Assembly (NCBI GenBank): GCA_041662665.1
Contig: JBAZSC010000003.1
Coordinates: forward strand, 76,333 to 140,332
Length of the DNA stretch: 64,000 bases
Direction of reading: 5' to 3'
DNA from: Patescibacteria group bacterium
GTDB lineage: Bacteria > Patescibacteriota > JABMPQ01 > JAQVVF01
Made by a program: the position numbers and the translations under genes. A model generated the notes under the pieces. It ran no database searches. It was given only the letters and a program-made list of their open reading frames with translations, and was not told the origin of the DNA. This document shows positions 1 to 64,000 of this stretch, piece after piece (the first letter of the stretch is position 1; the number at the start of each line of letters is the position of its first letter).

Positions 1-138
1 TTAATACTGTTGCAGAACTTCCTCAAGATAATAATGATTCGTCTGATAAGACAAATATGGAAAAATGGTGGAATTATTTCTTTTCAAACAATTAACAATT
101 AACTTTTAACAGTTAACACTAACAAATCATAAAAATAT

Positions 139-1236
139 ATGGAACAAAATTTTGAGAATCCTATCATGGAAAAACCAGTTGAAGAAAAAAAAGATGAAAT
201 GTTTTCGCAAATTCCAAAGCGTAAAACTAAAAAGATTTGGATTGTTTTGGGAGTTATTTTAGTTGTTGCTCTTTTAGGTTTTTTGGTTTGGAAATTTGGG
301 TTGTCTGGAAATATAGGTGGAAGAATTTCAAAAGTATTGCCAATACCAGCTGCGAGAGTAAATGGTGGATTTGTAATGTCGTCAAAATTAGATAAAAATT
401 ATCAAGCATTGAAATTTTTTTATGATTCTCAACAAGGACAAACAGAAGAAAAAATCAGTGATTTAGATATTAAGAAGATGGCGCTAGATCGTTTAATCGA
501 AGATGAAATGGTTAGTCAATTGTCAGAAAAATATGATATCAAAATTTCTAATGAAGATATTGATAAAGAATACAAATTAGTTTTGGAAGATTATGATTCT
601 GAGAATGAATTAAAAAAAGAAATAAAAAGTTTGTATGATATGGATATTACAGAATTTAAACAAGAAGTTTTAAAGCCTTCTTTAATGTATGATAAATTAC
701 AAAAGTCATATTTAATGGATGACAAGATTGATAAAGATCGAAAATCAAAAAGCGATGAAGCAAAGAAAAAAGCAGAAGATGCTTTGGCAAAATTGAAAAG
801 TGGAAAAGATTTTGCTGAATTAGCGAAAGAGATTAGTGAAGATAAATCAACAAAGAAAAATGGTGGTGATTTAGGTTTTTTTGGTAAGGATGAGATGGAG
901 CTAGAATTTGAAACAGCATCTTTTAAATTAAATGTTGGTGAGACAAGTGAAATTATTAGAACTATTGAAGGATTTCATATTATAAAAGTTGATAAGAAAA
1001 AAGGTTCTGGAGATGATGAACAAGTCAAAGCTTCGCATATCTTTTTTAAAGTGAAAGATGATTTTGATCAATGGTTTTTAGATCAAAAAAAGAAATTGAA
1101 AGTCAAGATTTATGTTAAAGATATAAAATGGAATAAAGAGCAGTCAACGATTGAAGGATTGGAACAACAAGGTACAGAAGATGTTTCTGCTGATGATGTT
1201 GAGATTGAAAACGTGGAAGTGGAGCCAGTCAAGTAA
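139..1236 (+). CDS. Membrane-anchored parvulin-type peptidyl-prolyl cis-trans isomerase (PrsA/SurA-like foldase)
   Basis: N-terminal TM segment; PpiC/parvulin domain motif GGDLGFFGKDEM...FHIIKV; acidic C-terminal tail. Confidence 0.75.
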   Translation: MEQNFENPIMEKPVEEKKDEMFSQIPKRKTKKIWIVLGVILVVALLGFLVWKFGLSGNIGGRISKVLPIPAARVNGGFVMSSKLDKNYQALKFFYDSQQGQTEEKISDLDIKKMALDRLIEDEMVSQLSEKYDIKISNEDIDKEYKLVLEDYDSENELKKEIKSLYDMDITEFKQEVLKPSLMYDKLQKSYLMDDKIDKDRKSKSDEAKKKAEDALAKLKSGKDFAELAKEISEDKSTKKNGGDLGFFGKDEMELEFETASFKLNVGETSEIIRTIEGFHIIKVDKKKGSGDDEQVKASHIFFKVKDDFDQWFLDQKKKLKVKIYVKDIKWNKEQSTIEGLEQQGTEDVSADDVEIENVEVEPVK

Positions 1237-1272
1237 AATAACAAAAATAACTAAATTATAAATAACAAAAAT

Positions 1273-1297
1273 AAAATCCGTCTGAATGACGGATTTT
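1273..1297 (+). terminator. Rho-independent terminator hairpin (aaaatccgtctgaatgacggatttt)
   Basis: GC-containing inverted repeat followed by a T-run directly after the stop at 1236. Confidence 0.6.
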
Positions 1298-1302
1298 GTG
1301 TT

Positions 1303-1353
1303 TCTACCTGGCTTTAGCCAAGGGGTCGTAGAGCTTTAGCTCTAGTTCGAAGG
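1303..1353 (+). repeat. Two-hairpin intergenic element, copy 1 (TCTACC-cctggc/ttta/gccaagg-GGT ... tagagc/ttta/gctcta)
   Basis: About 85% identical to 3437-3489; related copies at 34636, 57566 and 59907 have compensatory stem changes. Confidence 0.6.
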
Positions 1354-1426
1354 ATATTTGTAAATTAAGAAAAAAAATATAATTGATGTAATATTTTGTG
1401 CTCCTTATTTTTATCTGTGGATAACT

Positions 1427-1469
1427 TTCTTCTTCTTCTTCTTCTTCTTCTTCTTCTTCTTCTTCTTCT
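1427..1469 (+). repeat. (TTC)14 microsatellite directly upstream of an extended -10 element (TGgTATAAT) of the 1528 gene
   Basis: Perfect trinucleotide repeat of about 43 nt ending about 2 nt before 'tggttgTGgTATAATat'. Confidence 0.9.
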
Positions 1470-1470
1470 T

Positions 1471-1487
1471 TGGTTGTGGTATAATAT
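1471..1487 (+). promoter_or_regulatory. Putative extended -10 promoter (TGgTATAAT) for the 1528 surface-protein gene
   Basis: TGnTATAAT-like hexamer about 40 nt upstream of the ATG; no canonical -35 because the SSR occupies that position. Confidence 0.4.
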
Positions 1488-1527
1488 AATTAACTAAAAT
1501 TTTTTATACAATAATAAAATAAAAAAA

Positions 1528-3330
1528 ATGAAAAAATTAATCCGAAGAAACAGTTTAATGTTTTTAAGCGCTGTTTTTGTATTGGTACTTTCTTGCTTTG
1601 TTTTTTTGCAGAAAAATGTTCAGGCAGCAACTTGGCAGATTGAGACTGTGGATAATAGTTCGGATAATGTAGGTTCAGATAGTTCTTTGGCTTTGGATTC
1701 TTTTGGTAATCCAAGAATTAGTTATTTTGAAAATGAAAATAAAGCTCTTAAATATGCTTTTTGGAATGGATCTGCTTGGAATATACAAACGGTTGATGAT
1801 ACAGGTAGCGTTGGTCAATATACTTCTTTAGCATTAGATTCTTCTAACAATCCAAGGATTGCTTATCAAGATCTTTCGAATTATAGTCTCAAATACGCTT
1901 CTTGGAATGGCTCTGCTTGGGATATGCAGGCAGTTGATGAGACACATATTATTGCTCGCAGTATTTCTTTAGCATTGGATTCTTCTAACAATCCGAGAAT
2001 TAGTTATTATGATTGGTTTAATGATGATCTTAAATATGCTTCATGGGATGGTTTCGTGTGGGATATTCAGATAATTGATGTTGGTCAGCATCCTTCTCTA
2101 GCTCTAGATTCTTTTAATAACCCACATATTAGTTATTATGATGCTACTCTTGATGATCTCAAATATGCATCATGGAATGGATCTGCTTGGGTTATAGAGA
2201 CGATTGATTCAACAGGTGATGTTGGCGGAGATAATTCTTTAGCTTTGGATTCTTCTAATCACCCACATATTAGTTATTATGATGCTACTCTTGATGATCT
2301 CAAATATGAATCATGGAATGGATCTGCTTGGGTTATAGAGACGATTGATTCAACAGGTGATGTTGGCGGAGATAATTCTTTAGCTTTGGATTCTTCTAAT
2401 AACCCACATATTAGTTATTATGATGCTACTCTTGATGATCTTAAATATGCATCATGGAATGGATCTGCTTGGGTTATAGAAACAGTTGATTCAACAGGTG
2501 ATGTTGGCGGAGATAATTCTTTAGCTTTGGATTCTTCTAATAACCCACATATTAGTTATTATGATGCTACAAATGGTAATCTTAAATATGCTTTTGCTGA
2601 TGTTACTGCACCAATTACAACTGCAAGTCCAGCAGGTGGCATATATTCTTCAACACAATCAGTGGTATTAACAGCTGTTGATGATTCTGCATTTACAACA
2701 TATTATACAACTGACGGATCAGAGCCAACAACTTCTTCAACACAATATACTGTTCTAATTAGTATTTCTTCAGATACAACATTAAAATTCTTTTCCGTTG
2801 ATATTTATGGTAATGTTGAGAATGTAGAAACTGAAATTTATGAATTTGATCGTATTATTTTAACTTCAGAATTAAATAATCAAGCTGTCACTAGTTGTGG
2901 TTTAAAATTCAAGTTTAAGAAATTGCCTACAAAGTTAACTAAAGATAAAAAATACTGGATTAAATGTAAAAAGACTAAGAAGTATCCTAGAAAATGGCAG
3001 AATGCAAAAAAGACTGCCTTGAAGAAATATTGGAAGATAACTACTAATCTCAGAAAATACAAAGTTAAAAAATCTTCACAGAAATTTAAGATTAAAGTAG
3101 CTTTTAAGTATACTAAAGCAGAATTTAAGAAGTTGAGGAAAAGAAATAGATTGGCAAAAGAAAATAATTTGTTTTTGAAATTCAAGATTAAAAAAGGAAC
3201 TTGGAAATCATTATCTGATGTTTGGACTAATGCAAAGATCAAGCGTAATGTGAAAACGAATAGGTTCACTGTCACATATTTTACAAAGTTTCCTAAAAAG
3301 ATTTATTATTTTGGGATTGGATTGAAATAA
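1528..3330 (+). CDS. Secreted modular repeat protein: signal peptide, ~10 beta-propeller-type repeats (…SLALDSxNNPxISYYD…LKYASWNGSAW), chitobiase/beta-hexosaminidase C-terminal-like domain, lysine-rich C-terminal domain
   Basis: N-terminal hydrophobic signal; ~47-aa repeats; 'YYTTDGSEPTTSS…TLKFFSVDIYGN' CHB_HEX_C-like motif; about 160-aa tail with >30% Lys/Arg. Confidence 0.7.
   Translation: MKKLIRRNSLMFLSAVFVLVLSCFVFLQKNVQAATWQIETVDNSSDNVGSDSSLALDSFGNPRISYFENENKALKYAFWNGSAWNIQTVDDTGSVGQYTSLALDSSNNPRIAYQDLSNYSLKYASWNGSAWDMQAVDETHIIARSISLALDSSNNPRISYYDWFNDDLKYASWDGFVWDIQIIDVGQHPSLALDSFNNPHISYYDATLDDLKYASWNGSAWVIETIDSTGDVGGDNSLALDSSNHPHISYYDATLDDLKYESWNGSAWVIETIDSTGDVGGDNSLALDSSNNPHISYYDATLDDLKYASWNGSAWVIETVDSTGDVGGDNSLALDSSNNPHISYYDATNGNLKYAFADVTAPITTASPAGGIYSSTQSVVLTAVDDSAFTTYYTTDGSEPTTSSTQYTVLISISSDTTLKFFSVDIYGNVENVETEIYEFDRIILTSELNNQAVTSCGLKFKFKKLPTKLTKDKKYWIKCKKTKKYPRKWQNAKKTALKKYWKITTNLRKYKVKKSSQKFKIKVAFKYTKAEFKKLRKRNRLAKENNLFLKFKIKKGTWKSLSDVWTNAKIKRNVKTNRFTVTYFTKFPKKIYYFGIGLK
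2121..2575 (+). repeat. Intragenic 141-bp tandem repeat, about 3.2 near-identical copies (encodes 47-aa propeller repeats)
   Basis: Repeat starts at 2121, 2262, 2403 and 2544, giving a period of 141 bp; copies are almost identical at DNA level, unlike the upstream divergent repeats. Confidence 0.85.
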
Positions 3331-3407
3331 CTTTTCTCTAATATTAAAAATTTTGTATTCCAAGATTTTTAATTCTCTAATCGGCTTTTCGAATGTTATC
3401 TTTAATA

Positions 3408-3431
3408 AAAACCCGTCGAGTGACGGGTTTT
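3408..3431 (+). terminator. Rho-independent terminator hairpin (aaaacccgtcgagtgacgggtttt)
   Basis: Inverted repeat plus T-run after the stop at 3330. Confidence 0.6.
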
Positions 3432-3436
3432 GTGAT

Positions 3437-3489
3437 TTCTACCTGGCTTCAGCCAAGTGGTCGGAAAACTTTAGTTTTTAGTTCGAGAG
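3437..3489 (+). repeat. Two-hairpin intergenic element, copy 2
   Basis: TCTACC-cctggc/ttca/gccaagt-GGT…aaaac/tttag/tttt; paralogous to 1303-1353. Confidence 0.6.
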
Positions 3490-3509
3490 ATATTTAGATA
3501 TTGGATATT

Positions 3510-3582
3510 AGCCACTTCCCGGGATCGAACCGGGGACCTTTGCTTTACGAAAGCACTGCTCTACCAACTGAGCTAAAGTGGC
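3510..3582 (-). tRNA. tRNA-Thr (anticodon CGU)
   Basis: Reverse complement folds as a cloverleaf: acceptor GCCACTT/AAGTGGC, D-arm GCTC…GAGC, anticodon loop TTCGTAA, T-arm CCCGG-TTCGATC-CCGGG. Confidence 0.8.
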
Positions 3583-3584
3583 AT

Positions 3585-3655
3585 AGCGGGTAATGAGAAT
3601 CGAACTCACATATCTTGCTTGGGAAGCAAGCGCACTACCACTGTGCTATACTCGC
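3585..3655 (-). tRNA. tRNA-Gly (anticodon CCC)
   Basis: Reverse complement: D-arm GCAC…GTGC, anticodon stem CTTGC/GCAAG with loop TTCCCAA, T-loop TTCGATT, acceptor with one A-C mismatch. Confidence 0.75.
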
Positions 3656-3735
3656 TCATGATTCATTATTCTTAATTCATTATTCTTTAAGATTATACTT
3701 GATTTTTAAAATTTTGTAAATCATGCTAAAATGTA

Positions 3736-3801
3736 ACTAGTGAATAGTAATTAGTAACTAGATTCGACGTACTAATTACTAGTTACTTATTACTAGTTAA
3801 C
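3736..3801 (+). promoter_or_regulatory. Large imperfect palindrome (tagtaattagtaactag … ctagttacttattacta) immediately upstream of the 3812 gene; candidate operator
   Basis: About 16-nt arms around centre attcgacgtac, with iterated TAGTAA/TTACTA half-sites. Confidence 0.4.
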
Positions 3802-3811
3802 AAAAAATATT

Positions 3812-4894
3812 ATGTTGCAAAATAAAGACGTAACCAAACTTAACCGCTTACAAAGTGATAAAGAAGATGTTGTGACAATTTATTTGAATTGCGATCAAAG
3901 AAGATACAAGCCAGAAGAAATAGAAGAAAAATTAAAAGATTTATTGAAAATTGTTGGAGAAAAATTAGGTGCTGAAGAAACAAAGAAAATTGAAGAATGG
4001 ATTGATTTAAGATTAGATAAAAAAGTTAAAGGCATGGCATTTTATGCTAGTCCGTCTAAAAATTTTTGGTCGATTTATAAATTTCCTTGTCCAATTAAAA
4101 CAGGAGCTTATGTTGAAAAGAATGTTCATATCGAACAATTATTGCAAGTCTTGGATGAATTAGAAAGGTATTGTGTTGTAGTTTGTGACAAGGAAAAAGC
4201 AAAAATATTTACAGTTTTTTTGGGTGTCATTCAAGATTTTAGTTATATTTTTGATGAGTTTCCAGGAAAGCATGATCAAGGTGGATTAGCGCAACAAAAT
4301 CAGGCTTCGCATACTGAAGAACATGTTCGTCAGCATTTGAAAAAAATTAATGAACAATTATTTAAGTTCTGGAAAGAAAAAGGATTTGATAGATTAATTC
4401 TAGCTGGATCAAAAGAGGTCTTGCCGGAATTAAAAAAAGTTTTGCATACGGAATTAAAAAATAGAGTAGTCGGTGAATTTTTTACAGAATTATTTAAGCC
4501 TAACGAACATTTTTTGGAGCAGTCTTTAGTAGTTCAAGAAAAAGTAGAAAGACAGAATGAAAAAAAATTAGTTGATGAATTAAATAACAGCTTGAACGGT
4601 CAATTAGCAGTTGCTGGTTTGAAAAAAGTTTTAGATGCAATTCAAGAAAGAGATATAAAAGCTTTATTAGTGGATTCTAAATTAAGTACAACCGGCAAGA
4701 AATGTCCAAATTGTGATTTTTTGGGATTGGATGAAGTTGTTTGTCCTTATTGCAGTTTTAAAACTGAAGATGTGAAAGATGTTGTTGATGAATTAGTTCA
4801 AAAAGCATATAGCCATCGCGCGAAAATAGAGTTTGTTGAAAATAATGAAGTATTAGCGGGAATGGGTGGGATTGGAGCGATGCTACGGTTCTAG
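3812..4894 (+). CDS. Bacterial eRF1/Pelota-superfamily protein (baeRF1-like) with inserted zinc ribbon
   Basis: C-terminal 'LAGMGGIGAMLRF' matches the Pelota/eRF1 domain-3 ending (…GGIAAILRY); three-domain length of about 360 aa; CPNC…CPYC zinc-ribbon insert; 'HDQGG' in the central domain. Confidence 0.55.
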   Translation: MLQNKDVTKLNRLQSDKEDVVTIYLNCDQRRYKPEEIEEKLKDLLKIVGEKLGAEETKKIEEWIDLRLDKKVKGMAFYASPSKNFWSIYKFPCPIKTGAYVEKNVHIEQLLQVLDELERYCVVVCDKEKAKIFTVFLGVIQDFSYIFDEFPGKHDQGGLAQQNQASHTEEHVRQHLKKINEQLFKFWKEKGFDRLILAGSKEVLPELKKVLHTELKNRVVGEFFTELFKPNEHFLEQSLVVQEKVERQNEKKLVDELNNSLNGQLAVAGLKKVLDAIQERDIKALLVDSKLSTTGKKCPNCDFLGLDEVVCPYCSFKTEDVKDVVDELVQKAYSHRAKIEFVENNEVLAGMGGIGAMLRF

Positions 4895-5000
4895 TACTAA
4901 AGTTATAAAGTTTTTAAAGTTCATAAAGTAAAATTGTTAATTGCTAAATTGTTAGAATTATTTAACAATGGAACAATGGAACAATAAAACAATTTCGACT

Positions 5001-5900
5001 ATGAAACCTATCGAGCAAGATAAATTATTATTTCCAGAAATTCTAGCTCCCAGACCAAAAGAAGCTCACAAAAAATCTGTTGGCAGTGTGATGATTGTTG
5101 CTGGATCTGATGGGATGTCTGGAGCAGCAACTTTATGTTCTGAAGCAACAATGCGTGCTGGAGCTGGAATTGTGCTTTTGGCATTTCCAAAAAGTTTGTC
5201 TGAAATTTATACAAAATTAATTCCAGAAGTTTTGACATTGCCTTGCGATGAGACAAAAGAAAAAACTTTGGCATTGTCATCTTTAGATAAAATTTTGGAA
5301 GAAGCAAAAAAATACGATGTGATTTTGATTGGTCCAGGATTATCTCAAAATAATGAAACAAGAAAATTGATTTGTGAATTGTTTAAAAATCTAAAAAATT
5401 TGCATAAAAATGTGGTTTTAGATGCTGATGGATTAAACGCTATTGCTGGTCAAATAGAATTATTAGAAAAATTAGGTGATAACAAAACTATTTTATTGCC
5501 TCATGCTGGTGAGATGGCGAGATTAACAAATAAAGATGTTGATAATATTCAAAGAGATCGAGAATGGCTAGTTAGAAAAAAGGCAAAAGAATGGAAATGT
5601 GTTTTAGTGATAAAAGGTTATGAAACAGTTATTTCTGATGGTGAAAGAGTAATAATTAATAAATCTGGCGGACCGGAATTAGCAACTGCTGGAACTGGCG
5701 ATGCTTTGGCGGGCATGGTCGCTGCTCACTTTGCAGGAAATGTTAATCTGCCTTTTGAAGCAACTGCAACTGCTGTATATTTGCATGGTTTGGCTGGAGA
5801 TATGGTTAGCAAAAAGTTAGGTGAACGTTCTGTTTTGGCGACTGATGTGATAAATATGTTGCCTGAGGTAATAAAGAAAGTGTTAAATAAGTTAGACTAG
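5001..5900 (+). CDS. nnrD: ADP-dependent NAD(P)H-hydrate dehydratase (YjeF C-terminal / Nnr2 family)
   Basis: GSVMIVAGSDGMSGAA…GPGL…DADGLN…GGPELATAGTGDALAGMVAA motifs. The start is placed at an internal ATG (MKPIEQ) because the upstream part of the ORF overlaps an AACAATGG repeat array. Confidence 0.75.
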   Translation: MKPIEQDKLLFPEILAPRPKEAHKKSVGSVMIVAGSDGMSGAATLCSEATMRAGAGIVLLAFPKSLSEIYTKLIPEVLTLPCDETKEKTLALSSLDKILEEAKKYDVILIGPGLSQNNETRKLICELFKNLKNLHKNVVLDADGLNAIAGQIELLEKLGDNKTILLPHAGEMARLTNKDVDNIQRDREWLVRKKAKEWKCVLVIKGYETVISDGERVIINKSGGPELATAGTGDALAGMVAAHFAGNVNLPFEATATAVYLHGLAGDMVSKKLGERSVLATDVINMLPEVIKKVLNKLD

Positions 5901-5947
5901 TTAGATTGGTTAGACTTGTTATTAGTTAAATTGCTAAATTGTTAAAC
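5891..5947 (+). repeat. 9-bp-period GTTAGAYNN tandem array followed by an 8-bp ATTGYTAA array in the 3' intergenic region
   Basis: gttagacta gttagattg gttagactt gtta… attgctaa attgttaa. Confidence 0.7.
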
Positions 5948-5989
5948 TATTTTTTTGTTTCAATGTTTTAGTGTTTAAGTGTTTCTGTA

Positions 5990-6817
5990 ATGGCAAAGTT
6001 TTCAAAAACATTTTTTATTTATGAAGCTGTTTTATTTTTGATAACGCAGTTTTTGGGTTTGTATCTTGGCTGGCGGCTTTTTCAAATTGAAGAAGTAAAA
6101 GAATTAGTAGCGAAGCAGTCATATTCATTATGGCAATTTTTAATTGCATTTGCTGTTGGAACTGTAGTTGTTTTATTTGTAATAAAATATGCAAAAAGCA
6201 GAATAATATTTTCTGGCTTTTTTTATATTTTGATATTTTTGGGTTGTGTTGCTTTTTTTGATGTTTTTGCTTTAGGATATTTAGGATTGGGTTTGGCTTT
6301 GTTGGTTGTAATATTGCGAAGATTTATGCCTTCTGTTTTGACACATAATCTGGCAATTATTTTAGCAATTTCTGGAATTAGTTCGTATATTGGTTTGTCA
6401 TTTTTGCCTTTGCAAATAATTATTATGCTTGTTATTCTATCTATTTATGATTTTATTGCAGTTTTCAAAACTAAACATATGGTTTTGATGTTTAAAAAAA
6501 TGATGGAAAATGGCGCTAATTTGTCAATTATTGTACCTAATAAATTGATCGGTTTTTTGGCTGGAATGGATAAAGCAAAGCCAGGTCAAGATTTTATTTT
6601 TCTTGGAACTGGAGATTTGGCTTTTCCAATTATATTTGCTGTTTCAGTTTTAAGAAATAGTTTGTTAAGTTCGATTTTAGTGATTGCTGGAGCTTTGTTG
6701 GGAGTGATGGCAATAAATATCTATTTTTATTTTAAGAAAGAGAGAACTGCTTTTCCGGCATTGCCACCAATAACAATTGGCTGTATAATTGGATATCTGG
6801 TTTCATTATTTTTTTAG
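5990..6817 (+). CDS. Presenilin/signal-peptide-peptidase-like intramembrane aspartyl protease (A22 family homolog)
   Basis: Polytopic membrane protein with 'YD' (SIYDFIAV), 'GxGD' (LGTGDLAFP) and 'PAL' (FPALPPI) motifs in the canonical order and spacing (about 50 aa apart). Confidence 0.55.
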   Translation: MAKFSKTFFIYEAVLFLITQFLGLYLGWRLFQIEEVKELVAKQSYSLWQFLIAFAVGTVVVLFVIKYAKSRIIFSGFFYILIFLGCVAFFDVFALGYLGLGLALLVVILRRFMPSVLTHNLAIILAISGISSYIGLSFLPLQIIIMLVILSIYDFIAVFKTKHMVLMFKKMMENGANLSIIVPNKLIGFLAGMDKAKPGQDFIFLGTGDLAFPIIFAVSVLRNSLLSSILVIAGALLGVMAINIYFYFKKERTAFPALPPITIGCIIGYLVSLFF

Positions 6818-6826
6818 CTAAAAAAT

Positions 6827-7423
6827 ATGTTGAGAAAAATGCCTAGTTTGTTGCAGATAAAAAGCTTTATGAAGAAAGTGGCGAAAGAAAATGGAATTTC
6901 GGAACAAGTTGATGAAACTTGGGATCATGAGACTCGAGTTTGGAAATTTGCAGAAAAAATTGCAAAATTAGCAATTAAAAATGGCAATAAAGTTGATTTG
7001 GATTTTTTGAAGATTGCTTGTTATACTCATGATTTGGGCAGAATGGTTTCTGGAAGCAAAGCTTCAAAGGAATTAGAGCCAGCAATTTTTCATGGAATGC
7101 GAGGTTATAAATTGGCGAAAGAGCAAGGTTGGCCAGAGAAATTGGCAAGGGTTTGCATTCGGCATATGGGAGGTATCGGACAGACAAAGGAAGTGAATAA
7201 AAAAATAGGATTAGGAAACAAAGATACTTTGGCAAAAACAATTGAAGAAAAGATTTTAGCTTATGCTGATTGTCGGACTTTTTTTAATGTAGAAAAAGGT
7301 AGGGCAGACATTTATCCTTTTGATGTAACTTATCGCAGATTTAAAGTTTATCCTAGAGCAGGAGAATTATTGTTAAAAAATAAAAAGTTTATTGATAAAA
7401 TAACTGGTGGAAAATTGGATTAA
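6827..7423 (+). CDS. HD-domain phosphohydrolase
   Basis: H…HD motif (CYTHDLGR), downstream His (IRHMGGIG) and Asp. Confidence 0.55.
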   Translation: MLRKMPSLLQIKSFMKKVAKENGISEQVDETWDHETRVWKFAEKIAKLAIKNGNKVDLDFLKIACYTHDLGRMVSGSKASKELEPAIFHGMRGYKLAKEQGWPEKLARVCIRHMGGIGQTKEVNKKIGLGNKDTLAKTIEEKILAYADCRTFFNVEKGRADIYPFDVTYRRFKVYPRAGELLLKNKKFIDKITGGKLD

Positions 7424-7572
7424 AATGCGATAATATAAATGCGAGTTAAATAGATTAGACTGATTTGATAAAAAATAAAATTAATAAAATGTTTGATTGC
7501 TAGATTGTTGAATTGTTAAATTGTTAATAATTTAACAATGAAATAATTTAATAATTTATTGTAAATAATAAA

Positions 7573-9684
7573 ATGACAAAATTTAACAAAATTTTTATTT
7601 GGAGCGTTGTTTTTGTGTTAACAATTTTTGGCTTGGCTAATTTTAGCCAAGCTAGAACATGGACGCAAAGCGGGACAGATGGATTAGGAGATACAGCTAA
7701 TTGGAATTTCTATGGTTTTCAGACAATTGGCAATTCACTTTTTACGGGATCTTTGTATGTGGGTCCTGCTAATGGCGCTCAAGCTTTTACAACGTCAGAT
7801 GGATCAACTTGGGTTTCAGTTGATGCAACTGGTTTTGGAGATGGCAACAATTATTCTTATGGAGGCGGAAATACAACATTTAACAATAATGTTTATTTTT
7901 GTTTGAGAAATATTACAACTGGAGCAGAGGTTTGGTCAACATCAAATACTGGCGTTTTGTCTGCTTCACAAGTTAATGTGGATGGTTTTGGAGCTGGCAA
8001 TCAAAATGCTGATTGTTATTTCTTGAAAGAATATAAGGGTATTTTGTATGGCGGAACGGAAAATACAACTGCAGGAGGTCAAGTTTATGCTTATTCTAAT
8101 GGAACAACTTGGACACAAACAAATACTAATGGTTTTGGCAGTATTAATAACGATATTTTTTATTCAGGTGAGGTTTTTAAAAACTACTTATATGTTGGAA
8201 CACGCAATGCTACAACTGGCGGACAGATTTGGCGGACAGATGGAAGTACTTGGTCGCAGGTAACTGGCGATGCATTTGGAGTTGGCAATGCTAGTTATGG
8301 AATTATGACTCTGCAAACTTTTGGTAATTATCTTTATGCTGGTATTGCTAACAATGGCGGTGCGCAAATTTGGCGAACTAGCGATGGTGTTAACTGGACA
8401 AATACTGGTTTTAGCAGCACTTTTAGCTTGAGTATTCAAGGTATGTATGCAACTGACAATTTATTGTTTGCTGGGACCTCAAATCTTGGCAGTGGAGCAG
8501 GTGTTTTTGAAACAAGCGATGGTACAAATTGGATTCAAAATAATGTTGGAGGTTTTGGTACAAGCGGTATTATGGGCAATATTATAGTAAGGGGTATGGG
8601 GTTATTTGGCGATTATTTGTATGCTGGCGCATTTAAAGCTAATGGAGGTACAATTTGGAAAACCGATATAATTCCTCCGATTGTGACAGCTAGCCCAGAT
8701 AATAAAGCTTCTAGAAAAAAGATTAAAGTGACATTATCAAGCAATGACAGTTCAGGATCAATTTATTACACAACTGATGGTTCAATACCGACAACTGGAT
8801 CAAATTTGTATACTGGACAGATAACTTTTAAAAAGACTAAAATTTTAAAATTTATTGGTGTTGATACTGAAGGCAATGTGAGTTCAGTTCAAACGAAACA
8901 TTATGTTGTAACAAGCTATCCATATTTATATAATACTAACAAAGAATTGCGCGAGAAGAATGGGACAATAAAATTTTATAATATTTCAACTTCTAAATAT
9001 GGCAAGAAATTTAAGCCGTTTTCTTCTGGTTTGAAATATTTTACGGTTGCTGATCCAAATCAAGATAATAAGACAGAAATTATTGCAAATAATGGAAATG
9101 AAATTAAGTTTTATAATTCTAAAAGAAAGCTAAGATATACTTTGAAAAGTGCGAATGATTATTTAACATTTGGTGATATTAATAATAGCAAAAAAGAAAA
9201 AACTTTGATTGCAAAAGCTAAGACTTTAAAAATTTATAACAAGACAAGTTTAGAGAAAACATTTAATTTTTCAGAAAATATAAAAAGTATTGCAGTCGGC
9301 AGAGTATTGAAATATGATCAGCCTTTGATAATTGTTGGTTTTGATGATCAGATTAAATTATATAAATATAAAAATAAAAGTTTAGTTTTGAAAAAAACAA
9401 AGTCATTAAACTACAGTAAATTATTGGCTTATGATTTGGATACTAATGGAACTGATAACATTATTTATTCTAAAAACAAAAAAGTTTATGTATTAAATAA
9501 GAAGTTGAAGAAAAAGTTTTCTTTTAGCGCTGGCGGAAGTTTTTTAGCAGTAGCAGATGTCAATGATGACTATTTATTAGAAATTTTAGCAAGTACTGGA
9601 AAGAAATTAAAAACTTATTCAAATGAAGGAATTTTGTTGAATAGCAAAAAAGATAGCGGGAAATGGATTGGAGCAAGATTTTAA
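7573..9684 (+). CDS. Secreted modular repeat protein: signal peptide, Thr/Gly/Trp-rich beta-propeller-like repeats (…GGQIWRTxDGxxWTQ…GFG…), CHB_HEX_C-like domain, Lys-rich C-terminal region
   Basis: Signal peptide; iterated ~45-aa repeats; 'IYYTTDGSIPTTGSNLYTGQI…LKFIGVDTEGN' motif; basic C-terminal 300 aa. Confidence 0.65.
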   Translation: MTKFNKIFIWSVVFVLTIFGLANFSQARTWTQSGTDGLGDTANWNFYGFQTIGNSLFTGSLYVGPANGAQAFTTSDGSTWVSVDATGFGDGNNYSYGGGNTTFNNNVYFCLRNITTGAEVWSTSNTGVLSASQVNVDGFGAGNQNADCYFLKEYKGILYGGTENTTAGGQVYAYSNGTTWTQTNTNGFGSINNDIFYSGEVFKNYLYVGTRNATTGGQIWRTDGSTWSQVTGDAFGVGNASYGIMTLQTFGNYLYAGIANNGGAQIWRTSDGVNWTNTGFSSTFSLSIQGMYATDNLLFAGTSNLGSGAGVFETSDGTNWIQNNVGGFGTSGIMGNIIVRGMGLFGDYLYAGAFKANGGTIWKTDIIPPIVTASPDNKASRKKIKVTLSSNDSSGSIYYTTDGSIPTTGSNLYTGQITFKKTKILKFIGVDTEGNVSSVQTKHYVVTSYPYLYNTNKELREKNGTIKFYNISTSKYGKKFKPFSSGLKYFTVADPNQDNKTEIIANNGNEIKFYNSKRKLRYTLKSANDYLTFGDINNSKKEKTLIAKAKTLKIYNKTSLEKTFNFSENIKSIAVGRVLKYDQPLIIVGFDDQIKLYKYKNKSLVLKKTKSLNYSKLLAYDLDTNGTDNIIYSKNKKVYVLNKKLKKKFSFSAGGSFLAVADVNDDYLLEILASTGKKLKTYSNEGILLNSKKDSGKWIGARF

Positions 9685-9716
9685 GGAGTTATTAGTTTTT
9701 TGAGATTTATGAGAAT

Positions 9717-9741
9717 TAAAAGAGTACGAGAGTACTCTTTT
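9717..9741 (+). terminator. Terminator hairpin aaaagagtacgagagtactctttt
   Basis: Perfect 10-bp stem with flanking A/T runs after the stop at 9684. Confidence 0.55.
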
Positions 9742-9834
9742 AAAAATATTTAATTATATAATTGACAATAATGATTTAAAGATTTAAGATACTTTGAGAT
9801 GTTTTCCCCAGATTGGGAAGGAGAGGAGGGAGAA

Positions 9835-10845
9835 ATGACAGACAGAAAACAGGTAGTTCTTTCAGGAATTAGAGCGACAGGACAAATGCATTTGGGCAAT
9901 TACCTTGGAGCAATGCGTCATTTTGTGGAATTAAGCAGAGATCCTAGCAAGCGATGTTTTTTCTTTGTGGCTGATTTGCACACATTGACGACTTTGAAAG
10001 ATCGGCAACAAATGGCAAAGCATTTGCCAAATATCGTTTTGGATTATTTGGCTGCTGGAATTGATCCTAGGGTTGCAACTTTGTATGCTCAGTCATCTGT
10101 GCCAGAAATTTCCGAGCTTTTTTGGCTATTGTGCAATTTTATGCCAGTTGCTGATTTGTTGCTTTGTCCGTCTTACAAGGATAAGGCGTCCAAGAATCCT
10201 CAAATTGCTGGTTTGTTGAATTATCCAATTCTGATGGCTGCTGATATTTTGGCTCCCAGAGGCGAATTGATTCCTGTCGGCCATGATCAAATTCCGCACG
10301 TTGAAATGGCAAGACAGATTGCTCGTGATTTTAATCGAGAGGTTGAAGAAGAGCTTTTTGTAATTCCAGAACATTTGGGTGGCGAATCAATTACTGTGAA
10401 GGGGTTGCATGGTGAAGGAAAGATGGGTAAAAGTGAAAAGCCGGATTCAACTATTTTCTTGACTGATAGCTATGATATTGTTTGGGGTAAATTGCGGACA
10501 GCAACTACTGATCCAGATAGGAAAAGAAGAAATGATCCAGGAAATCCAGCAGTTTGCAATGTATTTACTTTGCACACACTTTTGTCTCCAGATGAGAAAT
10601 TCCGAGAAATGGCCGAAGGTTGTCGAACTGCTTCGATTGGATGCATTGATTGTAAGAAAGAATTGATGATTCATTTGTGGAAATTGTTGGCTGAATTTCA
10701 AGCAAATCGCCAGCGAATTTTGCAGAATGGAGGCATTGATTATGTTAGGAATGTTCTGATTGAAGGTGGAAAAAATGCAAGGTCTGTGATTCAGTTTACT
10801 GTGCAAAGAGCACAAGAATTGATGGGTGTAGCAACTTATCTTTGA
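9835..10845 (+). CDS. trpS: Tryptophanyl-tRNA synthetase
   Basis: Class-I aaRS motifs HLGNYLGA (HIGH-like) and KMGKS (KMSKS). Strong SD GGAGAGGAGGG upstream of ATG 9835. G+C visibly higher than flanking genes. Confidence 0.9.
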   Translation: MTDRKQVVLSGIRATGQMHLGNYLGAMRHFVELSRDPSKRCFFFVADLHTLTTLKDRQQMAKHLPNIVLDYLAAGIDPRVATLYAQSSVPEISELFWLLCNFMPVADLLLCPSYKDKASKNPQIAGLLNYPILMAADILAPRGELIPVGHDQIPHVEMARQIARDFNREVEEELFVIPEHLGGESITVKGLHGEGKMGKSEKPDSTIFLTDSYDIVWGKLRTATTDPDRKRRNDPGNPAVCNVFTLHTLLSPDEKFREMAEGCRTASIGCIDCKKELMIHLWKLLAEFQANRQRILQNGGIDYVRNVLIEGGKNARSVIQFTVQRAQELMGVATYL

Positions 10846-10857
10846 TCTTTTTTTAAA

Positions 10858-10884
10858 GCGTATACACGCTTTTTTTATTGACTA
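10858..10884 (+). terminator. Terminator hairpin (agcgtatacacgct + T7) fused to a TTGACT -35 box
   Basis: 'gcgtatacacgctttttttattgact'; the same terminator-TTTTTTTATTGACT arrangement recurs at 11957-11984. Confidence 0.6.
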
Positions 10885-10953
10885 AAAAAGCAGATAATAA
10901 TAGACTTAAATATAAAGTTGTACTTTGACAACCCGAAAAGGGAGGGAAGAGAA

Positions 10954-11622
10954 ATGCAAGAAGAAGCCGCGAAGTTTTATCAGCATTTGGAATATTTGAA
11001 CGTTTTTAAGCCTTATCTTGACGCGAAAGCATACAATGATGTTGTTAGTCAAGCATTAAGAAAAACTTTGGCTGATCCATTTTTTCATGGTAGAAGAATC
11101 AGAGTTTTGGATTGTGGAACTGGTACAGGAAGAGGATTGATTAGATTGATTAAAGATGGCTTTTTGAGGAATGCATATATTGAAGCTTTTGATGTAGACA
11201 GAGATTTGTTGATGGGTATGCCTCGCTTGTTTGAAGAGCATGCTGTTTTGAATGGTTGGTCATACAAGCCTTTAGATTGTAAGGACCCAGCTAATTTTCA
11301 GTTCAGTATTACTTGTGAAAAAGAAGGTATTGATATTGTAGTGCATGGTTTTGTTTGTTCTGTTTATGATATTGGGTCAGAAATACTGCTTGAGGAAGTG
11401 GATTTGGTAATTGGTCAGGCTTTTATTGAACATGTTAATTCTCAGCTTGCTTATGGCAGACTATTAGGATTGCTGAAAAGCGGTGGGTTTGTCTATTTTT
11501 CTATGAACTGTGATGGATGGTTTTGTTATACTCCTTGTCCTCGTGGTTCTGAAGATAGAGATACTAAAATTATGAATTTGTTTAATGATTTGGCAATGAA
11601 TGATCAGAACTATGGTAATTAA
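10954..11622 (+). CDS. Class I SAM-dependent methyltransferase
   Basis: Glycine-rich SAM motif VLDCGTGTGRG; strong SD AAAGGGAGGGAAG. Confidence 0.55.
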   Translation: MQEEAAKFYQHLEYLNVFKPYLDAKAYNDVVSQALRKTLADPFFHGRRIRVLDCGTGTGRGLIRLIKDGFLRNAYIEAFDVDRDLLMGMPRLFEEHAVLNGWSYKPLDCKDPANFQFSITCEKEGIDIVVHGFVCSVYDIGSEILLEEVDLVIGQAFIEHVNSQLAYGRLLGLLKSGGFVYFSMNCDGWFCYTPCPRGSEDRDTKIMNLFNDLAMNDQNYGN

Positions 11623-11664
11623 TCTGGTGCAATCTATGGTGGTAGAGCATTTTGCGGTCGAAAT

Positions 11665-11952
11665 TTGCCTTATGATTTTAAAAGAAGAGGTTTAAAAACT
11701 TTGGCTTATGGACCATCAGATTGGGTTGTAACTCCATATGATCAAGTAGATCAGGAATTGGGATTTTTGAGGCATACTTTGGCAGAAATAAAAGATATTT
11801 GTATTTCAGAAAAAGCATTGGAAATGAGGTCAAAGTGGAATGTTAGCGTTTCAGAAATTTTAGAATGGTATTTGGAAAAGTTTGCAGCAATTTCTGATAA
11901 AAGTATTGGTTTTACTTGCGTTCAGAAAGATATTTTAGGGAGGAAGATTTAG
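11665..11952 (+). other. ORF in the same frame as the upstream methyltransferase, separated from it by a single TAA (11620-11622); either a C-terminal continuation (pseudogene or recoding) or a separate small protein
   Basis: 10954 and 11665 are both in frame 1; the frame is open from 11623; there is no SD in front of ATG 11665. Confidence 0.3.
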
Positions 11953-12054
11953 TTCTTAGCGTGTGAATTGCACGCTTTTTTTATTGACTTGTTAAAATGA
12001 ATATACTAAATTAACTTAATGTTCTTTATTCCAACCAGAAAAGGAGGGAAGGAA

Positions 12055-12630
12055 ATGGGAGCTGTAAATAAAAATTTATTTGATGAAGCAGTTAGAAGAG
12101 CAAAATTGATTGCTCAAAATTGTTCTTCTGTTAATTTGATTTTTTTGGATCAATGGCGAAGATCAAGAGAAGAAGATAAATGGAGGTTGACATATTTAGG
12201 TGATGACATTGGTTGTTGTTCTAGTGATTGTTTAAATTGCCCTATCTTTTGGAGTTGTGGAGGAATGGATGATCCTTTTGATGAAAACAAACTTGTAACA
12301 ACTTTGGTCTTGGCAACGAAATCTGATTTACGAAATTATGATGGAAGACAAGTCTATCTTAATTGTAAATCGTTAGATCAATATGTTATTTCTTTTGTTA
12401 ATTGCTTTGTTGGAAGTTGTCATAATCGAGTAACAATGCTTGATGAATTAGATTATGTTGCGGGATTTAAAGTTGTTTATTCTCGAGACGAGATTGATTT
12501 AACAACTCTTGAAATGAGAATAAAGGAAAGAATTATAAAGGGATGTTTATTAAGATATTCAGAAAAAGAAAAAGAAATTTTTTCAGCTGCAGTGTTAGAG
12601 ATTGGATTTCCTAAATATTTTGTAATTTGA
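12055..12630 (+). CDS. Cys-rich hypothetical protein (CSSDCLNCPIFWSCGG…CFVGSCHN)
   Basis: Strong SD AAAAGGAGGGAAGG; own promoter (TTGACT) and terminator; no recognisable family. Confidence 0.45.
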   Translation: MGAVNKNLFDEAVRRAKLIAQNCSSVNLIFLDQWRRSREEDKWRLTYLGDDIGCCSSDCLNCPIFWSCGGMDDPFDENKLVTTLVLATKSDLRNYDGRQVYLNCKSLDQYVISFVNCFVGSCHNRVTMLDELDYVAGFKVVYSRDEIDLTTLEMRIKERIIKGCLLRYSEKEKEIFSAAVLEIGFPKYFVI

Positions 12631-12637
12631 ACATTGT

Positions 12638-12668
12638 GATCATACATGGATTGTATGATTTTTTTTAT
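12638..12668 (+). terminator. Terminator hairpin gatcatacatggattgtatgatc + T8
   Basis: Stem-loop plus T-run, followed by TTGACT(12677)…TATAAT(about 12703) promoter. Confidence 0.55.
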
Positions 12669-12711
12669 TTTCTCTTGACTTTAAAAATATTTTTGATAAT
12701 ATAATAAGTGA

Positions 12712-13093
12712 AACTTAAAACTTTAAAAATCGTTGACCTGGAAAAAGTAAGTTAGTTATTTTTAAAAGTCTGCTTTCGCTAAAGCTACAGCAGACGAAGC
12801 GAATAAGGGATAGTGAGAGCCTTATAAAAATACTAGCTGAAAATGGATCCAGCGAGATGATAAGTTAAATACTTATCCGGTTGCCTCCGTAACCATAGGC
12901 TAACTGATATCTTGAATCCACCTTTGCTAAAGCTTCGGTGGACAAAGGAGTCAGTAAGTGATCAGTGTTTTTGCACTGATAAACAAGGTGGTAACACGGG
13001 AAGACTTCTCGTCCTTGAATACTTTTTAGAAGTATTTTAGGATGAGAAGTTTTTTGTTATGATCGATCTTTCACAACGCAAGGAGGAGAGAAG
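12712..13093 (+). promoter_or_regulatory. About 380-nt structured 5' leader of the RPH-like gene, containing two copies of the CCGCC-hairpin element and several other stem-loops
   Basis: Promoter TTGACT-N17/18-TATAAT at 12677-12708. Hairpins at 12769-12801, 12858-12882 and 12916-12950; a weak terminator-like hairpin at 13018-13040; SD AAGGAGGAG at 13080. Confidence 0.45.
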
Positions 13094-15619
13094 ATGAAAG
13101 TTCTATACCTGAGAAATCTGATGGGTTTGGAAGTGTCGCAGATTGGTGGCAAAGCATTTAATTTGGGCAAGTTAATTATGGCTGGATTTAATGTACCAAG
13201 TAGAGGTTTTGTGTTAGATGTGGATGTTTTGGACAGTTGGCCAAGTGGACGTGAAGAAGTAGCAGATTTTTTTGTAGATTATTTTGGTGGACAAGTCGTA
13301 GCTGTGAGAAGTTCAGCAGTAGCAGAAGATTCTGGATCAGCTTCTTTTGCTGGTCAGTACAAAACTACCTTGCATGTTAGGACTAGGGAAGAATTTTTGC
13401 GAGCAGTTGATGATTTCGTTGCTGGTTTGCTTGATGATGGCATTCAAGCATATCAGACAGTAGTTAAGCAGAAAGATTCAGGTCGACGGCAGGCAGCTTT
13501 GATTGTTCAGGAAATGGTTGAAGCAGAAATTGCTGGTGTGCTTTTTACGGTTAACCCACTCGATGGTTTGGACGAGATGATGATTACAGCAGCTTCTGGT
13601 ATTGGTGAGGCATTGGTATCTGGTCAGGTGACTGGAGATACATATGTTGTTGATAGAGATGGGATGCTCAAAAAGATGGTTATCGGCGGTGTAAAAAAAG
13701 ATTTGCGAGATGGTGTTGGCTTGATGACAAATAGAGATGTTGCTGAGAGAATTTTGGATGATAGTTTGCTGATGTATTTAGTAAAAATTGGCAAGCGGGT
13801 TGAAGAACTATTCCAATGTCCGCAAGATATCGAATGGGCAATTGTTGGTTCGCAGATTTTTTTGCTGCAAGCTCGACCAATTACGGCAATGTCTACTTTG
13901 GGTTTGCAGCGTCAAAAAGTTATTGATGATCTTGGAAATTCTTTTGAAAAAGAGAGAGCGAGATTGGAAGAGTTAGGTGTTGTATTGGCAACTGATTGTT
14001 TTTCTGATCAAAATATTGCTGAGCTTTTGACTCGTCATCCTACGCCAATGGCTTTTGGAGCATTCTGTTATATTTTTGCTGATGGCGAAGCTGGAATCCG
14101 GCTTGGTCGCAATCAAATGGGTTATGAGATTGGGTCAGAACTTGATCATGGTTTTTTCAGATTAGTTGGTGGTCAACCTCGTTGTAGTATTGTTCATGAT
14201 GCTTTTACTTATCGGATTGCTGGAATTCCGTTGTCGGATTATGCGATTTTGGTGAGATATTATTTGGAGAAAATTGCTGAAGATTCTAAAATGGCAAATT
14301 ATCCAGAAGTAGTGCTCTATAAGCAAGATCCGAGTTTGGAATTTCTGACAGAATTGTTTGGAGCAGAAAAAGCACAGTTCTATCGAGTGGCTTTTGATCG
14401 ATTTTTTACTGGATTAGCAGTGTTGATTGAGCAAACGGTGTTGGAGATGAAGACATTCGAAGATGATTTTAGGGCTTATATTGCAAGAGAGAAAGTCAAG
14501 ATGGAAAGTTTGGACATGAATCTTCAAGCTAATATTGCTCTATGCATGGAAATGTTTGATCATCTGCGAACTGTTGCTTGTGTGATGTTTGTTAAAGTTG
14601 CACGTTTGGGATTTTTTGCTTATGCACGACTTCGAGAAAAAATGGCATTGCATTATGGTAAAGAAAAGGGCGAGCAGTTGTTAGCAACATTAACTAGTGG
14701 ATTGGATAATGATCCGTCTTTGCATTTCAATGTTTGTTTGGCACAGTATCGTGATGGTCAAATCACTTTTTCTGAACTTTTGGAAAGATATGGTCATTTG
14801 GGTGCGAATGAACTAGAGGTTTCAGGATTGCGTTATCATGAAGATTCAAGTTTGTTGGAGCGTTACGCAGAACAGATTGCTGGAGATCCTCGTGTTGAAT
14901 TGGCACGCAGAAAGGCAGAATGTGATAAGGTTCGTGCAACTGTGGCAACGGAATTGGGAGAAGAAGTGGCTAGCTGGGTTGAGGTAGCGCGACAGTATTT
15001 GGCTGGTAGAGAATTAATCAAATATCTTTATTTGATGGAATATGATTTAGTTCGGCAAATGTTACTTAGAATCGAAAAGATTTTACATTGGGAAGATGAT
15101 TTGGTCTTCTGTCTTTATCCAGGAGAGATTCCAATGTTGCAATATGATAGCGAACGTATCCATAGAAAAGCAGTTGCGCGTTTGCAGCGTAGGCGTGAGC
15201 AAATGAATATCTATGTTCCGCCAGTAATTTTCTCTGATGATTTGGAGAGGATCGGTCAATCTCCATATCAAGCATCTGATAAGATTTTGACTGGCTTTGG
15301 AGTGACAGATCAGGTGGTGACTGGAGAGGTAGTTAAAGTGGCTGATCCAAGGGATAGAAAACAAATTGCCAAGCTTTTTGCAGGTTGTGTTCTAGTGACA
15401 ATGACAACTGATCCTTCTTGGGCCCCATTGATTGCAGCGATTGGTAGTAACGGTGGTTTGGTGACTGAGATTGGAGGTCCTTTGGCGCATGGGGCAATTG
15501 TAGCTAGAGAATTGGGAATTGGCGCTGTCTTGGATGTTACTGGAGCAATGCAGATTTTGCAGGATGGAATGAGAGTAGAGGTTAATGGTCCTTTGGGAGT
15601 TGTGAAGATTTTGGATTGA
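13094..15619 (+). CDS. PEP-utilising-enzyme family protein with PPDK-N ATP-grasp domain and C-terminal swivelling His domain (rifampin-phosphotransferase / PEP-synthase-like)
   Basis: N-terminus 'QIGGKAFNLGKL…GFNVPSRGFVL'; C-terminus 'LVTEIGGPLAHGAIVARELGIGAVL' (PEP-utilisers mobile-domain His); no PEP-binding TIM barrel; about 840 aa like the Rph family. Confidence 0.7.
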   Translation: MKVLYLRNLMGLEVSQIGGKAFNLGKLIMAGFNVPSRGFVLDVDVLDSWPSGREEVADFFVDYFGGQVVAVRSSAVAEDSGSASFAGQYKTTLHVRTREEFLRAVDDFVAGLLDDGIQAYQTVVKQKDSGRRQAALIVQEMVEAEIAGVLFTVNPLDGLDEMMITAASGIGEALVSGQVTGDTYVVDRDGMLKKMVIGGVKKDLRDGVGLMTNRDVAERILDDSLLMYLVKIGKRVEELFQCPQDIEWAIVGSQIFLLQARPITAMSTLGLQRQKVIDDLGNSFEKERARLEELGVVLATDCFSDQNIAELLTRHPTPMAFGAFCYIFADGEAGIRLGRNQMGYEIGSELDHGFFRLVGGQPRCSIVHDAFTYRIAGIPLSDYAILVRYYLEKIAEDSKMANYPEVVLYKQDPSLEFLTELFGAEKAQFYRVAFDRFFTGLAVLIEQTVLEMKTFEDDFRAYIAREKVKMESLDMNLQANIALCMEMFDHLRTVACVMFVKVARLGFFAYARLREKMALHYGKEKGEQLLATLTSGLDNDPSLHFNVCLAQYRDGQITFSELLERYGHLGANELEVSGLRYHEDSSLLERYAEQIAGDPRVELARRKAECDKVRATVATELGEEVASWVEVARQYLAGRELIKYLYLMEYDLVRQMLLRIEKILHWEDDLVFCLYPGEIPMLQYDSERIHRKAVARLQRRREQMNIYVPPVIFSDDLERIGQSPYQASDKILTGFGVTDQVVTGEVVKVADPRDRKQIAKLFAGCVLVTMTTDPSWAPLIAAIGSNGGLVTEIGGPLAHGAIVARELGIGAVLDVTGAMQILQDGMRVEVNGPLGVVKILD

Positions 15620-15703
15620 TCTTTTTTGCGAGCAAGCAGATTTATCTGCTTTCTTTTTCTGTTTTGTTTTATTAAGATAATACAAAAGAGAAGAGGAAAT
15701 ATT

Positions 15704-16243
15704 ATGAAGAAAAAAATAATTTTATTTGTTTGTTCTGGAAACATGTTTCGGTCACCAATTGCTGAGGCATATTTTGATATGCTTTTAAAAAAGAATAACG
15801 ATCATAAATTTTTTGTTGCAAAATCAGCAGGAATTCAAGGTACTGGTGGAAAGATAAAATTAAAAGGACAAAATCCTCCAAAATTTAAAAATTTAAGAAA
15901 TTATGAATTAGAATGGAAGCATTCTGAGCCATTGTTAAAGTCGGCAAATATTGATATTTCTAAACATAATTTTGTTGCTATTAATAAGAAAATTATTTTA
16001 GAATCAAGTTTGATTATTGCAATGAGTAAAGATATATATCAAACAAGAACTAACTCTTTATTAAATCAATTTTTAGAAAACAAAGACAAGATTTTTTTAT
16101 TAAGCAATATAATAAACAAAAAAAGAGGAATACCTGATGTTTTTGGAAAAAGAAAAAGGAGAATGTATAAAGTTGCAATTGGACAAATACAAAATTATTT
16201 GGATTCTGGTTATAAGAAAATTATTAAATTAGCTAAAAACTAA
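15704..16243 (+). CDS. Low-molecular-weight protein-tyrosine-phosphatase / ArsC-like (LMWPc) protein
   Basis: P-loop CSGNMFRS (C-X5-R) at the N-terminus after ATG 15704. Confidence 0.65.
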   Translation: MKKKIILFVCSGNMFRSPIAEAYFDMLLKKNNDHKFFVAKSAGIQGTGGKIKLKGQNPPKFKNLRNYELEWKHSEPLLKSANIDISKHNFVAINKKIILESSLIIAMSKDIYQTRTNSLLNQFLENKDKIFLLSNIINKKRGIPDVFGKRKRRMYKVAIGQIQNYLDSGYKKIIKLAKN

Positions 16244-16295
16244 TAATATTTTGTTAAAAAACTGAACTTATTAGTTCGGTTTTTTTGTACAAAAA

Positions 16296-16320
16296 AAGAC
16301 CTCTCAGAGAGAAGGTCTAA
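16296..16320 (-). terminator. Terminator of tRNA-Trp (gaccttctctctgagaggtc + T7 on the minus strand)
   Basis: Hairpin plus T-run immediately 3' of the tRNA on the minus strand; convergent with the plus-strand terminator at 16244-16280. Confidence 0.5.
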
Positions 16321-16325
16321 AGGGG

Positions 16326-16398
16326 CGGGCCAGGAGGGATTCGAACCCACAGCATTCGGTTTTGGAGACCGACGCTCTACCATTAGAGCTACTGGCCC
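16326..16398 (-). tRNA. tRNA-Trp (anticodon CCA)
   Basis: Reverse-complement cloverleaf: acceptor GGGCCAG/CTGGCCC, D-arm GCTC-TAATGGTA-GAGC, anticodon stem TCGGT/ACCGA with loop CTCCAAA, T-loop TTCGAAT. Confidence 0.8.
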
Positions 16399-16482
16399 GC
16401 AAGGTGCAAGAAAAGTAAAGAACGTGTATTTATGATGTCATCATATATCTTTGATTTTGCTTTGTCAAATTTGACTTGTGGA

Positions 16483-17907
16483 TTACTGGTGAGCTTTTTT
16501 CCATTCTTGGTCAGCTAGGTCAAGATCAGAAACAAAACGTTTGATGAAAGGAATAGTGTGGGGCATAATACAAATCTTGTAGACAATCAATGGACAACTG
16601 AGTGGATCTAACGTATTTTTTGGAAAATAATCAGAACGAAGATGATAAGGCTGAAGAATTCCATGTTCTAGGATTTGTTTGGGGATTTCTCCACCTTCAA
16701 TGTCAATGACCATTGGAGCAAAGTTGACATGAGGTGAATACGGCATAATTTTGATCCAATTTAGATTAGCATTTTCCTTAATCAATCTAACTAGCTCATT
16801 TCTTGTTTCAAGACATTGTTGGACATATTTTCGTTGTCCATTCTGTCCTTCTGCCTGAAAGAGATATCGAGCTAAAACAGGAGAGAGGCAAGATCGTGAT
16901 CCAGAAACAGTGTCATGATCATGACCTCGGACGTATTGAACACGTCGAGCAACAAGTCTCATCAAATCTTTGCGACAGAGAAAAACTCCAGCAGGATAAG
17001 GTAGTCTTCCCATTTTGTCGCCGTCAATGGTTACTGACATGACATTAGGAACATTGAATCCAATTTTAGGTGCATTAATGTTGCAAAAAGGAATTGTAAA
17101 ACCGCCAAAGCTAGCATCAACATGCAAATAAAATCGGACATCTTGAGTAGTGTTGCGATCAATGAAATTACTGATCGCTTCGATTGGATCAATTGAGCCA
17201 AGTACAGTTGTTCCAGCTGTTGCAATAATCAGAAATCTTCTGAAGCCTTCATGGATTTTTTGGTTAACAATTTCTTGTAATGATCCAATATCCATTTCGC
17301 CTCGTTCGTTCATGCCAACAAGATTGAGTCCGCAACCGCGATGATCTGGTGTAAACAGATGATCTTTGCTACAGTGAACGCAATGTAACCATTGCGGTTC
17401 GCCAAAATCGAGCATTTCTAAAGCTTGAGAAATAGAGAAGTGCTGCAAAGGAGTTGCTAATGCGACAATTCCGCGATTATTAGGATCTGGACATTGGCGC
17501 AAATATTGTCTGCCGATCCAGAGTCCTTCAATATTGGCTTCAGTACCACCTCCGCAAAAATATCCTTCGGTTGTTGCTGGTGTGCCACCGATAACTGATG
17601 CAAGCATCCAGATTGCTTCAGCTTCCATTCTTTGAACAACTTCAAAACCGCCTTCACCATCTTGGAATTTCAAATTTCCATTATCGTCAATTTCAATGTG
17701 GGTATGACTGCCAATAGCATTGATTTGTTTAGCGAGCAGACTTTTTGCACGACCAAGTACGCCTTTTGGCAGAGTTGTACCAGGATAACAAAATGGCGGA
17801 ATCTCTTGTTCATATGGTGAAGAAATGCTGGCTACGATTTTGGCAATACCTTGTTGATCATGTCCATTTTCTGGCCATTCCCAATCTTGTCTTTTGTTGA
17901 CGTTCAT
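16483..17907 (-). CDS. PLP-dependent group II amino-acid decarboxylase (glutamate/tyrosine decarboxylase-like)
   Basis: 'LHVDASFGGF' (compare GAD 'HVDAASGGF'), 'GTTVLGSIDPI', and Lys in 'IDGDKMG'; SD AAGGGAGGGAAAA upstream of ATG at 17907. Confidence 0.65.
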   Translation of the reverse strand: MNVNKRQDWEWPENGHDQQGIAKIVASISSPYEQEIPPFCYPGTTLPKGVLGRAKSLLAKQINAIGSHTHIEIDDNGNLKFQDGEGGFEVVQRMEAEAIWMLASVIGGTPATTEGYFCGGGTEANIEGLWIGRQYLRQCPDPNNRGIVALATPLQHFSISQALEMLDFGEPQWLHCVHCSKDHLFTPDHRGCGLNLVGMNERGEMDIGSLQEIVNQKIHEGFRRFLIIATAGTTVLGSIDPIEAISNFIDRNTTQDVRFYLHVDASFGGFTIPFCNINAPKIGFNVPNVMSVTIDGDKMGRLPYPAGVFLCRKDLMRLVARRVQYVRGHDHDTVSGSRSCLSPVLARYLFQAEGQNGQRKYVQQCLETRNELVRLIKENANLNWIKIMPYSPHVNFAPMVIDIEGGEIPKQILEHGILQPYHLRSDYFPKNTLDPLSCPLIVYKICIMPHTIPFIKRFVSDLDLADQEWKKAHQ

Positions 17908-18078
17908 TTTCTTTTTTCCCTCCCTTGTTGTGAAGGTGCTTCTGCGAAGTTTATAACAATAATTTGATTTTGGCAAGGGCAGGATTTATTTAAATGATAA
18001 TTTTGTTTTTGTCAAGATGTTCATAACTGCATTGACAAATATATTTAAGACGCTATTATTAGATAAACACTTAAATTT

Positions 18079-19014
18079 ATGATTAAGGTAGAAAATCTTA
18101 CAAAGTCATACGCAAATTTTAAAGCACTAGATGGTGTTTCTTTCGAGGTGCAAAAGGGCGAAATTATCGGTTTTCTAGGTCCTAATGGCGCTGGAAAGAC
18201 GACAACAATGAGGATTTTGACAGGTTTTTTTCCTCCAACATCAGGAAAAGTCGAAATCGATGGTTTTGATATTTTTAATGATTCGATTGAAGTTCGAAAG
18301 AGAATCGGCTATTTGCCAGAAAATACTCCATTATATCAAGACATGGAAGTTTATGCATTTTTACGATATATGGCAGAATTGAAGGATGTTGAGCCAGAAA
18401 AGAAAAATCAGCATATCAAGAATATTATGAAGCGTTGCGGAATTGAGCACATGAAAAATGAGATTATTTCTCGTCTTTCAAAAGGCTATAAACAAAGAGT
18501 TGGATTAGCCCAAGCTTTAATTGGTGATCCAAAAGTATTAATTTTGGATGAGCCAACTATTGGTTTGGATCCAAAACAGATTATTGAAATTAGGAATTTG
18601 ATTAAAGAATTAGGCAAAGAAAAAACAATTATTTTATCAACTCATATTTTACCAGAAGTAGCTGTGACTTGTACTAGAGTTATAATTATTAATGAAGGAA
18701 AGATTGTTGCTGAAGATACACCAGATAATTTGGAGAATAAAGTTTCAGGTGTTGCAAAAGTAATTGTAACTGTTCGAGGCGGATCTCCTGATTTGATAAA
18801 ATCAAGATTGGAAGGCGTACAGGGTGTCAGCAATGTAACTGTTTTGAAAAATCATGCTGGATTTACTGATTTAAGTATTCAATCTGAAAAAGATGTTGAT
18901 GTCAGAGATAAAGTTTCTTCAATTATAGTTCAAAATAATTGGGGATTGATTGAAATGCATCGCGAAACTTTAGGATTAGAGGAAATTTTCTTAAAACTTA
19001 CTAAAAAGGGTTAA
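18079..19014 (+). CDS. ABC transporter ATP-binding protein (GldA-like, ABC-2 subfamily)
   Basis: Walker A GPNGAGKTT, signature LSKGYKQRV, Walker B LILDEPT. Confidence 0.85.
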   Translation: MIKVENLTKSYANFKALDGVSFEVQKGEIIGFLGPNGAGKTTTMRILTGFFPPTSGKVEIDGFDIFNDSIEVRKRIGYLPENTPLYQDMEVYAFLRYMAELKDVEPEKKNQHIKNIMKRCGIEHMKNEIISRLSKGYKQRVGLAQALIGDPKVLILDEPTIGLDPKQIIEIRNLIKELGKEKTIILSTHILPEVAVTCTRVIIINEGKIVAEDTPDNLENKVSGVAKVIVTVRGGSPDLIKSRLEGVQGVSNVTVLKNHAGFTDLSIQSEKDVDVRDKVSSIIVQNNWGLIEMHRETLGLEEIFLKLTKKG

Positions 19015-19110
19015 TTTTCTCGAATAAAATCTCTAATAAAACTAATGTAACTCGAATTTGGGATTTATTAGAGAAAGAGTATTAGAAATAGTATTAGAGA
19101 AATCAATGTT

Positions 19111-19821
19111 ATGCATAATATTTTAACAATTGCGAAAAAAGAATTAAGATCATATTTTCTATCATCGATTGCTTATGTAGTATTTGCAATGTTTTTGCTT
19201 TTGGCAGGATATTTTTTCACAGTAATTTTGCTATATACTCAAGAAGCTTCATTACAAGGAGCAGCTTATAATATTGTAATTACTTTATTATTTTTGATTC
19301 CATTATTAACAATGAAATCATTTGCTGAAGAAAGACGACAAGGTACATTGGAATTGTTGATGACAAAACCAGTAACTGATTTAGAAGTTGCATTAGGCAA
19401 GTTCTTTGCAGCAGCAGGAATGTATTTGATAATGTTGTTATCAACAGTTGTGTACGTATTTATTTTAATTAAATATGGTAATCCTGATATGGGTCCAATT
19501 TATTCTGCCTATATTGGTTTGATTTTGGTTGGATTTGCTTTTATTGCTTTAGGAGTTTTTGCTTCAACTTTGACTGAAAATCAAATTGTTGCTGCAGTAA
19601 TTGGCTTTGCAATGATTTTATTATTATGGGTTTTGTCTTGGGCTTCTTCTCAATTTACAGGAAATATGGCTGAAATTATTTCGTATTTATCTTTATCTGG
19701 GCATTATGATAATTTCGTAAAAGGCGTTATTGATTTGAAGGACGTAGTTTACTATTTGAGTTTTATTATTTTCTGGTTGTTTGTAACTGTAAAATCAATT
19801 GAGGTTAGACGATGGAAGTAA
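19111..19821 (+). CDS. ABC-2 type transporter permease (GldF-like)
   Basis: Six predicted TM helices; positioned after the ATPase. Confidence 0.65.
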   Translation: MHNILTIAKKELRSYFLSSIAYVVFAMFLLLAGYFFTVILLYTQEASLQGAAYNIVITLLFLIPLLTMKSFAEERRQGTLELLMTKPVTDLEVALGKFFAAAGMYLIMLLSTVVYVFILIKYGNPDMGPIYSAYIGLILVGFAFIALGVFASTLTENQIVAAVIGFAMILLLWVLSWASSQFTGNMAEIISYLSLSGHYDNFVKGVIDLKDVVYYLSFIIFWLFVTVKSIEVRRWK

Positions 19822-19868
19822 ATAAGTTCTAAAGTTTATAAAGTTATAAAGTTCATAAAGTAAATATA

Positions 19869-21323
19869 ATGAAATTTGATAAGAAAAAAATTAGTGAAAA
19901 GATCAAAGGTGCAAGCAAAAAAGCTAGCAATGTTTTAGGTGCAAGACAAACAAAATTTGGCAGCAATACTTTAGTATTGATTTTGGCTTTGCTTGGTATT
20001 TTAATTCTTGTTAATTATATTGTTAGAAAAGAATCTGGAACTTTGCGATATGATATGACAAAGAACAAACAGTTTACTTTGTCTGATCAAACAAAAAAAG
20101 TTTTGCAGAATGTTAATGATGATGTAAATATTACAATTTTTTATCAGACTGATAATCCATCTCGTGCTCAATTGCAAAATTTATTATCTGAATATCAAGC
20201 GAAAAATTCTCGTATTAAATTTGAATTTGTTGATCCAGATAAAAATCCAACAAAGGCCAGAGAATTTGGAATTACAAGATATGGAACAATTATATTCAAA
20301 AAAGGAGATAAAACAGAACAAACGACTGGTTTTTCAGAAAGTGATATAACTTCAAGTATTTTAAAATTAAGCAAAGATGGCAAAAAAGTTGTTTACTTTA
20401 TGATTGGTCATAAAGAAAAAGATTTAAGCTTGACCTCAGAAAAAGGTTATAGCAGTATTAAAAATACTTTGGAAAAAGAAAATTTTGAAATAAAAAATTT
20501 AAATTTAACGACAGTTAGTAAAGTTCCTGATGATGCATCTGTTGTAATTTTGGCTGGACCGCAGAAAGCGCTTTTAGATAAAGAAAAAGAATCTTTAAAG
20601 AAATATTTGGATGAAAAAGATGGAAAACTATTTGCGTTGATTGATCCAAGAAAAGAAATAAAAGAAGACGTAAAAGTAAATGATCTTTTGAATAATTATG
20701 GAATTAATTTAACAGATGGCTTAGTAATTGATCCGACAAAAGCTTTTTTTGGCGATGTTGCTGCACCAGTTGTTGAAAAATGGGAAAGCCATCAAATTAC
20801 TGAAGGCTTGTCTGCTGCATTTTTTCCTGGTGTGCAGATGGTTTCTAAAGGAGACAAAACACCAGAAAATATTTTGGTCAATGATTTAGGAAAAAGCAGC
20901 AATGATTCTTGGTTAGAAAATAATTTAGATACTGAAAAAGTAAAATATGATGCAGGATCTGATAAAAAAGGACCAATTTCAATTGGTACTGCTGCTCATC
21001 AAACTAAAAAAGTAAAAGAAGGCGATCAGGAAGTTGCAAAAGAAGGATTGAGAATTGTTGTTATTGGAGATTCAGATTTTGCAGTAAATGGATATGAAAC
21101 TTTCTTAGGCAATCAAGATCTATTTGTTAATTCATTGCATTGGTTAGCTTCTGAAGAAGAATTAATTTCTATTCGTCCAAAAGAAGAAGAACAAAGAACT
21201 GTTGCTTTGACAGGTTCACAAGGCAGAATTATATTTTATTTGACTGTTGTTATTATGCCATTAACTGCAATTGGTGTTGGCATATATGTTTGGTCACGAA
21301 GAAGAAAAACAAGACGACAATAA
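19869..21323 (+). CDS. GldG-like ABC-transport auxiliary component
   Basis: N-terminal TM, large periplasmic domain, C-terminal TM plus basic tail; gene order follows the ATPase and permease. Confidence 0.55.
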   Translation: MKFDKKKISEKIKGASKKASNVLGARQTKFGSNTLVLILALLGILILVNYIVRKESGTLRYDMTKNKQFTLSDQTKKVLQNVNDDVNITIFYQTDNPSRAQLQNLLSEYQAKNSRIKFEFVDPDKNPTKAREFGITRYGTIIFKKGDKTEQTTGFSESDITSSILKLSKDGKKVVYFMIGHKEKDLSLTSEKGYSSIKNTLEKENFEIKNLNLTTVSKVPDDASVVILAGPQKALLDKEKESLKKYLDEKDGKLFALIDPRKEIKEDVKVNDLLNNYGINLTDGLVIDPTKAFFGDVAAPVVEKWESHQITEGLSAAFFPGVQMVSKGDKTPENILVNDLGKSSNDSWLENNLDTEKVKYDAGSDKKGPISIGTAAHQTKKVKEGDQEVAKEGLRIVVIGDSDFAVNGYETFLGNQDLFVNSLHWLASEEELISIRPKEEEQRTVALTGSQGRIIFYLTVVIMPLTAIGVGIYVWSRRRKTRRQ

Positions 21324-21405
21324 TTTGTATTAACGCAGAATCGAACGCAGAAAATGCAGAATTATACGAGAAAATTGTTTCAGAAATTATATTAAAAATA
21401 GTGAT

Positions 21406-21981
21406 ATGAAAAAACTTTGGGAAAAAATAATGAATTTCAGATTTAAAGGTGCATTTATTTTGACATTAATATTTATTTTATTGTTAGTTTTTGTTTTAGT
21501 ATTTGAACGAAATCGAGAAGTAAAATTGGATGAAGCTGGTCAAGAAACTTTTACAGTTTTGGATATTAAAAAAGATGATGTGCAAAAAGTTACATTTAAT
21601 AATGATGGCGAGAAATTAGTTTTGAATAAACAGGATGACGGATCTTGGAAAGGCAAGAAAGAAGTTATGAAAGATAATAAGAAAAGCACTGACTATTTCA
21701 AAGTTGATAGCACAAAACTTGATCCTATTTTAGATGAAATGATAAAAATTGAGGCAGCAGAAAAGATTGAAAATCCTAATCTAAAAGATTATGGTTTAGA
21801 GAATGCAAAATATTCTGCAATATTTGAATTAAAAAATAATAAGAAAAAAGAATTATTTGTTGGAGACAAAAATCCTGATGGATCTTCAGTTTATGCAAAA
21901 ATTTCTGATGAAGATTATGTTTTTTTAGCTCAAACTTCAATAAAAGCAAAAATTCAGACTAAAGAAAGCGATTTGAAATAA
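21406..21981 (+). CDS. Membrane-anchored hypothetical protein (DUF4340-like position after gldG)
   Basis: N-terminal TM; synteny. Confidence 0.35.
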   Translation: MKKLWEKIMNFRFKGAFILTLIFILLLVFVLVFERNREVKLDEAGQETFTVLDIKKDDVQKVTFNNDGEKLVLNKQDDGSWKGKKEVMKDNKKSTDYFKVDSTKLDPILDEMIKIEAAEKIENPNLKDYGLENAKYSAIFELKNNKKKELFVGDKNPDGSSVYAKISDEDYVFLAQTSIKAKIQTKESDLK

Positions 21982-22019
21982 TCGCGAATTTGTACAAATT
22001 TATCACTAATTTCACAAAT

Positions 22020-22042
22020 ACGGCGAAAGCCGTTTTTTGGTG
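22020..22042 (+). terminator. Terminator hairpin acggcgaaagccgt + T6, followed by the conserved GGTGCCTCACTCTAATA motif
   Basis: Stem-loop plus T-run. Confidence 0.5.
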
Positions 22043-22182
22043 CCTCACTCTAATAACTTTTCTAATAGAAATAGATAGTGCATATTGAGAAGAGTTAAAA
22101 TTTTTTGTTGACAAAAGTTATTATTTTTTGTATTCTATCCTATTGTTCTTTATAAATATTGTAGCCAGAGGAGGAAGAGGAA

Positions 22183-22872
22183 ATGGCACTACCAGAGTTG
22201 GTTGTTACCAGAAGTAATACAAAAGAAAAGATTACAAATGTATTAGTTATAGGATCACCTATGTTTGATAGTTTCGAAGTTGATTTAATGGAGACAAAAG
22301 ATGGAATGTTGGTGGTTGGTCATCCCAGTATTTTTCAGGCTCGTGATTATACTTTGATAGAGGCAAGAGCGCAAAGAGGAGCTTTAACTATTGATGAAAT
22401 GGCAGAAATTGTTTTGATGAATAATCTTCATGTTTTTTTGGACTTGAAGTATGAAGATATGGGCGAATTAGCAGCAAGCGAGATTAGAAGAGTTGGCTTG
22501 CAAAATCATTCGGTGTTGATTTCTTGGGGTCAGCAGAATTTGGTAGCTGTCAGACGAGTTGATAAAGAGCTTAAGACTGGTTGGATATTTAATGGCGCCT
22601 TGGAAGATCCAGCAGGTGAGATGGAAAGGTTGGGATGTAATTATTTTGTGACTTGTTTTTATTACATGACGACTGAATTTTGGGTGAAAATGCGTAATTT
22701 GCGCAGAAAATCTAAAGTTGGGCTTTGTTTGAGAAAAACTACTCATAAAAATGATTTAAAAATAGCCGCACATGAAGATGTAGAATTTATTTTTGTTGAT
22801 CCAGAAGTTAATTTAAATGAAATGCTTGTTACTTTTGCTCACGTGACAACTGAATTGATAGACGAACTTTGA
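22183..22872 (+). CDS. GDPD-like (glycerophosphodiester phosphodiesterase fold) protein, probably catalytically divergent
   Basis: 'FEVDLMETKDGMLVVGHP' resembles GDPD 'iElDvqlTkDgvlVvlHD', but the N-terminal HRG motif is replaced (GSP); strong SD GAGGAGGAAGAGG; higher G+C. Confidence 0.3.
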   Translation: MALPELVVTRSNTKEKITNVLVIGSPMFDSFEVDLMETKDGMLVVGHPSIFQARDYTLIEARAQRGALTIDEMAEIVLMNNLHVFLDLKYEDMGELAASEIRRVGLQNHSVLISWGQQNLVAVRRVDKELKTGWIFNGALEDPAGEMERLGCNYFVTCFYYMTTEFWVKMRNLRRKSKVGLCLRKTTHKNDLKIAAHEDVEFIFVDPEVNLNEMLVTFAHVTTELIDEL

Positions 22873-22987
22873 TACAGGCTTAGCCTGTTTTTTTATGTCT
22901 CACTTTAATATTTTTTCGAATAGAATGAATTAGTATGCTATCAGTTATATTAGAAAATCTATTAGAATGATAACAAAAAAACAGGAA

Positions 22988-23962
22988 TTAGATTCCTGTA
23001 GAGTTTAGACGAAGGTTCAATATTGGTACAGTTGGTCCAGCTGTTATTCTGATCAACCTGATATCTTTTTTGCGGTTTGAGAAAACATCGCCATCAATAA
23101 TGATATCTTCGTCAGTTTTAAGAATCAATTCTTTGGCATTGCCATTGATGACTTTTCGAGAAATAAGATCTCTTTTTACTTCTTTGCCCCAGAGATATCG
23201 AAATACATGGCTTAGAAGTTCATAGGCATTGAGAGAAAAAATACCAAGAAGAAATTGACCTTTTTGGATTCTTCCAGACAATGGTCTGAATGTTAGGACA
23301 ACATCTTTAATATTAGCAGCGATGATTCCAGCAAATTTTGTTCTTTCAAATTGCTGATTGTCATATGTTACTTTAGCTTGAGCATAATGGTAAATTCTGA
23401 ATCTGCTAAAAACAGTTCCAAGAATACAATGAAAGATTAAGCAAATCGCTGCCCAAAGACCCTTGCTTGTTTTTTCGTAATATTTCAAATAATCAACAAC
23501 AACTCCAATTGAAAAGAAAAATCCATAATAGATTTTTCCAGCATCATCAATTTGAATTAGCTCTTTTTGATAAATTGGATAATCTGGCTGAGATCTGATT
23601 TTTAAAACAGTTGCAAGATTTTCATGCGGATCTTTTTTGAAACCGAGAGCTTTGGCAACCATGGACATTGATCCGCCACCGATATGAGCGATAACTGGTA
23701 ATGCTTGCGTGCCATAAATTTTGAGAGTTTCTTGAATGATGTGGCGCAAAGCTCCATCTCCACCACAACAACAGATATAACGAACTTTTGCTTTTTTTAA
23801 CTTGCGAATAATACTTCTGACTTGTTCAGGACTTTGAGTAATAAAAACTTGGACATTTTCAACACTTGAGGCAACTTTTTTTATTCGATTGATGTATTTT
23901 AGTCCTTTTCTTCTAATCAGCATTGCATTGAGATTGATGATGACAGCAACTGGTGGTAGCAT
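22988..23962 (-). CDS. Diacylglycerol/lipid kinase catalytic-domain protein (YegS/BmrU family)
   Basis: DAGK_cat motif 'CCCGGDGALRHI'. Confidence 0.65.
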   Translation of the reverse strand: MLPPVAVIINLNAMLIRRKGLKYINRIKKVASSVENVQVFITQSPEQVRSIIRKLKKAKVRYICCCGGDGALRHIIQETLKIYGTQALPVIAHIGGGSMSMVAKALGFKKDPHENLATVLKIRSQPDYPIYQKELIQIDDAGKIYYGFFFSIGVVVDYLKYYEKTSKGLWAAICLIFHCILGTVFSRFRIYHYAQAKVTYDNQQFERTKFAGIIAANIKDVVLTFRPLSGRIQKGQFLLGIFSLNAYELLSHVFRYLWGKEVKRDLISRKVINGNAKELILKTDEDIIIDGDVFSNRKKDIRLIRITAGPTVPILNLRLNSTGI

Positions 23963-24199
23963 TTTGTCCTCCGTCTTTGTTTGTTAGGGTGCAATTTAGC
24001 TTAAATTAGCATAAAAATAAGTTATGCACAACAAAATTATTGATGTTTGGTTTTTGTTGTCCGTCACGCTAATGTTTTTGCGAATGACACTAATAAAAAC
24101 ACTAATAATTTGTTTATCCACAGCTTAAAGTATTGTTGTTTGGTTTTTGTTCGGTTATAATATAAATAACAAAATAACTAAATTATAAATAACAAAATT

Positions 24200-24811
24200 A
24201 TGAAAAAGCTAACAAAAAAACAAAAGATTTTATTAGATTTTTTGGCTAATTTTGAACAAGATAATGGCTATATGCCTTCGTATCAGGAAATCACAAGAGA
24301 GATGGGATTAAAATCAAAAGCAACTGTTTGGGAGCATTTGAAAAATTTGAAAGATAAAGGTTATTTGGATTTTGTAAAAGGAGCAGCTCGAGCGATAAAG
24401 TTAGAAGAAAAATTTAGATTATTTGCAAAAGCAGTCCAAGTACCTTTAGTTGGATTAATCGCAGCAGGCGAGCCAATAGAGGCCATAGAAGATAGAGAGA
24501 TGATGGATGTGCCAATTGGTTTTGTGAATGGCAAAAGAGTAGAAGATTGCTTTGCTTTGAAGGTAAGGGGTGATTCAATGATTGAAGATGGAATTTTAGA
24601 TGGCGATTATGTAATGGTGGAAAAAAATTATTATCCTAGTAATGGAGATGTCGTTGTAGCTTTATTAGGAAATGAATATGCAACTTTAAAAAGATATTAT
24701 CGAGAAAAAAAGCGAATTAGATTGCAACCAGCGAATTCAACGATGAAACCAATTTATGCAATTAATCCGGCGATACAAGGAGTGGTGAGGGCGGTGTTGA
24801 GAAAGTTCTAA
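24200..24811 (+). CDS. lexA: LexA repressor
   Basis: N-terminal wHTH; C-terminal S24 peptidase motifs 'VRGDSMIEDGILDGDYVMV', with Ala-Gly cleavage site and Lys in 'KRYYREKKRIRLQ'. Confidence 0.85.
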   Translation: MKKLTKKQKILLDFLANFEQDNGYMPSYQEITREMGLKSKATVWEHLKNLKDKGYLDFVKGAARAIKLEEKFRLFAKAVQVPLVGLIAAGEPIEAIEDREMMDVPIGFVNGKRVEDCFALKVRGDSMIEDGILDGDYVMVEKNYYPSNGDVVVALLGNEYATLKRYYREKKRIRLQPANSTMKPIYAINPAIQGVVRAVLRKF

Positions 24812-24998
24812 CTAATTTTCAATTTCTAATTTCTAATTTCTATTAAATTCTTAATGCTTAAATTTTCAAACCTATCTTTTGTCGTCGATGTTTAGAAATT
24901 AGTTTATTGAAAATTTAATAGAGTTAAAAGCGACCTTAGAAGCTTTTAACGGGCAGTAGCCCTTAGAAATTATTAATTAGAAATTTTTTTGTAAATTT

Positions 24999-25244
24999 AT
25001 GTACGAGCAAATAAATGATCCAATCGAAGTTTTAGCGGGTTTTAAAAGAGGACAAATAATTCCTTATCGTTTTAAATGGGGAATGCATCAATATGATGTA
25101 AAAAAGGTTAATTTAGTGCATGGAGAAATGCGAGGTAGGGATATGTTATATTATTTTTCTGTTTCCGATGAAGCGAATTATTTTAAATTATGTTTTGATG
25201 CTGGACGGATGGCTTGGAAGTTAGAAGAAATGATGGAAGCGTAA
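24999..25244 (+). CDS. Small hypothetical protein (81 aa) between lexA and dinB
   Basis: ORF with its own ATG and conserved-looking aromatic-rich sequence; location in an SOS cassette. Confidence 0.35.
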   Translation: MYEQINDPIEVLAGFKRGQIIPYRFKWGMHQYDVKKVNLVHGEMRGRDMLYYFSVSDEANYFKLCFDAGRMAWKLEEMMEA

Positions 25245-25294
25245 AAAATAAAAATTTAAAAATCAAAATGTAAAATGATAATTTAAAATTTAAA

Positions 25295-26647
25295 ATGAAT
25301 AAGATTATTCTGCATATTGATATGAATTCATATTTTGCGACTTGTGAACAACAAGCAAATCCTTTTTTACGTGGAAAACCAATTGCAGTCGGCGGCCCGC
25401 CTTCGTCTAGCACTTTTGCGAAAAGTTGCTGGACTTCGGCGGGTAAATCTGGTGGAGAATTTTCACGTAGGAATTTGCTTATTGTAGCTGCATCTAAAGA
25501 GGCGAAGCTAAGAGGTGTTAAATCAGTAATGCCATCTTGGGAGGCGGTAAAGATTTGTCCAGAATTAATTTTTGTACCAGGAGATCATATAAAATACAAA
25601 TGGATTACGGATAAATTTTTAGAAATATTTAAATCATATTCGCCAATTTTAGAAATTTTTAGTATTGATGAAGTCTTTTTAGAGCTCACGAATTTGCACG
25701 AATGCCTTACGGACACGAATTGCACGAATGAAGATAATGTTGATTGTGCGGTTAAAATTGCTAAAGAAATTAAATTAAGATTAAAAAAAGAGATTGGTGA
25801 ATGGATGACTTGTTCAATTGGAATTGCAAAAAATAAATTACTGGCAAAGTTGGCTTCGGATTTAAAAAAGCCAGATGGATTAATTATTATTAATGATGAA
25901 AATAAAGAGAAAATTTTAAATTCGATAGAGCTAACTGATTTTTGCGGAATTGGCAAGAGGATTGAAGCAAGATTAAATGGAATGGGAATTTTTACAGTAA
26001 AGCAACTTAAAAGTTGTTCATATATTAATTTAACTAAACAATTCAAATCTTATGGTCATAAATTATATTTGATGGCCCGAGGAGAAGATAATTCAGAAGT
26101 TTTACCTTATTATTTATTGCCAGACGAAAAATCAATGGGTCATAATTTTACTTTGCCAAAAGATGTTTGGGATTTGAAAGAAATAAAAAATGTGATTTTG
26201 CAGTTATCGGAAAAATTAGGTAGACGTTTAAGGCGAAAAAATTTTGTTGCGAAATGTGTAACGTTATTGTTGAGATACTCTTTTTATGAAAAAAATTCTG
26301 GATATGCTAGTTTTCATCATTTTCATAAGCAAAAAAAAGTCAGCTATTGGATTAATGATGGTTATGAAATTTATAAAGTTGCGGAAAAAATTTTAGAAAG
26401 TTGGAAAGATAATCAATCAGTTAGAATGATTGGCGTTTCAGTTTCTTGCCTTTCAAAAATGGATCAGATTTCATGTTTAGAAAAAGATAATAAATTAAAA
26501 AATGTTTTAAAAGCTTCGGATAAAATAAATAATAAATTTGGAGAAAATACAATTTTTCGTGGCGGTTATTTGCAAGCTGAAAAATCAAGAATTTTAATGC
26601 CAAAAGCTTTAAAATCTCCAGTAAGCTTTATGCGACGAAATGATTAA
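25295..26647 (+). CDS. dinB: Y-family translesion DNA polymerase IV (DinB-like) with internal insertions
   Basis: 'ILHIDMNSYFATCEQQANPFLRGKPIAVGG' motif I; 'SIDEVFLE' motif; about 450 aa with low-complexity inserts. Confidence 0.8.
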   Translation: MNKIILHIDMNSYFATCEQQANPFLRGKPIAVGGPPSSSTFAKSCWTSAGKSGGEFSRRNLLIVAASKEAKLRGVKSVMPSWEAVKICPELIFVPGDHIKYKWITDKFLEIFKSYSPILEIFSIDEVFLELTNLHECLTDTNCTNEDNVDCAVKIAKEIKLRLKKEIGEWMTCSIGIAKNKLLAKLASDLKKPDGLIIINDENKEKILNSIELTDFCGIGKRIEARLNGMGIFTVKQLKSCSYINLTKQFKSYGHKLYLMARGEDNSEVLPYYLLPDEKSMGHNFTLPKDVWDLKEIKNVILQLSEKLGRRLRRKNFVAKCVTLLLRYSFYEKNSGYASFHHFHKQKKVSYWINDGYEIYKVAEKILESWKDNQSVRMIGVSVSCLSKMDQISCLEKDNKLKNVLKASDKINNKFGENTIFRGGYLQAEKSRILMPKALKSPVSFMRRND

Positions 26648-26759
26648 AAATAAAAAAATTTAGTTTTAAAATAGCTACTTTTTTGGCTTGACGAAATTAT
26701 TGATTATGTTAAACTTGAAACTTGCTGCCCCAAAGGACAAAGGGGCTTGGAGGAAAAGG

Positions 26760-27389
26760 ATGAGAGGGACGAGAATGAGTGCTTTGTGTTTGATGCTGGT
26801 TCTTTGTGCATGTTCTGCAAATCCATTTGAAGGCAGGCATAATGTAAATTCAGGTAATGGCAATATTGATGGCAAGAAGGCGATCACAACAGACATGCAA
26901 TTTTCTGTTGGCGAGGTTGATCCGTTTGATGAAGGAAATTTGGAAGTTTTGGATATGTCTGGTCGTGAGATTTTGCGTGTTGATGCTGTTGCTAATGACA
27001 CAAAACGACAGTTGAAGGCACTGTCTTGGTCTAAGGATTCTTCCAGATTTGCTGCTCTTTATAGTGATTATCAAGGAACCGAAGCCATTGTACACTGTAC
27101 TAATGATGCTTCTTATCCTTGTGGAAGAGCTGAATTCAAGAACATCAAGGAAACTAATTTTCACTATTTGACATTTAGCAATAATTTGGGATTTGTCTTG
27201 ATTTCGACTGATGGAAGTGCTGTTGAAGAGTTGCCAATTATTCCAATTTCTCCCGCTGTAATTGTTTCGCCTCCTATTGTTAATGAAGTAGAACTTGATG
27301 GTGGGACTGTAGTCAGTGATTCTGAAATTGTTCCACAGGAAATGGATGGATTAGTAATTGAAGTAGATTCTTCAACCTTGAAAAATTAA
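26760..27389 (+). CDS. Secreted or lipoprotein hypothetical protein
   Basis: SD GGAGG 6 nt upstream of ATG 26760; signal-like 'MSALCLMLVLCACSANP'. Confidence 0.45.
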   Translation: MRGTRMSALCLMLVLCACSANPFEGRHNVNSGNGNIDGKKAITTDMQFSVGEVDPFDEGNLEVLDMSGREILRVDAVANDTKRQLKALSWSKDSSRFAALYSDYQGTEAIVHCTNDASYPCGRAEFKNIKETNFHYLTFSNNLGFVLISTDGSAVEELPIIPISPAVIVSPPIVNEVELDGGTVVSDSEIVPQEMDGLVIEVDSSTLKN

Positions 27390-27992
27390 TTGCACCTTTT
27401 TTAAAACCAATTCTGTTTGGTTTTTTTTATTTTTTTTAAAATTTTCTTGACAAATATTTTTTTAATAATATTATATAAGCTATGTTGTTCTTTTTTTAAA
27501 AATGCAAAGGTAATTGTGGAGTGAACATTTTTTTAAGCGCTCGTGCGCGTTTTTTGAAGCTTTGGCTTTTTATATTTTGGCCGCGAGGCCAAACAGCGGG
27601 AAGGATTGATTCAATATTAAAAATGCTAGCTTAGAAAAATGCTTTGTTGAAGAATTTTTTTTGATACAAAGTCAGAACATCATTTTTTTTATAATATTCT
27701 TGCTAAAATTCTCCCTCATTCTTATGACGGATTTTAGCTGGCTCCCATAACTTTGCCGGCAGATATCTTTGGAGGTTACGGCCTCTGAGGACTACCGTGA
27801 AACAGTCAAGTTTCATGCCATGTAATTTAACCACATTGATTTTCTTTAGATTCTTTTTTTCTCTTGATTCTCGATGTGGTTGTTTTATTTTTGTTGAATT
27901 TTTTAGATAATTGTATTATAATATATTAAAATATTTTGATTGTTCTTTGAAATTTAAGTAGTTATTTTAATAAAAAACGGGAGGAGAGAAAC

Positions 27993-28121
27993 ATGAAACT
28001 GATTTGGAACATTGTTTGTTTTCCATTTCGGTCTTTGAAATTTTGGTTGGATTTTTTTATTTCATTGTATAAAATTGCGAGAATTAGCAAAGAATTGGCT
28101 ATTCTAGTAATAGAAATTTGA
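27993..28121 (+). CDS. Small ORF (42 aa, hydrophobic: MKLIWNIVCFPFRSLKFWLDFFISLYKIARISKELAILVIEI) with strong SD
   Basis: ACGGGAGGAGAGAAAC-ATG; not in the ORF track (<60 aa); sits inside an otherwise ORF-free 0.8-kb region. Confidence 0.3.
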   Translation: MKLIWNIVCFPFRSLKFWLDFFISLYKIARISKELAILVIEI

Positions 28122-28198
28122 GATTATGTTTTTCATCTTGATTAATTCAAAATGTTGATGTATGCTTTGATGTTTACCTCAAGCAAGAGGAGGGGAGA

Positions 28199-28606
28199 AT
28201 GGAAGGACAGCAAATTGGAAAAAAGAATTGGATTAAGGTAAATTCTGGTTGGACAACTTTGAGTGTTTTTTGTCTTTTGACTGGTTTAGGAATTCTCTCT
28301 AATCTTCTTTTTGAATTCTGTGGCAATGTTTTTCTTGCTTGTCTTGCAACATATGGACTTGTAATTTGTGTGATCTGGTGGTTTGCTGGATTGGGTAGTT
28401 TCGTAATGATTGGCAAGAAGACTTGGAGTCGTGCACTTTTTGCATTGGTTGCAATTGTAGTTTGGGGTGGTGTTGGTATTGTTGTCTACTATATTTGGAA
28501 AGATCTTTTTTGGGCAATTTTCAGTGTTCCTATTGCATATTGCTTTATTGCTCTTTATGTTGATTCGATTGCTAATGCAAGCAAGGAACAGTTGCAGTGG
28601 GGATGA
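28199..28606 (+). CDS. Small integral membrane protein (4 predicted TM helices)
   Basis: SD GAGGAGGGGAGA; hydrophobic helices. Confidence 0.45.
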   Translation: MEGQQIGKKNWIKVNSGWTTLSVFCLLTGLGILSNLLFEFCGNVFLACLATYGLVICVIWWFAGLGSFVMIGKKTWSRALFALVAIVVWGGVGIVVYYIWKDLFWAIFSVPIAYCFIALYVDSIANASKEQLQWG

Positions 28607-29029
28607 TCTTTTTGGATTCTTAATTGAATCCTTTTTTATTTTAAAAAAAATAATAAACTTGAATTTTATGATTGAAAAGGTAAAATAAGAGTATTAGAAT
28701 TATTTAAATCTTTGTCATATATTTTTTTAGATGACAGTTATTACAAAATAATTAAAAATATAATTGTTGAAGAAAGTCCACTTTTTCCGTAAAACAAAAC
28801 CTCATACGTTGTTTTCGAGCAACCCTGCGGAAGCCCACGTATGAGGATTTACTTGTATTTTTAGCGTAGCATATTTTTAAAATTATTACAAATGTTATCT
28901 AGAATTTGTAATGGCGCTGTGTGGTTGAAAAAAATATAATAGATTCTATGTTCTTCGCAGCCTGGCTTTACTTATTATTTAGAAAGAATATAATATATTT
29001 TTCGTACCCTAGAAAAGGAGGGAAGGGAA

Positions 29030-29395
29030 ATGGGATTAGTCTGGATTCCAATTGTGAAAAAAGATGTTGATGGAAGAAGTGAAAGCTTTTTTGAAACTCC
29101 GAATTTTATGAATTTGGCGCAATTTGTTAAGATTTTTCTAATTGATGTTGGGGCAAGAGAATTAAAAAAGTTTACTGAGGGTTTTGAAACTCCGCATTGG
29201 AAATTGGATGAGGAAATTAAGCCTGGTGCAATTTTGAAACTTACTACTTCTCCTTATTCTCATGTTGATCATGTTGTTGTAGTTGCTGTGAGGGATGATC
29301 GAGCCGATTTTCTTATCGGCAATACTTTAGAGAGGGCAAGAGCTGAATCTGAGCAACTCAAAAAATGGAAGCTTGATAGAGTTCGAAAAGTTTAG
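29030..29395 (+). CDS. Hypothetical protein (121 aa)
   Basis: SD AAAAGGAGGGAAGGG; own terminator at 29406-29429. Confidence 0.4.
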   Translation: MGLVWIPIVKKDVDGRSESFFETPNFMNLAQFVKIFLIDVGARELKKFTEGFETPHWKLDEEIKPGAILKLTTSPYSHVDHVVVVAVRDDRADFLIGNTLERARAESEQLKKWKLDRVRKV

Positions 29396-29527
29396 TACTT
29401 TTTATAACCGAAGATATTTCGGTTTTTTTATGGTCTCACACTAATATCTCGCTAATAGCGCTAATGTGTCGCTAATAAATTGTTTTATTAAAATTTTTGT
29501 TGTAAGATATTAGTTAATAAGAATATT

Positions 29528-29746
29528 ATGTTGATAAAAGTAAAAGTATTTCCGAATGAAAAAAAAGATGAGATAATAAAGAAGTCAGAAGATAGCTTTA
29601 TTATAAAGGTAAAAGAAAAGGCAGAATTGGGTCAGGCAAATAGGGCTGTGATTTGGCTATTGTCTTTGTATTTTCAAATTCCAGGAAATAAATTCAGAAT
29701 AATCAAGGGAGGAAGAGAGAGAAACAAGATAATTGAAATATTATAA
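29528..29746 (+). CDS. DUF167/YggU (UPF0235) family protein
   Basis: 'KVKVFPNEKKDEI…LGQANRAVIWLLSLYFQIPGNKFRIIKGGRERNKIIEI' matches the YggU family signature. Confidence 0.55.
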   Translation: MLIKVKVFPNEKKDEIIKKSEDSFIIKVKEKAELGQANRAVIWLLSLYFQIPGNKFRIIKGGRERNKIIEIL

Positions 29747-29761
29747 TCTGTAATTATCAAA

Positions 29762-30919
29762 TTGGTTAAACAGATTAAAATTAAAATCATGCCTGTAAAT
29801 AAAATGAAAATTTTGATTAGCAGTATTTCGGCTACTCCAAGCCCTTTTTATTTGTTGCGAGAAATGATGTCGCGAAAATTTAAATCTTTGCAATTTTTGC
29901 AAAAAAAGAATATAGCTTTAAAAGAATTAAATAGCAAATTTTGGAATGAAGAATCATACGATGGTTTGGAGCTAAATTTTCCTGGTTTGGGTTTTTTTGA
30001 TGAAAATTGGAATATCAAAAAAGATAGAGTTATGGAATATAAAAAAAGCAATTATCCATTTTACTCATTTCATGGTTGTTTTGATTCCTTCCCAAAAAAT
30101 TTTAGAGGACTGTATTTAAATTTAGCATCTTCTGATAATTATATCGCAAAAGCTTTAAACTCGCAGATTGATGTTGCTGCTCGGCTAAGCAAAGATACTC
30201 CAATTTTAGTTTTGCATCCAGGCTTTGCTGATCGTTGCAGTAAGGAAAGAGCATTAGACAATTTACTTTTTAATTTGGAAGGTGCATTACCATATGCAAG
30301 AAGGAGAAATGTGATTTTGACATTGGAGAATATGAATTGGAATCCAGACAGAATGAATTTAGGATATCTTGCTGATGACTTTGATTATGTTTTTAGAAGA
30401 ATAGATGATCCAAATTTAAAAGTAACATTTGATATTGGGCACATGAATACTCAAGTTTTGAATAGAAAATTTAGAGTAAGTCATAATATTGAAAATCAGG
30501 CACATATATTAGAATTTATTGATAGAATGTCAAAGAAAATCATTCATGCTCATCTTCATTATAATAATTGTCATCGTTATTTTGATAATGTGTCAGGAAT
30601 GTTGAAACAAAGTATTTCAGCATGGTTCTATTTAGGTTTTATGACATGGATGAAAATTAATAGATCGATAATAACGAATAAAAACGACTTATTGGATGAA
30701 CATTTGCCTCTTAATAAAGCAGATAAAATGACAATGGATGCAATAAAAAATTTATTAGAAAAGACAGCTATAAAAGAATATGGAAAATTAACTTTTGAAT
30801 TTACGCCTAAAAAAATTTTTAAATTTGTGGCAATAAAAAATGGTGCTGAAATGAAAGATCATCTTGCTAGTTTAGAAATAATGAGAAATATATTGAAACC
30901 AAAAATATTAAATCTTTAA
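29762..30919 (+). CDS. Xylose-isomerase-like TIM-barrel (sugar phosphate isomerase/epimerase / AP-endonuclease-2 fold) protein
   Basis: 'LTLENMNW…FDIGHMNTQ…HAHLHYNN' metal-ligand pattern. Confidence 0.45.
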   Translation: MVKQIKIKIMPVNKMKILISSISATPSPFYLLREMMSRKFKSLQFLQKKNIALKELNSKFWNEESYDGLELNFPGLGFFDENWNIKKDRVMEYKKSNYPFYSFHGCFDSFPKNFRGLYLNLASSDNYIAKALNSQIDVAARLSKDTPILVLHPGFADRCSKERALDNLLFNLEGALPYARRRNVILTLENMNWNPDRMNLGYLADDFDYVFRRIDDPNLKVTFDIGHMNTQVLNRKFRVSHNIENQAHILEFIDRMSKKIIHAHLHYNNCHRYFDNVSGMLKQSISAWFYLGFMTWMKINRSIITNKNDLLDEHLPLNKADKMTMDAIKNLLEKTAIKEYGKLTFEFTPKKIFKFVAIKNGAEMKDHLASLEIMRNILKPKILNL

Positions 30920-30941
30920 ATTTATTAATTAAATAAAAATT

Positions 30942-31175
30942 ATGGCAAAAGTAAAAGTTTTTAGTACTCCAACTTGTCCTTATTGCGTTCAGGCAAAAGA
31001 ATATTTAAAAAGCAAGGGTGTTGAATATGAAGAAGTTGATGTTGCAGCTGATGAGGCAGGAAGAAATGAAATGGTAGAAAAAACAGAACAAATGGGAGTA
31101 CCTGTAATTTTGATTGGCGATGAATATATTGTTGGATTTGATCGTGCAAAAATTGACGAATTGCTTGCGAAATAA
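30942..31175 (+). CDS. Glutaredoxin-like small redox protein
   Basis: CPYC active site in 'VKVFSTPTCPYCVQAKEYL', 77 aa. Confidence 0.7.
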   Translation: MAKVKVFSTPTCPYCVQAKEYLKSKGVEYEEVDVAADEAGRNEMVEKTEQMGVPVILIGDEYIVGFDRAKIDELLAK

Positions 31176-31279
31176 TAAGTATCCTGAAAATCTAAGTTTG
31201 AGGTATTGAATACGAGTTAGACTAGTTAGATATGTTAGACTAGTTTTATATTTTTAGGTTTTTATATTTTTATGAAACG

Positions 31280-32164
31280 ATGAGTAAGATTTTGTTATTA
31301 TTGGCATTGTTAGCAGCTCAAATATCACCATTGTCTGGTGGAAGTTTTGATGTCCAAAAAAAGGTTGATGATTTAGGGCCAGTCAAAAAAACAGAAAGTT
31401 TAGGAATGCAGATAACTTCCAAATCAGCAATTGTTGTAGATAGAAAAACAAAGAAAGTTTTATATGAAAAAAATCCAAATCAAAGAATGGCAATGGCGAG
31501 TATGACAAAATTAATGACTGCAATTGTTTTTTTAGAAGAAAGCAAAAAGAATCTTAATGATCGTTTTTTAGTGCCATATGAAATTACAGTTTTAGATGGT
31601 GCTGGAATTGGTTTAGAATCAGGTGAAGAAATAACATATAAAGATTTACTTTGGGGTGCTTTGATTGGATCTGGAAATGATGCGGCAGAAGGATTAGCGT
31701 TAACGTTAGATAATCGTAAAGAATTTATTGATAAAATGAATGAAAAGGCAAAAGAATTAGGGTTATTAGATACTCATTTTGCTTGTGCTTCAGGACTTGA
31801 TACTGAAAATCATTATTCTACAGCTTCTGATATGGCAAAAATTTTGGATTATGCATTAGGTTTGAAGGAGATTAAAGAAGCAATAAAAGTTAAAGAATTT
31901 GATGTGAATTCTTTGAACACAGATCTTGTTCATCATATTTTGAATACAAATAGGCTATTAAGGTATGATTATCCGAAGATGGTTGGTGGTAAAACTGGTT
32001 ATACTGATGCTGCTGGTTTTTGTTTAGCTTCATTATCTTCTGATGAAAAAAATAATGATATTCTTACAGTTGTTATGAATTCTGATTTAGATGGAAATCA
32101 ATTTCAAGATACAAAGGCATTGGTTGATTGGACGTATAAGAATTATAAATGGGCAAAGCTCTAA
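31280..32164 (+). CDS. D-alanyl-D-alanine carboxypeptidase (S11, PBP5-like)
   Basis: Signal peptide; SxxK (ASMTK), SxN (GSGND), KTG (GGKTGYT). Confidence 0.8.
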   Translation: MSKILLLLALLAAQISPLSGGSFDVQKKVDDLGPVKKTESLGMQITSKSAIVVDRKTKKVLYEKNPNQRMAMASMTKLMTAIVFLEESKKNLNDRFLVPYEITVLDGAGIGLESGEEITYKDLLWGALIGSGNDAAEGLALTLDNRKEFIDKMNEKAKELGLLDTHFACASGLDTENHYSTASDMAKILDYALGLKEIKEAIKVKEFDVNSLNTDLVHHILNTNRLLRYDYPKMVGGKTGYTDAAGFCLASLSSDEKNNDILTVVMNSDLDGNQFQDTKALVDWTYKNYKWAKL

Positions 32165-32301
32165 ACTCTAAATTCTAAACTCTAAACAAATTCGAAATAC
32201 AAATGACTAAAATTTAAAAATAACGAAGTGTTTTGAAAATTTGAATTTTAAGCATTTAGATTTGTTTAGATTTTAGAATTTAGTGTTTAGGATTTTCTGA
32301 C

Positions 32302-33396
32302 TTGATTTTAAGTCGGAAACATTTTATTATAAATAATATGGAACACATCCAAGATATAAATTTAGTGACAAATGCAGCAAAAGTTTTGATTATGACAGCA
32401 ATAGCTTTTGTGACTGCAATTTTGTTGACTCCTGTTTTAACTCATTTCTTGTATAAATACAAAATGGGCAAAAGTATCAGAACTTCTGGAGCTCCAGTTT
32501 ATACAAAAATGCATAAAGGCAAGGAAGGAACGCCAACAATGGGCGGAATTTTAGTTTGGTTGACTGTATTAATTTTGGCTTTGCTTTTTTTGATTTTAAG
32601 TACTTTTTTTAACAATTACTTTGGTTGGATGAATTTTTTATCTAGATCGGAAACTTGGTTGCCTTTGTTTGCATTAGTTGTTACTGCTTTGATCGGACTT
32701 GTTGATGATATAATGAATGTTTTCAAAATTGGTCCAAATGGCGGAGGTTTGAGAATGAGATCTCGATTGTTGGTTTACACTATTATTGCGACTGTTGGTG
32801 CTTGGTGGTTTTATTTTAAATTAGGTTGGGATTCAATTCATATTCCTGGAGTTGGAGATTTCACGATTGGCTGGTGGTATTTTCCATTATTTATTTTAGT
32901 AATTGTGGCAACATCTTTTTCGGTTAATGAATCAGATGGATTGGATGGATTAGCTGGTGGAATTCTTTTAACTTGTTTTAGCGCATTTGCGGTTATTGCA
33001 TTTATGCAAGGTCAAGTTGATCTTGCAACTTTTTGTGGTGCAATTGTTGGCGCATTGTTAGCTTTTTTGTGGTTTAATATTTATCCTGCTAGATTTTTTA
33101 TGGGAGATACCGGAGCAATGGCTCTTGGTACTACTCTTGGAATTGTAGCAATGCTGACTAATTCCGTTTTCGTTTTGCCAATCATTGGATTGCCATTAGT
33201 AATGGAATCTGCGTCAGTACTAATTCAAGTATTTTCGAAAAAAGTTTTAAAACGAAAAGTTTTTATTTCAACTCCGATTCATCATCATTTTGAAGCTTTG
33301 GGTTGGCCAGAAACAAAAGTAACAATGAGATTTTGGATTATTGCTATTATATCAGCAGGGTTGGGGTTGATTATAGGACTGATTGGAAGAGGTTAA
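32302..33396 (+). CDS. mraY: Phospho-N-acetylmuramoyl-pentapeptide transferase
   Basis: 'GTPTMGGI', 'DDIMN', 'NESDGLDGLAGG' MraY motifs; 10 TM helices; the true start may be the ATG at 32338. Confidence 0.85.
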   Translation: MILSRKHFIINNMEHIQDINLVTNAAKVLIMTAIAFVTAILLTPVLTHFLYKYKMGKSIRTSGAPVYTKMHKGKEGTPTMGGILVWLTVLILALLFLILSTFFNNYFGWMNFLSRSETWLPLFALVVTALIGLVDDIMNVFKIGPNGGGLRMRSRLLVYTIIATVGAWWFYFKLGWDSIHIPGVGDFTIGWWYFPLFILVIVATSFSVNESDGLDGLAGGILLTCFSAFAVIAFMQGQVDLATFCGAIVGALLAFLWFNIYPARFFMGDTGAMALGTTLGIVAMLTNSVFVLPIIGLPLVMESASVLIQVFSKKVLKRKVFISTPIHHHFEALGWPETKVTMRFWIIAIISAGLGLIIGLIGRG

Positions 33397-33400
33397 AATT

Positions 33401-33505
33401 ACAAATCCCAAAATACAAACAAATCCCAAATTACAAATTGCAAACATTAAATATTCATTGTGTTTTGTAAATTGTAATTTGTTTGGGATTTGGAATTTGT
33501 TTTTT
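33401..33505 (+). repeat. About 100-bp intergenic palindrome built from ACAAATCCCAAA direct and inverted repeats
   Basis: acaaatcccaaaatacaaacaaatcccaaattacaaattgcaaac … gttttgtaaattgtaatttgtttgggatttgg. Confidence 0.6.
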
Positions 33506-33524
33506 TGGTAGTTTAAAATAAATT

Positions 33525-34634
33525 ATGCAAAAATTGACAATTGGTGTTTTATTTGGTGGCAGATCTGGTGAACATGAAGTTTCTTTGGTATCAGCGACTT
33601 CAGTAATTGAAAAACTAGATAAAGAAAAATATAATGTAGTAATGATTGGTATTTCTAAAGAGGGTCACTTTATTTCTGGTGAAAATGCAATGAAAAGATT
33701 AAAAAATAATGATAAAATTTCGGAAAGTGAAGTGATGATTTCTGCTGATCCTTTAGATTTTGGATTGATTGATTTGAAAAATCAAAAAAGGATTAAAATT
33801 GATTGCTTCTTTCCAGTTTTACATGGAACATATGGCGAGGATGGAACAATGCAAGGATTGTTGGATTTGAGCGGTGTTGCTTATGTTGGCGCAGGAATAA
33901 TTGGATCATCATGTGGAATGGATAAGGTTGTAATGAAAAGATTGTTTCGTGAAGCTGGCTTGAAAATCGTTAAAGATTTATATACTACAAAAAGAGAAAT
34001 TGATTTAGATAAACAATCTTTTGTTGAAAAGGTTGAAGCAGAAATTGGTTATCCAAATTTTATAAAGCCAGCAAATATGGGTTCAAGTGTTGGAATCAAT
34101 AAAGCACATAATAAAAAAGAATTAGAAAAATTTATTGATGAAGCTTTGATGTATGATAATAAAATTCTTGTTGAGCAAGGTGTTGAAAAGCCTCATGAAA
34201 TTGAATGTGCAGTATTAGGAAATGATGATTTGAAAGCATCAGTATTGGGTGAGGTTTTTCCAAATGAAGAATTTTATAGCTATGTAGCAAAATATGTTTC
34301 GGAATCAAAAACAGAAGCACCAGCAAAATTGCCAGAAAATATTGCAGAGGAAATTAAAAAACAAGCAATGGACGGTTTTAAAGCTGTTGATTGCAAGGGG
34401 TTAGCTCGTGTTGATTTTTTAATTAGTCAAGATCTATCAGAAATTTATATAAATGAAATAAATACTTTGCCTGGGTTTACATCTATTTCAATGTATCCAA
34501 AATTATGGGAGAAAACTGGATTAAGTTATACAAAATTGCTTGATGAATTGATTAAATTGGCAATTGATAGAAATAATGAAAAAAAGAGTTTGAAGACTAG
34601 CTTTGAAGAAGCAGGAACGTGGCATAAGAAGTGA
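33525..34634 (+). CDS. ddl: D-alanine--D-alanine ligase
   Basis: ATP-grasp; 'FPVLHGTYGEDGTMQGLLDL', 'GSSVGI', 'EINTLPGFT'. Confidence 0.9.
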   Translation: MQKLTIGVLFGGRSGEHEVSLVSATSVIEKLDKEKYNVVMIGISKEGHFISGENAMKRLKNNDKISESEVMISADPLDFGLIDLKNQKRIKIDCFFPVLHGTYGEDGTMQGLLDLSGVAYVGAGIIGSSCGMDKVVMKRLFREAGLKIVKDLYTTKREIDLDKQSFVEKVEAEIGYPNFIKPANMGSSVGINKAHNKKELEKFIDEALMYDNKILVEQGVEKPHEIECAVLGNDDLKASVLGEVFPNEEFYSYVAKYVSESKTEAPAKLPENIAEEIKKQAMDGFKAVDCKGLARVDFLISQDLSEIYINEINTLPGFTSISMYPKLWEKTGLSYTKLLDELIKLAIDRNNEKKSLKTSFEEAGTWHKK

Positions 34635-34635
34635 G

Positions 34636-34688
34636 TTAGGACCCAACTTTAAGTTGGGGTTCGAAGAACTTTAGTTCTAGTAGTAAGG
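34636..34688 (+). repeat. Two-hairpin intergenic element, copy 3 (…acccaac/ttta/gttgggGTtcgaag gaac/ttta/gttc)
   Basis: Same architecture as 1303 and 3437, with compensatory stem sequences. Confidence 0.55.
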
Positions 34689-34714
34689 TTTGTGATAAAA
34701 TAAAAAATAAATAA

Positions 34715-35401
34715 ATGCTGAGTGCTGAAATGGGTGGAAATTTGCAAAAAGATATTTCAGGTTCTGAAAAAGAAAAGCAGAAGCCTGGTTTGGAATTGGT
34801 GAAGGGTGAAGAGTTGGATAATGTTGCTAAGGCAATTGATGATTTATCAGGAAAAATTGAAGGTGATAAAAAAGTTACTGGTGATGATGTTCTGAAATTG
34901 GATGAGGCGTTGGGAAAAGTGAAAGTTGATTTTTATGGTGATGAAATGACTGTTGATGAAATAAAGAAAATTCCTGATTTGAAAGAAAACATGAAGCTAT
35001 GGAAGGGAATAGAGAAAGGTGAAGATAATACAAGTAAAGTTACTTATATTACGAAAAATATTGCGAGAAAACTTATGATAAAAGCGACGAGTAATTTTTA
35101 TAATAGTGCTATACGTTTTGATAAGTTAAAAATTTTACCTGATGATGTTGCTGAAGTAATAGCTGGTTTGACTCATAGATTTTTTAGTATGTATTTCAAT
35201 AGTCTGGATTTTTTGTCTGATAAAGCGATAGAATCTTTATGTTCATCAGAAGCTAAGGTATTGGGTTTAAAGTTTGTTAATAATTTATCTGAAAATGCAA
35301 TAAAAATGTTAGCTGAAAAAATGTTAGCTGAAGATGATAAAACTTTTTTACTTTCCGATGAAACTAAAAAAAGAGTTGAAGAATATTGGGCGAAAAAATA
35401 A
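34715..35401 (+). CDS. Acidic hypothetical protein (228 aa)
   Basis: Long ORF in the dcw region; no recognisable motifs. Confidence 0.4.
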   Translation: MLSAEMGGNLQKDISGSEKEKQKPGLELVKGEELDNVAKAIDDLSGKIEGDKKVTGDDVLKLDEALGKVKVDFYGDEMTVDEIKKIPDLKENMKLWKGIEKGEDNTSKVTYITKNIARKLMIKATSNFYNSAIRFDKLKILPDDVAEVIAGLTHRFFSMYFNSLDFLSDKAIESLCSSEAKVLGLKFVNNLSENAIKMLAEKMLAEDDKTFLLSDETKKRVEEYWAKK

Positions 35402-35486
35402 AAAATAAGTAGAAAAACAGTTGCTCAGCGCATCAGCGTAAGATCTGCGTTGGCATCAGTGTTTAATCTGCTTCTAAGAAATAAAA

Positions 35487-36362
35487 ATGCCGAATTTGGG
35501 AGGATATTATTATTCAAAAAAACGTGATAAAGGACTTTCGTCTTACGCAAAAAAAATGCGCAAGTCGAAAAAAAAGTCTGTACAAAGTTTAGGTAAAACT
35601 AAAACTAATTTTGGCGTTTCTTTGAGAGGTAAATCAACTTTGATCGTCTTGTTGATTGCAGCGATTATTTGCGCAGGAATATTATTTTTCAGCAATTTTT
35701 TTTCAGTAAAGAAAGCGGTATTAGTTGGAAATAATAATATTAAAAGCGAGGAAATAGAAAATATTTTAAAAGATGCAATTTCTGGAAAAAGATTTTTTAT
35801 TTTTCAAGCAAGCAATATTATATTGATTAATGATGGCATGATTAAAAATAAAATTATGGAGGAGATGCCATTGATTGATAAAATTGAGATAAAAAGAATG
35901 TTGCCAAATACTTTAAAATTAAATATTTCAGAAAGAGATCCATTTGCTGTTTGGGAGACAGGAGGAAAAAGATATCTTGTTGATTCAAGAGGAAAGGTTT
36001 GTTATGAAATTAAAGATGATGCTAAAATGGACTTGCCAACAATTTATGATAAACAAAATAAATCAGTAGAAGTGAAGGGCGAGGCAACTTTTCCTCAACA
36101 GATAAATATAATTAGAAACATTTTAAATTCGTTGAGAGATAAAACAAAATTAGAAGTTGAATCTGTTTCTTTGCCGAATTCATTAGGTTTTGAAGTTGAT
36201 GTAAAAACAAAAGATGGATTTATGATATACTTTAATACAGAGAGAAGTGTTGATTCGCAAATCAGAGATTTGAAAAGTGTTTTAGATAAACAAGTTGCTG
36301 ACCAAAAAGGATCTTTGCAGTATATTGATTTGCGAGTTGAGAATTGGGTTTACTACAAGTAG
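35487..36362 (+). CDS. ftsQ: Cell-division protein FtsQ/DivIB-like (POTRA)
   Basis: Basic N-terminus, single TM, POTRA-like domain; synteny after ddl. Confidence 0.65.
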   Translation: MPNLGGYYYSKKRDKGLSSYAKKMRKSKKKSVQSLGKTKTNFGVSLRGKSTLIVLLIAAIICAGILFFSNFFSVKKAVLVGNNNIKSEEIENILKDAISGKRFFIFQASNIILINDGMIKNKIMEEMPLIDKIEIKRMLPNTLKLNISERDPFAVWETGGKRYLVDSRGKVCYEIKDDAKMDLPTIYDKQNKSVEVKGEATFPQQINIIRNILNSLRDKTKLEVESVSLPNSLGFEVDVKTKDGFMIYFNTERSVDSQIRDLKSVLDKQVADQKGSLQYIDLRVENWVYYK

Positions 36363-36381
36363 TTATAAAGTTTTTAAAGTT

Positions 36382-36423
36382 ATCCGCCTTCGCTTCTGCT
36401 GAAGCTACGGCGGACAAGTAAAG
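36382..36423 (+). repeat. CCGCC-hairpin element (ATCCGCCTTCGC-ttctgctgaagctac-GGCGGACAAGTAAAG) inserted in a TAAAGTTNN 9-bp array
   Basis: Stem CCGCC/GGCGG; paralogs at 12769, 12916 and 41447 with covarying stems. Confidence 0.6.
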
Positions 36424-36434
36424 TTCATAAAGTT

Positions 36435-36809
36435 GTGAAAATTAAAGAAAAAATTAGAATATTCAAACAACATCCATACTTCAGATCTAAATTTAGTATT
36501 ATTATGCTTTTTAATAGTTTGCTCTTGAATTTTGCTCTGTGGATGTTATTATATTTTAGAATAAAGCCTTCTAATTTTCCCATACCTTTGCATTATTCAG
36601 TTTATTTTGGAATTGATAATATAGATTATTGGTACAAAGTATTTTTTGTACCTGGAATTGGAATAGCTTTTTTGCTATTGAATTTGTTCTTATGTATTTG
36701 GTTTTATAATAAAGAAAGATTTATTACTCATTTTTTGACAATTAATAATTTTGTCATTCAGCTGATTTTATTTGGGTTTGTTGTGCCATTGGTATTTATG
36801 CAGACATAA
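36435..36809 (+). CDS. Small membrane protein (hypothetical)
   Basis: 3-4 TM helices; the start is uncertain (alternative ATG at about 36504). Confidence 0.3.
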   Translation: MKIKEKIRIFKQHPYFRSKFSIIMLFNSLLLNFALWMLLYFRIKPSNFPIPLHYSVYFGIDNIDYWYKVFFVPGIGIAFLLLNLFLCIWFYNKERFITHFLTINNFVIQLILFGFVVPLVFMQT

Positions 36810-36938
36810 TACAAATATACGAATTTATACAAATCTACGAATATGCGAATTAGCGAATTCGTACATTAGTATATTTGTAAAGTGGCATTAATTTGTTTCT
36901 AAGGTCACAAATTAATTTTGTAGATTGGTATCATATTT

Positions 36939-38516
36939 ATGCGGGCAGATCAAATTAAGAATAGAAAAGATAGAACTATTTATAGATTACTGGAAATATT
37001 GCCGGGCTTTTTGTCTTGGGGAGTTTTATTAGGAAGTACTATCTTGTCTTTTGTTGAGCCTGTTTGGGTAGCAATTTTTATTATTTGTTTTGATGTCTAT
37101 TGGTTAATAAAAGTACTTTATTTAGCAGTATATTTATTGGTTTCTTATCGCAGATTAAAAAAGAATGAAAAAGAGCCATGGCTTAAAAATTGTAATAAAA
37201 TTAAAGTTACAGATCTACCTTCGTCTTCTGACTCCGGTAGACAAAGCAGGCCGAAATTTGAAGAGATTCATCATTTGGTAATTATACCGATGGTTTTTGA
37301 AGATGTTGATATTGTAAGACAGACTTTTCAAGCATTAATTAATTCTAATTATCCGAAAGATAAAATGATTGTTGTTTTAGCAACTGAAGAAAGAGCTGGA
37401 GTTTGGGCAGAAAAAGTTGCTGATCAAATTCGTGGTGAGTTTGGTGATAAATTTTTTCATTTTGCAGTGACTAAGCATCCTGATAATATTGTTGGCGAAT
37501 TAAAGGGTAAGGGCTCTAATGAAACTTGGGCAGCAAAAGAAATTAGGAAATTTATTGATGAAAAAGGATTTACATACGAAAGCGTTATTACTTCAGTTTT
37601 TGATGTTGATACTTGTGTTCATCCTGAATATTTTGGTATATTAACTTATAAATTTTTGACTGTCGAAGATCATTTGCATGCTTCTTTTCAGCCTGTGCCG
37701 ATGTTTTTTAATAATCTTTGGGATTCTCCAGCTTTAATGAGAATTGTGGCAATGAGCACGACTTTTTGGATGTTAATGGAACAAGGTAGGCCAGAGAAAT
37801 TATATACGTTTTCTAGCCATAGCATGAATTTTAAAACTCTTGTTGAAGTTGGTTATTGGGAGACTGATGTTGTTTCTGAAGATTCAAGAATTTTTTGGCA
37901 ATGCTTTAATTTTTATAATGGCAATTATCGTTGTGAGCCTTTGTTGATTCCTGTTTATATGGATACTGTTTTGGCTGGAACTTTTTGGCAAAGTGTAGTT
38001 AATCAATACAAGCAACAGCGAAGATGGGCTTATGGAGCAGAAAATATTCCTTATGTATTAACGAGATTCGCAAAGAATAAAAAGATGTCTTTTTTTAAAA
38101 AGATTGATCATGGTTTTTGGGTAGTTGAAGGCATGCTTTCTTGGGCAACAAATTCAATAATAATTTTCTTGGCTGGCTGGTTGCCTTTGTTTGTTGGCGG
38201 AGAAGCTTTTTCAAAATCTTTATTAGCACAAAATTTGCCATATGTAACGCAGATATTAATGACATTAGCAATGTTGGGAATGATTGTTTCAGCAACTTTA
38301 AGTATGTTCATGTTGCCACCAAGACCAAAAAGACATGGTCAGCACAAAATATTGTTTATGCTTTTGCAATGGATCTTATTGCCTATTTCAACAATTTGCT
38401 TAGGTTCTTTTCCGGCATTAGATGCGCAAACAAGATTAATGTTTGGAAAATATATGGGATTTTGGGTGACTGAGAAGGCGAGGAAGCGCGACGATGATGT
38501 TAAAAAACAAAATTAA
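36939..38516 (+). CDS. Membrane-embedded processive family-2 glycosyltransferase (cellulose/chitin-synthase-like)
   Basis: N- and C-terminal TM bundles; D, DxD and 'QQRRW' (QxxRW) motifs. Confidence 0.6.
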   Translation: MRADQIKNRKDRTIYRLLEILPGFLSWGVLLGSTILSFVEPVWVAIFIICFDVYWLIKVLYLAVYLLVSYRRLKKNEKEPWLKNCNKIKVTDLPSSSDSGRQSRPKFEEIHHLVIIPMVFEDVDIVRQTFQALINSNYPKDKMIVVLATEERAGVWAEKVADQIRGEFGDKFFHFAVTKHPDNIVGELKGKGSNETWAAKEIRKFIDEKGFTYESVITSVFDVDTCVHPEYFGILTYKFLTVEDHLHASFQPVPMFFNNLWDSPALMRIVAMSTTFWMLMEQGRPEKLYTFSSHSMNFKTLVEVGYWETDVVSEDSRIFWQCFNFYNGNYRCEPLLIPVYMDTVLAGTFWQSVVNQYKQQRRWAYGAENIPYVLTRFAKNKKMSFFKKIDHGFWVVEGMLSWATNSIIIFLAGWLPLFVGGEAFSKSLLAQNLPYVTQILMTLAMLGMIVSATLSMFMLPPRPKRHGQHKILFMLLQWILLPISTICLGSFPALDAQTRLMFGKYMGFWVTEKARKRDDDVKKQN

Positions 38517-38545
38517 AAATTGTGGTTTTGAAGGTGAGTTAAATA

Positions 38546-38605
38546 GGTTAGATAAGTTAGACTGGTTAGATTTGTTAACGCTAACTAGTTTAACTTATCT
38601 AACTA
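38546..38605 (+). repeat. GTTAGAYNN 9-bp array forming an inverted repeat (ggttagataagttagactgg … ctagtttaacttatctaac)
   Basis: Tandem heptamer cores plus a 19-nt palindromic arm. Confidence 0.6.
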
Positions 38606-38620
38606 ATTTAATTAATTTCT

Positions 38621-40264
38621 ATGTTTGATATTATTATTAAAAATGGCACAATTGTCGATGGTACTGGCAAAGAAAAATATCAGGCTGATATTGGAATTAA
38701 TCGAGATACAATTTCAGAAATTGGAAATTTAGAAAATGCCAAAGCTTTAAAACAAATTGATGCTAAAGGTTTTTTTGTTTGTCCTGGATTTGTTGATGTC
38801 TTAAATCATTCTGACAGCTATTTTAAAATTTTTTCAAATCCGACTTTAGATAGTTTGGCTTTGCAAGGAATTACAACTATAATTGGAGGAAATTGTGGAG
38901 CATCTTTGGCACCTTTGGCTTCTAGTTTTACAATGTCTGATTTAAATAAGAGAATGGGTTTTAAAGCAAATGTAATCACAAATCCATCAAAAAGTGAGAC
39001 ATTATTAAAGTCAATGAGAAAATGGATTGATGTTTCAGGTATTAATATTAATTGGTCTACTTTGGATGAGTTTCTAGATGTTTTAGGCACTCAAGGAATT
39101 TCTTTAAATTTTGGGACTTTGATTGGTCATAGTTCAATGAGGCGAAATTTAGTTGGTGAGAGAATTTCTGATTTAACTTCTGACGAGATGACTTTTTTTA
39201 AAGAAATGATTGCTGATTCAATGCAACAAGGCGCTTTGGGAATGTCTTGCGGACTTTCTTTTAGCCATGAAAATTTTGTTGAAACAAGCGAGCTTTTAGA
39301 TTTAGCTTCTGTTTTGCATGATAGTGATTCGATAATGGCTTTTCATCTGAGAAATGAATCAGGAAAAATTATTGAATCAGTGGCTGAAGTGATTGAAATT
39401 GCAAAAAGAAGCGGAGTGCGAATTGAAATTTCTCATTTCAAAATTAATGGCAAGGAAAACTGGAATAAAATTAATGAAGCCTTTTCTTTAATTGAAAAAG
39501 CTAATGAAAAAGGATTGGAAATTAATTTTGATTTTTATCCTTATGATTTTGGATGGACAGTTTTTTATCAATTTTTGCCAAGCTCATTATATATCGGTGG
39601 CAGAGAAAAAATGTTAAAAAGATTAATGGATGAAAAAGAAAAGCCAGAAATTTTGAAATCTCTCCAAAAAATTTCAGCAAGAGTTTCAGAAATGATAATT
39701 GCTTATAGCCCATTTAATAAATCTTTTGTTGGCAGGAGTTTTACTGATATTGCCCAATCTCAAGGTATTAGTTTGGAAGAAGCAATTATGATGGCGCTGA
39801 TTGGCTCTCGCGGACATTTGATTTGTTTTGATAAAAATTTAGATGAAAAGAATATTGTAAGACAAATTAAACATCCATTAGGAATTTTATCATCTGATGG
39901 AAGCGGTTTTTATGAAGAAGAAAGTAGAAATGGACAATTAGTTCACCCTAGATGTTTCGGTGCTTTTACGCGTTTTCTAGGAAAATATATTAGAGAAGGA
40001 AAATTCTTGGAATGGGAAAAAGCAATTCAAAAAATTACTTCAATGCCAGCTTTAAAATATGGAATCAATAATCGTGGTTTTTTGCAAGCTGGATTAAAAG
40101 CTGATATTACAATTTTTGATCCAAATAAAATTGCTGGTTTAGCAACAATTGATAATCCATTTCAATATTCTCGTGGTGTAAAATATGTTTTGGTAAACGG
40201 AAAGTTTGTTGTTAATGATTCTAAGCATACAAAAGAACTTGCTGGAGAAATAATTAGAAAATAA
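38621..40264 (+). CDS. Amidohydrolase-3 family, N-acyl-D-amino-acid deacylase (D-aminoacylase)-like
   Basis: 'MFDIIIKNGTIVDGTGKEKYQADIGI…IDAKGFFVCPGFVDVLNHSD' N-terminal signature. Confidence 0.7.
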   Translation: MFDIIIKNGTIVDGTGKEKYQADIGINRDTISEIGNLENAKALKQIDAKGFFVCPGFVDVLNHSDSYFKIFSNPTLDSLALQGITTIIGGNCGASLAPLASSFTMSDLNKRMGFKANVITNPSKSETLLKSMRKWIDVSGININWSTLDEFLDVLGTQGISLNFGTLIGHSSMRRNLVGERISDLTSDEMTFFKEMIADSMQQGALGMSCGLSFSHENFVETSELLDLASVLHDSDSIMAFHLRNESGKIIESVAEVIEIAKRSGVRIEISHFKINGKENWNKINEAFSLIEKANEKGLEINFDFYPYDFGWTVFYQFLPSSLYIGGREKMLKRLMDEKEKPEILKSLQKISARVSEMIIAYSPFNKSFVGRSFTDIAQSQGISLEEAIMMALIGSRGHLICFDKNLDEKNIVRQIKHPLGILSSDGSGFYEEESRNGQLVHPRCFGAFTRFLGKYIREGKFLEWEKAIQKITSMPALKYGINNRGFLQAGLKADITIFDPNKIAGLATIDNPFQYSRGVKYVLVNGKFVVNDSKHTKELAGEIIRK

Positions 40265-40267
40265 ATT

Positions 40268-40345
40268 AGTTAGATTTGTTAGACTGGTTAGATAAGTTAG
40301 GCTAGTTAAACGATTGTAAAATTGATAAAATTGATAAAATTCTTA
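40268..40345 (+). repeat. GTTAGAYNN (five copies) then AATTGATAA arrays
   Basis: gttagattt gttagactg gttagataa gttaggcta gttaaac … attgtaaa attgataa aattgataa. Confidence 0.65.
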
Positions 40346-40376
40346 CCCTGCACTTAGCAGGGATTTTGGCAAAAAT

Positions 40377-41150
40377 ATGCAGAAAGTTGTATCTCAAAAA
40401 TTAAGTAAACATAATAATTTGATTCAAGGCTTGGCTATTGGTGATTTTGGGCATTTAAAATTTGGAGATGATGGGAGTGAAAATAATATTGAAAAAGTTG
40501 TTGAAAATAGAAAAAAATATTTTGATATTTTTGGGATTGATTTGAAAAAAGTTGTAATGCAAAATCAAGTTCATGGAACACATATTTCTTTAGTTTCAAA
40601 AAAAGATTGTGGGAAAGGAGTTTTTAGTCCGGATTCTTATATTGATAATAGCGATGGCTTAGTTACAAAAGATAAAAATGTATTTTTAGTTTGCTATACT
40701 GCTGATTGTTTGCCAGTAACTTTTTTTGATCCAAAATTAAAAATTTGTGGAATTGCTCATTCTGGCTGGAAAGGAACTTTGGGAAATATTTCTGGTAAAA
40801 TGATTGGTGAATTTAAGAAAATGGGTAGTAATGTTTTAGACATTATTGTTTATATCGGTCCAGCAATTGGTAAATGCTGTTACGAAGTAAGTGAAGCAAA
40901 AGATGACAGGATTAAACTTTTTGAAAATTTGGCGAAAGAATTTAAAGCTGATAATTTTGTCGTAAAAGAAAATGATAAAATTTATTTGGATTTAAAAAGG
41001 ATAGTAAAAACGGAATTGTTGGATTCTGGTGTTAAAAATGAAAACATTGAGATTTCAAAAATTTGTACAAGTTGTGATGATAAATTTCCGTCATATCATA
41101 GAGATAAAGATTTTAAGTCTGATTTGTTAAGCGTAATAGGTATGAAATAG
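40377..41150 (+). CDS. pgeF: Peptidoglycan editing factor PgeF (YfiH/DUF152 purine-nucleoside-phosphorylase-like)
   Basis: 'HSGWKGT', 'CYTADC', 'CTSC' conserved Cys/His pattern. Confidence 0.75.
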   Translation: MQKVVSQKLSKHNNLIQGLAIGDFGHLKFGDDGSENNIEKVVENRKKYFDIFGIDLKKVVMQNQVHGTHISLVSKKDCGKGVFSPDSYIDNSDGLVTKDKNVFLVCYTADCLPVTFFDPKLKICGIAHSGWKGTLGNISGKMIGEFKKMGSNVLDIIVYIGPAIGKCCYEVSEAKDDRIKLFENLAKEFKADNFVVKENDKIYLDLKRIVKTELLDSGVKNENIEISKICTSCDDKFPSYHRDKDFKSDLLSVIGMK

Positions 41151-41221
41151 CTTGCGAAAAGCTTGATATTCGGATATTATGATATTAAGCGGAAAGTTGT
41201 TTTTGTGTTTTTAGTGTTTAA

Positions 41222-42721
41222 GTGTTCGAGTGTTTTATGACAATAGAAGATCTAAAAAAGAAAAATATTCATGTCTTAGGCGTTTCTGGAGCTGAAGGAA
41301 GCGCGGTTTTGGAATTTTTGGCTGATAATGGAGTTAAAAATATTACTGCTCATGATTTTTGCGATCAAGATAAATTTAAAGAAAGTTTTTTTTCTTTTCA
41401 TGACAAAATGACAAAAAAAGAAAAAGAAGAAACATATAATGAGATTATCCGCCTTCGCCAAGGCTCCGGCGGACAAGGAAAGGTTAAGTTTAATTATAAA
41501 GATACTTATCTTGACCAAATTGAAAAGGCAGATTTGATTTTTGTGCCTCAATCTTGGTTTAGATATGCGCAAAATGATTTATTGAACCAGCATAAAGGAA
41601 AAATCGAATTTTCTAATATTACAAAATTATATTTTCAATTTTGCAAAGGCAAAATAATTGCAATAACTGGAACATCTGGAAAATCAACGACTTCAGCATT
41701 AGTAAATGATATAATGAAGCGAGGATATAAATTAGGCAAGGTCTATTTTACTGGCAATGATCGTGAGAATGTACAGATTCTAAAAAATATTTTTGAAATT
41801 AAAGAAAATGATATTTTAGTTGTTGAAGTAAGCAACAGGCAATTAATGATTGATTTGAAAAAAAGTCCGTATATTGGCATTATTACGAATATCTCGCCGA
41901 ATCACATGGATGATCATAAGACTTTTACTGATTATATTACAACAAAGAGAAGTTTGATCAGATATCAAAAAAAAGGTGATTTTGCAATTTTGAATTTTGA
42001 TAATGATATTACAAAGGATATTGGCTTAGATATTGATTCAACAGTTTATTATTTTTCTAGAAAAGGCAGAGTTGATCGAGGCGCTTATGTAAAATTCAAT
42101 GAAATAATAATTCAAGATTTTGAAAGAGAAAGAAAAATTTGTTCAGTTTTGGATTTAAAAATTCCTGGACCACATAACATTGAAAATGCTTTGGCAGCAA
42201 GTTTGGCTGGATATTTGATGAAAATTAATACGAAAGATATCAGAGAAGCATTGTTAAATTTTAAGGGTATAAAATCGAGATTAGAATTAGTAAGAGAAGT
42301 TGATGGCGTTTCATATATTGAAGATTCTTCAGCTTGCAATCCTGATGGGACTGCTGTTGCTGTTTCATCATTTAAAAAACCAATGATTTTAATTGCTGGA
42401 GGATCAAGGAAAAAACCATATCCAGGAGAATTCGATAGAATGGCTGATTCAATAATAAATTCAAAAGTAAAAATTGTTTTTTTGATTGGAGAGAGAGCAG
42501 AAACAATTAAATTAGCTTTAAAAAATTCGAGTATAAGATTTCAAAAAACTAGTCCAATAATTAAAATATCTGAAAATTTGGAGGATGCAGTTATTTCTGC
42601 CAATAAATCAGCAAAAAGAGGTGATATCGTAATTTTATCGCCTGGTTGTGAAAGCTTTGGTCTCTTTATTGATTATCGCGATCGAGCGAGACAGTTTAAA
42701 AAATTAGTGAAAAGTTTATAA
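41222..42721 (+). CDS. murD: UDP-N-acetylmuramoylalanine--D-glutamate ligase carrying an in-frame CCGCC-hairpin element insertion
   Basis: 'HVLGVSGAEGSA', 'GTSGKSTT' Mur-ligase motifs; element at 41447-41482 encodes 'RLRQGSGGQGKV'. Confidence 0.75.
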   Translation: MFECFMTIEDLKKKNIHVLGVSGAEGSAVLEFLADNGVKNITAHDFCDQDKFKESFFSFHDKMTKKEKEETYNEIIRLRQGSGGQGKVKFNYKDTYLDQIEKADLIFVPQSWFRYAQNDLLNQHKGKIEFSNITKLYFQFCKGKIIAITGTSGKSTTSALVNDIMKRGYKLGKVYFTGNDRENVQILKNIFEIKENDILVVEVSNRQLMIDLKKSPYIGIITNISPNHMDDHKTFTDYITTKRSLIRYQKKGDFAILNFDNDITKDIGLDIDSTVYYFSRKGRVDRGAYVKFNEIIIQDFERERKICSVLDLKIPGPHNIENALAASLAGYLMKINTKDIREALLNFKGIKSRLELVREVDGVSYIEDSSACNPDGTAVAVSSFKKPMILIAGGSRKKPYPGEFDRMADSIINSKVKIVFLIGERAETIKLALKNSSIRFQKTSPIIKISENLEDAVISANKSAKRGDIVILSPGCESFGLFIDYRDRARQFKKLVKSL

Positions 42722-42740
42722 TGTATAAACGCGATTAATT

Positions 42741-43877
42741 GTGTTTATACTAAATTATTATAAAGTGGCTTTAAAACAAAAACCAGATTATGTATTTTTA
42801 GTTGTGACTTTAATTCTTGTTGTTTTTGGATTAATTATGTTATCTTCAGCAAGTGTTGTTTTGTCGTACCAAAATTTTGCGAATAATTATTATTATTTTA
42901 CACACCAACTATTATTTGGAGTACTGATTGGTTTAGTAGCGATGTTTGTTTGCTACAAAATTGATTATCATAATTGGAAAAAATTTGCAGCATTAATGTT
43001 AGTTTTAACTTTAGTCTTGTTGGTCCTAGTTTTTATTCCTGGACTTGGCTTTGAGTATGGAGGTGCAAAAAGGTGGGTTAATCTTGGTCCGTTAGGCACA
43101 ATTCAGCCTACAGAAATTGCAAAATTGACTTTTCTTTTATATTTAGCAACATGGCTAGACAAAAGGTCTCAAGGTATAAAAGATTGGAAATATAGTTTTG
43201 CACCATTTTTATTTATGTTGGCTGTTGTCGGAACTTTGACAGTGTTGCAACCTGATGTTGGGACGATGTCAGTAATTATGTTGATGTCGATAATTGTTTA
43301 TTTTGTGGCAGGTGGAAAATTAACGCATCTGGGAATTTTGGGAGTTGGCGCTGTTTTGATGATGATGCTTTTAATAAAAATAGCGCCATATAGAATGTCT
43401 CGTTTTACAGTATTTTTGAATCCTGAATTGGATCCACAAGGAATTGGCTATCAAATTAATCAATCTTTGCTGGCAGTTGGATCTGGTGGAATTTTGGGAC
43501 GAGGTTTAGGCAAGAGTATTCAGAAACACAATTATCTCCCAGAAGCATCAGGTGATTCGATTTTTGCTGTTATTGCTGAAGAAATGGGTTTTGTGAGAAT
43601 TATCTTTTTGTTATTGTTATTTTTATTTTTTGCCTATCTTGGATTTAGAATTGCGAAGAGAGCGCCAGATATGTATGGAAAATTAATTGCAACAGGAATT
43701 ACATCTTGGGTGATTTTGCAAGCTTTAATTAATATTTCAGCAATGATTTCTTTAATTCCTCTAACTGGTATTCCTTTACCTTTTATATCATATGGCGGTT
43801 CGGCAATTATCGCTTTGCTGGCTGCTTGTGGGATCATGCTAAATATTTCAAAACAATCTCTAATTAAAAATGACTGA
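42741..43877 (+). CDS. ftsW: SEDS-family peptidoglycan glycosyltransferase (FtsW-like)
   Basis: 10 TM helices; 'PEASGDSIFAVIAEE', 'GGSAII' SEDS motifs; dcw synteny after murD. Confidence 0.8.
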   Translation: MFILNYYKVALKQKPDYVFLVVTLILVVFGLIMLSSASVVLSYQNFANNYYYFTHQLLFGVLIGLVAMFVCYKIDYHNWKKFAALMLVLTLVLLVLVFIPGLGFEYGGAKRWVNLGPLGTIQPTEIAKLTFLLYLATWLDKRSQGIKDWKYSFAPFLFMLAVVGTLTVLQPDVGTMSVIMLMSIIVYFVAGGKLTHLGILGVGAVLMMMLLIKIAPYRMSRFTVFLNPELDPQGIGYQINQSLLAVGSGGILGRGLGKSIQKHNYLPEASGDSIFAVIAEEMGFVRIIFLLLLFLFFAYLGFRIAKRAPDMYGKLIATGITSWVILQALINISAMISLIPLTGIPLPFISYGGSAIIALLAACGIMLNISKQSLIKND

Positions 43878-43905
43878 TATTCTATTTGATTTAATATAAA
43901 AATAC

Positions 43906-46860
43906 ATGAAAAAAATATTTGTATTTGGAGCAGTATTTATTGCTTTAATTTTGTTTTGTTTTTTTAATTTCATACCTATTAAAAATGTATTGGCTTCGGA
44001 ATCATGGAAAGCAATGGATGGTGGTACAAACAATGAAATAACTTCTTTTGCTGTTTATAATAACGAATTGTACGTTGGAGGAAGTTTTACAGAAGTTGGT
44101 GGAATTAGTGCAGATTATATTGCCAAATGGAATGGTTCAACTTGGAGTGATGTAGGGGGTGGAACGGATAGTGATGTTTTAGCAATGGCTGTTTATAATG
44201 GCGAACTTTACGTAGGTGGTTATTTTTCAGTGGTAGGAAGTGTTAGTGCTAATTATATAGCAAAATGGGATGGCAACACTTGGAGCGCTATTGGTACTGA
44301 ATCGATGGATAGCAATGTGTATGCTCTTACAGTGTTCAATAATAAACTTTATGTAGGCGGAGATTTTACTACAATTGATGGGGTAAATCCTGTATTATAT
44401 ATTGCATATTGGGATGGTAATACTTGGAGTGCTGTTGGAGCTGGAGTAGACTATGATATTTATGTTTTGGCTGTATATAATAATGAGTTGTATGCTGGAG
44501 GAGATTTTTTGAATGCTGGTGGGGCTAGCGCAAATTATATTGCAAAATGGGATGGTAATACTTGGAGTGCTATTGGTACTGGAACTGATAATACAGTTTA
44601 TACAATGGCAGAATATGATGGAGAACTTTATGTAGGCGGGAGATTTGATACAGCTGGTGGAGTGAGTGCCGCAAAAATTGCAAAGTGGGATGGCAATACT
44701 TGGAGTGTTGTTAGTACTGGTTTTGACAACACTGTACTAGTGCTTTCTGTTTATAATAATAAGCTTTATGCAGGAGGATATTTTAAAAATGCTGGTGGTG
44801 CTAATGCTAATTATGTTGCAAAATGGGATGGTGATGCTTGGAGCGGAGTCGGAACAGGTATGAATAGCTACATAAATGCATTTGTTATTTTTAACAATGC
44901 TTTATATGCTGGAGGTAATTTTGAGTTTATTAATGTTTTAAAAGCTGATTTTGTTGCAAAATGGGATAGTGATACTGCTGATTGGAGCTCAGTTGGTACA
45001 GGTATGAATGGTGCTATATATGATTTTGTTGTATATAATGCTGAGCTTTATGCAGCTGGTACTTTTTCTAATGCTGGAGGCGTAGTTGCACATTATATTG
45101 CAAAATGGGATGGTAATACGTGGACTGCATTGGCTTCAGAGGTAAATAACATTGTTTATACGTTAGTTGTTTATAATAACGAGCTTTACGCTGGTGGATA
45201 TTTTACCCAAGCTGGTGGGGGTAGCGCAAATTATATTGCAAAATGGGATGGAAATTCTTGGAGTGCACTTGGAACAGGAATGAATCAATATGTATACACA
45301 ATGGCTGTTTATAATGACGAGCTTTATGCTGGTGGAACTTTTGCTACCGCTGGCGGAGTTAGTGTTAACTATATTGCAAAATGGGATGGTAATGCTTGGA
45401 GTGCGCTTGGAACAGGAATGAACAGTTATGGTTTCGTAAATACTTTGGCAGTTTATAATAGTGAACTTTATGCAGGAGGAAATTTTACTACTGCAGGCGG
45501 TATTAGTGCTTTGCGTATTGCAAAATGGGACGGTGATTCCTGGAGCGCACTTGGAGTCGCGGGTACTGGGATGAATTCTTCTGTTGGTGCTTTAATCGTT
45601 CATAACAATGAACTTTATATTGGAGGTTATTTTACTACCGCTGGAACTGTTAATCCAGCTAATCGTATTGTGAAATGGGATGGTAATAATTGGTTTGCTT
45701 TAGGAAGCGGGGTAGAAGGACAAGGCGGTGCTGGGGTATCTAATCTTGATATCTATAATGATCAACTTTATGTAGCAGGAAATTTTACTTCTGCAGGTGG
45801 TATTGATGCATTTCGTATTGCAAAATGGGACGGTAATTCCTGGAGCGCAGTTGGAAATGGAGCAACTGATAGTGTGGCAGCAATGACTGATTACGATGGA
45901 GAGCTTTATGTTGGTGGTTTGTTTTACTATGTTGATGGTGAATCGGTACTACATATTGCATATACTGATAGTATTGTCCCAGTTACGACTGCTACTCCAG
46001 CAGGTGGAACTTATGATGATTCTGTGTCAGTAACTTTGGCATCCGATGAGACAGCAACAACTTATTATACTATTGATGGGTCTACTCCAAGCACATCTTC
46101 TTTAGTTTATTCTGATCCAATTGTGATTTCTCAAGATACAACGCTTAAATTTTTTTCTGCAGATTCCTTTGGTAATGAAGAAGTTGTGAAAACAGAGAAT
46201 TATGTTATAAATATAACACCAACTCCTACTCCAGAGCCGACTCCTACACCAACGCCAACAATATTATTTAATGAAAAAATAAATTTAAAGAATATTACAT
46301 TAAATACTATTTATCGAAGCCCAATTGATAATGCTGATCTTTTATTTTATAGGTTGCCTAAACAAGGATCGATAAAAGATTTGTATATAAAATTGATTCG
46401 AAATAAAACAAAATATATTAATGGTTTTACAAAAAAGAATAGTCATCCAGGTTATTTAAAGTTGTTATCAAATATAGGTACAGTTGACAAAGCATATTAC
46501 AATAAAGTTGATAAGCATATTAAATTTAGAATTTCAATTCGTTATTCAAAAAATAAATTAAACAAAGCAAATATCAAAGAAAAAGATTTGAGACTATTTA
46601 TAAAAGATAGAGATAATAATTGGCGAGGACCATTTACGATATATCAAAATAGAACTACTCATATAATAAAATTTAAGATCAGAAATTATTTGGTTAAAAT
46701 TCCAAATACAGCTACTTTGGCAAATGAAAATAGGACTTTTGCTCCATGTTTTTATTTTAAGACAATTGAAAAAATAAAATTTGTGATTGCGAAGAAAAAT
46801 GCATTGTCTAAATTAAGCAAGCTTGAGACTGTAGAAGATAAAAATTTGATTTTTGAATAG
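43906..46860 (+). CDS. Giant secreted modular protein: signal peptide, ~17 'YIAKWDGNTWS…NELYAGG.F..AGG' beta-propeller repeats, CHB_HEX_C-like domain, (PT)n linker, Lys-rich C-terminal domain
   Basis: Repeats of about 50 aa; 'TTYYTIDGSTPSTSS…TLKFFSADSFGN'; 'PTPTPEPTPTPTPT'; basic C-terminal domain of about 200 aa. Confidence 0.7.
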   Translation: MKKIFVFGAVFIALILFCFFNFIPIKNVLASESWKAMDGGTNNEITSFAVYNNELYVGGSFTEVGGISADYIAKWNGSTWSDVGGGTDSDVLAMAVYNGELYVGGYFSVVGSVSANYIAKWDGNTWSAIGTESMDSNVYALTVFNNKLYVGGDFTTIDGVNPVLYIAYWDGNTWSAVGAGVDYDIYVLAVYNNELYAGGDFLNAGGASANYIAKWDGNTWSAIGTGTDNTVYTMAEYDGELYVGGRFDTAGGVSAAKIAKWDGNTWSVVSTGFDNTVLVLSVYNNKLYAGGYFKNAGGANANYVAKWDGDAWSGVGTGMNSYINAFVIFNNALYAGGNFEFINVLKADFVAKWDSDTADWSSVGTGMNGAIYDFVVYNAELYAAGTFSNAGGVVAHYIAKWDGNTWTALASEVNNIVYTLVVYNNELYAGGYFTQAGGGSANYIAKWDGNSWSALGTGMNQYVYTMAVYNDELYAGGTFATAGGVSVNYIAKWDGNAWSALGTGMNSYGFVNTLAVYNSELYAGGNFTTAGGISALRIAKWDGDSWSALGVAGTGMNSSVGALIVHNNELYIGGYFTTAGTVNPANRIVKWDGNNWFALGSGVEGQGGAGVSNLDIYNDQLYVAGNFTSAGGIDAFRIAKWDGNSWSAVGNGATDSVAAMTDYDGELYVGGLFYYVDGESVLHIAYTDSIVPVTTATPAGGTYDDSVSVTLASDETATTYYTIDGSTPSTSSLVYSDPIVISQDTTLKFFSADSFGNEEVVKTENYVINITPTPTPEPTPTPTPTILFNEKINLKNITLNTIYRSPIDNADLLFYRLPKQGSIKDLYIKLIRNKTKYINGFTKKNSHPGYLKLLSNIGTVDKAYYNKVDKHIKFRISIRYSKNKLNKANIKEKDLRLFIKDRDNNWRGPFTIYQNRTTHIIKFKIRNYLVKIPNTATLANENRTFAPCFYFKTIEKIKFVIAKKNALSKLSKLETVEDKNLIFE

Positions 46861-46950
46861 ATTATCATTCGTTTTATTTTTGATTTTTAGATTATTTTGT
46901 TATATATTTTAAGTAGGATGTTCTTTCCTAAAGAGGAGGAGGGAGACGAA

Positions 46951-47550
46951 ATGGATCAACAAGTTGGACTTTGTGTTGGAGATTTACATAGAATCATCAA
47001 AACAAGAAAAGAAAATATTGAGCAACGAGACAGAATTTTGAAAGAAAAAGAAGAGGCAGAAAGACTAGAAAGTGTTAGATTGCATGAAGAATTGAAAGCA
47101 AGAAGCATGCATTTCCTTGGTGACTTTTTTGTAAAAGCATTAGATGCGATTTTGTTAAGAGCTGCTAGAGCTGGAAAAATGGAAGTTGAAATGTTTGGAT
47201 GCGGTGGACTTAAAACTTCGCTAGGATATTATTTCCATACTAGTAGTGAAACGGAAATTGGAGTTTTTAAGGAAACCTGGAAAGACGTAGTAGTTCTTAG
47301 AAGTGGTTCTTGTTGTGTGTATCTTTTTGGTGATGGCGGATATGTATCTGAGGATCGTTTTTTGTTCGATATATCTCTGCCTAGATTTGCTGGTTCTACT
47401 GGATATCTTTTTCCTGGGTATCCTAATGAGGCATGCTATTGGACGACTTTGAAATGTTTTATGAGATCTGATGCAAGTGAAGCATTCAGAGATCTAGTGA
47501 ATGCAAAGGGTTTGACTTTGTCTAAAAATTTTTGCACTATAAGTTGGTAA
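46951..47550 (+). CDS. Hypothetical protein (200 aa), high-GC strong-SD orphan cassette
   Basis: SD AAGAGGAGGAGGGAG; own terminator 47549-47570. Confidence 0.4.
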   Translation: MDQQVGLCVGDLHRIIKTRKENIEQRDRILKEKEEAERLESVRLHEELKARSMHFLGDFFVKALDAILLRAARAGKMEVEMFGCGGLKTSLGYYFHTSSETEIGVFKETWKDVVVLRSGSCCVYLFGDGGYVSEDRFLFDISLPRFAGSTGYLFPGYPNEACYWTTLKCFMRSDASEAFRDLVNAKGLTLSKNFCTISW

Positions 47551-47675
47551 TCGCATAAGCGATTTTTTTTGACTTAAATTTTATTTATTCTCAAACAATA
47601 TGGTTTCTATTGATTCGATTGGTTATCTGTGATATTATTTTTTTGGACTAGAAAACAGAAGAAGAGGAGGACGGC

Positions 47676-48083
47676 ATGCTGTTTTTGAGACTTTTGATGG
47701 GTAAAGATTTAGCAGACTTGACTAATGGCGAAAGTTATATTGTTGGATTGGAGATTGCTTGTTCTAAGGGAGATTTGAGTGCGGTTGAAGAAAGCTGGGT
47801 TCTTAGACTAAAGAAAGAGATTGAAACGTACGCTGAATGCCAGCTTGGATATTTGAATGAAGATGATCCGACTCTTGATGATATCGGAAGATCTTCATTT
47901 GAAATGTCTGGATTTACGGATAAAGATTGTATTTTTGGAAAGTCGAAAAAAAGTAGAGAAGTTCTTTTATCTGTTTTTAGTGAGCACTTTGACAAGAATC
48001 ATATTAAAGGTATTGCTGCTGATGCGATTAGTGATTACAATGTATCAATGATGGGACAATGGTATATCGAACATTTGACATGA
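47676..48083 (+). CDS. Hypothetical protein (135 aa), high-GC strong-SD orphan cassette
   Basis: SD GAAGAGGAGGACGG; own terminator 48081-48104. Confidence 0.4.
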   Translation: MLFLRLLMGKDLADLTNGESYIVGLEIACSKGDLSAVEESWVLRLKKEIETYAECQLGYLNEDDPTLDDIGRSSFEMSGFTDKDCIFGKSKKSREVLLSVFSEHFDKNHIKGIAADAISDYNVSMMGQWYIEHLT

Positions 48084-48143
48084 CCTATTTCGGGTCTTTT
48101 TTTATTTTTTGACTTGAGTCTTTTTTTGTAGTATATTTGAGTC

Positions 48144-49751
48144 ATGAAAATACTTTTAGCAGGCGGAGGAACAGGTGGGCATATTATGCCTATTTTGGCT
48201 GTAGTAAAGCAAATTGTAAGATTAAATCTCGAAGCCCAATTTTTGTGGATTGGAACAAAAAAAGGTCCGGAAGCCAAAATTGCACGTGAGAATAAAATTG
48301 AATTTAAAGCTGTCTTAGCTGGAAAAATGAGACGGTATGTTTCGTTTTGGAATTTTGTTGATATGGTTAAATTGCCTCTTGGTGTTGTACAAGCTTATTT
48401 TAAAGTAAAAAAATTCAAGCCTGATGTTTGTTTCAGCAAAGGCGGATATGTCAGTGTGCCAACTGTTATAGTTTGCAATCATTTTAAAATTCCAGTTTTG
48501 TTGCATGAATCAGATGTGATTGCTGGCAAGGCAAATTTGTTTATGGCAAAATATGCAAGTAAAATTGCATTAGGATTTGAAGAAGGAAAAAATAGTTTTA
48601 AAGATTTTTCTGACAAAATAATCATTACAGGCAATCCTGTTCGCGAGGAAATTTTATTAGCAAAAAAAGAAGATGGCATTAAAGATTTAAATTTAAATAA
48701 TAAAAAACCTGTATTATTAATAATTGGTGGAAGCCAAGGAGCGCAAAAAATTAATGATTTGATTGGCTTAGTTCTCCATAAATTATTAGAAAAATGGCAG
48801 ATTATTCATGTTGTTGGGCCATCACATGGCAATCAGATTTTAGGTAATGTAAAAGCATTAGAAAATGATTATCATATATTCCAATTTTTGGATGGCAAGA
48901 AAATGGGCGAGGCATTGTCAGTTTCTGATTTAATTATTTCTCGAGCTGGAGCAAATAGCTTGGCTGAAATTTCAGCATTAGGCAAGCCAGCAATTTTGAT
49001 TCCTTATCCTTTTGCATCATCTGATCATCAAAAAGCTAATGCAGAAATTTATGCAAAAAATAATGCAGCTGTAATTATAAACGAAAAAGATTTGACTTCA
49101 GAAAAATTATTGACTGATATAACAAGTTTGCAAGCTGATAAAGAAAAATTAGAAACAATGCATTTGGCAATGCTTAAGATGTTCAATAAAGATGCAAATA
49201 ATAAATTAGCAACTGAAATTTTAGGTCTAGCAAAATCAAAAAATGTTTTTGCAAAGAAAAATAAAAAAATATTAGTATTTGTTGAAGGTACGATTTTGAT
49301 GCACAAAAAAGGTTTAGGCGAAAGTCAAGAAAAAATTGTTTTGCAAGTTAAAAATAATGAGCCATCTGTGAAAGACTTTGCTAATTATATTATGATTGGT
49401 CACGCAAATGAAAAGCTAAAAAAATGGCAAGAACAAGGTGCAAAAATTTTATATTTAACTTCAAGAATTTCAATGGATGAAGTGTCGCAGATTGGCGAGG
49501 TTTTGGCAAAAAATAATTTTCCAGAAGGTGATTTATATTATCGAAAAGAAAATCAAAAATATAATAATATTATAGAATATGTAAAGCCTGATATTTTGAT
49601 TGAAGATGATTGTGAGAGTAACGGAGGTCAGAAAGAGATGGCGATTACATTAGTTAAGCCAGAAATAAAGAATAGTATTAAGTCAATTGTTGTTAAAGAA
49701 TTTCAGGGAATTGATAGTTTGTCGGACGATGTTAAATTGTTGAATGGTTAA
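48144..49751 (+). CDS. murG: MurG glycosyltransferase fused to a ~170-aa C-terminal extension domain
   Basis: GT28 motifs (GGGTGGH, 'IGGSQGA'); typical MurG is about 360 aa but this ORF is 535 aa; TTGACT-N17-TATATT promoter ends 6 nt before the ATG. Confidence 0.8.
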   Translation: MKILLAGGGTGGHIMPILAVVKQIVRLNLEAQFLWIGTKKGPEAKIARENKIEFKAVLAGKMRRYVSFWNFVDMVKLPLGVVQAYFKVKKFKPDVCFSKGGYVSVPTVIVCNHFKIPVLLHESDVIAGKANLFMAKYASKIALGFEEGKNSFKDFSDKIIITGNPVREEILLAKKEDGIKDLNLNNKKPVLLIIGGSQGAQKINDLIGLVLHKLLEKWQIIHVVGPSHGNQILGNVKALENDYHIFQFLDGKKMGEALSVSDLIISRAGANSLAEISALGKPAILIPYPFASSDHQKANAEIYAKNNAAVIINEKDLTSEKLLTDITSLQADKEKLETMHLAMLKMFNKDANNKLATEILGLAKSKNVFAKKNKKILVFVEGTILMHKKGLGESQEKIVLQVKNNEPSVKDFANYIMIGHANEKLKKWQEQGAKILYLTSRISMDEVSQIGEVLAKNNFPEGDLYYRKENQKYNNIIEYVKPDILIEDDCESNGGQKEMAITLVKPEIKNSIKSIVVKEFQGIDSLSDDVKLLNG

Positions 49752-49823
49752 ATTGTTGCTAAACTGTTAGTTTTTAAAATTTGGGAAATAAAAAAATCCA
49801 CATTAGTAGTGGATGAAAATGAA

Positions 49824-50069
49824 CTATTCTTTTTCTGTTGGAACGAACTGAAGTTGTTCTCCTGAATCAGGATCTGGCAAACAGATTTTGATTTTTGTAG
49901 GAGTCGCGTATGTACCTTCTGGATCATTGACGCCTTGCATCACACCTTGAATTTCCGTAAGTGACCATTTGGGAGGACATTTTCTTTCTTCAGAATGTTT
50001 GACAATTTCTTGATTTGAGGCACATCCGAGCAATATGATTGATGCAACAACAAGAATTGTTCTTCTCAC
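49824..50069 (-). CDS. Small lipoprotein (lipobox LLGC)
   Basis: GTG start preceded by AAAGGAGGGAAAAG; signal 'MRRTILVVASIILLGCAS'. Confidence 0.45.
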   Translation of the reverse strand: MRRTILVVASIILLGCASNQEIVKHSEERKCPPKWSLTEIQGVMQGVNDPEGTYATPTKIKICLPDPDSGEQLQFVPTEKE

Positions 50070-50118
50070 TTTTCCCTCCTTTGTGGACGGTTTATTAGTA
50101 TAATAGAAATGTTATCTT

Positions 50119-51384
50119 ATGTCAATAAATTTACAAAAATTTAAAAAAGTATATTTTATTGGTATTGGTGGAATTGGTGTTTCTGCTGTTGCTAGAATTT
50201 TTTTGCAAAAAAATATTGAAGTTGTTGGATCTGATCTGGTTGAAAGTGTTGTGACAAAAGATTTAATTAAAAAAGGAGCAAAGATTTTTGTTGGCAAACA
50301 TGATGCAAAGAATTTGCCTGATGATGTTGATTTAGTTGTGCATACTGTTGCTGCAACATCCGATAATCCAGAATTAGTTAAGGCAAAGAAGTCGGGAATT
50401 AAGACGATGAGCTATCCTGAAGTTTTGGGTGAATTAACAAAAAATAAATATTTGATTGCAGTTTCTGGAACACATGGAAAGACAACAACAACAGCGATGA
50501 TTGGATTAATGTTAGTTGACGCTGGTCTTGATCCAACTGTGATTGTTGGATCTAACATTAAAGAATTTGATGGCAATGCAAGATTAGGAAAAAGCGATTA
50601 TTATGTTATTGAGGCAGATGAATATCGCCGAGCATTTTTAAATTATAAGCCAAAAATTGCAGTGGTATTAAATATTGAATTTGATCATCCGGATTGTTAT
50701 AAAGATTTAGATGATGTAAAAGATGCATTTAATCTTTTTATTGCTAGGGCAGATTATATTGTTGATCATCCAGAAAATTTGATGAATGATTTGAATTTAA
50801 AATTAAAAGTTCCAGGAAAAGGTTTTTTACTTGATGCTCTTGCTGCTCGAGAAGTTGGCAGAATTCTGGAAATTGATGATAAAATTATTAAAGAGAGCTT
50901 GGAAAATTATCAAGGATCTTGGCGGAGATTTGAAATAAAAGGAGAGATTAATGGAGTAATTGTCGTTGATGATTATGCTCATCATCCAACAGAAGTAAAA
51001 TCAACTTTGCAGGCAGCGAAAGAAAAATATCCTGATAAAAATATTGTTTGTGTTTTTCAACCGCATCATCAAGATAGATTTAATGCTTTGTTTGATGAAT
51101 TTGTCGGTGCTTTTAATGATTGTGATAGAGTGATTTTGACTGATGTGTATCATGTGGCTGGAAGAGAAGAAAACAGAAAACAGAAAACAGGAAACAGGAA
51201 AACTTCTGAGGATTTAGCAAAGAAAATTGGTCAAAAGGTAATCTATGTTGGTGGACTTGATGAAGCCTTTGAATGGCTGAAAAAAAATGTTAAACCTGGT
51301 GATGTGGTACTTACTATGGGAGCAGGGACAATAACAGAGGTAAGTGATAAATTGATTAAAAATTTAAAATTAAAAAATAAATAA
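50119..51384 (+). CDS. murC: UDP-N-acetylmuramate--L-alanine ligase
   Basis: 'YFIGIGGIGVSAVA', 'GTHGKTTTT'; contains the low-complexity insert at 51164-51204. Confidence 0.85.
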   Translation: MSINLQKFKKVYFIGIGGIGVSAVARIFLQKNIEVVGSDLVESVVTKDLIKKGAKIFVGKHDAKNLPDDVDLVVHTVAATSDNPELVKAKKSGIKTMSYPEVLGELTKNKYLIAVSGTHGKTTTTAMIGLMLVDAGLDPTVIVGSNIKEFDGNARLGKSDYYVIEADEYRRAFLNYKPKIAVVLNIEFDHPDCYKDLDDVKDAFNLFIARADYIVDHPENLMNDLNLKLKVPGKGFLLDALAAREVGRILEIDDKIIKESLENYQGSWRRFEIKGEINGVIVVDDYAHHPTEVKSTLQAAKEKYPDKNIVCVFQPHHQDRFNALFDEFVGAFNDCDRVILTDVYHVAGREENRKQKTGNRKTSEDLAKKIGQKVIYVGGLDEAFEWLKKNVKPGDVVLTMGAGTITEVSDKLIKNLKLKNK

Positions 51385-51391
51385 AAATAAA

Positions 51392-53218
51392 ATGAAAAAA
51401 CTATTTAGTTTGGGAGCGGTTTGTGGTGTGCTGGTATTTTTACTATTGGGACTAAATGTAAATGCAGCGACAATTCAGAATTATTTGAATGATTGGCAAT
51501 TTGATTTTGAGGCTTATGGTGATACGCGGACAGGTGATACTGCGCATCAAGAAGTGGTCAATCAAATGGTGCCATTAAATTCCGATTTCGTGCTGCACGT
51601 TGGAGATTTGGTCAATAGCGCTTCTTCATTACCTGAGTGGCAGACTTTTTTCAGTATCACAGCTAATTTAATGAATAAACCAATCAAAAATGGTTTGACT
51701 AGAAATTTCTATCCTGCAGTTGGTAATCATGAAGTGCCGGTGGCTGATTATCAAGCACAATTTAATAATATTCCGACTTATTATTCGTTTGATTATTTTG
51801 GTTGGCATTTTATATCGATTGATAATTATGAAGATTTTGCTACCGGCAGTACGCAGTATAATTGGCTAGTCAATGATTTGAGTGCTAATCAAAATAAAGA
51901 AATAATAGTTTGGTTTCATGAGCCGGCTTATAGCTCTGGTCATCATGGACCGAATGCTACTGTGCATGACTATTTGATTCCTTTATTTGAACAATATGGA
52001 GTAGCTGTTGTTTTCAATGGTCATGATCATATTTATGAACGAACTTATCCGATTTATCAAAATGCAGTTAATTATAATAATGGAATTGTTTATGTTGTGA
52101 CTGGTGGTGGGGGAGCACCATTGGGTAATTTTACAACTGGAAATTGGTGGACAGCGGCTGGAGGAAGTGAGTACGAATTTGTTTATTTACAAGCAACAAG
52201 TTCAAAGCTTTATGCTAATGTAGTAAATAATAATGGCACGCAGATAGATAATTTTACAGTTGATTTGAGAAAAAATAGCAAATATTTAATGACTTCTCTG
52301 GAACAGGATGGTCGAAAAAATATTAAGAAATTTAATACTTCAGGAAGTTTATTGAGTGATGGTTTTAAAGCTTATTCTAAAAAGGCTAAAAACGATGGAG
52401 TGAGAATCGCCAGCGGGGATGTAAATATGGATGGCAATGATGAATTAATTGTTGGTTCGGGTTCTAATTCTAAATCTTGGGTTAAAGTTTTTGATATAAA
52501 TGGAAATTTGTTGAAAAAAATTTATCCTTTTAAGAAAGATTATTTAGGAGGTGTTGATGTGGCAGCTGGTGATGTTAATGGTGATAATATTTCGGAAATT
52601 GCAGTGTCAAAATTTACAGGAGAAAGTTCAAAGGTTAAAATTTTTAAATATCTTGATAAATCAGTAATTTTTGATAGAATTATTTATCCAAAACTCGAGT
52701 CCGCAGTAGCCATAACTTTAGGTGATGTCGATAATGATTGGACTGATGAATTGATTACTGGGACAGGAACAGGTGTAAGATCAAAAATTAGATTTTATAA
52801 TATTCTGACGACTAATAAAAAGGGTTCGAAGATTGATAAAGAAATTAAACCGTTCAAGAAAGATATTGTGGATGGTTTAGATGTTGCTTGTGGCGATATA
52901 AATAATGATGGTAATTTGGATATCGGTGTATCAAAATTAGCTGGTGATAAAGGTAAGGTCAAGGTTTTTGAATATAGCACCAAAGATTTAATTGAGGAGA
53001 TTAATGTTTTTCGTAAGGAGCATGTAAGTGGAGCCAATCTAGAGATGTTCGATGTTAATTCTGATGGCAAAGCCGAAGTAATTGCTAGCCAAAGATTAGC
53101 AGAAGATAGTCGGCCAACAGTTAAGATTTATGATAATAATAAAAGTTTATTAGAAAAGTTTTCTGCTTATAGTAAAAAAACTAGTGGAGGAGTAGTGGTA
53201 GTAGGTGTAAATTATTAA
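51392..53218 (+). CDS. Secreted calcineurin-like metallophosphoesterase fused to C-terminal FG-GAP/VCBS repeats
   Basis: Signal peptide; 'LHVGDLVN', 'GNHE', 'GHDHIYER'; four 'GDVNxDxxxEI' FG-GAP-type repeats. Confidence 0.65.
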   Translation: MKKLFSLGAVCGVLVFLLLGLNVNAATIQNYLNDWQFDFEAYGDTRTGDTAHQEVVNQMVPLNSDFVLHVGDLVNSASSLPEWQTFFSITANLMNKPIKNGLTRNFYPAVGNHEVPVADYQAQFNNIPTYYSFDYFGWHFISIDNYEDFATGSTQYNWLVNDLSANQNKEIIVWFHEPAYSSGHHGPNATVHDYLIPLFEQYGVAVVFNGHDHIYERTYPIYQNAVNYNNGIVYVVTGGGGAPLGNFTTGNWWTAAGGSEYEFVYLQATSSKLYANVVNNNGTQIDNFTVDLRKNSKYLMTSLEQDGRKNIKKFNTSGSLLSDGFKAYSKKAKNDGVRIASGDVNMDGNDELIVGSGSNSKSWVKVFDINGNLLKKIYPFKKDYLGGVDVAAGDVNGDNISEIAVSKFTGESSKVKIFKYLDKSVIFDRIIYPKLESAVAITLGDVDNDWTDELITGTGTGVRSKIRFYNILTTNKKGSKIDKEIKPFKKDIVDGLDVACGDINNDGNLDIGVSKLAGDKGKVKVFEYSTKDLIEEINVFRKEHVSGANLEMFDVNSDGKAEVIASQRLAEDSRPTVKIYDNNKSLLEKFSAYSKKTSGGVVVVGVNY

Positions 53219-53236
53219 ATTTTCAGAAAATAGGTT

Positions 53237-54184
53237 ATGAATAATTTTTTTGAAAAATGTGAGCGCGATATTAATTTGGCTGATCATACGACTTTCAAAA
53301 TTGGCGGGCCTGCTGATTATTTTTATATTGCAAAAAATCAAGAGGATTTGATTGAAGCTTTGAAATCAGTAAAAGAAGAAGGGATAAAATATTATGTTTT
53401 AGGAGGAGGAAGCAATGTTTTGGTTTCTGATGAAGGTTTTAGAGGATTAGTAATAAAAATAGAGCTAGATAATTTGGATATTAAAGAAAATATTATAATT
53501 GTCGGTGCTGGTGTTTCAGTTGGCAAAATTGTAAGCAAGGCTTTGGATAACAATTTGACTGGAATGGAATTTTTTACTGGCGTGCCTGGAACAATTGGTG
53601 GTGCGATTTTTGGCAATGCTGGAGCCTATGGAAGTGATGCTAGTAAAATTTTGAAAAGTGTCTCTTATTATGATGTAAATGCAGATAAGATAATTAAAAA
53701 AGAAATTAATAATCTTGATTTTTCTTATCGTTCAAGTGAATTTAAAAATGATAAAAATAAAATTGTTTTATCATGCGAAATTGAATTAAAAAAATCAGAT
53801 AGAAATAAAATTATTGCTGAAATGTCAGATATTGCAAAACAAAGAGGAACAAAGATTCCAAATGAGCCTAGCGCCGGTTCAGTTTTTAAAAATGTAACAA
53901 AAGATTTAACACAGATACTCAACAAATTAGACACAGATAACACAGATAAAATTAAATTTAAAAAGTATGGAAAAATTCCGGCTGCTTTATTGATTGAAAA
54001 AAGTGGATTAAAAGGAAGACAAGTTGGCGGAGCAAAAGTATCAGAAAAGCATACTAATTTTATTGTAAATATAGGTTTCGCAAAGGCAAAAGATGTGCTA
54101 GACTTAGTTGAAATAGTGAAAACTCAAGTTAAAATTAAATTTGGCGTTGAGTTAGAATTAGAGAATATATTGGTCGGGTTCTAA
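53237..54184 (+). CDS. murB: UDP-N-acetylenolpyruvoylglucosamine reductase
   Basis: 'TFKIGGPADYF', FAD-binding PCMH domain, 'GGGSN'. Confidence 0.85.
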   Translation: MNNFFEKCERDINLADHTTFKIGGPADYFYIAKNQEDLIEALKSVKEEGIKYYVLGGGSNVLVSDEGFRGLVIKIELDNLDIKENIIIVGAGVSVGKIVSKALDNNLTGMEFFTGVPGTIGGAIFGNAGAYGSDASKILKSVSYYDVNADKIIKKEINNLDFSYRSSEFKNDKNKIVLSCEIELKKSDRNKIIAEMSDIAKQRGTKIPNEPSAGSVFKNVTKDLTQILNKLDTDNTDKIKFKKYGKIPAALLIEKSGLKGRQVGGAKVSEKHTNFIVNIGFAKAKDVLDLVEIVKTQVKIKFGVELELENILVGF

Positions 54185-54200
54185 ATGTTGCATTAAATAA

Positions 54201-54265
54201 GTTAGATTAGTTAGATAGGTTAGACTGGTTATTTATAAATTGTTCAATTGTTAAATTGTTAATAT
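54201..54265 (+). repeat. GTTAGATNN array followed by ATTGTTAA array
   Basis: gttagatta gttagatag gttagactg gtta … attgttca attgttaa attgttaa. Confidence 0.65.
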
Positions 54266-54308
54266 TAATTTTGACAATTTAGCATTTTAACAATTAAACA
54301 ATTAAGTT

Positions 54309-54632
54309 ATGAAAATCACAATTTACCACAAAAAAATTGAATTAACGGACAAGCTTTATGATTATGTTCAGGAAAAAGTTGGCGGTTTAGAGCAATATAT
54401 TGACAATGTGATTGAATGCTTTGTAGAGTTAGACGAAGATACATCAATGAAATCAGGCAAAAAATTCAGATGCGAAGTGCAAATGAAAGTTCCAAGATCT
54501 TCCATTAGAGCTGAAGAAATTGCCTATGATATTTTTGAAGCAATTGATCTTGTAATTCCAAAATTAACTAAACAAATTGAAAAATACAAAGGTACTAGAA
54601 GTCATCCGAGGGGAATAAAAAGTTTGAATTAG
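54309..54632 (+). CDS. hpf: Ribosome hibernation promoting factor / RaiA family
   Basis: 'MKITIYHKKIELTDKLYDYVQEKV…' S30AE-family signature. Confidence 0.75.
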   Translation: MKITIYHKKIELTDKLYDYVQEKVGGLEQYIDNVIECFVELDEDTSMKSGKKFRCEVQMKVPRSSIRAEEIAYDIFEAIDLVIPKLTKQIEKYKGTRSHPRGIKSLN

Positions 54633-54654
54633 TTTTTATAAAAATATTTTAATT

Positions 54655-54775
54655 TTGAGAATTTAGAATTTAGAATCTGGAATCTAGAATAGAATAGAGA
54701 ATTTGGAATAAAATAATTCTCATTTTACTTTCTAATTCTATTCAAAATTCTAGATTCAAGATTCTAGATTCTTAA
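54655..54775 (+). repeat. About 120-bp imperfect palindrome of 7-bp AATYTAG units (tagaatctggaatctagaatagaatag … ctattcaaaattctagattcaagattctagattc)
   Basis: Inverted arrays directly upstream of the secA ATG. Confidence 0.6.
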
Positions 54776-54779
54776 TTTT

Positions 54780-57536
54780 ATGGCATTTGATTTTTTTAAA
54801 AAAATATTTGGTGATCCAAATAAACGAGTTGTTGATCAGCTCGCTCCAATAGTTTCGCAAATTAATTCTTTGGAATCAGGTTTGAAAGATTTGTCAGCTG
54901 AAGAATTAAAATCTAGAACAAAAAAATTAAAAGATGAATTAAAAAATGGCAAGACTTTAGACGATATTTTGCCTGAGGCTTTTGCTTTAGTTCGAGAGGC
55001 TTCCAGAAGAACGACAAAAATGAGACATTTTGATGTTCAGCTTTTGGGTGGAATTGTTCTTCATCAAGGAAAAATATCAGAAATGAAAACTGGTGAAGGA
55101 AAAACTTTGGTGGCAACATTGCCATTATATTTGAATGCATTGTCAGGCAAAGGCTCTCATTTAATTACTGTTAATGATTATTTGGCAAGAAGAGATACAG
55201 TATGGATGGGGCAGATTTATGATGCTCTTGGATTAAGTGTTGGTTGTATTCAGCATGAACAGGCTTTTGTTTACGATTCTCAATATAGCAAAAAGAATAA
55301 TGAATCAGGAATAATGAATAATGAAGAACTTGATGAAGAAAGAGATGAAATGGGAAGTTTTAAAGTATTCCATGAATATCTAAGACCAGTTTCTAGAAAA
55401 GAAGCATATAATGCTGATATTACTTACGGAACAAATAATGAATATGGTTTTGATTATTTGAAAGATAATATGGTTGCAGAGCTTGCTGAAAAAGTTCAAA
55501 GAAATTTGAATTTTGCAATTGTTGATGAAGTTGACTCTATTTTGATTGATGAAGCAAGAACTCCGTTGATTATTTCTGCTCCAGCAGAAGAAGCAGTTGA
55601 TATGTATAATCAATTTGCAAGCTTGATTCCAAAATTAAAAGAAAATGAAGATTACAATATTGATGAAAAAATGCGGGCAGCAACTTTGACAGATAAAGGA
55701 ATCGCAAAGCTTGAAAAAATGTTGGGATTGCAGAATATTTATGAAGAAAAAGGAATAGAAATTGTCCATCATATTGAACAAGCTTTGAAAGCGCATACTT
55801 TGTTTAAAAGAGACAAAGATTATGTTGTAAAAAATAATGAAGTAATAATTGTTGATGAATTTACTGGCAGATTAATGCCTGGCCGTAGATTTTCTGAAGG
55901 TTTGCATCAAGCGTTGGAAGCAAAAGAAAACGTGGCGATTCAGCGAGAATCAAGAACATTAGCAACAATTACATTTCAAAATTATTTTAGAATTTATAAA
56001 AAATTAGCTGGCATGACTGGAACTGCGGCAACATCAGCTGAAGAATTTTCAAAAGTTTATAAATTGGATGTTGTTATAATTCCAACCAATAAACCATTAA
56101 TACGTGAGGATTTAAATGATTTGGTTTATAAATCAGAATTAGGAAAATATATTGCTGTAGTTAAAGATGTAAAAGAAAGAAATAAAAAAGGTCAGCCAGT
56201 TTTGATTGGTACGATTTCAATTGAAAAAAATGAGAGATTAGGACAAATGTTGCAAGACGAAGGAATTATATGCAATGTTTTAAATGCAAAGAACCATGAA
56301 AAAGAAGGCGAGATAATTGCTCAAGCTGGTAGATTAAATGGCGTGACAGTTGCAACAAACATGGCAGGTCGCGGTGTTGATATTATTTTGGGTGGAGTGC
56401 CTTTGAATAAAGAAGAAGCAGAAAAAATTAAACAATTAGGTGGTCTTCATGTTATTGGAACAGAAAGGCATGAAGCAAGAAGAATAGATAATCAGCTTCG
56501 AGGTAGAGCTGGACGTCAAGGCGATCCTGGTTCTTCACAATTTTTTGTGTCAATGGAAGATGATTTGATGAGAATTTTTGGTTCTGACAGAATGAAAAAA
56601 ATGATGGATACTTTGAAATTGCCAGAAGATCAGCCAATTGAACATGGATTAATCTCAAAATCAATTGAAGCAGCTCAAAATAAAGTTGAAGGAAATAATT
56701 ATGATATTAGAAAACATGTTTTGGAATATGATGATGTGATGAATAAACATCGGGAAGTCATTTATAAAAAGCGTAATGCGATACTTGATGCTTGGGAACG
56801 AGAAAAAAGGGAAATAGGAAACAGAAAACAGGAAACAGGAAAAGAAATGCAAACTTTGAAAAGTATTATTTTAGAATATATTGAAGATGAAATTGAGCAA
56901 ATTGTAACAAATCATACTGGTACAGAAGATGTTGAGAATTGGAATTGTGAAGAAATTTATGAATCTGTAAAAACTATTTTTCCAGTATCGCAAGATATTC
57001 ATCTTGAATTGGAAAATTTAGCAAAAAAAGCTGGCAATGAAAAAAATGGAGCTGAAGCAAGAACGATAATTATTGATTATCTTTTTGATTTGGCAAGGAA
57101 AGCTTATGATGCGAAAGAAAAAGAAAATGGTGAGGAAGGAATGAGGCAAATCGAAAGAGCTGTTTTGCTTCGAACTATTGATTCTTTGTGGATGGATCAT
57201 TTGGATGCAATGGAATATATGAGAGAGGGAATTGGCTTGCGAGGTTTTGGACAAAGAGATCCATTAGTTGAATATAAAAAAGAAGCATTTGGAATGTTTG
57301 GTGCTTTGTTGGCAGAAATTCAAAATAGAGTTGTTTATACTATTTATAAAGTTGGAATTGTGACACAACAAGTATCGCCAATGCAAAAAGCAAAACAACA
57401 AATGCAAACTTCAGGCGCGGAAAAAGGTGAAGATTCTAAAACTTTGCCAGAGCACTCTAGCAAAATTGGAAGAAATGATCCGTGTATTTGTGGAAGTGGG
57501 AAAAAATACAAGCACTGTTGCGGAAAAAACAAATAG
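54780..57536 (+). CDS. secA: Preprotein translocase ATPase SecA (with C-terminal zinc-binding tail)
   Basis: DEAD-like motor motifs, 'MAGRGVDI', C-terminal [14 protein letters not shown]; contains the low-complexity insert at 56815-56844. Confidence 0.95.
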
Positions 57537-57565
57537 AAATTCGGAAATTATGAAATTCGGAAATT

Positions 57566-57660
57566 TCTACCCAACTTCAGTTGGGGTTAGGTGAACTTTA
57601 GTTCACGGACGACGAAAAACTAAAGTTTTTTTGACCCCAACTGAAGTTGGGTAGGGTACT
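57566..57660 (+). repeat. MITE-like inverted-pair version of the two-hairpin element (ctacccaacttcagttggggt … accccaactgaagttgggtag); likely also the secA terminator
   Basis: 21-nt perfect terminal inverted repeats flanking gtgaac/ttta/gttcac and an A/T run. Confidence 0.65.
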
Positions 57661-57697
57661 CTAAAAATCAAAATAAAAAAACGAACGTGGAAGTTCG

Positions 57698-58039
57698 TTA
57701 TGCGGAAAGTGCTTTGAAGACAATTCTTGCGTAGTAAGAGCAGACGATTGTAGGTGGAATATCATCTGTGCCATCATTTTTTGTAATTCTGCTATATCTT
57801 TCAAGCTGAACAGTAAAATGATTGAAGGGTGGACTGGAAAGTAAATCATTTGCTGTAGATTGGACCAGATTGCTACATTTTTCTATTCCTCTATCAGATC
57901 GTTCCATAAAACAGATTTCTGCAACTACTCGATTATTTGCAGAACAATTCTTAGCGTGGTTGGCAATTTTTGCAGCAGTTTCCATGATACGCCAAATAGG
58001 CATACCTTCGCAAACAATATAAGTTTTTTCCTCTTGCAT
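57698..58039 (-). CDS. Hypothetical protein (113 aa), high-GC strong-SD orphan
   Basis: AAGGAGGAGAAAAAG upstream of the minus-strand ATG at 58039. Confidence 0.4.
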   Translation of the reverse strand: MQEEKTYIVCEGMPIWRIMETAAKIANHAKNCSANNRVVAEICFMERSDRGIEKCSNLVQSTANDLLSSPPFNHFTVQLERYSRITKNDGTDDIPPTIVCSYYARIVFKALSA

Positions 58040-58155
58040 TTTTCTTTTTCTCCTCCTTGTTGTCCTCTTTCGAGGAAGGTGCGAATAATTTAGTATATTA
58101 TTTTATTACGAAAAGACAAGAGATTTTAAAAATCTAAACAACAAAATTAATATTT

Positions 58156-59874
58156 ATGTCAATACATGATCGGATATTGCGGATATTAGATATTCGGATA
58201 TTAGGTGGTTTGATTTTGGTTGTTTTTTTGTTTTCTTGTTTCTTTGTTTTGAATGCAAATGCGTCCAACTACATTCAGCCAGAAATAAAAGTTTATTCTG
58301 ATTATGGAGATAAAATAGATGCTGATTTTTTGGCATTTGACAAGAATTTTAAAGGCGGAGCATATCCAGCAATTGGCGATATTAATAATGATGGAAAAGA
58401 TGAAATTGTGATTGGCGCTGGATATGGTGGCGGGCCGCAAGTTAGAATTTTTGATAAATTGGGAAATTCAACTGGCATTAATTTCTATGCATTTGAAAAA
58501 GAATATACTTCAGGTGTTGATGTTGCTGTTTGTAATTTAGATAATAAAGGTAGAAATGAAATTGTTGTTGGCAAAGCACTTGAAGATAGAAGCGATATTG
58601 CAATCTATAAAATTAGTAAAAAAAATAAAATTAATAAGCTGACTTCTTTTACGGCTTATGATGAAAGTTTTGAAGGTGGAGTGAATATTTCATGTTCGGA
58701 TTTAAACAATGATAAAAGAGATGAAATTGTTACTTCACCTGGACCTTCTGGTCGTAGTCATATCAGAACTTTTAAATATTTGGCAAAGAAAAAAGAAGTT
58801 GTTGATTTTGGATTATCTTTTTTTGCATTCAATGACGATTTTGAAGGCGGAGCAACTGTCAGTGCTTATAATGGCAAAATAATTGTTGGACAAGCGACAG
58901 GAGGAAATTTGGTTTATGTCTATGAAGTGAATCGCAAAGATGTAAGAAAGTTTTCAAAATTAGGAATGCTTGATAAGTTAGCGCCGAAATTTGTTAGAAA
59001 AATTAATGCATTTAAAAATTTTAAAGGAGGAGTTAATGTTTCAATTGGAAAATTGGATTCTGGCAAGGCAAAAATTTTGGTATCGCCAGCTTCTAATGGC
59101 GGTCCAACAATTCAAATTTTTAATTTAAAAGGAAAGCTATTAAAAAATTTTAGCGCCTATTCAGGTGATTTTAAAGGCGGCGTAAGAATTGCGAATCTCA
59201 CGAATGGCAAGCCCACAAATAACTCAAATGATAAACAGAAGGATTATGATTTTGTTGTTGCTCCAGGATTTAAATTGGGAATTAAATGTGAAAGAAATTG
59301 CGTGGCTTTAACTCTTGATGACGGCTATACTTCAGCAAGTGGATCGTTCGATCGAATTTTGGATACATTAAAATATAAAAAAGTTCATGCGACATTTTTT
59401 ATGCTAGGTACTGTAATGCAACAATATCCAGACAGGATGAAAAGATTAAGTGATGAAGGGCATCAACTAGCAAATCATAGTTTTTCACACGCTGATTTTA
59501 CAAGATTATCAAGCGCACAAATTATTAATGAAATTACTTATACTAATCAAATAGGTGAAAGTATAACTGGCAAGCCGACAAAACCTTATTTTCGTTATCC
59601 TGGTGGCAGTCATAATGCTTCAACTGATGCAATTGTAAAAAATTTAGGTTATAAGTATTTTGGATGGACAGCATCTGCAGGAGATACAGGATCAAATGTT
59701 ACAGTACAATCAGCAACCTTTGGCATGCTTTGGAATTTGCATGATGGTTCAATAATTCTGGGACACACAATGAAAGATGCAACTGCAGGAGCTTTGCCAA
59801 CTGTTATTGATGCAATCAGAAATGCTGGATTTACATTAGCGACTCTTGATGAAATGAGTTCATATTGGAAATGA
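58156..59874 (+). CDS. Secreted FG-GAP-repeat protein with C-terminal NodB-type polysaccharide deacetylase (CE4) domain
   Basis: N-terminal TM/signal; 'GDINNDGKDEIV' FG-GAP repeats; CE4 motifs 'LTLDDGY', 'HATFFMLG', 'GHQLANHSFSH'. Confidence 0.7.
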   Translation: MSIHDRILRILDIRILGGLILVVFLFSCFFVLNANASNYIQPEIKVYSDYGDKIDADFLAFDKNFKGGAYPAIGDINNDGKDEIVIGAGYGGGPQVRIFDKLGNSTGINFYAFEKEYTSGVDVAVCNLDNKGRNEIVVGKALEDRSDIAIYKISKKNKINKLTSFTAYDESFEGGVNISCSDLNNDKRDEIVTSPGPSGRSHIRTFKYLAKKKEVVDFGLSFFAFNDDFEGGATVSAYNGKIIVGQATGGNLVYVYEVNRKDVRKFSKLGMLDKLAPKFVRKINAFKNFKGGVNVSIGKLDSGKAKILVSPASNGGPTIQIFNLKGKLLKNFSAYSGDFKGGVRIANLTNGKPTNNSNDKQKDYDFVVAPGFKLGIKCERNCVALTLDDGYTSASGSFDRILDTLKYKKVHATFFMLGTVMQQYPDRMKRLSDEGHQLANHSFSHADFTRLSSAQIINEITYTNQIGESITGKPTKPYFRYPGGSHNASTDAIVKNLGYKYFGWTASAGDTGSNVTVQSATFGMLWNLHDGSIILGHTMKDATAGALPTVIDAIRNAGFTLATLDEMSSYWK

Positions 59875-59906
59875 GAAATGGGATATGGGAAGTGAGAAAA
59901 TAGATA

Positions 59907-59983
59907 TTCTACCCTGCCCATGGCAGGGGTACGTGAATTTTTTGTAGTAACTTTTAAAAACCCTTGCCGTGGGCAAGGTAGAA
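59907..59983 (+). repeat. Inverted-pair two-hairpin element (tctaccctgcccatggcagggg … cccttgccgtgggcaaggtaga)
   Basis: Terminal inverted repeats of about 22 nt, each itself a hairpin. Confidence 0.6.
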
Positions 59984-60109
59984 GCTAACTATTGAATACT
60001 GAATATTTTTGTGCTATTATGATATTGTAAGAAAAAAGTTAGACTAGTTAGACTAGTTAACTATTTTCTGTTTTCTATTTACTATAAATTAATTAAATTA
60101 TAAATAACT

Positions 60110-61513
60110 ATGAAAAAAGGAGCTTGGTTATTTGCGTTAGCGTTAATTTTTGGATGCGGTTTTTTTGTTTCCAATGCAAAAGCTGATTTTACGTCTCCAG
60201 AAGTTAAAGTTTATAAAGGAAAGGGACAGATTAGTAATAGTTTCTTAGCATTTGAAAGCGCATTTCAAGGTGGTGGTTTTATTTCTACTGGTGATGTAAA
60301 TGATGATGGATTAGATGAAATTGTAATTGGTGCTGGAGTTGGCGGAGGACCAAGAGTCAGAGTTTTTAAGAAAAGTGGAAAATGTATTTTAGATTTTATG
60401 GCTTTTGAATCAACTTTCAAAGGCGGTGTTGATGTTGCAATTGGTAATATTGATGGAATAGGAAAAGAAGAAATTATTGTAACGAAAGCAACAGGCGGAC
60501 AGGCTTGGGTTAAAGTTTTTAGAGGAAAAAAACAAATTAGGAACTTTTTGGCATTAACATCTTTGCATACTGGTGGAGCTTCTGTAGCTTCTGGCGATGT
60601 AGATTCCGATAAAAAAGATGAAATTATTGTAGGCTCAGGATTAGGATCAAGATCACACGTAAAAGTTTTTAGCGGCAGAGGAAAAGAATCAGATAAAATT
60701 TTCTGGCCATTTGAAAATTCCTATAAGGGTGGAGTTGACGTAGCTGTTGGAGATTATGATGGAGGCAAAGATGAGGAAATTGCTATTTCTAAAGCTAGAT
60801 TTTCTAATGCAAGATTAAAAATTTATAAATTCGATCAAGAAAAAACAATCTTAGGTCAATTTGATGCTTATCCAACTTCTCATCAAGAAGGTGCTAATGT
60901 TGATGCTGGCGATATTGATAATGATGGTTTGGATGAAATTATTACTGGTGCTAATGGACAAACTTCTGAAGTGCGTGCTTTTAAGGTTAATGGCAGACAG
61001 CTTAAAGTGAGTTTGAAGCCTTATGGTAATTATATTAGTGGAGGTGCAAGAGTTGCGGTCGGAAGATTTATTAAAGATGTAAAATCAGAAAGAATTACGA
61101 CTATTCCTGGAAAAAAATATTATAGCGGAAGAAATGAATATCGTTATATCGAAGTGAGTTTGGCTAAACAAAGATTATATGTATATGAGCAAGGAAGAGT
61201 TGTTAAAGAGATGTTGATTTCTTCTGGAATTTCCAAATATCCAACACCGACTGGCGATTATTTTATTCAAGCTAAAGTATTGTCAACTCGAATGAAGCAT
61301 GAATATGGACCTAATCATCCAGATAATTATGATATTCCTAATGTACCGTACGCAATGCCTTTTGATGGAGGTTATACTATACATGGCGCGTTTTGGCATA
61401 ATAATTTTGGTTATCCAATGAGTCATGGATGTGTGAATTTATCAGTACCAGATTCTAAATGGCTTTTTGAATGGGCGTATTTAGGAGAGAGTGTACATGT
61501 AACTCCTTGGTAA
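60110..61513 (+). CDS. Secreted FG-GAP-repeat protein with C-terminal L,D-transpeptidase (YkuD) domain
   Basis: Signal peptide; 'GDVNDDGLDEIV', 'GDVDSDKKDEII' repeats; catalytic 'SHGCVNLS'. Confidence 0.75.
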   Translation: MKKGAWLFALALIFGCGFFVSNAKADFTSPEVKVYKGKGQISNSFLAFESAFQGGGFISTGDVNDDGLDEIVIGAGVGGGPRVRVFKKSGKCILDFMAFESTFKGGVDVAIGNIDGIGKEEIIVTKATGGQAWVKVFRGKKQIRNFLALTSLHTGGASVASGDVDSDKKDEIIVGSGLGSRSHVKVFSGRGKESDKIFWPFENSYKGGVDVAVGDYDGGKDEEIAISKARFSNARLKIYKFDQEKTILGQFDAYPTSHQEGANVDAGDIDNDGLDEIITGANGQTSEVRAFKVNGRQLKVSLKPYGNYISGGARVAVGRFIKDVKSERITTIPGKKYYSGRNEYRYIEVSLAKQRLYVYEQGRVVKEMLISSGISKYPTPTGDYFIQAKVLSTRMKHEYGPNHPDNYDIPNVPYAMPFDGGYTIHGAFWHNNFGYPMSHGCVNLSVPDSKWLFEWAYLGESVHVTPW

Positions 61514-61577
61514 TTAGAAAATTAAAAATAACTTGTTATTCAGTTAGGTAAGTTAAATAAAAAATAAATTAAACAAA

Positions 61578-63101
61578 ATGTCTATTAGGAAAAAAGTCTG
61601 GTTATCATTTTTGGGTATTATAGTTTTATCAGTTTTAGCTGGTATTGTTGATTGGCCAAAGGGTCCGAATATTGATTTTACGATTGGCGGTAAAAAAATC
61701 TTTAGAGAATTAAAGGTTCATTTAGGTTTGGATTTGCAAGGAGGAACTCAATTGGTTTATCAAGCTGATTTGAAGAACGTTGAAAATAGTGAATATGAAA
61801 ATGCGATGTCAGGTGTTCGAGATGTTATTGAAAGAAGAGTCAATGGCTTAGGTGTTTCTGAGCCAGTTGTTCAAACTAATAAAGTTGATAATAATTGGAG
61901 GGTTATTGTTGAATTGCCTGGCGTAACAGATATTAATGAAGCAGTTAAAACAATTGGTGAAACTCCATCATTAGATTTTAGAGAATTGCCGCCAAGCACA
62001 CAGCCTGTAAAGGAACCAGCAAGTGGTGGAGCTGATAGTCTCATTAGCAAAAAAACTAAAGAATTAAAAAACAAAGCAACTACTAGTCAAGAAGTTATTG
62101 ATACGAATAGTTTAAAAATTGTTGGTGAGGGAAATGATGCAAAAGTAGTTGATGAAAGTGGTAAGGAAATTGACATTAATGCTTTAACAGAGCAATTAAA
62201 GCAACAAGAATCTGGTTTGGATTCTGGCAGTTGGGTAATGACAAAATTGACTGGAAGTCATTTGAAAAAAGCACAATTGCAATTTGATCCACAAACAAAT
62301 CAGCCAGTTGTGGCAATAGAATTTGATAATGAAGGCAAGAAATTATTTGCTGATATAACAGAAAAAAATGTTGGCAAGCGTTTAGCAATATTTTTAGATG
62401 GTCAAATGATTTCTGATCCAGTTGTTAATGAAAGAATAGGCGAAGGACAAGCTGTTATTTCTGGTAAATTTACTATTGATGAAGCAAAACAATTAGCAAT
62501 CAGATTAAATGCTGGAGCATTGCCTGTTCCTGTATCTTTGATTTCTCAAACTAACATTGGTCCTTCAATAGGAAAAATTGCAATTGAAAAAAGTTTTATC
62601 GCTGGATTATTTGGACTCTTACTTGTTGCATTATTCATGATAGTGATGTATCGCTTGCCTGGATTAGTTGCGATTATTGCATTATTTATTTATGCATTAT
62701 TATCTTTAGCGATATTTAAGCTTATTCCAGTAACAATGACTTTGGCAGGTGTCGCTGGTTTTATTATATCTATTGGTATGGCTCTTGATGCAAATATTTT
62801 GATTTTTGAAAGAATGAAAGAAGAGCTATATTCTGGCAAAAGCTTGGGAGTGGCGGTTGATGATGGATTTAAACACGCTTGGTTGTCGATTAGAGATTCT
62901 CAGGTTTCAACATTGATTACTTGTTTTATATTAGCTTGGTTTGGTACATCAATGATCAAAGGCTTTGCAATAACTTTAGGTATTGGAACTATATTAAGTT
63001 TATTTTCAGCCTTGACTGTAACAAGAACATTATTGAAATTAATTTTAATGATTAATGGTTTGAAAGATAAATTATGGTTATTTAATATAAGAAAATCTTA
63101 A
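61578..63101 (+). CDS. secD: Protein-export membrane protein SecD
   Basis: N-terminal TM, large periplasmic domain, C-terminal 6-TM bundle. Confidence 0.85.
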   Translation: MSIRKKVWLSFLGIIVLSVLAGIVDWPKGPNIDFTIGGKKIFRELKVHLGLDLQGGTQLVYQADLKNVENSEYENAMSGVRDVIERRVNGLGVSEPVVQTNKVDNNWRVIVELPGVTDINEAVKTIGETPSLDFRELPPSTQPVKEPASGGADSLISKKTKELKNKATTSQEVIDTNSLKIVGEGNDAKVVDESGKEIDINALTEQLKQQESGLDSGSWVMTKLTGSHLKKAQLQFDPQTNQPVVAIEFDNEGKKLFADITEKNVGKRLAIFLDGQMISDPVVNERIGEGQAVISGKFTIDEAKQLAIRLNAGALPVPVSLISQTNIGPSIGKIAIEKSFIAGLFGLLLVALFMIVMYRLPGLVAIIALFIYALLSLAIFKLIPVTMTLAGVAGFIISIGMALDANILIFERMKEELYSGKSLGVAVDDGFKHAWLSIRDSQVSTLITCFILAWFGTSMIKGFAITLGIGTILSLFSALTVTRTLLKLILMINGLKDKLWLFNIRKS

Positions 63102-63147
63102 ATTAATTTAAAAACAGCAGGATAATTAAACTAATAAACTAAATATA

Positions 63148-64000
63148 ATGATAAGAATTATAAAATACAGAAGAATATTTTTGACGATTTCAGCACTTTT
63201 AGTTTTGACATCAATTTTAAGTTTGATTTTTATTGGTTTTAAGCCAGGTATTGATTTTACTGGCGGTACATTGATGGAAATTGAATTTAAAAAAAGCAGA
63301 CCAGATATTGTTTTGATAAGAGAAAAATTAGATTCTTTAGATTTGGGTATTGCATCAGTTCAACCAGCTGCTGAAAAAGGAATAATAATAAGAGCAAAAG
63401 ATTTAAATAATGAACAGAGAAATAAGATTCTGAAAACTTTAGAGAAAGATTTTAAGGATACTGGCAAAGTTACAGAATTGCGTTTTGAATCAATCGGTCC
63501 AAGTGTTGGAAAAGATTTAAAAAATAAAGCAATCATTGCTGTTGTCCTCGCATCAATCTGCATGATTTTATATATTGCTTATGTTTTTAGAAAAATGTCG
63601 TCAACAGTTTCTTCTTGGAAAATGGCTGCTTGCGCAATTTTGGCTTTAGTTCATGATATTTTGATTGTCTGTGGTATTTTCGTACTTTTGGGATATTTTA
63701 TGGGCGTTGAAATTGATGTTCTATTTGTTTCTGCATTATTGGTTGTGTTAGGTTATTCAGTAAATGATACAATTGTGGTTTTTGATAGAATTAGAGATAA
63801 TGTTTTAAAAGATCCATCAATAGATTTGGAAGTTAATGCCGAATTAAGTATTAATCAAACCTTAGTTAGATCTTTGGCAACAGGTATGACGACCTTATTA
63901 GTTTTGTTGTCATTGTATCTATTTGGCGGTCAAACAATTCAATGGTTCATTTTTGCATTAATTATTGGTATTATAATTGGTTCTTATTCTTCAATTTTTG
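63148..64000 (+). CDS. secF: Protein-export membrane protein SecF (3' end beyond window)
   Basis: 'FKPGIDFTGGTLMEI', C-terminal TM bundle 'LVHDILIVCGIF'; ORF runs off the window. Confidence 0.8.
   Translation, partial: MIRIIKYRRIFLTISALLVLTSILSLIFIGFKPGIDFTGGTLMEIEFKKSRPDIVLIREKLDSLDLGIASVQPAAEKGIIIRAKDLNNEQRNKILKTLEKDFKDTGKVTELRFESIGPSVGKDLKNKAIIAVVLASICMILYIAYVFRKMSSTVSSWKMAACAILALVHDILIVCGIFVLLGYFMGVEIDVLFVSALLVVLGYSVNDTIVVFDRIRDNVLKDPSIDLEVNAELSINQTLVRSLATGMTTLLVLLSLYLFGGQTIQWFIFALIIGIIIGSYSSIF

Follow-up and report, generated by a model that had tools for sequence, protein, structure and literature searches.

What does a protein related to the release factors of archaea and eukaryotes do in a bacterium, and is its gene controlled through the palindrome that lies just upstream? 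The question is raised by a locus in a Patescibacteria (CPR) genome, of which one stretch of 64,000 nucleotides (the window) was analysed. The reading favoured here, with a probability of about 0.55, is that the product is a three-domain, tRNA-shaped A-site factor that would act as a Balon-like, codon-independent blocker, and that it would be expressed behind a stem-loop in the 5' leader.

The gene and its family

The open reading frame at 3812–4894 (plus strand, stop codon included) is a real gene encoding 360 amino acids. It opens with an ATG, homologues share the same start Met, and an identical protein (100%) is present in NCBI/JGI, its source being a Patescibacteria MAG. Could the gene have been acquired recently by horizontal transfer? 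There is no sign of this: its GC content (31.2%) is like that of the window (32.4%), and synteny with a PPIase gene and tRNA genes is kept across relatives. A role as a defence-system component was also considered and rejected, as PADLOC gave just one marginal match (E 0.0047, 14 bits).

The original prediction was of an eRF1/Pelota-like protein, and a lack of HMM matches to eRF1/Pelota domains was to count against it. Significant matches were found, and the assignment is borne out. Pfam PF18854 (baeRF_family10) matches aa 106–225 with 86.6 bits, threefold above its gathering cutoff of 27.1, and is present in all homologues listed; PF03465 (eRF1_3) scores 34.5 bits against a cutoff of 25.8, and baeRF_family12 and Host_attach are matched significantly as well. 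PF03464 (eRF1_2, the RNase-H-fold middle domain) is slightly below its cutoff (25.2 bits vs 27.1), its region being covered by baeRF_family10, and acVLRF1 (PF18859) gives a weak match under the cutoff (23.4 bits vs 27.1). Among PDB chains, the family profile ranks the mycobacterial Balon protein Msmeg1130 (M. smegmatis) first (114 bits, E 6e-32 over the full length), followed by aRF1 (87 bits), eRF1 (about 70) and Pelota (42); phmmer with the protein itself finds Msmeg1130 at E 2.5e-9 across aa 85–360. Judged from these sequence comparisons, the gene encodes a member of the described family baeRF_family10, whose nearest solved relative is the hibernation factor Balon.

Is the protein then a Balon? 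The answer depends on how the name is used. The NCBIfam Balon equivalogs NF052287, NF052288 and NF052289 give 75.2, 71.8 and 41.6 bits against cutoffs of 480, 330 and 320; all three scores are far under the cutoffs, and orthology with the three characterised Balons is thereby excluded. The best of them about equals the score of the aRF1 model TIGR03676 (74.1 bits vs a cutoff of 234.7). In the broad usage of Helena-Bueno et al. 2024, under which a Balon is a bacterial aeRF1 homologue of at least 300 aa recovered by iterated HMMER (PMC10901736), the protein counts as one, given its similarity to Balon/aRF1, its 360 aa and its bacterial MAG.

Bacterial eRF1 homologues had been described as rare at the outset. 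They are not: some 20% of representative bacteria have one (PMC10901736). The present protein is matched by 2534 clusters (50% identity) at E<=1e-3 and by 239 at E<=1e-30. A description of the family, with its motif and possible activity, dates from 2019, and specialists will find no surprise here. A literature search on family 10 or Balon in CPR found only PMC6514570 and PMC10901736 to be relevant, and an experimental study of a family-10 protein did not come up in it.

Structure prediction, proposed beforehand as a check, gives a confident AF2 model of three domains (pLDDT 87.9, pTM 0.76) that matches Balon and aRF1. Foldseek assigns probability 1.00 to eRF1, aRF1, Pelota and Balon alike. 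Global TM-scores, which for multi-domain proteins hinge on the domain arrangement that AF2 happened to pick, are 0.80–0.86 to ribosome-bound Msmeg1130 (8v9j/8v9l), 0.79 to Rv2629, 0.71–0.74 to P. urativorans Balon, 0.5–0.59 to aRF1/eRF1 and 0.26–0.44 to Pelota.

Might the protein be a Pelota/Dom34-like non-catalytic factor that recognises an empty A site where the mRNA is truncated and helps the subunits to split? The C-domain is of the eRF1_3/Pelota type, Pelota chains are significant matches (the 42 bits given above; Foldseek E 1e-10 to 1e-11), and a literal GGQ is absent, all as such a factor would have it. Yet by sequence as well as by structure Pelota ranks well under Balon, aRF1 and eRF1, its chains are missing from the N-domain matches described below, and Pelota lacks a conserved GG loop, conservation at this place being poor in Dom34 (PMC6514570). 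Pelota was accordingly rejected as the closest relative, and a Pelota-like function appears highly improbable. The Pelota partners ABCE1 and Hbs1 are not known as bacterial proteins.

A mosaic of Balon-like and aRF1-like parts

On sequence criteria the protein is a mosaic, with a Balon-like N-domain, an aRF1-like middle-domain loop and an aRF1-like Cys4 zinc ribbon in the C-domain. What does each part say about function?

The N-terminal domain (3812–4165, aa 1–118, boundary approximate) was examined by profile, motif search and conservation. Used alone against the PDB, its profile matches Balon chains and nothing else of the superfamily: Msmeg1130 is found at E 3.4e-6 and P. urativorans Balon at E 0.012, and chains of aRF1, eRF1 or Pelota are absent at E<=10. 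The motif search found no NIKS and no YxCxxxF in the protein; eRF1 YLCDNKFH is aligned with YVEKNVH, and the tip of the helix hairpin varies and carries indels. What is conserved is Y24-L25-N-x-D28, after strand 1. In Balon, the HP motif of the N-domain contacts A1492 and A1913 (PMC10901736). A His-Pro dipeptide is absent from the whole protein; in the HMM alignment, REHP of P. urativorans Balon falls over Q29–Y32, in the loop after strand 1, and D-P of Msmeg1130 over D28–Q29. A classical release factor or alternative stop-codon reader was rejected, as GGQ, NIKS and YxCxxxF are missing and TIGR03676 is far below cutoff. A class-I RF motif (GGQ followed by HVN) was not found within the 64-kb window.

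The middle domain carries the equivalent of the GGQ loop, P151-G-K-H-D-Q-G157-G158-L159-A160-Q161 (4262–4294). It aligns gap-free, as PGKHDQGGLAQ, to eRF1 PKKHGRGGQSA and aRF1 PGKQRKGGQSA. The segment HDQGG (aa 154–158) had been placed where eRF1 has GGQ, which needs a correction: G157-G158 align with the GG, but the position of the catalytic Gln is held by L159, and a conserved Gln (Q161) lies two residues on. Residues 157–159 read GGL, and GGQ occurs nowhere in the protein. The loop (residues 152–161, pLDDT<50) is the sole disordered segment of the model. In its middle domain, Balon has a lasso loop around A2602 and the bL27 trap. Across 177 representatives of the family, G157 is kept in 141, G158 in 143, and W stands at 159 in 110; position 161 is Gln in 95 (54%) and Glu in 38 (21%). 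A Gln preceded by a tiny residue is a conserved family feature of this loop, and a conserved Gln in this region was described for family 10 by Burroughs and Aravind (PMC6514570). Q161 is kept in at least 90% of the 32 closest homologues and is invariant within the CPR clade, where all listed sequences but one (P0016, GGWRQ) have GGxuQ; loop length in the GGxuQ class is constant at 19. From the family consensus GGWSQxRxQRH the protein departs at three well-conserved positions, W159L, R163N and R166S. The two arginines, on a helix (R163 in 102/177, R166 in 140/177), are shared with eRF1 R189 and R192, and both are lost here.

The C-domain holds a Cys4 zinc ribbon, C298, C301, C311 and C314 (4703–4753; CPNC at aa 298–301, CPYC at 311–314), and ends in GMGGIGAMLRF (aa 350–360, 4859–4891), the eRF1 domain-3 signature strand; with HDQGG, all the motifs originally quoted are present. 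The strand aligns to eRF1 GFGGIGAVMRY and GFGGIGGILRY, and A356, L358 and R359 are near-invariant across the 177 representatives. Is the ribbon an insert peculiar to this protein? The ribbon is real, but it is not novel. All four Cys are present in 155/177 representatives, with 14 more having one Asp, and in the alignment with archaeal aRF1 (4af1) the ribbon meets an insert that likewise contains Cys. In classical aeRF-1, a zinc ribbon is inserted in the Pelota domain (Burroughs and Aravind, PMC6514570), and many baeRF-1 families have at this site a two-strand insert that is possibly a degenerate ribbon (PMC6514570). Being a family hallmark, aligned with the aRF1 insert and known from classical aeRF-1, the ribbon is an inherited feature. 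It sits at the site that corresponds to the EF-Tu(GDP)-contacting beta-hairpin insert of Balon.

By homology, then, the Balon-type N-domain would bind in the decoding centre and read no codon, the middle domain would set the Gly-Gly loop (GGLAQ) beside the peptidyl-transferase centre, and the zinc-ribbon C-domain would be turned toward the GTPase-associated site and EF-Tu. Occupancy of the A site would silence and protect ribosomes at growth arrest, a Balon-like hibernation rather than a stop-codon-dependent termination. Codon independence is suggested by the Balon-only profile matches, the missing NIKS and the unconserved helix-hairpin tip; lack of catalysis by Trp or Leu at the canonical Gln position, by the 95/177 count for Q161 and by the loss of R163 and R166. 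A-site binding is reported for Msmeg1130 and Rv2629 (PMC10901736). Ribosome rescue or quality control, the role originally expected, is outdated as a default, since all bacterial homologues characterised so far are hibernation factors (PMC10901736).

Gene neighbourhoods were also compared. At 33 of 75 loci of the family outside CPR, one or more stress-type genes lie within 4 kb, mostly on the same strand: HtrA, DnaJ, Hsp20, FtsH, a MerR-family regulator, a sigma-70-type factor, rhomboid, SDH protease or BON/PRC. Phyla with proteostasis neighbours include Chloroflexota and Acidobacteriota. Comparable stress-operon contexts are reported for Balon genes (PMC10901736), and the likeness points to a stress role. 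At the Patescibacteria loci, the window included, stress-gene neighbours are not seen. Linkage to HPF/RaiA is reported for several baeRF-1 families; HPF was not found within 6 kb on either side in 81 loci, by a weak BLAST test with approximate E. coli HPF and B. subtilis YvyD queries.

Several observations weigh against the Balon-like reading: the low equivalog scores, the aRF1-type GG loop, the Gln invariant in CPR, the intact zinc ribbon, the missing HP dipeptide, the lack of stress-gene neighbours in Patescibacteria and, though weakly, the HPF genes not found near the 81 loci. Could the loop be active after all? Under proteotoxic stress the protein might rescue stalled ribosomes by catalysis, as a peptidyl-tRNA hydrolase that needs no codon or as a tRNA-cleaving factor like Vms1, its GG-x-(S/A)-Q loop doing the job of GGQ in aRF1. 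Burroughs and Aravind singled out family 10 as possibly catalytic (PMC6514570, 2019), and a GGxSQ motif occurs in archaeal and actinobacterial VLRF-1 families (PMC6514570). The gap-free alignment to PGK...GG.S of aRF1/eRF1, the fixed loop length and the near-uniform GGxuQ of the CPR clade fit such an activity, and the proteases and chaperones encoded nearby in other phyla (HtrA, FtsH, DnaJ, Hsp20) would handle the aberrant peptides released. Against this, the canonical Gln position holds Trp or Leu, the Gln at +2 is only partly conserved family-wide and often replaced by Glu, and both helix arginines are absent from this protein. Non-catalytic Balons head the matches by sequence and by structure, the N-domain is Balon-type, and chaperone and sigma-factor contexts are reported for Balon just as well. 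A catalytic role for this protein is rather unlikely.

A wider version is the proposal that family-10 proteins as a whole are aRF1-derived, codon-independent catalytic release or rescue factors on bacterial ribosomes, and not hibernation factors. An mRNA-ignoring Balon-type N-domain would be combined with a Gly-Gly/Gln loop of aRF1 type that cuts peptidyl-tRNA, and with delivery through the zinc-ribbon C-domain. This we consider unlikely. If true, the family would stand between archaeal aRF1 and Balon in both evolution and function, and could provide a main clearance route for stalled ribosomes in genome-reduced Patescibacteria.

Promoters, neighbours and the upstream inverted repeat

The gene lies next to two tRNA genes, tRNA-Gly(CCC) at 3584–3656 and tRNA-Thr(CGU) at 3510–3582, both on the minus strand. 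The pair noted originally is present, but it is divergent from the open reading frame and has a near-consensus predicted promoter of its own, TTTACA-17-TATAAT (3692–3720, minus strand; pattern scan 11/12), both hexamers of which are invariant in five loci. An adjacent, divergent tRNA-Gly(CCC) also occurs at four related loci (L001, L002, L081 and L083). The adjacency is, by comparison of these sequences, a lineage-specific synteny. A functional tie to the tRNAs was considered and rejected; conserved adjacency and overlapping promoters are all that was found.

A putative promoter of the gene itself, TTTAAA-16 nt-TAAAAT with an upstream TG (extended -10), lies at 3705–3732 on the plus strand (pattern scan 9/12, consensus match), and TGnTAnAAT is invariant in five orthologous loci. 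Prediction and comparison together suggest that the gene would be transcribed from this element. The two predicted promoters share 16 bp, back-to-back, and simultaneous occupancy of this promoter and the strong one of the tRNA genes is probably impossible.

Downstream, an NAD(P)H-hydrate dehydratase gene (4968–5900, plus strand; Pfam Carb_kinase, 170 bits) follows after a spacer of 73 nt that is unstructured (z +1.55) and in which a terminator scan (4895–4967) found none. The dehydratase gene is probably co-transcribed with the eRF1-homologue gene. Neighbours in the window are a SurA-like PPIase, the tRNAs, the NAD(P)HX dehydratase, a presenilin-type peptidase and an HD protein.

Between promoter and gene lies an imperfect, AT-rich inverted repeat (3732–3802, plus strand), found by repeat search and RNA folding and probably a stem-loop of the 5' leader. 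It had been described as a 66-bp palindrome (3736–3801) and taken for an operator. The inverted repeat is beyond chance, but it is not perfect: its arms (3734–3761 and 3772–3799) are 28 nt long and 82% complementary, the inner 17 nt being 94% complementary. It ends 9 nt short of the ATG. Folded as RNA, 3732–3802 reaches -25.1 kcal/mol; dinucleotide shuffles average -13.6 +/- 2.7 (z = -4.25), and 0/200 of them were as stable.

How does the repeat compare across relatives? Hairpins lie between the -10 box and the ATG at eight related loci (the window, L001–L005, L081 and L083), with z from -2.4 to -6.4. Their position is conserved; their sequence is not. The hairpins of the window, L081 and L083 are wholly different in sequence though the proteins are 63–91% identical to each other, and in L003–L005 some 45 nt separate the -10 box from the hairpin downstream, which differs again. 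L001 and L002 alone share outer half-sites, GTAGGG-N16-CCCTAC; the inner parts of their stems differ and each is still self-complementary, which fits selection for pairing. Within the window, at least seven further spacers hold AT-rich hairpins of similar type, and a z of -3 or lower was obtained for 18 of 40 spacers.

Is the palindrome then a DNA operator for a dimeric repressor, overlapping the transcription start? It starts directly after the -10 box, a classical repressor position, and L001 and L002 have outer half-sites in common; in the window and in L001, the predicted transcription start falls within the 5' hairpin arm, which would allow a role at the DNA level. Half-sites are unconserved, however, over the orthologous loci as a set, the hairpin of L003–L005 is displaced from the -10 box, and pairing in L001 and L002 is kept despite differing inner stems. 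The arms are absent elsewhere in the window, where similar hairpins recur, and a regulator gene adjacent to the locus was not found. An operator is improbable. The conserved position, the unconserved sequence and the similar hairpins in many spacers favour a 5'-leader stem-loop, and the palindrome is more likely, judged by sequence comparison, an RNA hairpin, one of a kind that the genome has in many places. The mRNA would begin at or near this long stem-loop, which probably works at the RNA level, in 5'-end protection or control of initiation, and not as a repressor-binding site.

Other origins for the repeat were rejected. It is not a dispersed repeat, its arms being found nowhere else in the window. 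Nor is it the terminator of an upstream gene: the genes upstream are the divergent tRNAs, and a separate terminator (3408–3431) serves the preceding gene on the plus strand. A known RNA family is not indicated either, as an Rfam scan of 3400–5000 gave the two tRNAs and two sub-threshold chance matches.

Significance and comparison with known systems

Bacterial eRF1 homologues were recently shown to include widespread hibernation factors, the Balons, of which three proteins have been studied so far. The present protein belongs to a large uncharacterised branch (the 239 clusters at E<=1e-30) that keeps ancestral aRF1 features lost in the characterised Balons, the Gly-Gly loop and the zinc ribbon, and already has a Balon-type N-domain. 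This combination makes it a good test case for the stage at which catalysis was lost on the way from release factor to hibernation factor, and for the idea that the EF-Tu-binding hairpin of Balon is a degenerate zinc ribbon. That several Patescibacteria lineages possess such a protein also bears on how translation is shut down in these minimal episymbionts.

How does it stand beside the systems already known? From Pelota/Dom34 it differs in profile score, TM-score and N-domain. With the Vms1/ANKZF1-like VLRF-1 clade it has in common GG-x-(S/A)-Q, the GGxSQ of archaeal and actinobacterial VLRF-1 (PMC6514570), and the weak acVLRF1 match, but its aeRF1 architecture is complete, with all three domains, and shows neither the N-terminal extension nor the domain losses of VLRF-1. 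It agrees with baeRF_family10 (PMC6514570) in passing the HMM and in its three-domain aeRF1 architecture, C-domain zinc ribbon and Gln after a tiny residue, and differs in W159L, R163N and R166S and in its CPR genome without proteostasis neighbours.

With aRF1/eRF1 (4af1, 1dt9; TIGR03676) it shares the three-domain fold, the gap-free PGK-x3-GG-x-S loop, the C-terminal G-x-GG-I-G-A-x-x-R-[FY] strand and a ribbon matching the Cys-containing insert of 4af1. The Gln of GGQ is Leu here (Trp in the family), however, the stop-codon motifs are lacking, the global TM is 0.5–0.59, TIGR03676 gives 74 bits vs 234.7, and the N-domain by itself is not detectably aRF1-like.

Balon (P. urativorans Balon, Msmeg1130 and M. 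tuberculosis Rv2629; 8rd8, 8v9j, 8v9k; PMC10901736) differs in several respects. Identity to its chains is low (12–19%), the scores are far under the three equivalog cutoffs, and a literal HP is not seen here. The aRF1-like Gly-Gly loop of the present protein contrasts with ERAGQMRE of Msmeg1130, aligned with one gap, and its intact Cys4 ribbon with the EF-Tu-contacting beta-hairpin; a stress-response operon, typical of Balon though not strictly so, is not seen at the window locus. Balon is nonetheless the top PDB match, the N-domain is recognisably of Balon type only, both go without NIKS and a literal GGQ, and at the family level the stress-operon context is shared.

A mosaic protein of baeRF family 10

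The open reading frame at 3812-4894 (plus strand, ATG start; 31% GC, the window 32%) encodes a 360-aa bacterial homologue of aeRF1. An identical protein, from a 'Patescibacteria group bacterium' MAG, is recorded as 'host attachment protein' by NCBI and as eRF1 by JGI. The original prediction of an eRF1/Pelota-like protein was correct, and the motifs it named are all present: HDQGG (residues 154-158), CPNC (298-301), CPYC (311-314) and GMGGIGAMLRF (350-360). The Pfam matches are significant; the best is baeRF_family10 (family 10; 86.6 bits, cutoff 27.1), and others are eRF1 domain 3 (34.5 bits, cutoff 25.8) and two sister families, baeRF_family12 and Host_attach. Membership in family 10 is secure. 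The NCBIfam models for the ribosome hibernation factor Balon (MSMEG_1130, 75 bits; AOC03_06830, 72 bits) and for aRF1 (74 bits) give nearly equal scores, each far under its cutoff (480, 330 and 235, respectively). The protein is thus neither placed as an orthologue of the characterised Balons nor within aRF1/eRF1 proper.

Which known structures does it most resemble? A single-sequence search of the PDB finds the Balon protein Msmeg1130 first (E 2.5e-9) and eRF1 next. A profile of 32 homologues scores Msmeg1130 at 114 bits, aRF1 (4af1) at 87, eRF1 at about 70, Pelota at 42, and the Balons Rv2629 and that of P. urativorans at 40 and 31. The AlphaFold model from this alignment is confident (pLDDT 87.9, pTM 0.76), with disorder only at residues 152-161. 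Its Foldseek TM scores are 0.80-0.86 with ribosome-bound Msmeg1130, 0.79 with Rv2629, 0.71-0.74 with P. urativorans Balon, 0.5-0.59 with aRF1/eRF1 and below 0.45 with Pelota/Dom34.

Taken one domain at a time, the protein is a mosaic. In the PDB the N-domain profile (residues 1-122) retrieves Balon chains only (E 3.4e-6 for Msmeg1130, 0.012 for P. urativorans Balon); chains of aRF1, eRF1 or Pelota do not appear even at E<=10. NIKS was not found in the protein; the helix-hairpin expected to hold it is variable, with indels among the homologues, and YVEKNVH aligns with the eRF1 YxCxxxF. The middle-domain loop, P151-GKHDQGGLAQ-161, aligns gap-free with eRF1 PKKHGRGGQSA and aRF1 PGKQRKGGQSA; G157-G158 therefore correspond to the GG of GGQ, L159 to the catalytic Gln, and Q161 lies two residues on. 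The four cysteines of the C-domain fall, in the alignment, on the insert of aRF1 4af1 that contains Cys, and the C-terminal strand matches eRF1 GFGGIGAVMRY. Classical aeRF-1 carries a zinc ribbon as an insert within its Pelota domain, and in many baeRF-1 families a two-strand insert, possibly a degenerate ribbon, replaces it (Burroughs & Aravind, PMC6514570).

The GG loop and its functional reading

Bacterial eRF1 homologues, described as rare in the original prediction, are numerous: an exhaustive search of 1.84 billion cluster representatives finds 2534 matches at E<=1e-3, of which 1387 reach <=1e-10 and 239 reach <=1e-30. In 177 full-length representatives the four ribbon cysteines are kept in 155, one Asp replacing a Cys in 14 others. 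G157 (141/177) and G158 (143/177) are widely kept; position 159 is Trp in 110, and position 161 is Gln in 95 and Glu in 38, with GG-x-(S/A)-Q complete in 75. In the helix after the loop, R163 (102/177) and R166 (140/177) align with eRF1 R189 and R192. By these counts the most conserved loop element is GG-Trp, not Gln. In this protein and its nearest relatives Leu stands in place of the Trp, and N163 and S166 in place of the two arginines; the loop of this protein is a relaxed version of the family's. Comparison with the loci outside Patescibacteria (L006-L080) shows two loop classes in the family, both retaining the ribbon. One, in Chloroflexota and Patescibacteria among others, is short, of aRF1 length, and has GGW(S/A)Q; the other, found mostly in Acidobacteriota, Nitrospira and others, is longer, lacks GG and ends in [WR]SQ. 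The family 10 consensus has the same arrangement as GGxSQ, a motif reported for VLRF-1 families of archaea and actinobacteria (Burroughs & Aravind, PMC6514570).

An active role in release or rescue was proposed for family 10 in 2019 (Burroughs & Aravind, PMC6514570), and an active, aRF1-derived release or rescue factor is the main rival reading. It is improbable here: the predominance of GG-Trp and the relaxed loop argue against catalysis, short of proof. The emphasis originally placed on rescue is not supported. The best-supported reading is a Balon-like factor that would occupy the A site whatever the codon, and would silence and protect ribosomes in growth arrest or stress (probability about 0.55).

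Predicted promoters, a probable leader hairpin and other spacer elements

Two tRNA genes do lie beside the reading frame, tRNA-Thr(CGU) at 3510-3582 and tRNA-Gly(CCC) at 3584-3656 (ARAGORN and Rfam), but both are on the minus strand and are transcribed away from it. Their predicted promoter, TTTACA-17-TATAAT (3720-3692, minus strand), is near-consensus (11/12). Back to back with it, with a 16-bp overlap in 3692-3732, is a putative plus-strand promoter of consensus pattern with an extended -10, TTTAAA-16-TGcTAAAAT (3705-3732). The hexamer motifs ATTATA, TGTAAAT and TGnTAnAAT are invariant across five orthologous loci. Mutually exclusive occupancy is a reasonable inference; expression of the factor would then, speculatively, be coupled to shut-down of tRNA transcription. 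At 3408-3431 a GC-rich stem flanked on each side by T-runs (AAAACCCGTCGAGTGACGGGTTTT) probably terminates transcription in both directions, that of the minus-strand tRNA pair and that of the plus-strand gene whose end is at 3330.

The palindrome noted upstream of the gene is real, the fold of 3732-3802 reaching -25.1 kcal/mol (z = -4.25; 0/200 shuffles as stable), but imperfect, its 28-nt arms (3734-3761 and 3772-3799) being 82% complementary. Each compared relative has a hairpin downstream of the -10 box, differing in sequence from locus to locus: L001 (GTAGGGAGCAAAA..., z -6.4), L002 (GTAGGGGTTCAA..., z -4.5), L081 (AGAAAATAGG..., z -3.2), L083 (a long AT-rich stem, z -4.5) and L003-L005 (z -2.4 to -6.1), whose GC-rich stems lie about 45 nt into the leader, with the module duplicated in L005. 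Because position and pairing are conserved and the sequences are unrelated, the element more likely acts through its structure, in the simplest case as a stem-loop in the 5'-leader RNA, than as the sequence-specific operator first suggested. Stem-loops at the 5' terminus shield bacterial mRNAs against 5'-end-dependent decay; initiation could also be gated by a stem that stops 9 nt short of the AUG. Caution on the leader-RNA reading comes from the predicted transcription start, which in the window and in L001 would lie within the hairpin's 5' arm.

Two variants of the upstream region were seen in relatives. In the 43%-identity clade (L003 5905-6000, L004 2335-2435, L005 5795-6000), conserved blocks AAAGAAAAATAAATAG..TTTGTTTACTTACTCGC ... 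CTTCGTAAATAA flank the variable GC-rich hairpin, the hairpin-plus-CTTCGTAAATAA module being the one duplicated in L005; this may be a lineage-specific leader RNA. L002 (5792-5890) and L081 (about 112-210) carry, as an insertion separating tRNA-Gly from the promoter block, a 19-nt perfect inverted repeat (CCCCGTAC.AAGTTTCTG ... CAGAAACTT.GTACGGGG; loop about 61 nt). The window and L001 lack this repeat, which could be a small inserted element or a structured RNA.

The hairpin is not special to this gene, since similar palindromes and folds occupy many window spacers: of the 40 spacers of at least 50 nt, 18 have folds with z<=-3 (in a few the cause is a tRNA or a T-box), and long, AT-rich imperfect palindromes occur in at least seven spacers besides the one upstream of this gene. 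Those at 7496-7558, 33395-33506, 36819-36896, 38539-38611, 54231-54303, 54650-54780 and 57567-57654 have arms of 25-46 nt. Most are AT-rich and made up of short degenerate repeats; such palindromes fill many spacers between co-directional genes and may be terminators or processing/stability elements typical of the genome. That at 57567-57654, being GC-richer and between convergent genes, is probably a bidirectional terminator. The T-box leader, a genuine one (12724-13019, plus strand; Rfam 99.8 bits, gathering score 93), precedes not an aminoacyl-tRNA synthetase but an 841-aa PPDK_N/PEP-utilising-enzyme protein (13094-15619). Its specifier loop reads ...GAAAAUGGAUCC..., so the putative specifier may be UGG (Trp); nearby are TrpRS (9799-10845), tRNA-Trp (16323-16399) and a PLP-dependent decarboxylase (16483-17976, minus strand).

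Distribution, neighbourhoods and the Balon comparison

A scan of one genome per species gave 184 family loci. Among the best 80, five are Patescibacteria/Parcubacteria/'Saccharibacteria' MAGs (42-89% identity); the rest, at 25-35%, come from Chloroflexota, Acidobacteriota, Gemmatimonadales, Rokubacteria, Nitrospira, Acidimicrobiales and others. Reading frames within 4 kb were clustered and the clusters checked with Pfam. The Patescibacteria clade has a SurA-like PPIase and tRNAs upstream, and NAD(P)HX dehydratase, phosphoribosyltransferase or an ABC transporter downstream, a context that differs from that in other phyla and is uninformative. Large repeat proteins at 1528-3330 (600 aa) and 7573-9684 (703 aa) share a CHB_HEX_C_1/Fn3_assoc domain and are probably secreted; the former contains a unit of about 44 aa repeated in tandem (SLALDS..NP.ISYYD), and its C-terminal tail is very rich in Lys.

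Family 10 is already described and experimentally untouched, and the protein adds one member; its interest is moderate and lies chiefly in its intermediate standing between aRF1 and Balon. Outside Patescibacteria (CPR), the recurrent neighbours, mostly on the same strand as the family gene, are HtrA (12 loci), a sigma-70-type factor (11), DnaJ and Hsp20 (9 each), a BON/PRC protein (8), rhomboid (7), and an SDH-type ClpP-like protease, a MerR-family regulator and FtsH (5 each), with at least one of these nine types in 33 of 75 loci. This is also the stress and proteostasis gene context reported for Balon (PMC10901736).

Follow-up and report, generated by a model that had tools for sequence, protein, structure and literature searches.

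The window (the whole 64,000-nucleotide stretch analysed here, from a small Patescibacteria genome of the candidate phyla radiation) carries direct or mirrored arrays with units of 7–9 bases in most of the spacers that separate co-directional genes. These arrays are a real, systematic variant of the little-studied "long simple sequence repeats" known from a few other bacteria, with a putative function. The best explanation, to which we give roughly even odds, is that such repeats make up the spacers between cistrons in a genome where Shine-Dalgarno (SD) sites are rarely used.

Reality and Extent of the Arrays

Every array listed in an earlier note on this DNA was found where that note had placed it, and TRF returned arrays of period 7–9 at essentially all the coordinates named there. 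The periodicity also withstood the shuffle test that the note had set. Across 44 intergenic regions (8,247 bp), exact 6-mers recurred 55, 58 and 90 times at lags 7, 8 and 9, against a mean of 8–9 (sd 4.4, maximum 25) in 200 dinucleotide-preserving shuffles and 8–11 in length-scaled coding DNA. Recurrence in the same regions was not raised at lags 10, 11, 13 or 17, the periodicity being restricted to 7, 8 and 9 bp and to multiples of these. Arrays occupy 75.8 bp/kb of non-coding versus 6.1 bp/kb of coding DNA, a 12-fold enrichment. With lenient detection, an array is present in 29 of the 39 spacers that separate co-directional genes and measure 25 bp or more (shuffle mean 13.7, maximum 24), and 26.5% of spacer bases lie within arrays versus 5.7% in shuffles. 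The organisation is thus as systematic, non-random and unusual as had been claimed; arrays are common, but "almost every" spacer was too strong, the share being about three quarters under lenient and roughly half under strict criteria. The arrays are not an assembly artefact: three other samples yielded five contigs that match the window at 100% identity for ~30 kb, one SNP excepted.

Repeat Families

Three families stand out by their counts: GTTAGAYNNGTTAGAY, with 15 matches for 0.04 expected (5882–5915, 31216, 38538–38603, 40269–40302, 54201–54225 and 60038); ATTGTTNAATTGTT, with 14 for 1.2 expected, on both strands (4940–4993, 7504–7539 and 54239–54302); and TAAAGTTNNTAAAGTT, with 6 for 0.2 expected (4906, 19830 and 36366/36419). 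The 8-bp ATTGTTRA and 9-bp GTTAGAY arrays merge gradually into one another in the GTTA register (5891–5950). Over 25 GTTAGAYNN units, mismatches by position number 2, 0, 0, 0, 6, 2, 12, 10 and 13, so that variation is almost confined to positions 7–9; this partly ascertainment-biased result (chi-square p = 2e-7) suggests that the GTTAGA core is under constraint. GTTAGA arrays lie on the plus strand in six spacers and on the minus strand in none, a strict strand preference compatible both with a function at the RNA level and with a replication bias.

Distant arrays also share more than their unit. GTTAGACTAGTTAGA is common to 5891, 31216 and 60038, and GTTAGACTGGTTA to 38556, 40278 and 54219, while a composite of ~115 nt aligns between 5876 and 54186, comprising TTAAATAA, a GTTAGAY array, GTTATT and an AATTGTT hairpin. 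Such shared higher-order structure means that independent local slippage is insufficient and that a copying step or motif selection is needed; given the conserved GTTAGA core and a composite present at two loci or more, a process of binding or copying is possible.

Direct Arrays and Their Placement

Two architectures were recognized, C-poor direct arrays and arrays accompanied by an inverted copy; the former are given here on the plus strand and the latter without strand. Direct arrays contain 5.1% C versus 12.6% in other non-coding DNA and ~80% A+T on the sense strand, and spacers holding only these are predicted to be unstructured (folding z −0.9 to +1.7).

The first, of AAAATAACA/AAATAAC units, directly follows the stop of the gene at 139..1236 (1235..1274; TRF), and its 30-mer family recurs at 24163 and in two relatives (L001 14519; L002 16059/17634). 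About four copies of TAAAGTTNN begin 2 nt past the stop of 3812..4894 (4896..4930), in a spacer (4895–4967) at the unstructured extreme (z = +1.7). In the four-unit GTTAGAYNN array at 5882..5921, unit 2 (5891–5899) supplies the final coding bases and TAG stop (5898–5900) of the gene at 4968..5900. A TAAAGTT array makes up nearly all of a 47-bp spacer in an ABC-transporter gene cluster (19824..19862; TRF), AAATAACA units run up to the lexA start codon (24163..24199; TRF), and AAAATNN units with a 7-bp (also 13–14-bp) period take up 100% of the 50-bp spacer before dinB (25245..25297; TRF).

Further along, three GTTAGAYNN units followed by 3.8 copies of TTTTATAT end 5 nt before ATG 31280 (31216..31274; TRF). 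A second TAAAGTT array fills the spacer from ftsQ to the next gene (36363..36434), interrupted by a 36-bp GC-rich hairpin insertion (36382–36418). Five GTTAGAYNN units precede 3.3 copies of ATTGATAAA (40265..40341; TRF), and three GATATTNN units precede three of TGTTTTTAG/TTTAAGTG that extend into the start of a Mur ligase gene (41165..41235; TRF), an array whose GATATTCGG family is also found at L002 7944. ATTGTTNA units overlie the last codons and stop of murG (49730..49775). Past the murB stop, four GTTAGAYNN units (54192..54231) form the first module of the ~115-nt composite shared with 5882–5988, and 3.8 copies of GAAATTCG cover the secA stop codon (57536..57565; TRF). Three GTTAGACTA units lead into 3.6 of CTATTTT (60037..60085), and a degenerate GTTATTCA/GTTAGGTAA/GTTAAATAA array precedes secD (61535..61562).

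Some arrays are coding: AGAAAAC x5 in the 3′ part of a murC-like gene (51165..51203; TRF), GAATAAT x4.4 in variable loop 1 of SecA (55295..55329; TRF), and AAACAGR with a 7-bp (also 21-bp) period in its variable loop 2 (56801..56847; TRF).

Arrays generally fill their spacer, beginning 0–20 nt past a stop codon and finishing 0–13 nt ahead of the next start codon. The earlier description, "right after stop codons", therefore holds for where they begin but not as their only location, and "3′ intergenic" is too narrow for elements that also adjoin the next start.

Inverted Arrays and Folding

Arrays with an inverted copy are predicted to fold into AU-rich hairpins of 60–170 nt that cover the spacer. 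The large palindromes previously reported are real, with folding z between −3.5 and −8.1 for the spacers at 7424, 24812, 32165, 33397, 36810, 38517, 54185 and 54633. Copies of AAATTGTT and inverted AACAATGG, on both strands, form an imperfect hairpin before a probable start at 5003 (4931..4996). Degenerate GTTAAATAG/ATTAGACTG units lead into ATTGTTNA x4 and its inverted copy (7445..7560; z = −4.9), a hairpin that finishes ~10 nt ahead of ATG 7573. Between lexA on one side and a small ORF and dinB on the other lies a palindrome of ~180 nt with AATTTCT/AGAAATT heptamer arms and a following T7 run (24812..24990; TRF, z = −5.1). The dacA-mraY spacer is spanned by a palindrome with CTCTAAA/TTCTAAA in its left arm and TTTAGAT in its right (32159..32296; TRF, z = −5.4), and from mraY to ddl an AAATCCC/ACAAATW palindrome is followed by a T7 run (33397..33510; TRF, z = −4.1); both of the latter unit types also occur within the SecA coding sequence of L002. 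TACAAAT/TACGAAT units pair with their inverted copy at 36810..36880 (TRF, z = −3.5). GTTAGAYNN x4 and an inverted TAACTNATY array (38538..38618; z = −8.1) build a near-perfect hairpin of 36 pairs ending 2 nt before ATG 38621. Three copies each of AAATTGTT and inverted ACAATTWA end 3 nt before the hpf ATG (54236..54305; z = −3.7), and a 120-nt palindrome of AGAATTT/AATTCTAG heptamers crosses the hpf-secA spacer (54654..54773; TRF, z = −7.2).

Folding favors the sense over the antisense strand in 8 of 10 spacers (53 versus 19 G.U pairs). At 5923..5988 (plus strand; TRF, folding), where GTTAAATT x3 and TGTTTNAG x4 end 1–4 nt before ATG 5990, the halves pair only through G.U (7 pairs), and the hairpin therefore exists on the sense strand only (dG −9.0 versus −1.6 kcal/mol).

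Expression Signals

Consensus promoters (TTGACW or TTGAAT, N16–18, TAnnnT) and canonical GC-stem/T-run terminators are absent from the array spacers, with a single exception at 59992, and are otherwise restricted to "classical" spacers that have no array; from this absence, the array spacers look intercistronic. The exception is a conserved promoter-like TTGAAT-17-TATTAT (59992–60020) lying ~17 nt upstream of the 60037..60085 array, whose position is occupied by GTTAGGC/GTTCGGT units in L001 and by ATTGTTAC x3 in L002. In one orthologous trio the arrays are downstream of a conserved promoter, which places them, at least there, in the 5′ leader. An SD site (GGAGG) precedes 5 of 50 genes, none of which has an array upstream; the association of arrays with SD absence is a trend only (Fisher p = 0.07).

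Comparison with Relatives

Unit families differ by lineage, and individual arrays are not kept at orthologous sites. Between hpf and secA, the window has a heptamer palindrome of 147 bp, L001 (whose SecA is 89–90% identical) has a different AT palindrome, L002 has a GC hairpin, and the spacer of L003 is just 15 bp long. Likewise, the spacer before murB measures 18, 54 and 124 bp in three genomes that all conserve a promoter-like 43-mer as well as the secD-secF spacer. In SecA, each of the two variable loops consists of a 7-nt array, with units that differ among the window, L002 and L003. The arrays turn over quickly between relatives. Among other Patescibacteria, the same architecture, built from unrelated units, occurs in L026 (Kuenenbacteria), L027 and L048 (Uhrbacteria, 50% GC); L026 reaches 10 excess recurrences per kb, and most loci lack the architecture (median 0.55 per kb). 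Low GC alone is insufficient, because L036 has no arrays at 33% GC.

Alternative Explanations and Proposed Origin

It is possible that the arrays are protein-binding sites, as the near-confinement of GTTAGAYNN variation to positions 7–9 would favor, but lineage-specific units that are not conserved at orthologous sites argue against a conserved site-specific regulator. The resemblance of GTTAGAY to integron attC sites is coincidental, as the earlier note suspected: the RTCTAAC inverse core is absent 40–140 nt upstream of every GTTAGAY, and a scan of roughly 50 ORFs showed neither an integrase nor a transposase domain. Decayed mobile-element ends, another earlier suggestion, are unlikely given that neither transposase remnants nor a signature of terminal inverted repeats with target duplication accompany the arrays. 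Intrinsically bent DNA fares no better, as there is no excess of 10–11 bp repeats and AAA/TTT autocorrelation is in deficit at lags 10–11 (z = −2.1). TIGR and CRISPR arrays were also rejected as the identity of these elements.

Heptamers are the dominant units of long simple sequence repeats in prokaryotes, with polymerase slippage as the proposed cause (as reviewed in PMC4679880, PMC4692102), and in SD-poor leaders TAACTGA repeats directly precede the start codon (PMC4679880). On the favored reading, the window's arrays would be slippage-born long simple sequence repeats comparable to the cyanobacterial STRR, TAACTGA of Beggiatoaceae and GGGAATC of Xanthomonas, kept as spacers and leaders of SD-less genes. 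Slipped-strand replication would create short tandem duplications, making and resizing arrays; fold-back or template-switch copying would supply the inverted hairpin arm; and occasional copying of an array to a new junction would spread a family within a lineage. The five identical contigs, possibly one clone, show no length polymorphism over ~30 kb and roughly 20 arrays, and active slippage is thus not demonstrated. On partial evidence, arrays persist only where selection tolerates them, in co-directional gene spacers and in the variable surface loops of certain proteins, SecA among them.

Because they run from stop to start in spacers without a consensus promoter or canonical terminator, the arrays are probably transcribed within polycistronic mRNAs, where they would serve SD-less genes as 5′ leader and as the region in which translation initiates. 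Direct arrays could offer an unfolded, open A/U-rich landing site, and the base of a long AU/G.U hairpin could draw the upstream stop and downstream start codons together; hairpin spacers may double as processing or stability elements. Selection would then act on generic composition, strand and structure and not on the sequence of any single locus. The arrays themselves span a spectrum of ages, from perfect copies (GTTAGACTA x2.4 in the window; ATTACTC x4 in L048) to ~70% identity with degenerate edge units.

Short-period arrays in the intergenic DNA

The intergenic DNA of the window is systematically built from head-to-tail or mirrored units of 7–9 nt, and the feature is real and statistically robust. 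Exact 6-mer recurrences, counted in 8,247 bp of intergenic DNA and compared with 200 dinucleotide-preserving shuffles, numbered 55, 58 and 90 at lags of 7, 8 and 9, against a shuffle mean of 8–9 and a shuffle maximum of 25, which amounts to a 6- to 10-fold excess. The multiples at lags 14, 16 and 18 were likewise enriched, lags 10, 11, 13 and 17 showed no enrichment in the same intergenic DNA, and lags 6, 12, 15 and 21 were inflated by a single (TTC)n tract. An earlier note had proposed shuffled sequence as the test of these periodicities, and they withstand it; tandem-repeat detection (TRF) also recovered each array that the note had named, in place or directly adjoining. Searches for individual unit strings gave 15 matches to GTTAGAYNNGTTAGAY where 0.04 were expected, 14 to ATTGTTNAATTGTT (1.2 expected) and 6 to TAAAGTTNNTAAAGTT (0.2 expected).

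Arrays are concentrated in non-coding DNA, at a density of 75.8 bp/kb compared with 6.1 bp/kb in coding sequence. Under lenient criteria they occur in 29 of the 39 co-directional spacers (shuffle mean 13.7, maximum 24), and 26.5% of spacer bases lie in arrays, compared with 5.7% in shuffles. The arrays are short (2.5–6 copies) and imperfect, with many unit families present at once. Exact-protein look-ups identified five contigs from three other samples that are identical to the window over ~30 kb, and the arrays are therefore not assembly artefacts. These five contigs probably represent the same clone, and no copy-number differences were found among them. In a look-up for strain variants, the exact SecD had no record and the exact PPIase was found on a 2.5-kb contig only, while a metagenome scan with Ddl returned only relatives of no more than 54% identity. 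A homology search with HPF gave 13 relatives, the close ones of which were already in the comparison set.

Position relative to genes and classical signals

The GC content of the window is 31–32%, its GC skew stays near +0.3 throughout, and its plus strand carries all genes except three. Pfam searches on ~50 ORFs revealed ordinary housekeeping genes, including those for a PPIase, a class-I tRNA synthetase, an ABC transporter, lexA, dinB, glutaredoxin, hpf, secA and secDF, together with a long cell-wall and division cluster (dacA, mraY, ddl, ftsQ, mur ligases, ftsW, murG and murB). No integrase, transposase, RAYT, Nop-domain protein or candidate array-binding protein was found in the window by these searches.

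Arrays usually start 0–20 nt past a stop codon and extend to within 0–13 nt of the following start codon. At 5891 the array takes in the stop codon itself, and short spacers of 45–150 bp are 50–100% array. Classical spacers also occur, at 10846, 11960, 12631, 21982, 22873, 27390, 28607, 29396, 47551 and 48084, where a GC-stem/T-run terminator is accompanied by a TTGACW-N16-18-TAnnnT promoter 35–47 nt before the start, often in front of genes with a GGAGG motif. Array spacers have neither a consensus promoter nor a GC-stem terminator, the sole exception being at 59992, and judging from their sequence they are probably intercistronic, i.e., co-transcribed. A Shine-Dalgarno (SD) site precedes 5 of the 50 genes, none of which has an array upstream; the remaining 45 have none, and about half of these SD-less genes are preceded by 7–9-nt arrays (Fisher p = 0.07 for the association of arrays with SD status). 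No functional theme was apparent among the genes downstream of arrays.

The five genes with a strong GGAGG SD site lie at 22183–22872, 28199–28606, 29030–29395, 47676–48083 and from 13094. Four of the five encode small proteins without a Pfam match and have a consensus promoter and a GC-stem terminator to themselves; high expression within the region is probably a property of these genes.

Several classical identities were considered for the arrays and set aside. As sigma-70 promoters they do not fit, as a stricter, organism-derived consensus matches non-array spacers only; a generic promoter scan is non-discriminating in such AT-rich DNA, with 90–112 sites found against 76–93 expected. Reading GTTAGAC and TAGACT as −35 and −10 elements gives, on inspection, a spacing that misfits promoter geometry. 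Scans for canonical Rho-independent terminators, which have a short GC-rich stem and a U-tract, likewise match the classical spacers only, and the array hairpins are AU-rich, with 30–60 pairs. No array in the window matches a known RNA family at the Rfam gathering score, at which only three tRNAs and one T-box leader were found, and E-value Rfam scans of 54150–54800 and 57520–57700 gave only sub-threshold matches to miRNA hairpins.

Unit families, folding and strand

At least eight unrelated unit families occur within 64 kb. Variation in GTTAGAYNN is almost confined to positions 7–9, so that the GTTAGA core is conserved and a 2–3-nt linker is variable. Higher-order strings, such as GTTAGACTAGTTAGA and GTTAGACTGGTTA, are common to several loci, and a composite element of ~115 nt aligns 5876–5992 with 54186–54311. 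It consists, in order, of TTAAATAA, (GTTAGAYNN)3, GTTATT, (AAATTGTT)3, a loop and an inverted arm, with an ATG at its end, and looser versions are found at 7440 and 4890. The 8-bp and 9-bp families intergrade in a GTTA register, as in the sequence at 5891–5950. Arrays are strand-specific: GTTAGA recurs at 7–9 bp in six spacers on the plus strand and in none on the minus strand, and TAAAGT recurs in three and none, respectively.

Two architectures can be distinguished. Direct-only arrays (TAAAGTT, most GTTAGAY, AAATAAC, GATATT and others), which make up about half of the arrays, are 80% A+T with 5.1% C on the sense strand, and the predicted structure of their spacers does not exceed that of shuffles (folding z-scores of −0.9 to +1.7). 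About half of the array mass consists of an array followed by its inverted copy. The eight spacers of this kind (7424, 24812, 32165, 33397, 36810, 38517, 54185 and 54633) are predicted to form nearly spacer-wide, AU- and G.U-rich hairpins of 36–63 pairs, with z-scores of −3.5 to −8.1, and they fall into about five unrelated sequence types. T7 runs follow two of these hairpins (24812–24990 and 33397–33505); the other six have no U-tract and end 1–16 nt before the next start. In 8 of 10 cases, folding is stronger for the sense RNA than for the antisense (53 versus 19 G.U pairs), a bias that is suggestive only, because the strong GC skew would yield the same asymmetry.

A second, GC-richer dispersed intergenic family, CTACC(C/T)RRCTTYAGYYGGGGT..NNAACTTTAGTTNN, has copies at 1310–1375, 3430–3495, 34630–34695 and, as an inverted doublet, 57560–57665, with another at 7972–8040 of the related locus L002. 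It forms two adjoining hairpins with conserved CTTYAG loops, and compensatory changes between copies are seen in the stems (CCCAAC/GTTGGG versus CCTGGC/GCCAAG); no Rfam match was found for the family. The two inverted copies at 57560–57665 give a 90-nt hairpin reminiscent of a REPIN, and the spacer that encloses it has a z-score of −9.9. Other GC-rich hairpins, e.g., CCGCCTTCGCT..GCTACGGCGG and CCCTGC..GCAGGG, occur at 36382–36418, 12770–12800, 12915–12945, 40345–40368 and 59905–59985. That at 36382–36418 is an insertion, because it splits in mid-course a TAAAGTT array whose counterparts at 4896 and 19824 are unbroken.

A perfect (TTC)14.7 microsatellite at 1427–1470 lies directly upstream of an extended −10-like sequence, TGGTATAAT, and precedes the gene for a 600-aa surface-type protein (1528–3330) with 141-bp coding repeats. 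The tract looks like a slipped-strand phase-variation switch.

Comparison across relatives

The SecA encoded at 54780–57536 has its best relatives among Patescibacteria MAGs, at 89% identity for L001 (best tblastn segment; 90% over the full alignment), 84% for L002 and 74% for L003, and other relatives, including Falkow-, Komeili-, Uhr-, Magasanik- and Kuenenbacteria, are ~60% identical. Arrays have been gained or lost at orthologous junctions with the flanking genes unchanged, where spacers range from 9 to 156 bp. Between hpf and secA, the window has a 147-bp AATTCTAG palindrome, L001 a different 91-bp AT palindrome, L002 a 93-bp GC-hairpin element and L003 just 15 bp. The spacer before murB measures 18 bp in the window, 54 bp with a GTTAGAY-type array in L001 and 124 bp in L002, and that between the mur ligase gene and ftsW measures 19 bp, 9 bp and, as a palindrome in L002, 156 bp. 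L001 (8997–9576) and L002 (9007–9574) carry a minus-strand gene of 131–141 aa between murB and hpf; the window has instead a GTTAGAY array and an ATTGTT hairpin composite (54185–54308).

A 43-nt promoter-like stretch (cTTGAATattgaatatttttgtgcTATTATgatgttgtaagaa) and the secD–secF spacer are conserved in the window, L001 and L002. As these persist while the junctions turn over, the array sequence at a given locus is not under comparable constraint. Directly 3′ of the conserved promoter, an array is present in all three genomes, in each case of a different family (GTTAGAC ×2 in the window, GTTAGGC/GTTCGGT in L001 and ATTGTTAC ×3 in L002).

Arrays of 7-nt units underlie the two variable loops of SecA, with GAATAAT (55295–55329) and AAACAGR (56801–56847) in the window. 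The corresponding units are AAATCCY and ACAAATW in L002 (10509–10567), where they encode NPKSQILNPKQITNNKLQN, and AAATCCY in L003 (4482–4555); the two L002 types are those of the intergenic palindrome of the window at 33397. Because the loop units differ by genome, repeat DNA is evidently being recruited into protein loops.

The array architecture of the window is also strong, though built of unrelated units, in L026 (Kuenenbacteria), L027, L048 (Uhrbacteria, 50% GC), L001 and L002; an example from L048 is GCGTAAT ×4 ... ATTACTC ×4, directly before an ATG. Among 79 Patescibacteria loci, the median excess of recurrences was 0.55 per kb, as compared with 3.1 for the window and 10.2 for L026, and in most loci the signal is weak or absent. 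GTTARRY arrays are confined to the window genome and L001 among L001–L163, with none in L002–L163 (~2 Mb). Exact 7-mer sharing between the window and its relatives is near zero, and any vocabulary that the window has in common with L001 and L002 therefore rests on visible degenerate arrays and should not be overstated.

A scan of viral contigs for GTTAGAY ×3 returned 81 loci, all of them unrelated to the arrays: either repeats in giant-virus coding sequence that specify three residues (LSN, KSN and LDK) or origin-like GGTTAGACW iterons of phages next to a primase-helicase gene. At 8150–8450 of the IMG/VR phage contig L183, and in ~20 similar viral loci, GGTTAGACW ×3 at 9-bp spacing is accompanied by several inverted GTCTAACC copies. 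The L183 region, which is intergenic and adjoins a primase-helicase gene, looks like an iteron-type origin, and its likeness in unit and spacing to the GTTAGAY arrays is probably coincidental.

Relation to known repeat systems

Ribbon-helix-helix (RHH) operators, such as the omega heptads and the 8-bp metboxes of MetJ, consist of contiguous 7–8-bp units, direct or inverted, on which the protein binds cooperatively, and periods of 7–9 bp are typical of them; they are limited to a few promoters, and a cognate gene encodes the regulator. The arrays of the window, by contrast, are genome-wide, comprise many unrelated units, adjoin no recognizable promoter and have no RHH gene nearby. REP, BIME, REPIN and MITE sequences are small extragenic modules found in mosaic combinations, with hairpin-forming inverted pairs and lineage-specific families. 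Such families are made up of many near-identical copies of fixed length, with terminal inverted repeats or a conserved palindrome. The AT-rich arrays differ from these in that they lack a single master sequence and defined ends, and the window contains neither a RAYT nor a transposase; their hairpins are of ~5 types, unit number varies, and direct arrays lack inverted termini. A better REP/REPIN analogue is the GC-rich two-hairpin family (1310, 3430, 34630 and 57560–57665). CRISPR arrays have repeats of 24–48 nt and unique spacers of similar length, no instance of which was detected by TRF; the short-period arrays all consist of contiguous units. A TIGR array is a long series of 36-nt dual-repeat, dual-spacer units beside a Nop-domain Tas gene (PMC12045711), and this identity was also rejected, as the units here are of 7–9 nt, number no more than six and are dispersed, with no Nop-domain protein detected by Pfam.

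Closer parallels exist among simple repeats. Long simple sequence repeats (SSRs) with units of 5–11 nt, predominantly heptamers, are summarized in secondary accounts as patchily abundant in prokaryotes, with polymerase slippage as their proposed origin (Mrazek et al. 2007, via PMC4679880 and PMC4692102). The arrays resemble them in their 7–9-nt head-to-tail units, their tandem excess over composition, their strong preference for non-coding DNA, their patchy phylogeny and their fast change between relatives. They differ in being short (2.5–6 copies), imperfect and multi-family, often with an inverted copy, and in filling most co-directional spacers of a tiny genome; as for the copy-number instability of long SSRs, the five contigs compared, probably of one clone, are identical over ~30 kb. 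The TAACTGA repeats of marine Beggiatoaceae, some Cyanobacteria and Bacteroidetes lie just upstream of starts in SD-poor leaders, and binding by S1, Csp or CsrA-like proteins within a network has been proposed for them (PMC4679880). Placement here is similar, with 2–6 sense-strand direct copies ending mostly 0–13 nt before the starts of SD-less genes, no downstream theme and occasional copies inside ORFs. Unlike that system, in which a single heptamer dominates across phyla, the window has lineage-specific families with units of 7, 8 or 9 nt, and about half of its arrays form a hairpin with an inverted array; no tandem TAACTGA was found in the window, even with two mismatches allowed.

The STRR heptamers of heterocystous cyanobacteria, GGGGAYT of Nostoc and GGGAATC of Xanthomonas are also intergenic, with some inverted pairs that form stem-loops, and their length and sequence vary extensively between close relatives at the same intergenic site (PMC4692102). 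These repeats are G-rich, quadruplex-capable and often long, at up to 26 units (PMC4692102), whereas the arrays of the window, which share the intergenic heptamers and inverted pairs, are A/T-rich, C-poor and short. Finally, Borg tandem repeats, from archaeal extrachromosomal elements, are described as intergenic and intragenic, recently formed, encoding disordered or low-complexity segments, and evolving fast and independently at each locus (PMC9879509). The likeness lies in intragenic repeats that make loops, as in SecA; the units here are of 7–9 nt, mostly degenerate and on a bacterial chromosome. Unit size, intergenic bias, proximity to starts, SD-poor context and turnover all match those of long SSRs and heptamer repeats, and the arrays are best filed as a CPR variant of the long-SSR/heptamer-repeat phenomenon, with an unusual multi-family and hairpin organization. 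In the literature searched, no description of repeat-built spacers in CPR/Patescibacteria was found, nor anything relevant on intergenic repeats, mismatch repair or SD usage in this group.

Origin and possible role

The account that we favor, with a probability of about 0.5 for the whole, is that the arrays are born by slippage, tolerated where they fall and act as leaders. It starts from their observed periodicity, location, composition, folding propensity, turnover and occurrence in coding loops, and from the absence of classical signals. Slipped-strand events or tandem duplication would create and resize the arrays, fold-back copying would yield the hairpins, and occasional copying to new junctions would spread families within a lineage. 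Arrays would then persist where they are tolerated, namely in intercistronic spacers and protein surface loops. We further infer that, within co-transcribed units, they may serve as the leader or initiation region of SD-less genes, where C-poor direct arrays would keep the initiation region open and spanning hairpins would bring stop and start codons together.

A bolder version of this idea, which we regard as speculative and rather unlikely, is that this lineage and, independently, relatives of the Kuenenbacteria and Uhrbacteria types use repeat-built spacers as a functional substitute for an SD-based operon architecture. Direct arrays would then offer multivalent landing sites to the ribosome itself or to an abundant S1- or Csp-like RNA-binding factor, hairpins spanning the spacer would juxtapose stop and start for coupled re-initiation, and unit families would co-evolve with the factor and spread by copying.

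Two readings that would take the arrays for something other than slippage-born repeats can be largely dismissed. It is very improbable that they are spacer DNA with intrinsic curvature or that they simply follow from a low GC content. They are ~80% A+T, but dinucleotide-preserving shuffles never attain the observed counts, and L036, an equally AT-rich locus of 33% GC, has no arrays; AT-richness alone does not produce them. The suggestion of the earlier note that the spacers are intrinsically bent fares no better. Curved DNA has A-tracts phased at about 10–11 bp, but no repeat excess is seen at 10–11 bp, and AAA/TTT runs are autocorrelated less than expected at lags 10–11 (z = −2.1). An integron origin is practically discounted. 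In an attC site, an inverse core (RYYYAAC) and a core (GTTRRRY) flank an imperfect palindrome of 57–141 bp, and intI adjoins promoterless cassettes. GTTAGAC and GTTAGAT fit the core consensus, the sole point in favor of attC sites or remnants, but these cores recur in tandem every 9 bp and are not paired with an inverse core; the four RTCTAAC on the plus strand include none 40–140 nt upstream of GTTAGAY. There is no integrase among the ~50 ORFs, and the flanking housekeeping genes are syntenic with L001 and L002, in agreement with the earlier view of the fit as chance.

Three functional or mobile alternatives carry more weight, and the conserved GTTAGA core, the common composite and the strict strand specificity, all of which oppose pure neutrality, keep two of them, the binding platforms and the mobile elements, alive. 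It is possible, if doubtful, that the arrays are binding platforms for abundant nucleic-acid-binding proteins, either at the RNA level (S1/Csp/CsrA-like) or through cooperative, RHH-like contacts with DNA, so that a post-transcriptional or nucleoid network peculiar to the lineage takes the place of SD control. The core kept beside a variable linker, the same units in six to seven spacers and always on the sense strand, the adjacency to starts of SD-less genes and the array after the conserved promoter in all three relatives (though of differing families) would suit such a role; the TAACTGA network hypothesis offers a precedent (PMC4679880), and the 9-bp-spaced phage-origin triplets indicate that such arrays can be protein sites. 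Against this stand at least eight unrelated families in 64 kb, wholly different units in other lineages, the restriction of GTTARRY arrays, the gain and loss of arrays between unchanged genes, similar arrays in SecA coding loops, and the lack of both a candidate binder in the window and a downstream gene theme. The idea that hairpin spacers are functional RNA structures, whether terminators or attenuators of a factor-independent kind suited to AT-rich DNA or sites of RNase III processing or stability that set cistrons apart, with direct arrays as half-elements, is unlikely. The low z-scores, the better folding of the sense strand through G.U pairs, the two T7 runs and a hpf–secA hairpin in both the window and L001 despite different sequences point towards it, but six of the eight hairpins have no U-tract and end so close to the next start that no room is left for a downstream promoter. 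Moreover, ordinary GC-stem/T-run terminators exist elsewhere in the genome, a hpf–secA spacer of only 15 bp suffices in L003, the G.U asymmetry is expected from a skew of +0.3, and the direct-only half of the arrays is unstructured. Less probable still are non-autonomous mobile elements of MITE/REP/REPIN type, sometimes inserted in frame like Rickettsia palindromic elements and mobilized by a transposase encoded elsewhere. The ~115-nt composite at two or more loci, the lineage-specific families (GTTAGAY only in the window genome and L001), whole palindromes present or absent at orthologous junctions (e.g., 156 bp in L002 versus 9–19 bp), related units within the SecA coding sequence of L002 and L003, and the GC-rich insertion at 36382–36418, which indicates that small elements do insert in this genome, are all consistent with mobility. 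The window, however, encodes no transposase or RAYT, and direct arrays lack terminal inverted repeats. Target-site duplications were not convincingly seen, the copies have no defined length but differ in unit number and in the modules that they combine, and eight hairpins in about five unrelated types do not resemble the master-sequence populations of REPINs and MITEs.

CPR bacteria are uncultivated, with tiny genomes and few recognizable regulators. If the arrays prove to be slippage products only, they would sensitively report an unusual mutational regime in these lineages (a deficiency of replication or repair) and would supply new protein loops, as in SecA; if functional, they would represent a new kind of intercistronic signal. 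In practice, they provide a simple sequence signature by which such lineages can be recognized. They also affect gene calling, since longest-ORF starts can land inside arrays, as several do here; the ATG at 4968 lies within a AACAATGG arm, and 5003 is the more plausible start. Assembly is affected as well, with breaks in independent short-read assemblies: contig L245 starts at 24923, in a long palindrome, and the independent Logan contig L247 ends at 1456, inside the (TTC)n tract.

Other features of the window

A T-box leader at 12724–13019 (99.8 bits) precedes the gene at 13094–15619, which encodes PPDK_N and PEP-utilizing mobile domains. This is an unusual target for a T-box, being neither an aminoacyl-tRNA synthetase nor a transporter or biosynthetic gene. 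An 809-bp non-coding stretch at 27390–28198, with consensus-like promoters at 27447 and 27894 and GC-rich segments, contains no ORF and no Rfam match at the gathering score, and it may harbor an uncharacterized RNA. The gene at 3812–4894 encodes an archaeo-eukaryotic release-factor-like protein (baeRF family 10 with eRF1 domain 3) and has a TAAAGTT array directly 3′ of it. Finally, the region at 24200–26647, comprising lexA, a 180-nt heptamer palindrome, an 81-aa ORF without a Pfam match and the Y-family polymerase gene dinB, is a compact SOS-type module in which every internal spacer is array-built.

Follow-up and report, generated by a model that had tools for sequence, protein, structure and literature searches.

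An open reading frame in a 64-kb stretch of Patescibacteria DNA (the whole stretch that was analyzed, hereafter the window) encodes a bona fide member of the presenilin/signal-peptide peptidase (SPP) superfamily, belonging to its PSH-like branch (PF06550; MEROPS A22). The protein is not an equivalog of PSH, nor is it a presenilin proper, a eukaryotic SPP, or a prepilin peptidase. Considering the explanation as a whole, we think it very probable that the gene product is functional and acts alone as an intramembrane aspartyl protease of the presenilin/SPP type, working by a PSH-like mechanism and probably clearing membrane-anchor stubs. A sequence-only reading of this DNA had already called the product a presenilin/SPP-type homolog, and the match to PF06550, the match to PSH, the AlphaFold2 (AF2) fold, and the Foldseek results all agree with it. 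That call was correct but ordinary, and as an annotation it is not new: GenBank has the identical protein as MFA6296675.1, named there as presenilin-type, and IMG lists it as a "presenilin-like A22 family membrane protease". Since both databases already name this exact protein as a presenilin-family/A22 protease, the annotation by itself adds nothing. The residual interest lies in the clade to which the protein belongs. Presenilin-type proteases figure in the experimental literature as eukaryotic and archaeal enzymes. Well-conserved members under purifying selection are nevertheless encoded by at least several hundred Patescibacteria species, and this bacterial clade is experimentally uncharacterized and apparently undiscussed in the searchable literature.

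Gene and catalytic motifs

Read from the window sequence, the gene is an intact ATG-to-stop open reading frame of 275 codons (Table 1). The motif strings LSIYDF, LGTGDLAFP, and FPALPP (residues 255 to 260) are all present, and the YD, GxGD, and PAL motifs follow one another in the canonical order, just as the sequence-only reading had quoted them. The spacing, which had been put at about 50 aa, measures 55 residues from D154 to D209 and 47 residues from D209 to P256. Such a pattern is far beyond chance.

Table 1. Features of the protease gene and its downstream neighbor (positions in the window)
Feature	Position	Strand	Evidence or remark
Complete protease gene, 275 aa plus stop	5990..6817	+	ORF, Pfam, PDB sequence match, AF2, Foldseek, exact database identity
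TM6, residues 140-161, bears first catalytic motif	6407..6472	+	AF2 helix; hydrophobic segment 137-154
YD motif Y153-D154, first catalytic aspartate	6446..6451	+	PSH alignment; invariant in 79/79 homologues
TM6-TM7 loop, residues 162-206, Lys/Arg-rich, cytoplasmic	6473..6607	+	AF2 secondary structure; homologue K+R counts
GxGD motif G206-T-G-D209, second catalytic aspartate, cytoplasmic start of TM7	6605..6616	+	Alignments, AF2, homologues
TM7, residues 207-222	6608..6655	+	AF2 helix
PAL motif extended to PALPP, residues 256-260, directly before TM9 (258-274)	6755..6769	+	Alignments, AF2
HD-domain protein gene, context only	6827..7423	+	Starts 9 nt past the protease stop codon

Family assignment and sequence conservation

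The only Pfam family to match the 275-aa protein at E ≤ 1 was PF06550 ("Signal-peptide peptidase, presenilin aspartyl protease"), with E = 1.3e-19 and a score of 71.2 bits, above the gathering cut-off of 23.9 bits, and the match spans residues 15 to 274 and model positions 3 to 279 of 283. In the same scan, there was no match at E ≤ 1 to PF01080 (presenilin proper), PF04258 (eukaryotic SPP, A22B), or PF01478 (prepilin peptidase, A24). Precomputed PF04258 matches are present on some homologues of the protease. The NCBIfam model for the archaeal PSH equivalog (NF041679, IMP_arch_presen) was matched with E = 4.3e-23 and 82.2 bits, below its curated equivalog cut-off of 125 bits; by the NCBI standard, the protein is therefore a PSH homologue and not an equivalog. 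With this sub-cut-off score and an identity to PSH of only ~22-24%, the protein need not be functionally equivalent to PSH.

Among all PDB sequences, the sole match was PSH of Methanoculleus marisnigri (4hyc/4hyd/4hyg/4y6k; E = 1.2e-14), and both catalytic aspartates are aligned. In the YD region, LSIYDFIAVFKTKHM of the protease pairs with LAVYDAISVYRTKHM of PSH; further along, LGTGDLAFP pairs with MGMGDLIMP (GTGD versus GMGD) and PALPP with AGLPP. The HMM search that had been proposed as a check on the sequence-only reading thus came out in its favor, both in the PF06550 score and in the alignment to 4hyc.

Conservation across homologues is concentrated on the same positions. Y153, D154, G206, G208, D209, and P213 are invariant in 79/79 homologues, and the PAL(P) residues are retained in nearly all of them (P256 in 74, A257 in 76, L258 in 78, and P259 in 78 of the 79). 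The signature that follows TM6, A-V-x-K-T-K-H-M (including KTKHM), is nearly invariant as well. In comparisons with three orthologues, dN/dS was 0.11 (88% amino acid identity), 0.12 (86%), and 0.13 (71%); judging from these ratios, the protease gene is under strong purifying selection. Together, the invariant catalytic residues and a dN/dS of ~0.12 lend indirect support to the prediction that the protein carries out Asp-dependent intramembrane proteolysis.

Predicted structure and membrane topology

The AF2 model, built from a 40-sequence alignment, had a mean pLDDT of 92.4 and a pTM of 0.91. It contains nine long helices (residues 6-32, 47-67, 71-91, 97-112, 116-137, 140-161, 207-222, 225-248, and 258-274), the nine TM helices of the fold. 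D154 lies within the sixth of these helices, GTGD (206-209) at the N-terminal end of the seventh, and the PAL motif just ahead of the ninth; the topology check suggested earlier, which asked for the two aspartates in TM6 and TM7, thus comes out in favor of the sequence-only reading, with D154 inside TM6 and D209 where TM7 begins. The segment between TM6 and TM7 folds into a short helix (163-173) and two beta-strands (179-183 and 202-206), the second of which abuts GxGD. In models of PSH and in structures of gamma-secretase with substrate, a TMD6a helix (PSH H171-E177) and a beta2 strand (PSH A213-G217) make the hybrid sheet that engages the substrate (PMC9282858). As modeled, helix 163-173 and strand 202-206 of the protease correspond to TMD6a and beta2 of PSH.

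A Foldseek search of the PDB returned PSH chains at the top (E = 8.5e-8 to 7e-7, TM ~0.6-0.71), with 4hyg/4y6k/4hyc leading at TM ~0.65-0.71, followed by human SPPL2a (9k92; E = 9e-6) and then by many PSEN1 chains of gamma-secretase (E ~1e-4 to 1e-3, TM ~0.6-0.68). All 15 of the 15 matches with E ≤ 1e-3 were PSH, SPPL2a, or PSEN1. The remainder comprised a low-resolution gamma-secretase structure (4uis_B; E = 3.7, TMq 0.52) and matches that all had E > 0.5 and TM < 0.2.

Membrane orientation was predicted with the positive-inside rule, using 79 homologues and the helix boundaries of the AF2 model. The N-terminus together with loops 2-3, 4-5, 6-7, and 8-9 carried on average 19.5 Lys and Arg residues, versus 2.7 on the opposite face, and the TM6-TM7 loop had a mean of 8.9 across homologues. 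The difference between the two faces therefore indicates an N-in/C-out orientation with a cytoplasmic TM6-TM7 loop. This is the orientation of presenilin and PSH, whereas eukaryotic SPP is inverted.

Comparison with known members of the superfamily helps to place the protein. PSH (MCMJR1, or MmIAP) of M. marisnigri JR1 (PDB 4HYG, 4HYC, 4Y6K) has PF06550 and the nine-TM fold in common with the protease, as well as a YD motif followed by KTKHM beyond TM6, a GxGD motif where TM7 begins, and L-P-P before TM9, and both are stand-alone prokaryotic proteins of similar size (301 aa in PSH versus 275 aa) without gamma-secretase partners. In contrast, PSH has A-G-L where the protease has the canonical P-A-L, comes from a methanogenic archaeon and not from a peptidoglycan-bearing bacterium with ester-lipid membranes, and is well separated in a rough tree from the CPR/DPANN clade that holds the protease. 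Presenilin-1 in gamma-secretase (PDB 6IYC, 6IDF) shows the same fold and the same placement of YD, GxGD, and PAL, and it resembles the protease in its N-in orientation, its cytoplasmic TM6-TM7 loop, and the beta-strand before GxGD, which in presenilin-1 pairs with substrate. However, identity is only 11-16%, PF01080 does not match the protease, the TM6-TM7 loop is short (~45 aa), and nothing suggests endoproteolytic activation; nicastrin, APH-1, and PEN-2 are neither present nor expected for the protease. Eukaryotic SPP/SPPL proteins, represented by SPPL2a (PDB 9K92), likewise have the same fold and motifs and are cofactor-free, although PF04258 is without a match, the predicted orientation of the protease is opposite, and the protease has no luminal/PA domains or ER-retention signals.

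Host and gene neighborhood

The window (GC = 32%) carries a T-box leader and encodes a SurA-type PPIase, LexA, DinB, an L,D-transpeptidase, SecA, and SecD, along with a dcw-type cluster made up of an S11 carboxypeptidase, MraY, Ddl, FtsQ, Mur ligases, FtsW, MurG, and MurB. Public records of identical or near-identical proteins are labelled Patescibacteria. On the basis of the T-box, LexA/DinB, the dcw and Sec genes, and these records, the host is a bacterium and archaeal contamination is excluded. With a GC of 0.30 and a GC3 of 0.21, the protease gene has the same composition as its neighbors. At least three large secreted proteins are encoded in the window, and the two reading frames inspected (1528-3330 and 7573-9684) both open with classical signal peptides.

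The local gene order is NAD(P)HX dehydratase, protease, and HD-domain gene. It recurs on independent contigs obtained from other samples (loci L081 and L082), among close relatives only. The protease and the HD-domain gene are probably co-transcribed in this lineage; the HD-domain gene is absent from the conserved neighbor clusters of distant loci. A promoter and terminator scan of positions 4800-7700 returned nothing exceeding shuffled expectation. When the reading frames within 4 kb of the protease were clustered for 80 related loci plus the window, no family-wide partner gene, including a membrane partner, was conserved beside the protease. The recurrent neighbors elsewhere (RtcB, archease, Mur ligase, NIF3, an Elp3-like protein, DUF763, a methyltransferase, and RuvA) are cytoplasmic housekeeping genes and are therefore implausible as cofactors or substrates.

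Proposed mechanism and alternative explanations

PSH cleaves APP-derived substrates without cofactors (PMC2947513). By analogy with this archaeal enzyme, the protease would act alone, without cofactors of the nicastrin, APH-1, or PEN-2 type. A single-pass substrate helix would dock and enter from the side, and pairing with the strand before GxGD would unwind the region to be cleaved; D154 and D209 would then activate a water molecule, so that the peptide bond is cut inside the bilayer. Because of the N-in/C-out orientation, the preferred substrates would be membrane-anchor stubs of N-out/C-in (type I) orientation. In this analogy, such stubs are probably likelier substrates than signal-peptide remnants, and this is the weakest step of the proposal. 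The likely role would be the housekeeping or regulatory clearance of these stubs in a small-genome Patescibacteria (CPR) cell, a plausible need since the cell exports many large surface proteins.

The protein could instead be the cell's signal-peptide peptidase, a function that would keep it in the same family and would consist of clearing type II-oriented remnants after signal peptidase I has acted, perhaps in place of SppA or RseP in a reduced genome. We regard this as unlikely, but with a real share of the probability. The very name of PF06550 points in this direction, one paper lists HVO_1107, the homologue in Haloferax, as a candidate signal-peptide peptidase by prediction (PMC8305020), and SecA, SecD, and the secreted proteins encoded in the window speak for a need of this kind. 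However, the predicted orientation, opposite to that of eukaryotic SPP, favors type I over type II substrates, and PF04258, the model for SPP proper, is not matched even at E ≤ 1. It is far less probable that the protein is a non-proteolytic relic that has kept the presenilin fold and serves as an ion-leak channel or scaffold. Presenilins and PSH have been reported to show channel-like activity, and no substrate is known, both of which would suit a relic; yet across 79 divergent homologues the two aspartates, the two glycines of GxGD, and the L-P of the PAL motif vary hardly or not at all, and the gene is under strong purifying selection. The relic is disfavored because a pseudo-enzyme would be expected to lose its catalytic residues.

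Two further explanations have next to no probability. Type IV prepilin peptidases (A24; PilD- or FlaK-like) are, like the protease, polytopic membrane proteases with two catalytic aspartates and a GxGD motif; they occur widely in bacteria and archaea and share a Pfam clan with the presenilin family, and type IV pili are common among CPR bacteria. However, they differ from the protease in helix number and motif context, PF01478 gave no match at E ≤ 1, and no A24 structure was among the Foldseek matches, whereas YD plus PAL, the nine-TM architecture, and the intramembrane aspartates are of the presenilin type. In prepilin peptidases, the aspartates are instead located in soluble regions outside the membrane core (PMC2947513). 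This assignment was considered effectively refuted by Pfam, where PF06550 is the only family, and by Foldseek. Archaeal DNA mis-assembled or mis-binned into the bacterial window, or transferred very recently from an archaeon, would fit the archaeal origin of the characterized family members and the interleaving of DPANN and CPR sequences in the rough tree, but it hardly deserves consideration. The T-box, LexA, the dcw cluster, and SecA lie on the same contiguous 64 kb; the gene order recurs on the independent contigs and also on a 654-kb contig at 88% identity; GC and GC3 are those of the neighbors; and distant CPR homologues adjoin RuvA, Mur ligase, or DnaE. Contamination and recent archaeal transfer are thus effectively refuted by bacterial contig markers, gene order, and native composition. 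The stand-alone, stub-clearing protease remains our preferred explanation.

Distribution and evolution

When one genome per GTDB species was scanned, relatives of the protease turned up in at least 567 species-level genomes. The best 80 of these relatives are overwhelmingly from Patescibacteria (Parcubacteria and Staskawicz-, Nealson-, Yanofsky-, Uhr-, Azam-, Falkow-, and Buchananbacteria), with DPANN archaea mixed in (Woese-, Nano-, and Micrarchaeota and Diapherotrites/Iainarchaeum). An exhaustive HMMER search against 1.84 billion representatives clustered at 50% identity recovered 1,108 relatives at E ≤ 1e-3, of which 558 remained at E ≤ 1e-10 and 125 at E ≤ 1e-30. The sequence-only reading had described the family as known mainly from eukaryotes and archaea, which holds for the experimental literature but not for the sequence databases, where MFA6296675.1 was already named as presenilin-type and hundreds of Patescibacteria genomes contain relatives. 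The paper that founded work on PSH presents the family as one of eukaryotes and archaea and calls its physiological substrates unknown (PMC2947513), and a review of Haloferax membrane proteases gives the function of the homologue as "Unknown" (PMC9263693). No paper on presenilin homologues in CPR bacteria was found in the searchable literature, and the CPR/DPANN papers returned did not deal with presenilin; searches combining presenilin with Patescibacteria, CPR, or DPANN, or using PF06550, returned only gut-microbiome/Alzheimer and unrelated papers.

In 21 of the 80 loci, a gene for the RNA ligase RtcB is found on the same strand as the protease and no more than 4 kb away. Among the five archaeal-labelled loci, RtcB is directly upstream of the protease in four, with gaps of 32-57 nt, and the fifth (L078) has a gap of 719 nt. 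Several Parcubacteria-type loci have RtcB 1-3.7 kb upstream, and one bacterial group, which includes locus L009, has the order protease-archease-RtcB. DnaE next to L009 marks that locus as genuinely bacterial, and Cdc6/Orc1 together with a PolD small subunit next to L074 mark that locus as genuinely archaeal.

Relationships were sketched with a rough neighbor-joining tree only, rooted on PSH and drawn from a sample biased toward relatives of the query, in which some labels taken from TPA record titles ("Saccharibacteria", "Gammaproteobacteria") are unreliable. The window protein groups with loci L001-L003 at 100% bootstrap and then with L004, L006, and L007 at 79%. Archaeal- and bacterial-labelled sequences were reciprocally monophyletic in 0 of 100 bootstraps. 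The deep branches that bear on whether DPANN is basal had bootstraps of only 26-37%, and no claim is therefore made on the direction of transfer. Inter-domain exchange between CPR bacteria and DPANN archaea is likely from these sequence comparisons, and an ancient inter-domain transfer of the protease gene is possible. The interleaved CPR and DPANN sequences, together with the partly shared RtcB/archease neighbors, fit a flow of genes between two ultra-small symbiont radiations.

A bolder proposal is that the protease, instead of being acquired sporadically, was part of an ancient DPANN-CPR exchange, possibly of a block with RtcB and archease, its flanking genes in both domains, and that in these reduced, episymbiotic cells it would have become the main intramembrane protease that clears or processes the membrane anchors of surface proteins; we consider this improbable as it stands, and it is offered as speculation. 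If it were true, no presenilin-type system of bacteria would precede this one, and presenilin enzymology would gain a tractable model in a bacterial membrane. More generally, a bacterial member from ester-lipid membranes could serve as a convenient model enzyme for the presenilin mechanism. As for gene copies, seven apparent second copies of the protease in the neighborhood survey proved to be archease genes, which had been chained into the protease cluster through one fused reading-frame call.

RtcB linkage of the protease gene in related loci

Across 80 loci carrying a homologue of the presenilin-like intramembrane aspartyl protease, a same-strand gene for the RNA ligase RtcB lies within 4 kb of the protease gene in 21, and this linkage is seen in both archaeal and bacterial loci. 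The linked loci comprise an archaeal-labelled set (L063, L068, L077, L078, and L080), a second set (L008, L009, L019, and L020), and a bacterial set (L010, L013, L018, L021, L037, L038, L040, L042, L065, L066, L069, and L072). Four of the archaeal-labelled loci have RtcB immediately upstream of the protease gene, with gaps of 32-57 nt, and the gap in the fifth (L078) is 719 nt. The RtcB ORFs of these archaeal-labelled loci are very long (2-5 kb), possibly due to inteins within them, and one bacterial group of loci has the gene order protease-archease-RtcB. At the window's own protease locus, RtcB linkage is absent. The linkage may reflect inheritance as a block or transfer between DPANN archaea and CPR bacteria (Patescibacteria).

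Among these loci, the taxon labels of third-party metagenome-assembled genome records look unreliable, namely those of many TPA_asm loci titled "uncultured Candidatus Saccharibacteria" and those of L008, L009, L019, L067, and L071. Title-based taxon counts are not dependable. The loci titled "Gammaproteobacteria" have CPR-like gene content, and in the protease tree they cluster with sequences labelled as Patescibacteria, Buchananbacteria and Falkowbacteria among them.

Other genes in the window

Two genes upstream of the protease lies a baeRF (bacterial archaeo-eukaryotic release factor) gene, a further module of archaeal/eukaryotic type in this bacterium, whose product also has weaker matches to the aRF1 and mycobacterial ribosome-hibernation-factor families. 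The protease locus is flanked by two of three large proteins that share a CHB_HEX_C_1 plus Fn3_assoc module and are probably cell-surface proteins of an episymbiont. Signal-peptide inspection covered proteins 1 and 2; protein 1 has a very Lys-rich C-terminal region of ~170 aa.

Features of the window outside the protease gene
Feature	Position	Strand	Details
CHB_HEX_C_1 + Fn3_assoc protein 1	1528-3330	+	Classical signal peptide at start
eRF1-like baeRF	3812-4894	+	Family 10, E=2.5e-24
CHB_HEX_C_1 + Fn3_assoc protein 2	7573-9684	+	Classical signal peptide at start
TrpRS	9799-10845		Near T-box leader
T-box leader	12724-13019	+	Full-length; RF00230, 99.8 bits
PEP-utilising-type enzyme	13094-15619	+	841 aa; PPDK_N + PEP-utilizers mobile domain
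tRNA-Trp	16323-16399	-	Near T-box leader
CHB_HEX_C_1 + Fn3_assoc protein 3	43906-46860	+	Beta-propeller (DUF5122/Rax2-like) repeats
FG-GAP fusion gene	51392-53218	+	
FG-GAP fusion gene	58156-59874	+	
FG-GAP fusion gene	60110-61513	+	

The T-box leader ends 74 nt before the ORF of a PEP-utilising-type enzyme, an uncommon gene class under T-box control, which scored far under all NCBIfam cut-offs for PEP synthase and rifampicin phosphotransferase. Further along the window, FG-GAP repeat domains are joined to three different catalytic domains (calcineurin-like phosphoesterase, polysaccharide deacetylase, and YkuD L,D-transpeptidase) in genes interleaved with MurB, SecA, and SecD; such a repeated fusion architecture is uncommon for cell-wall enzymes.
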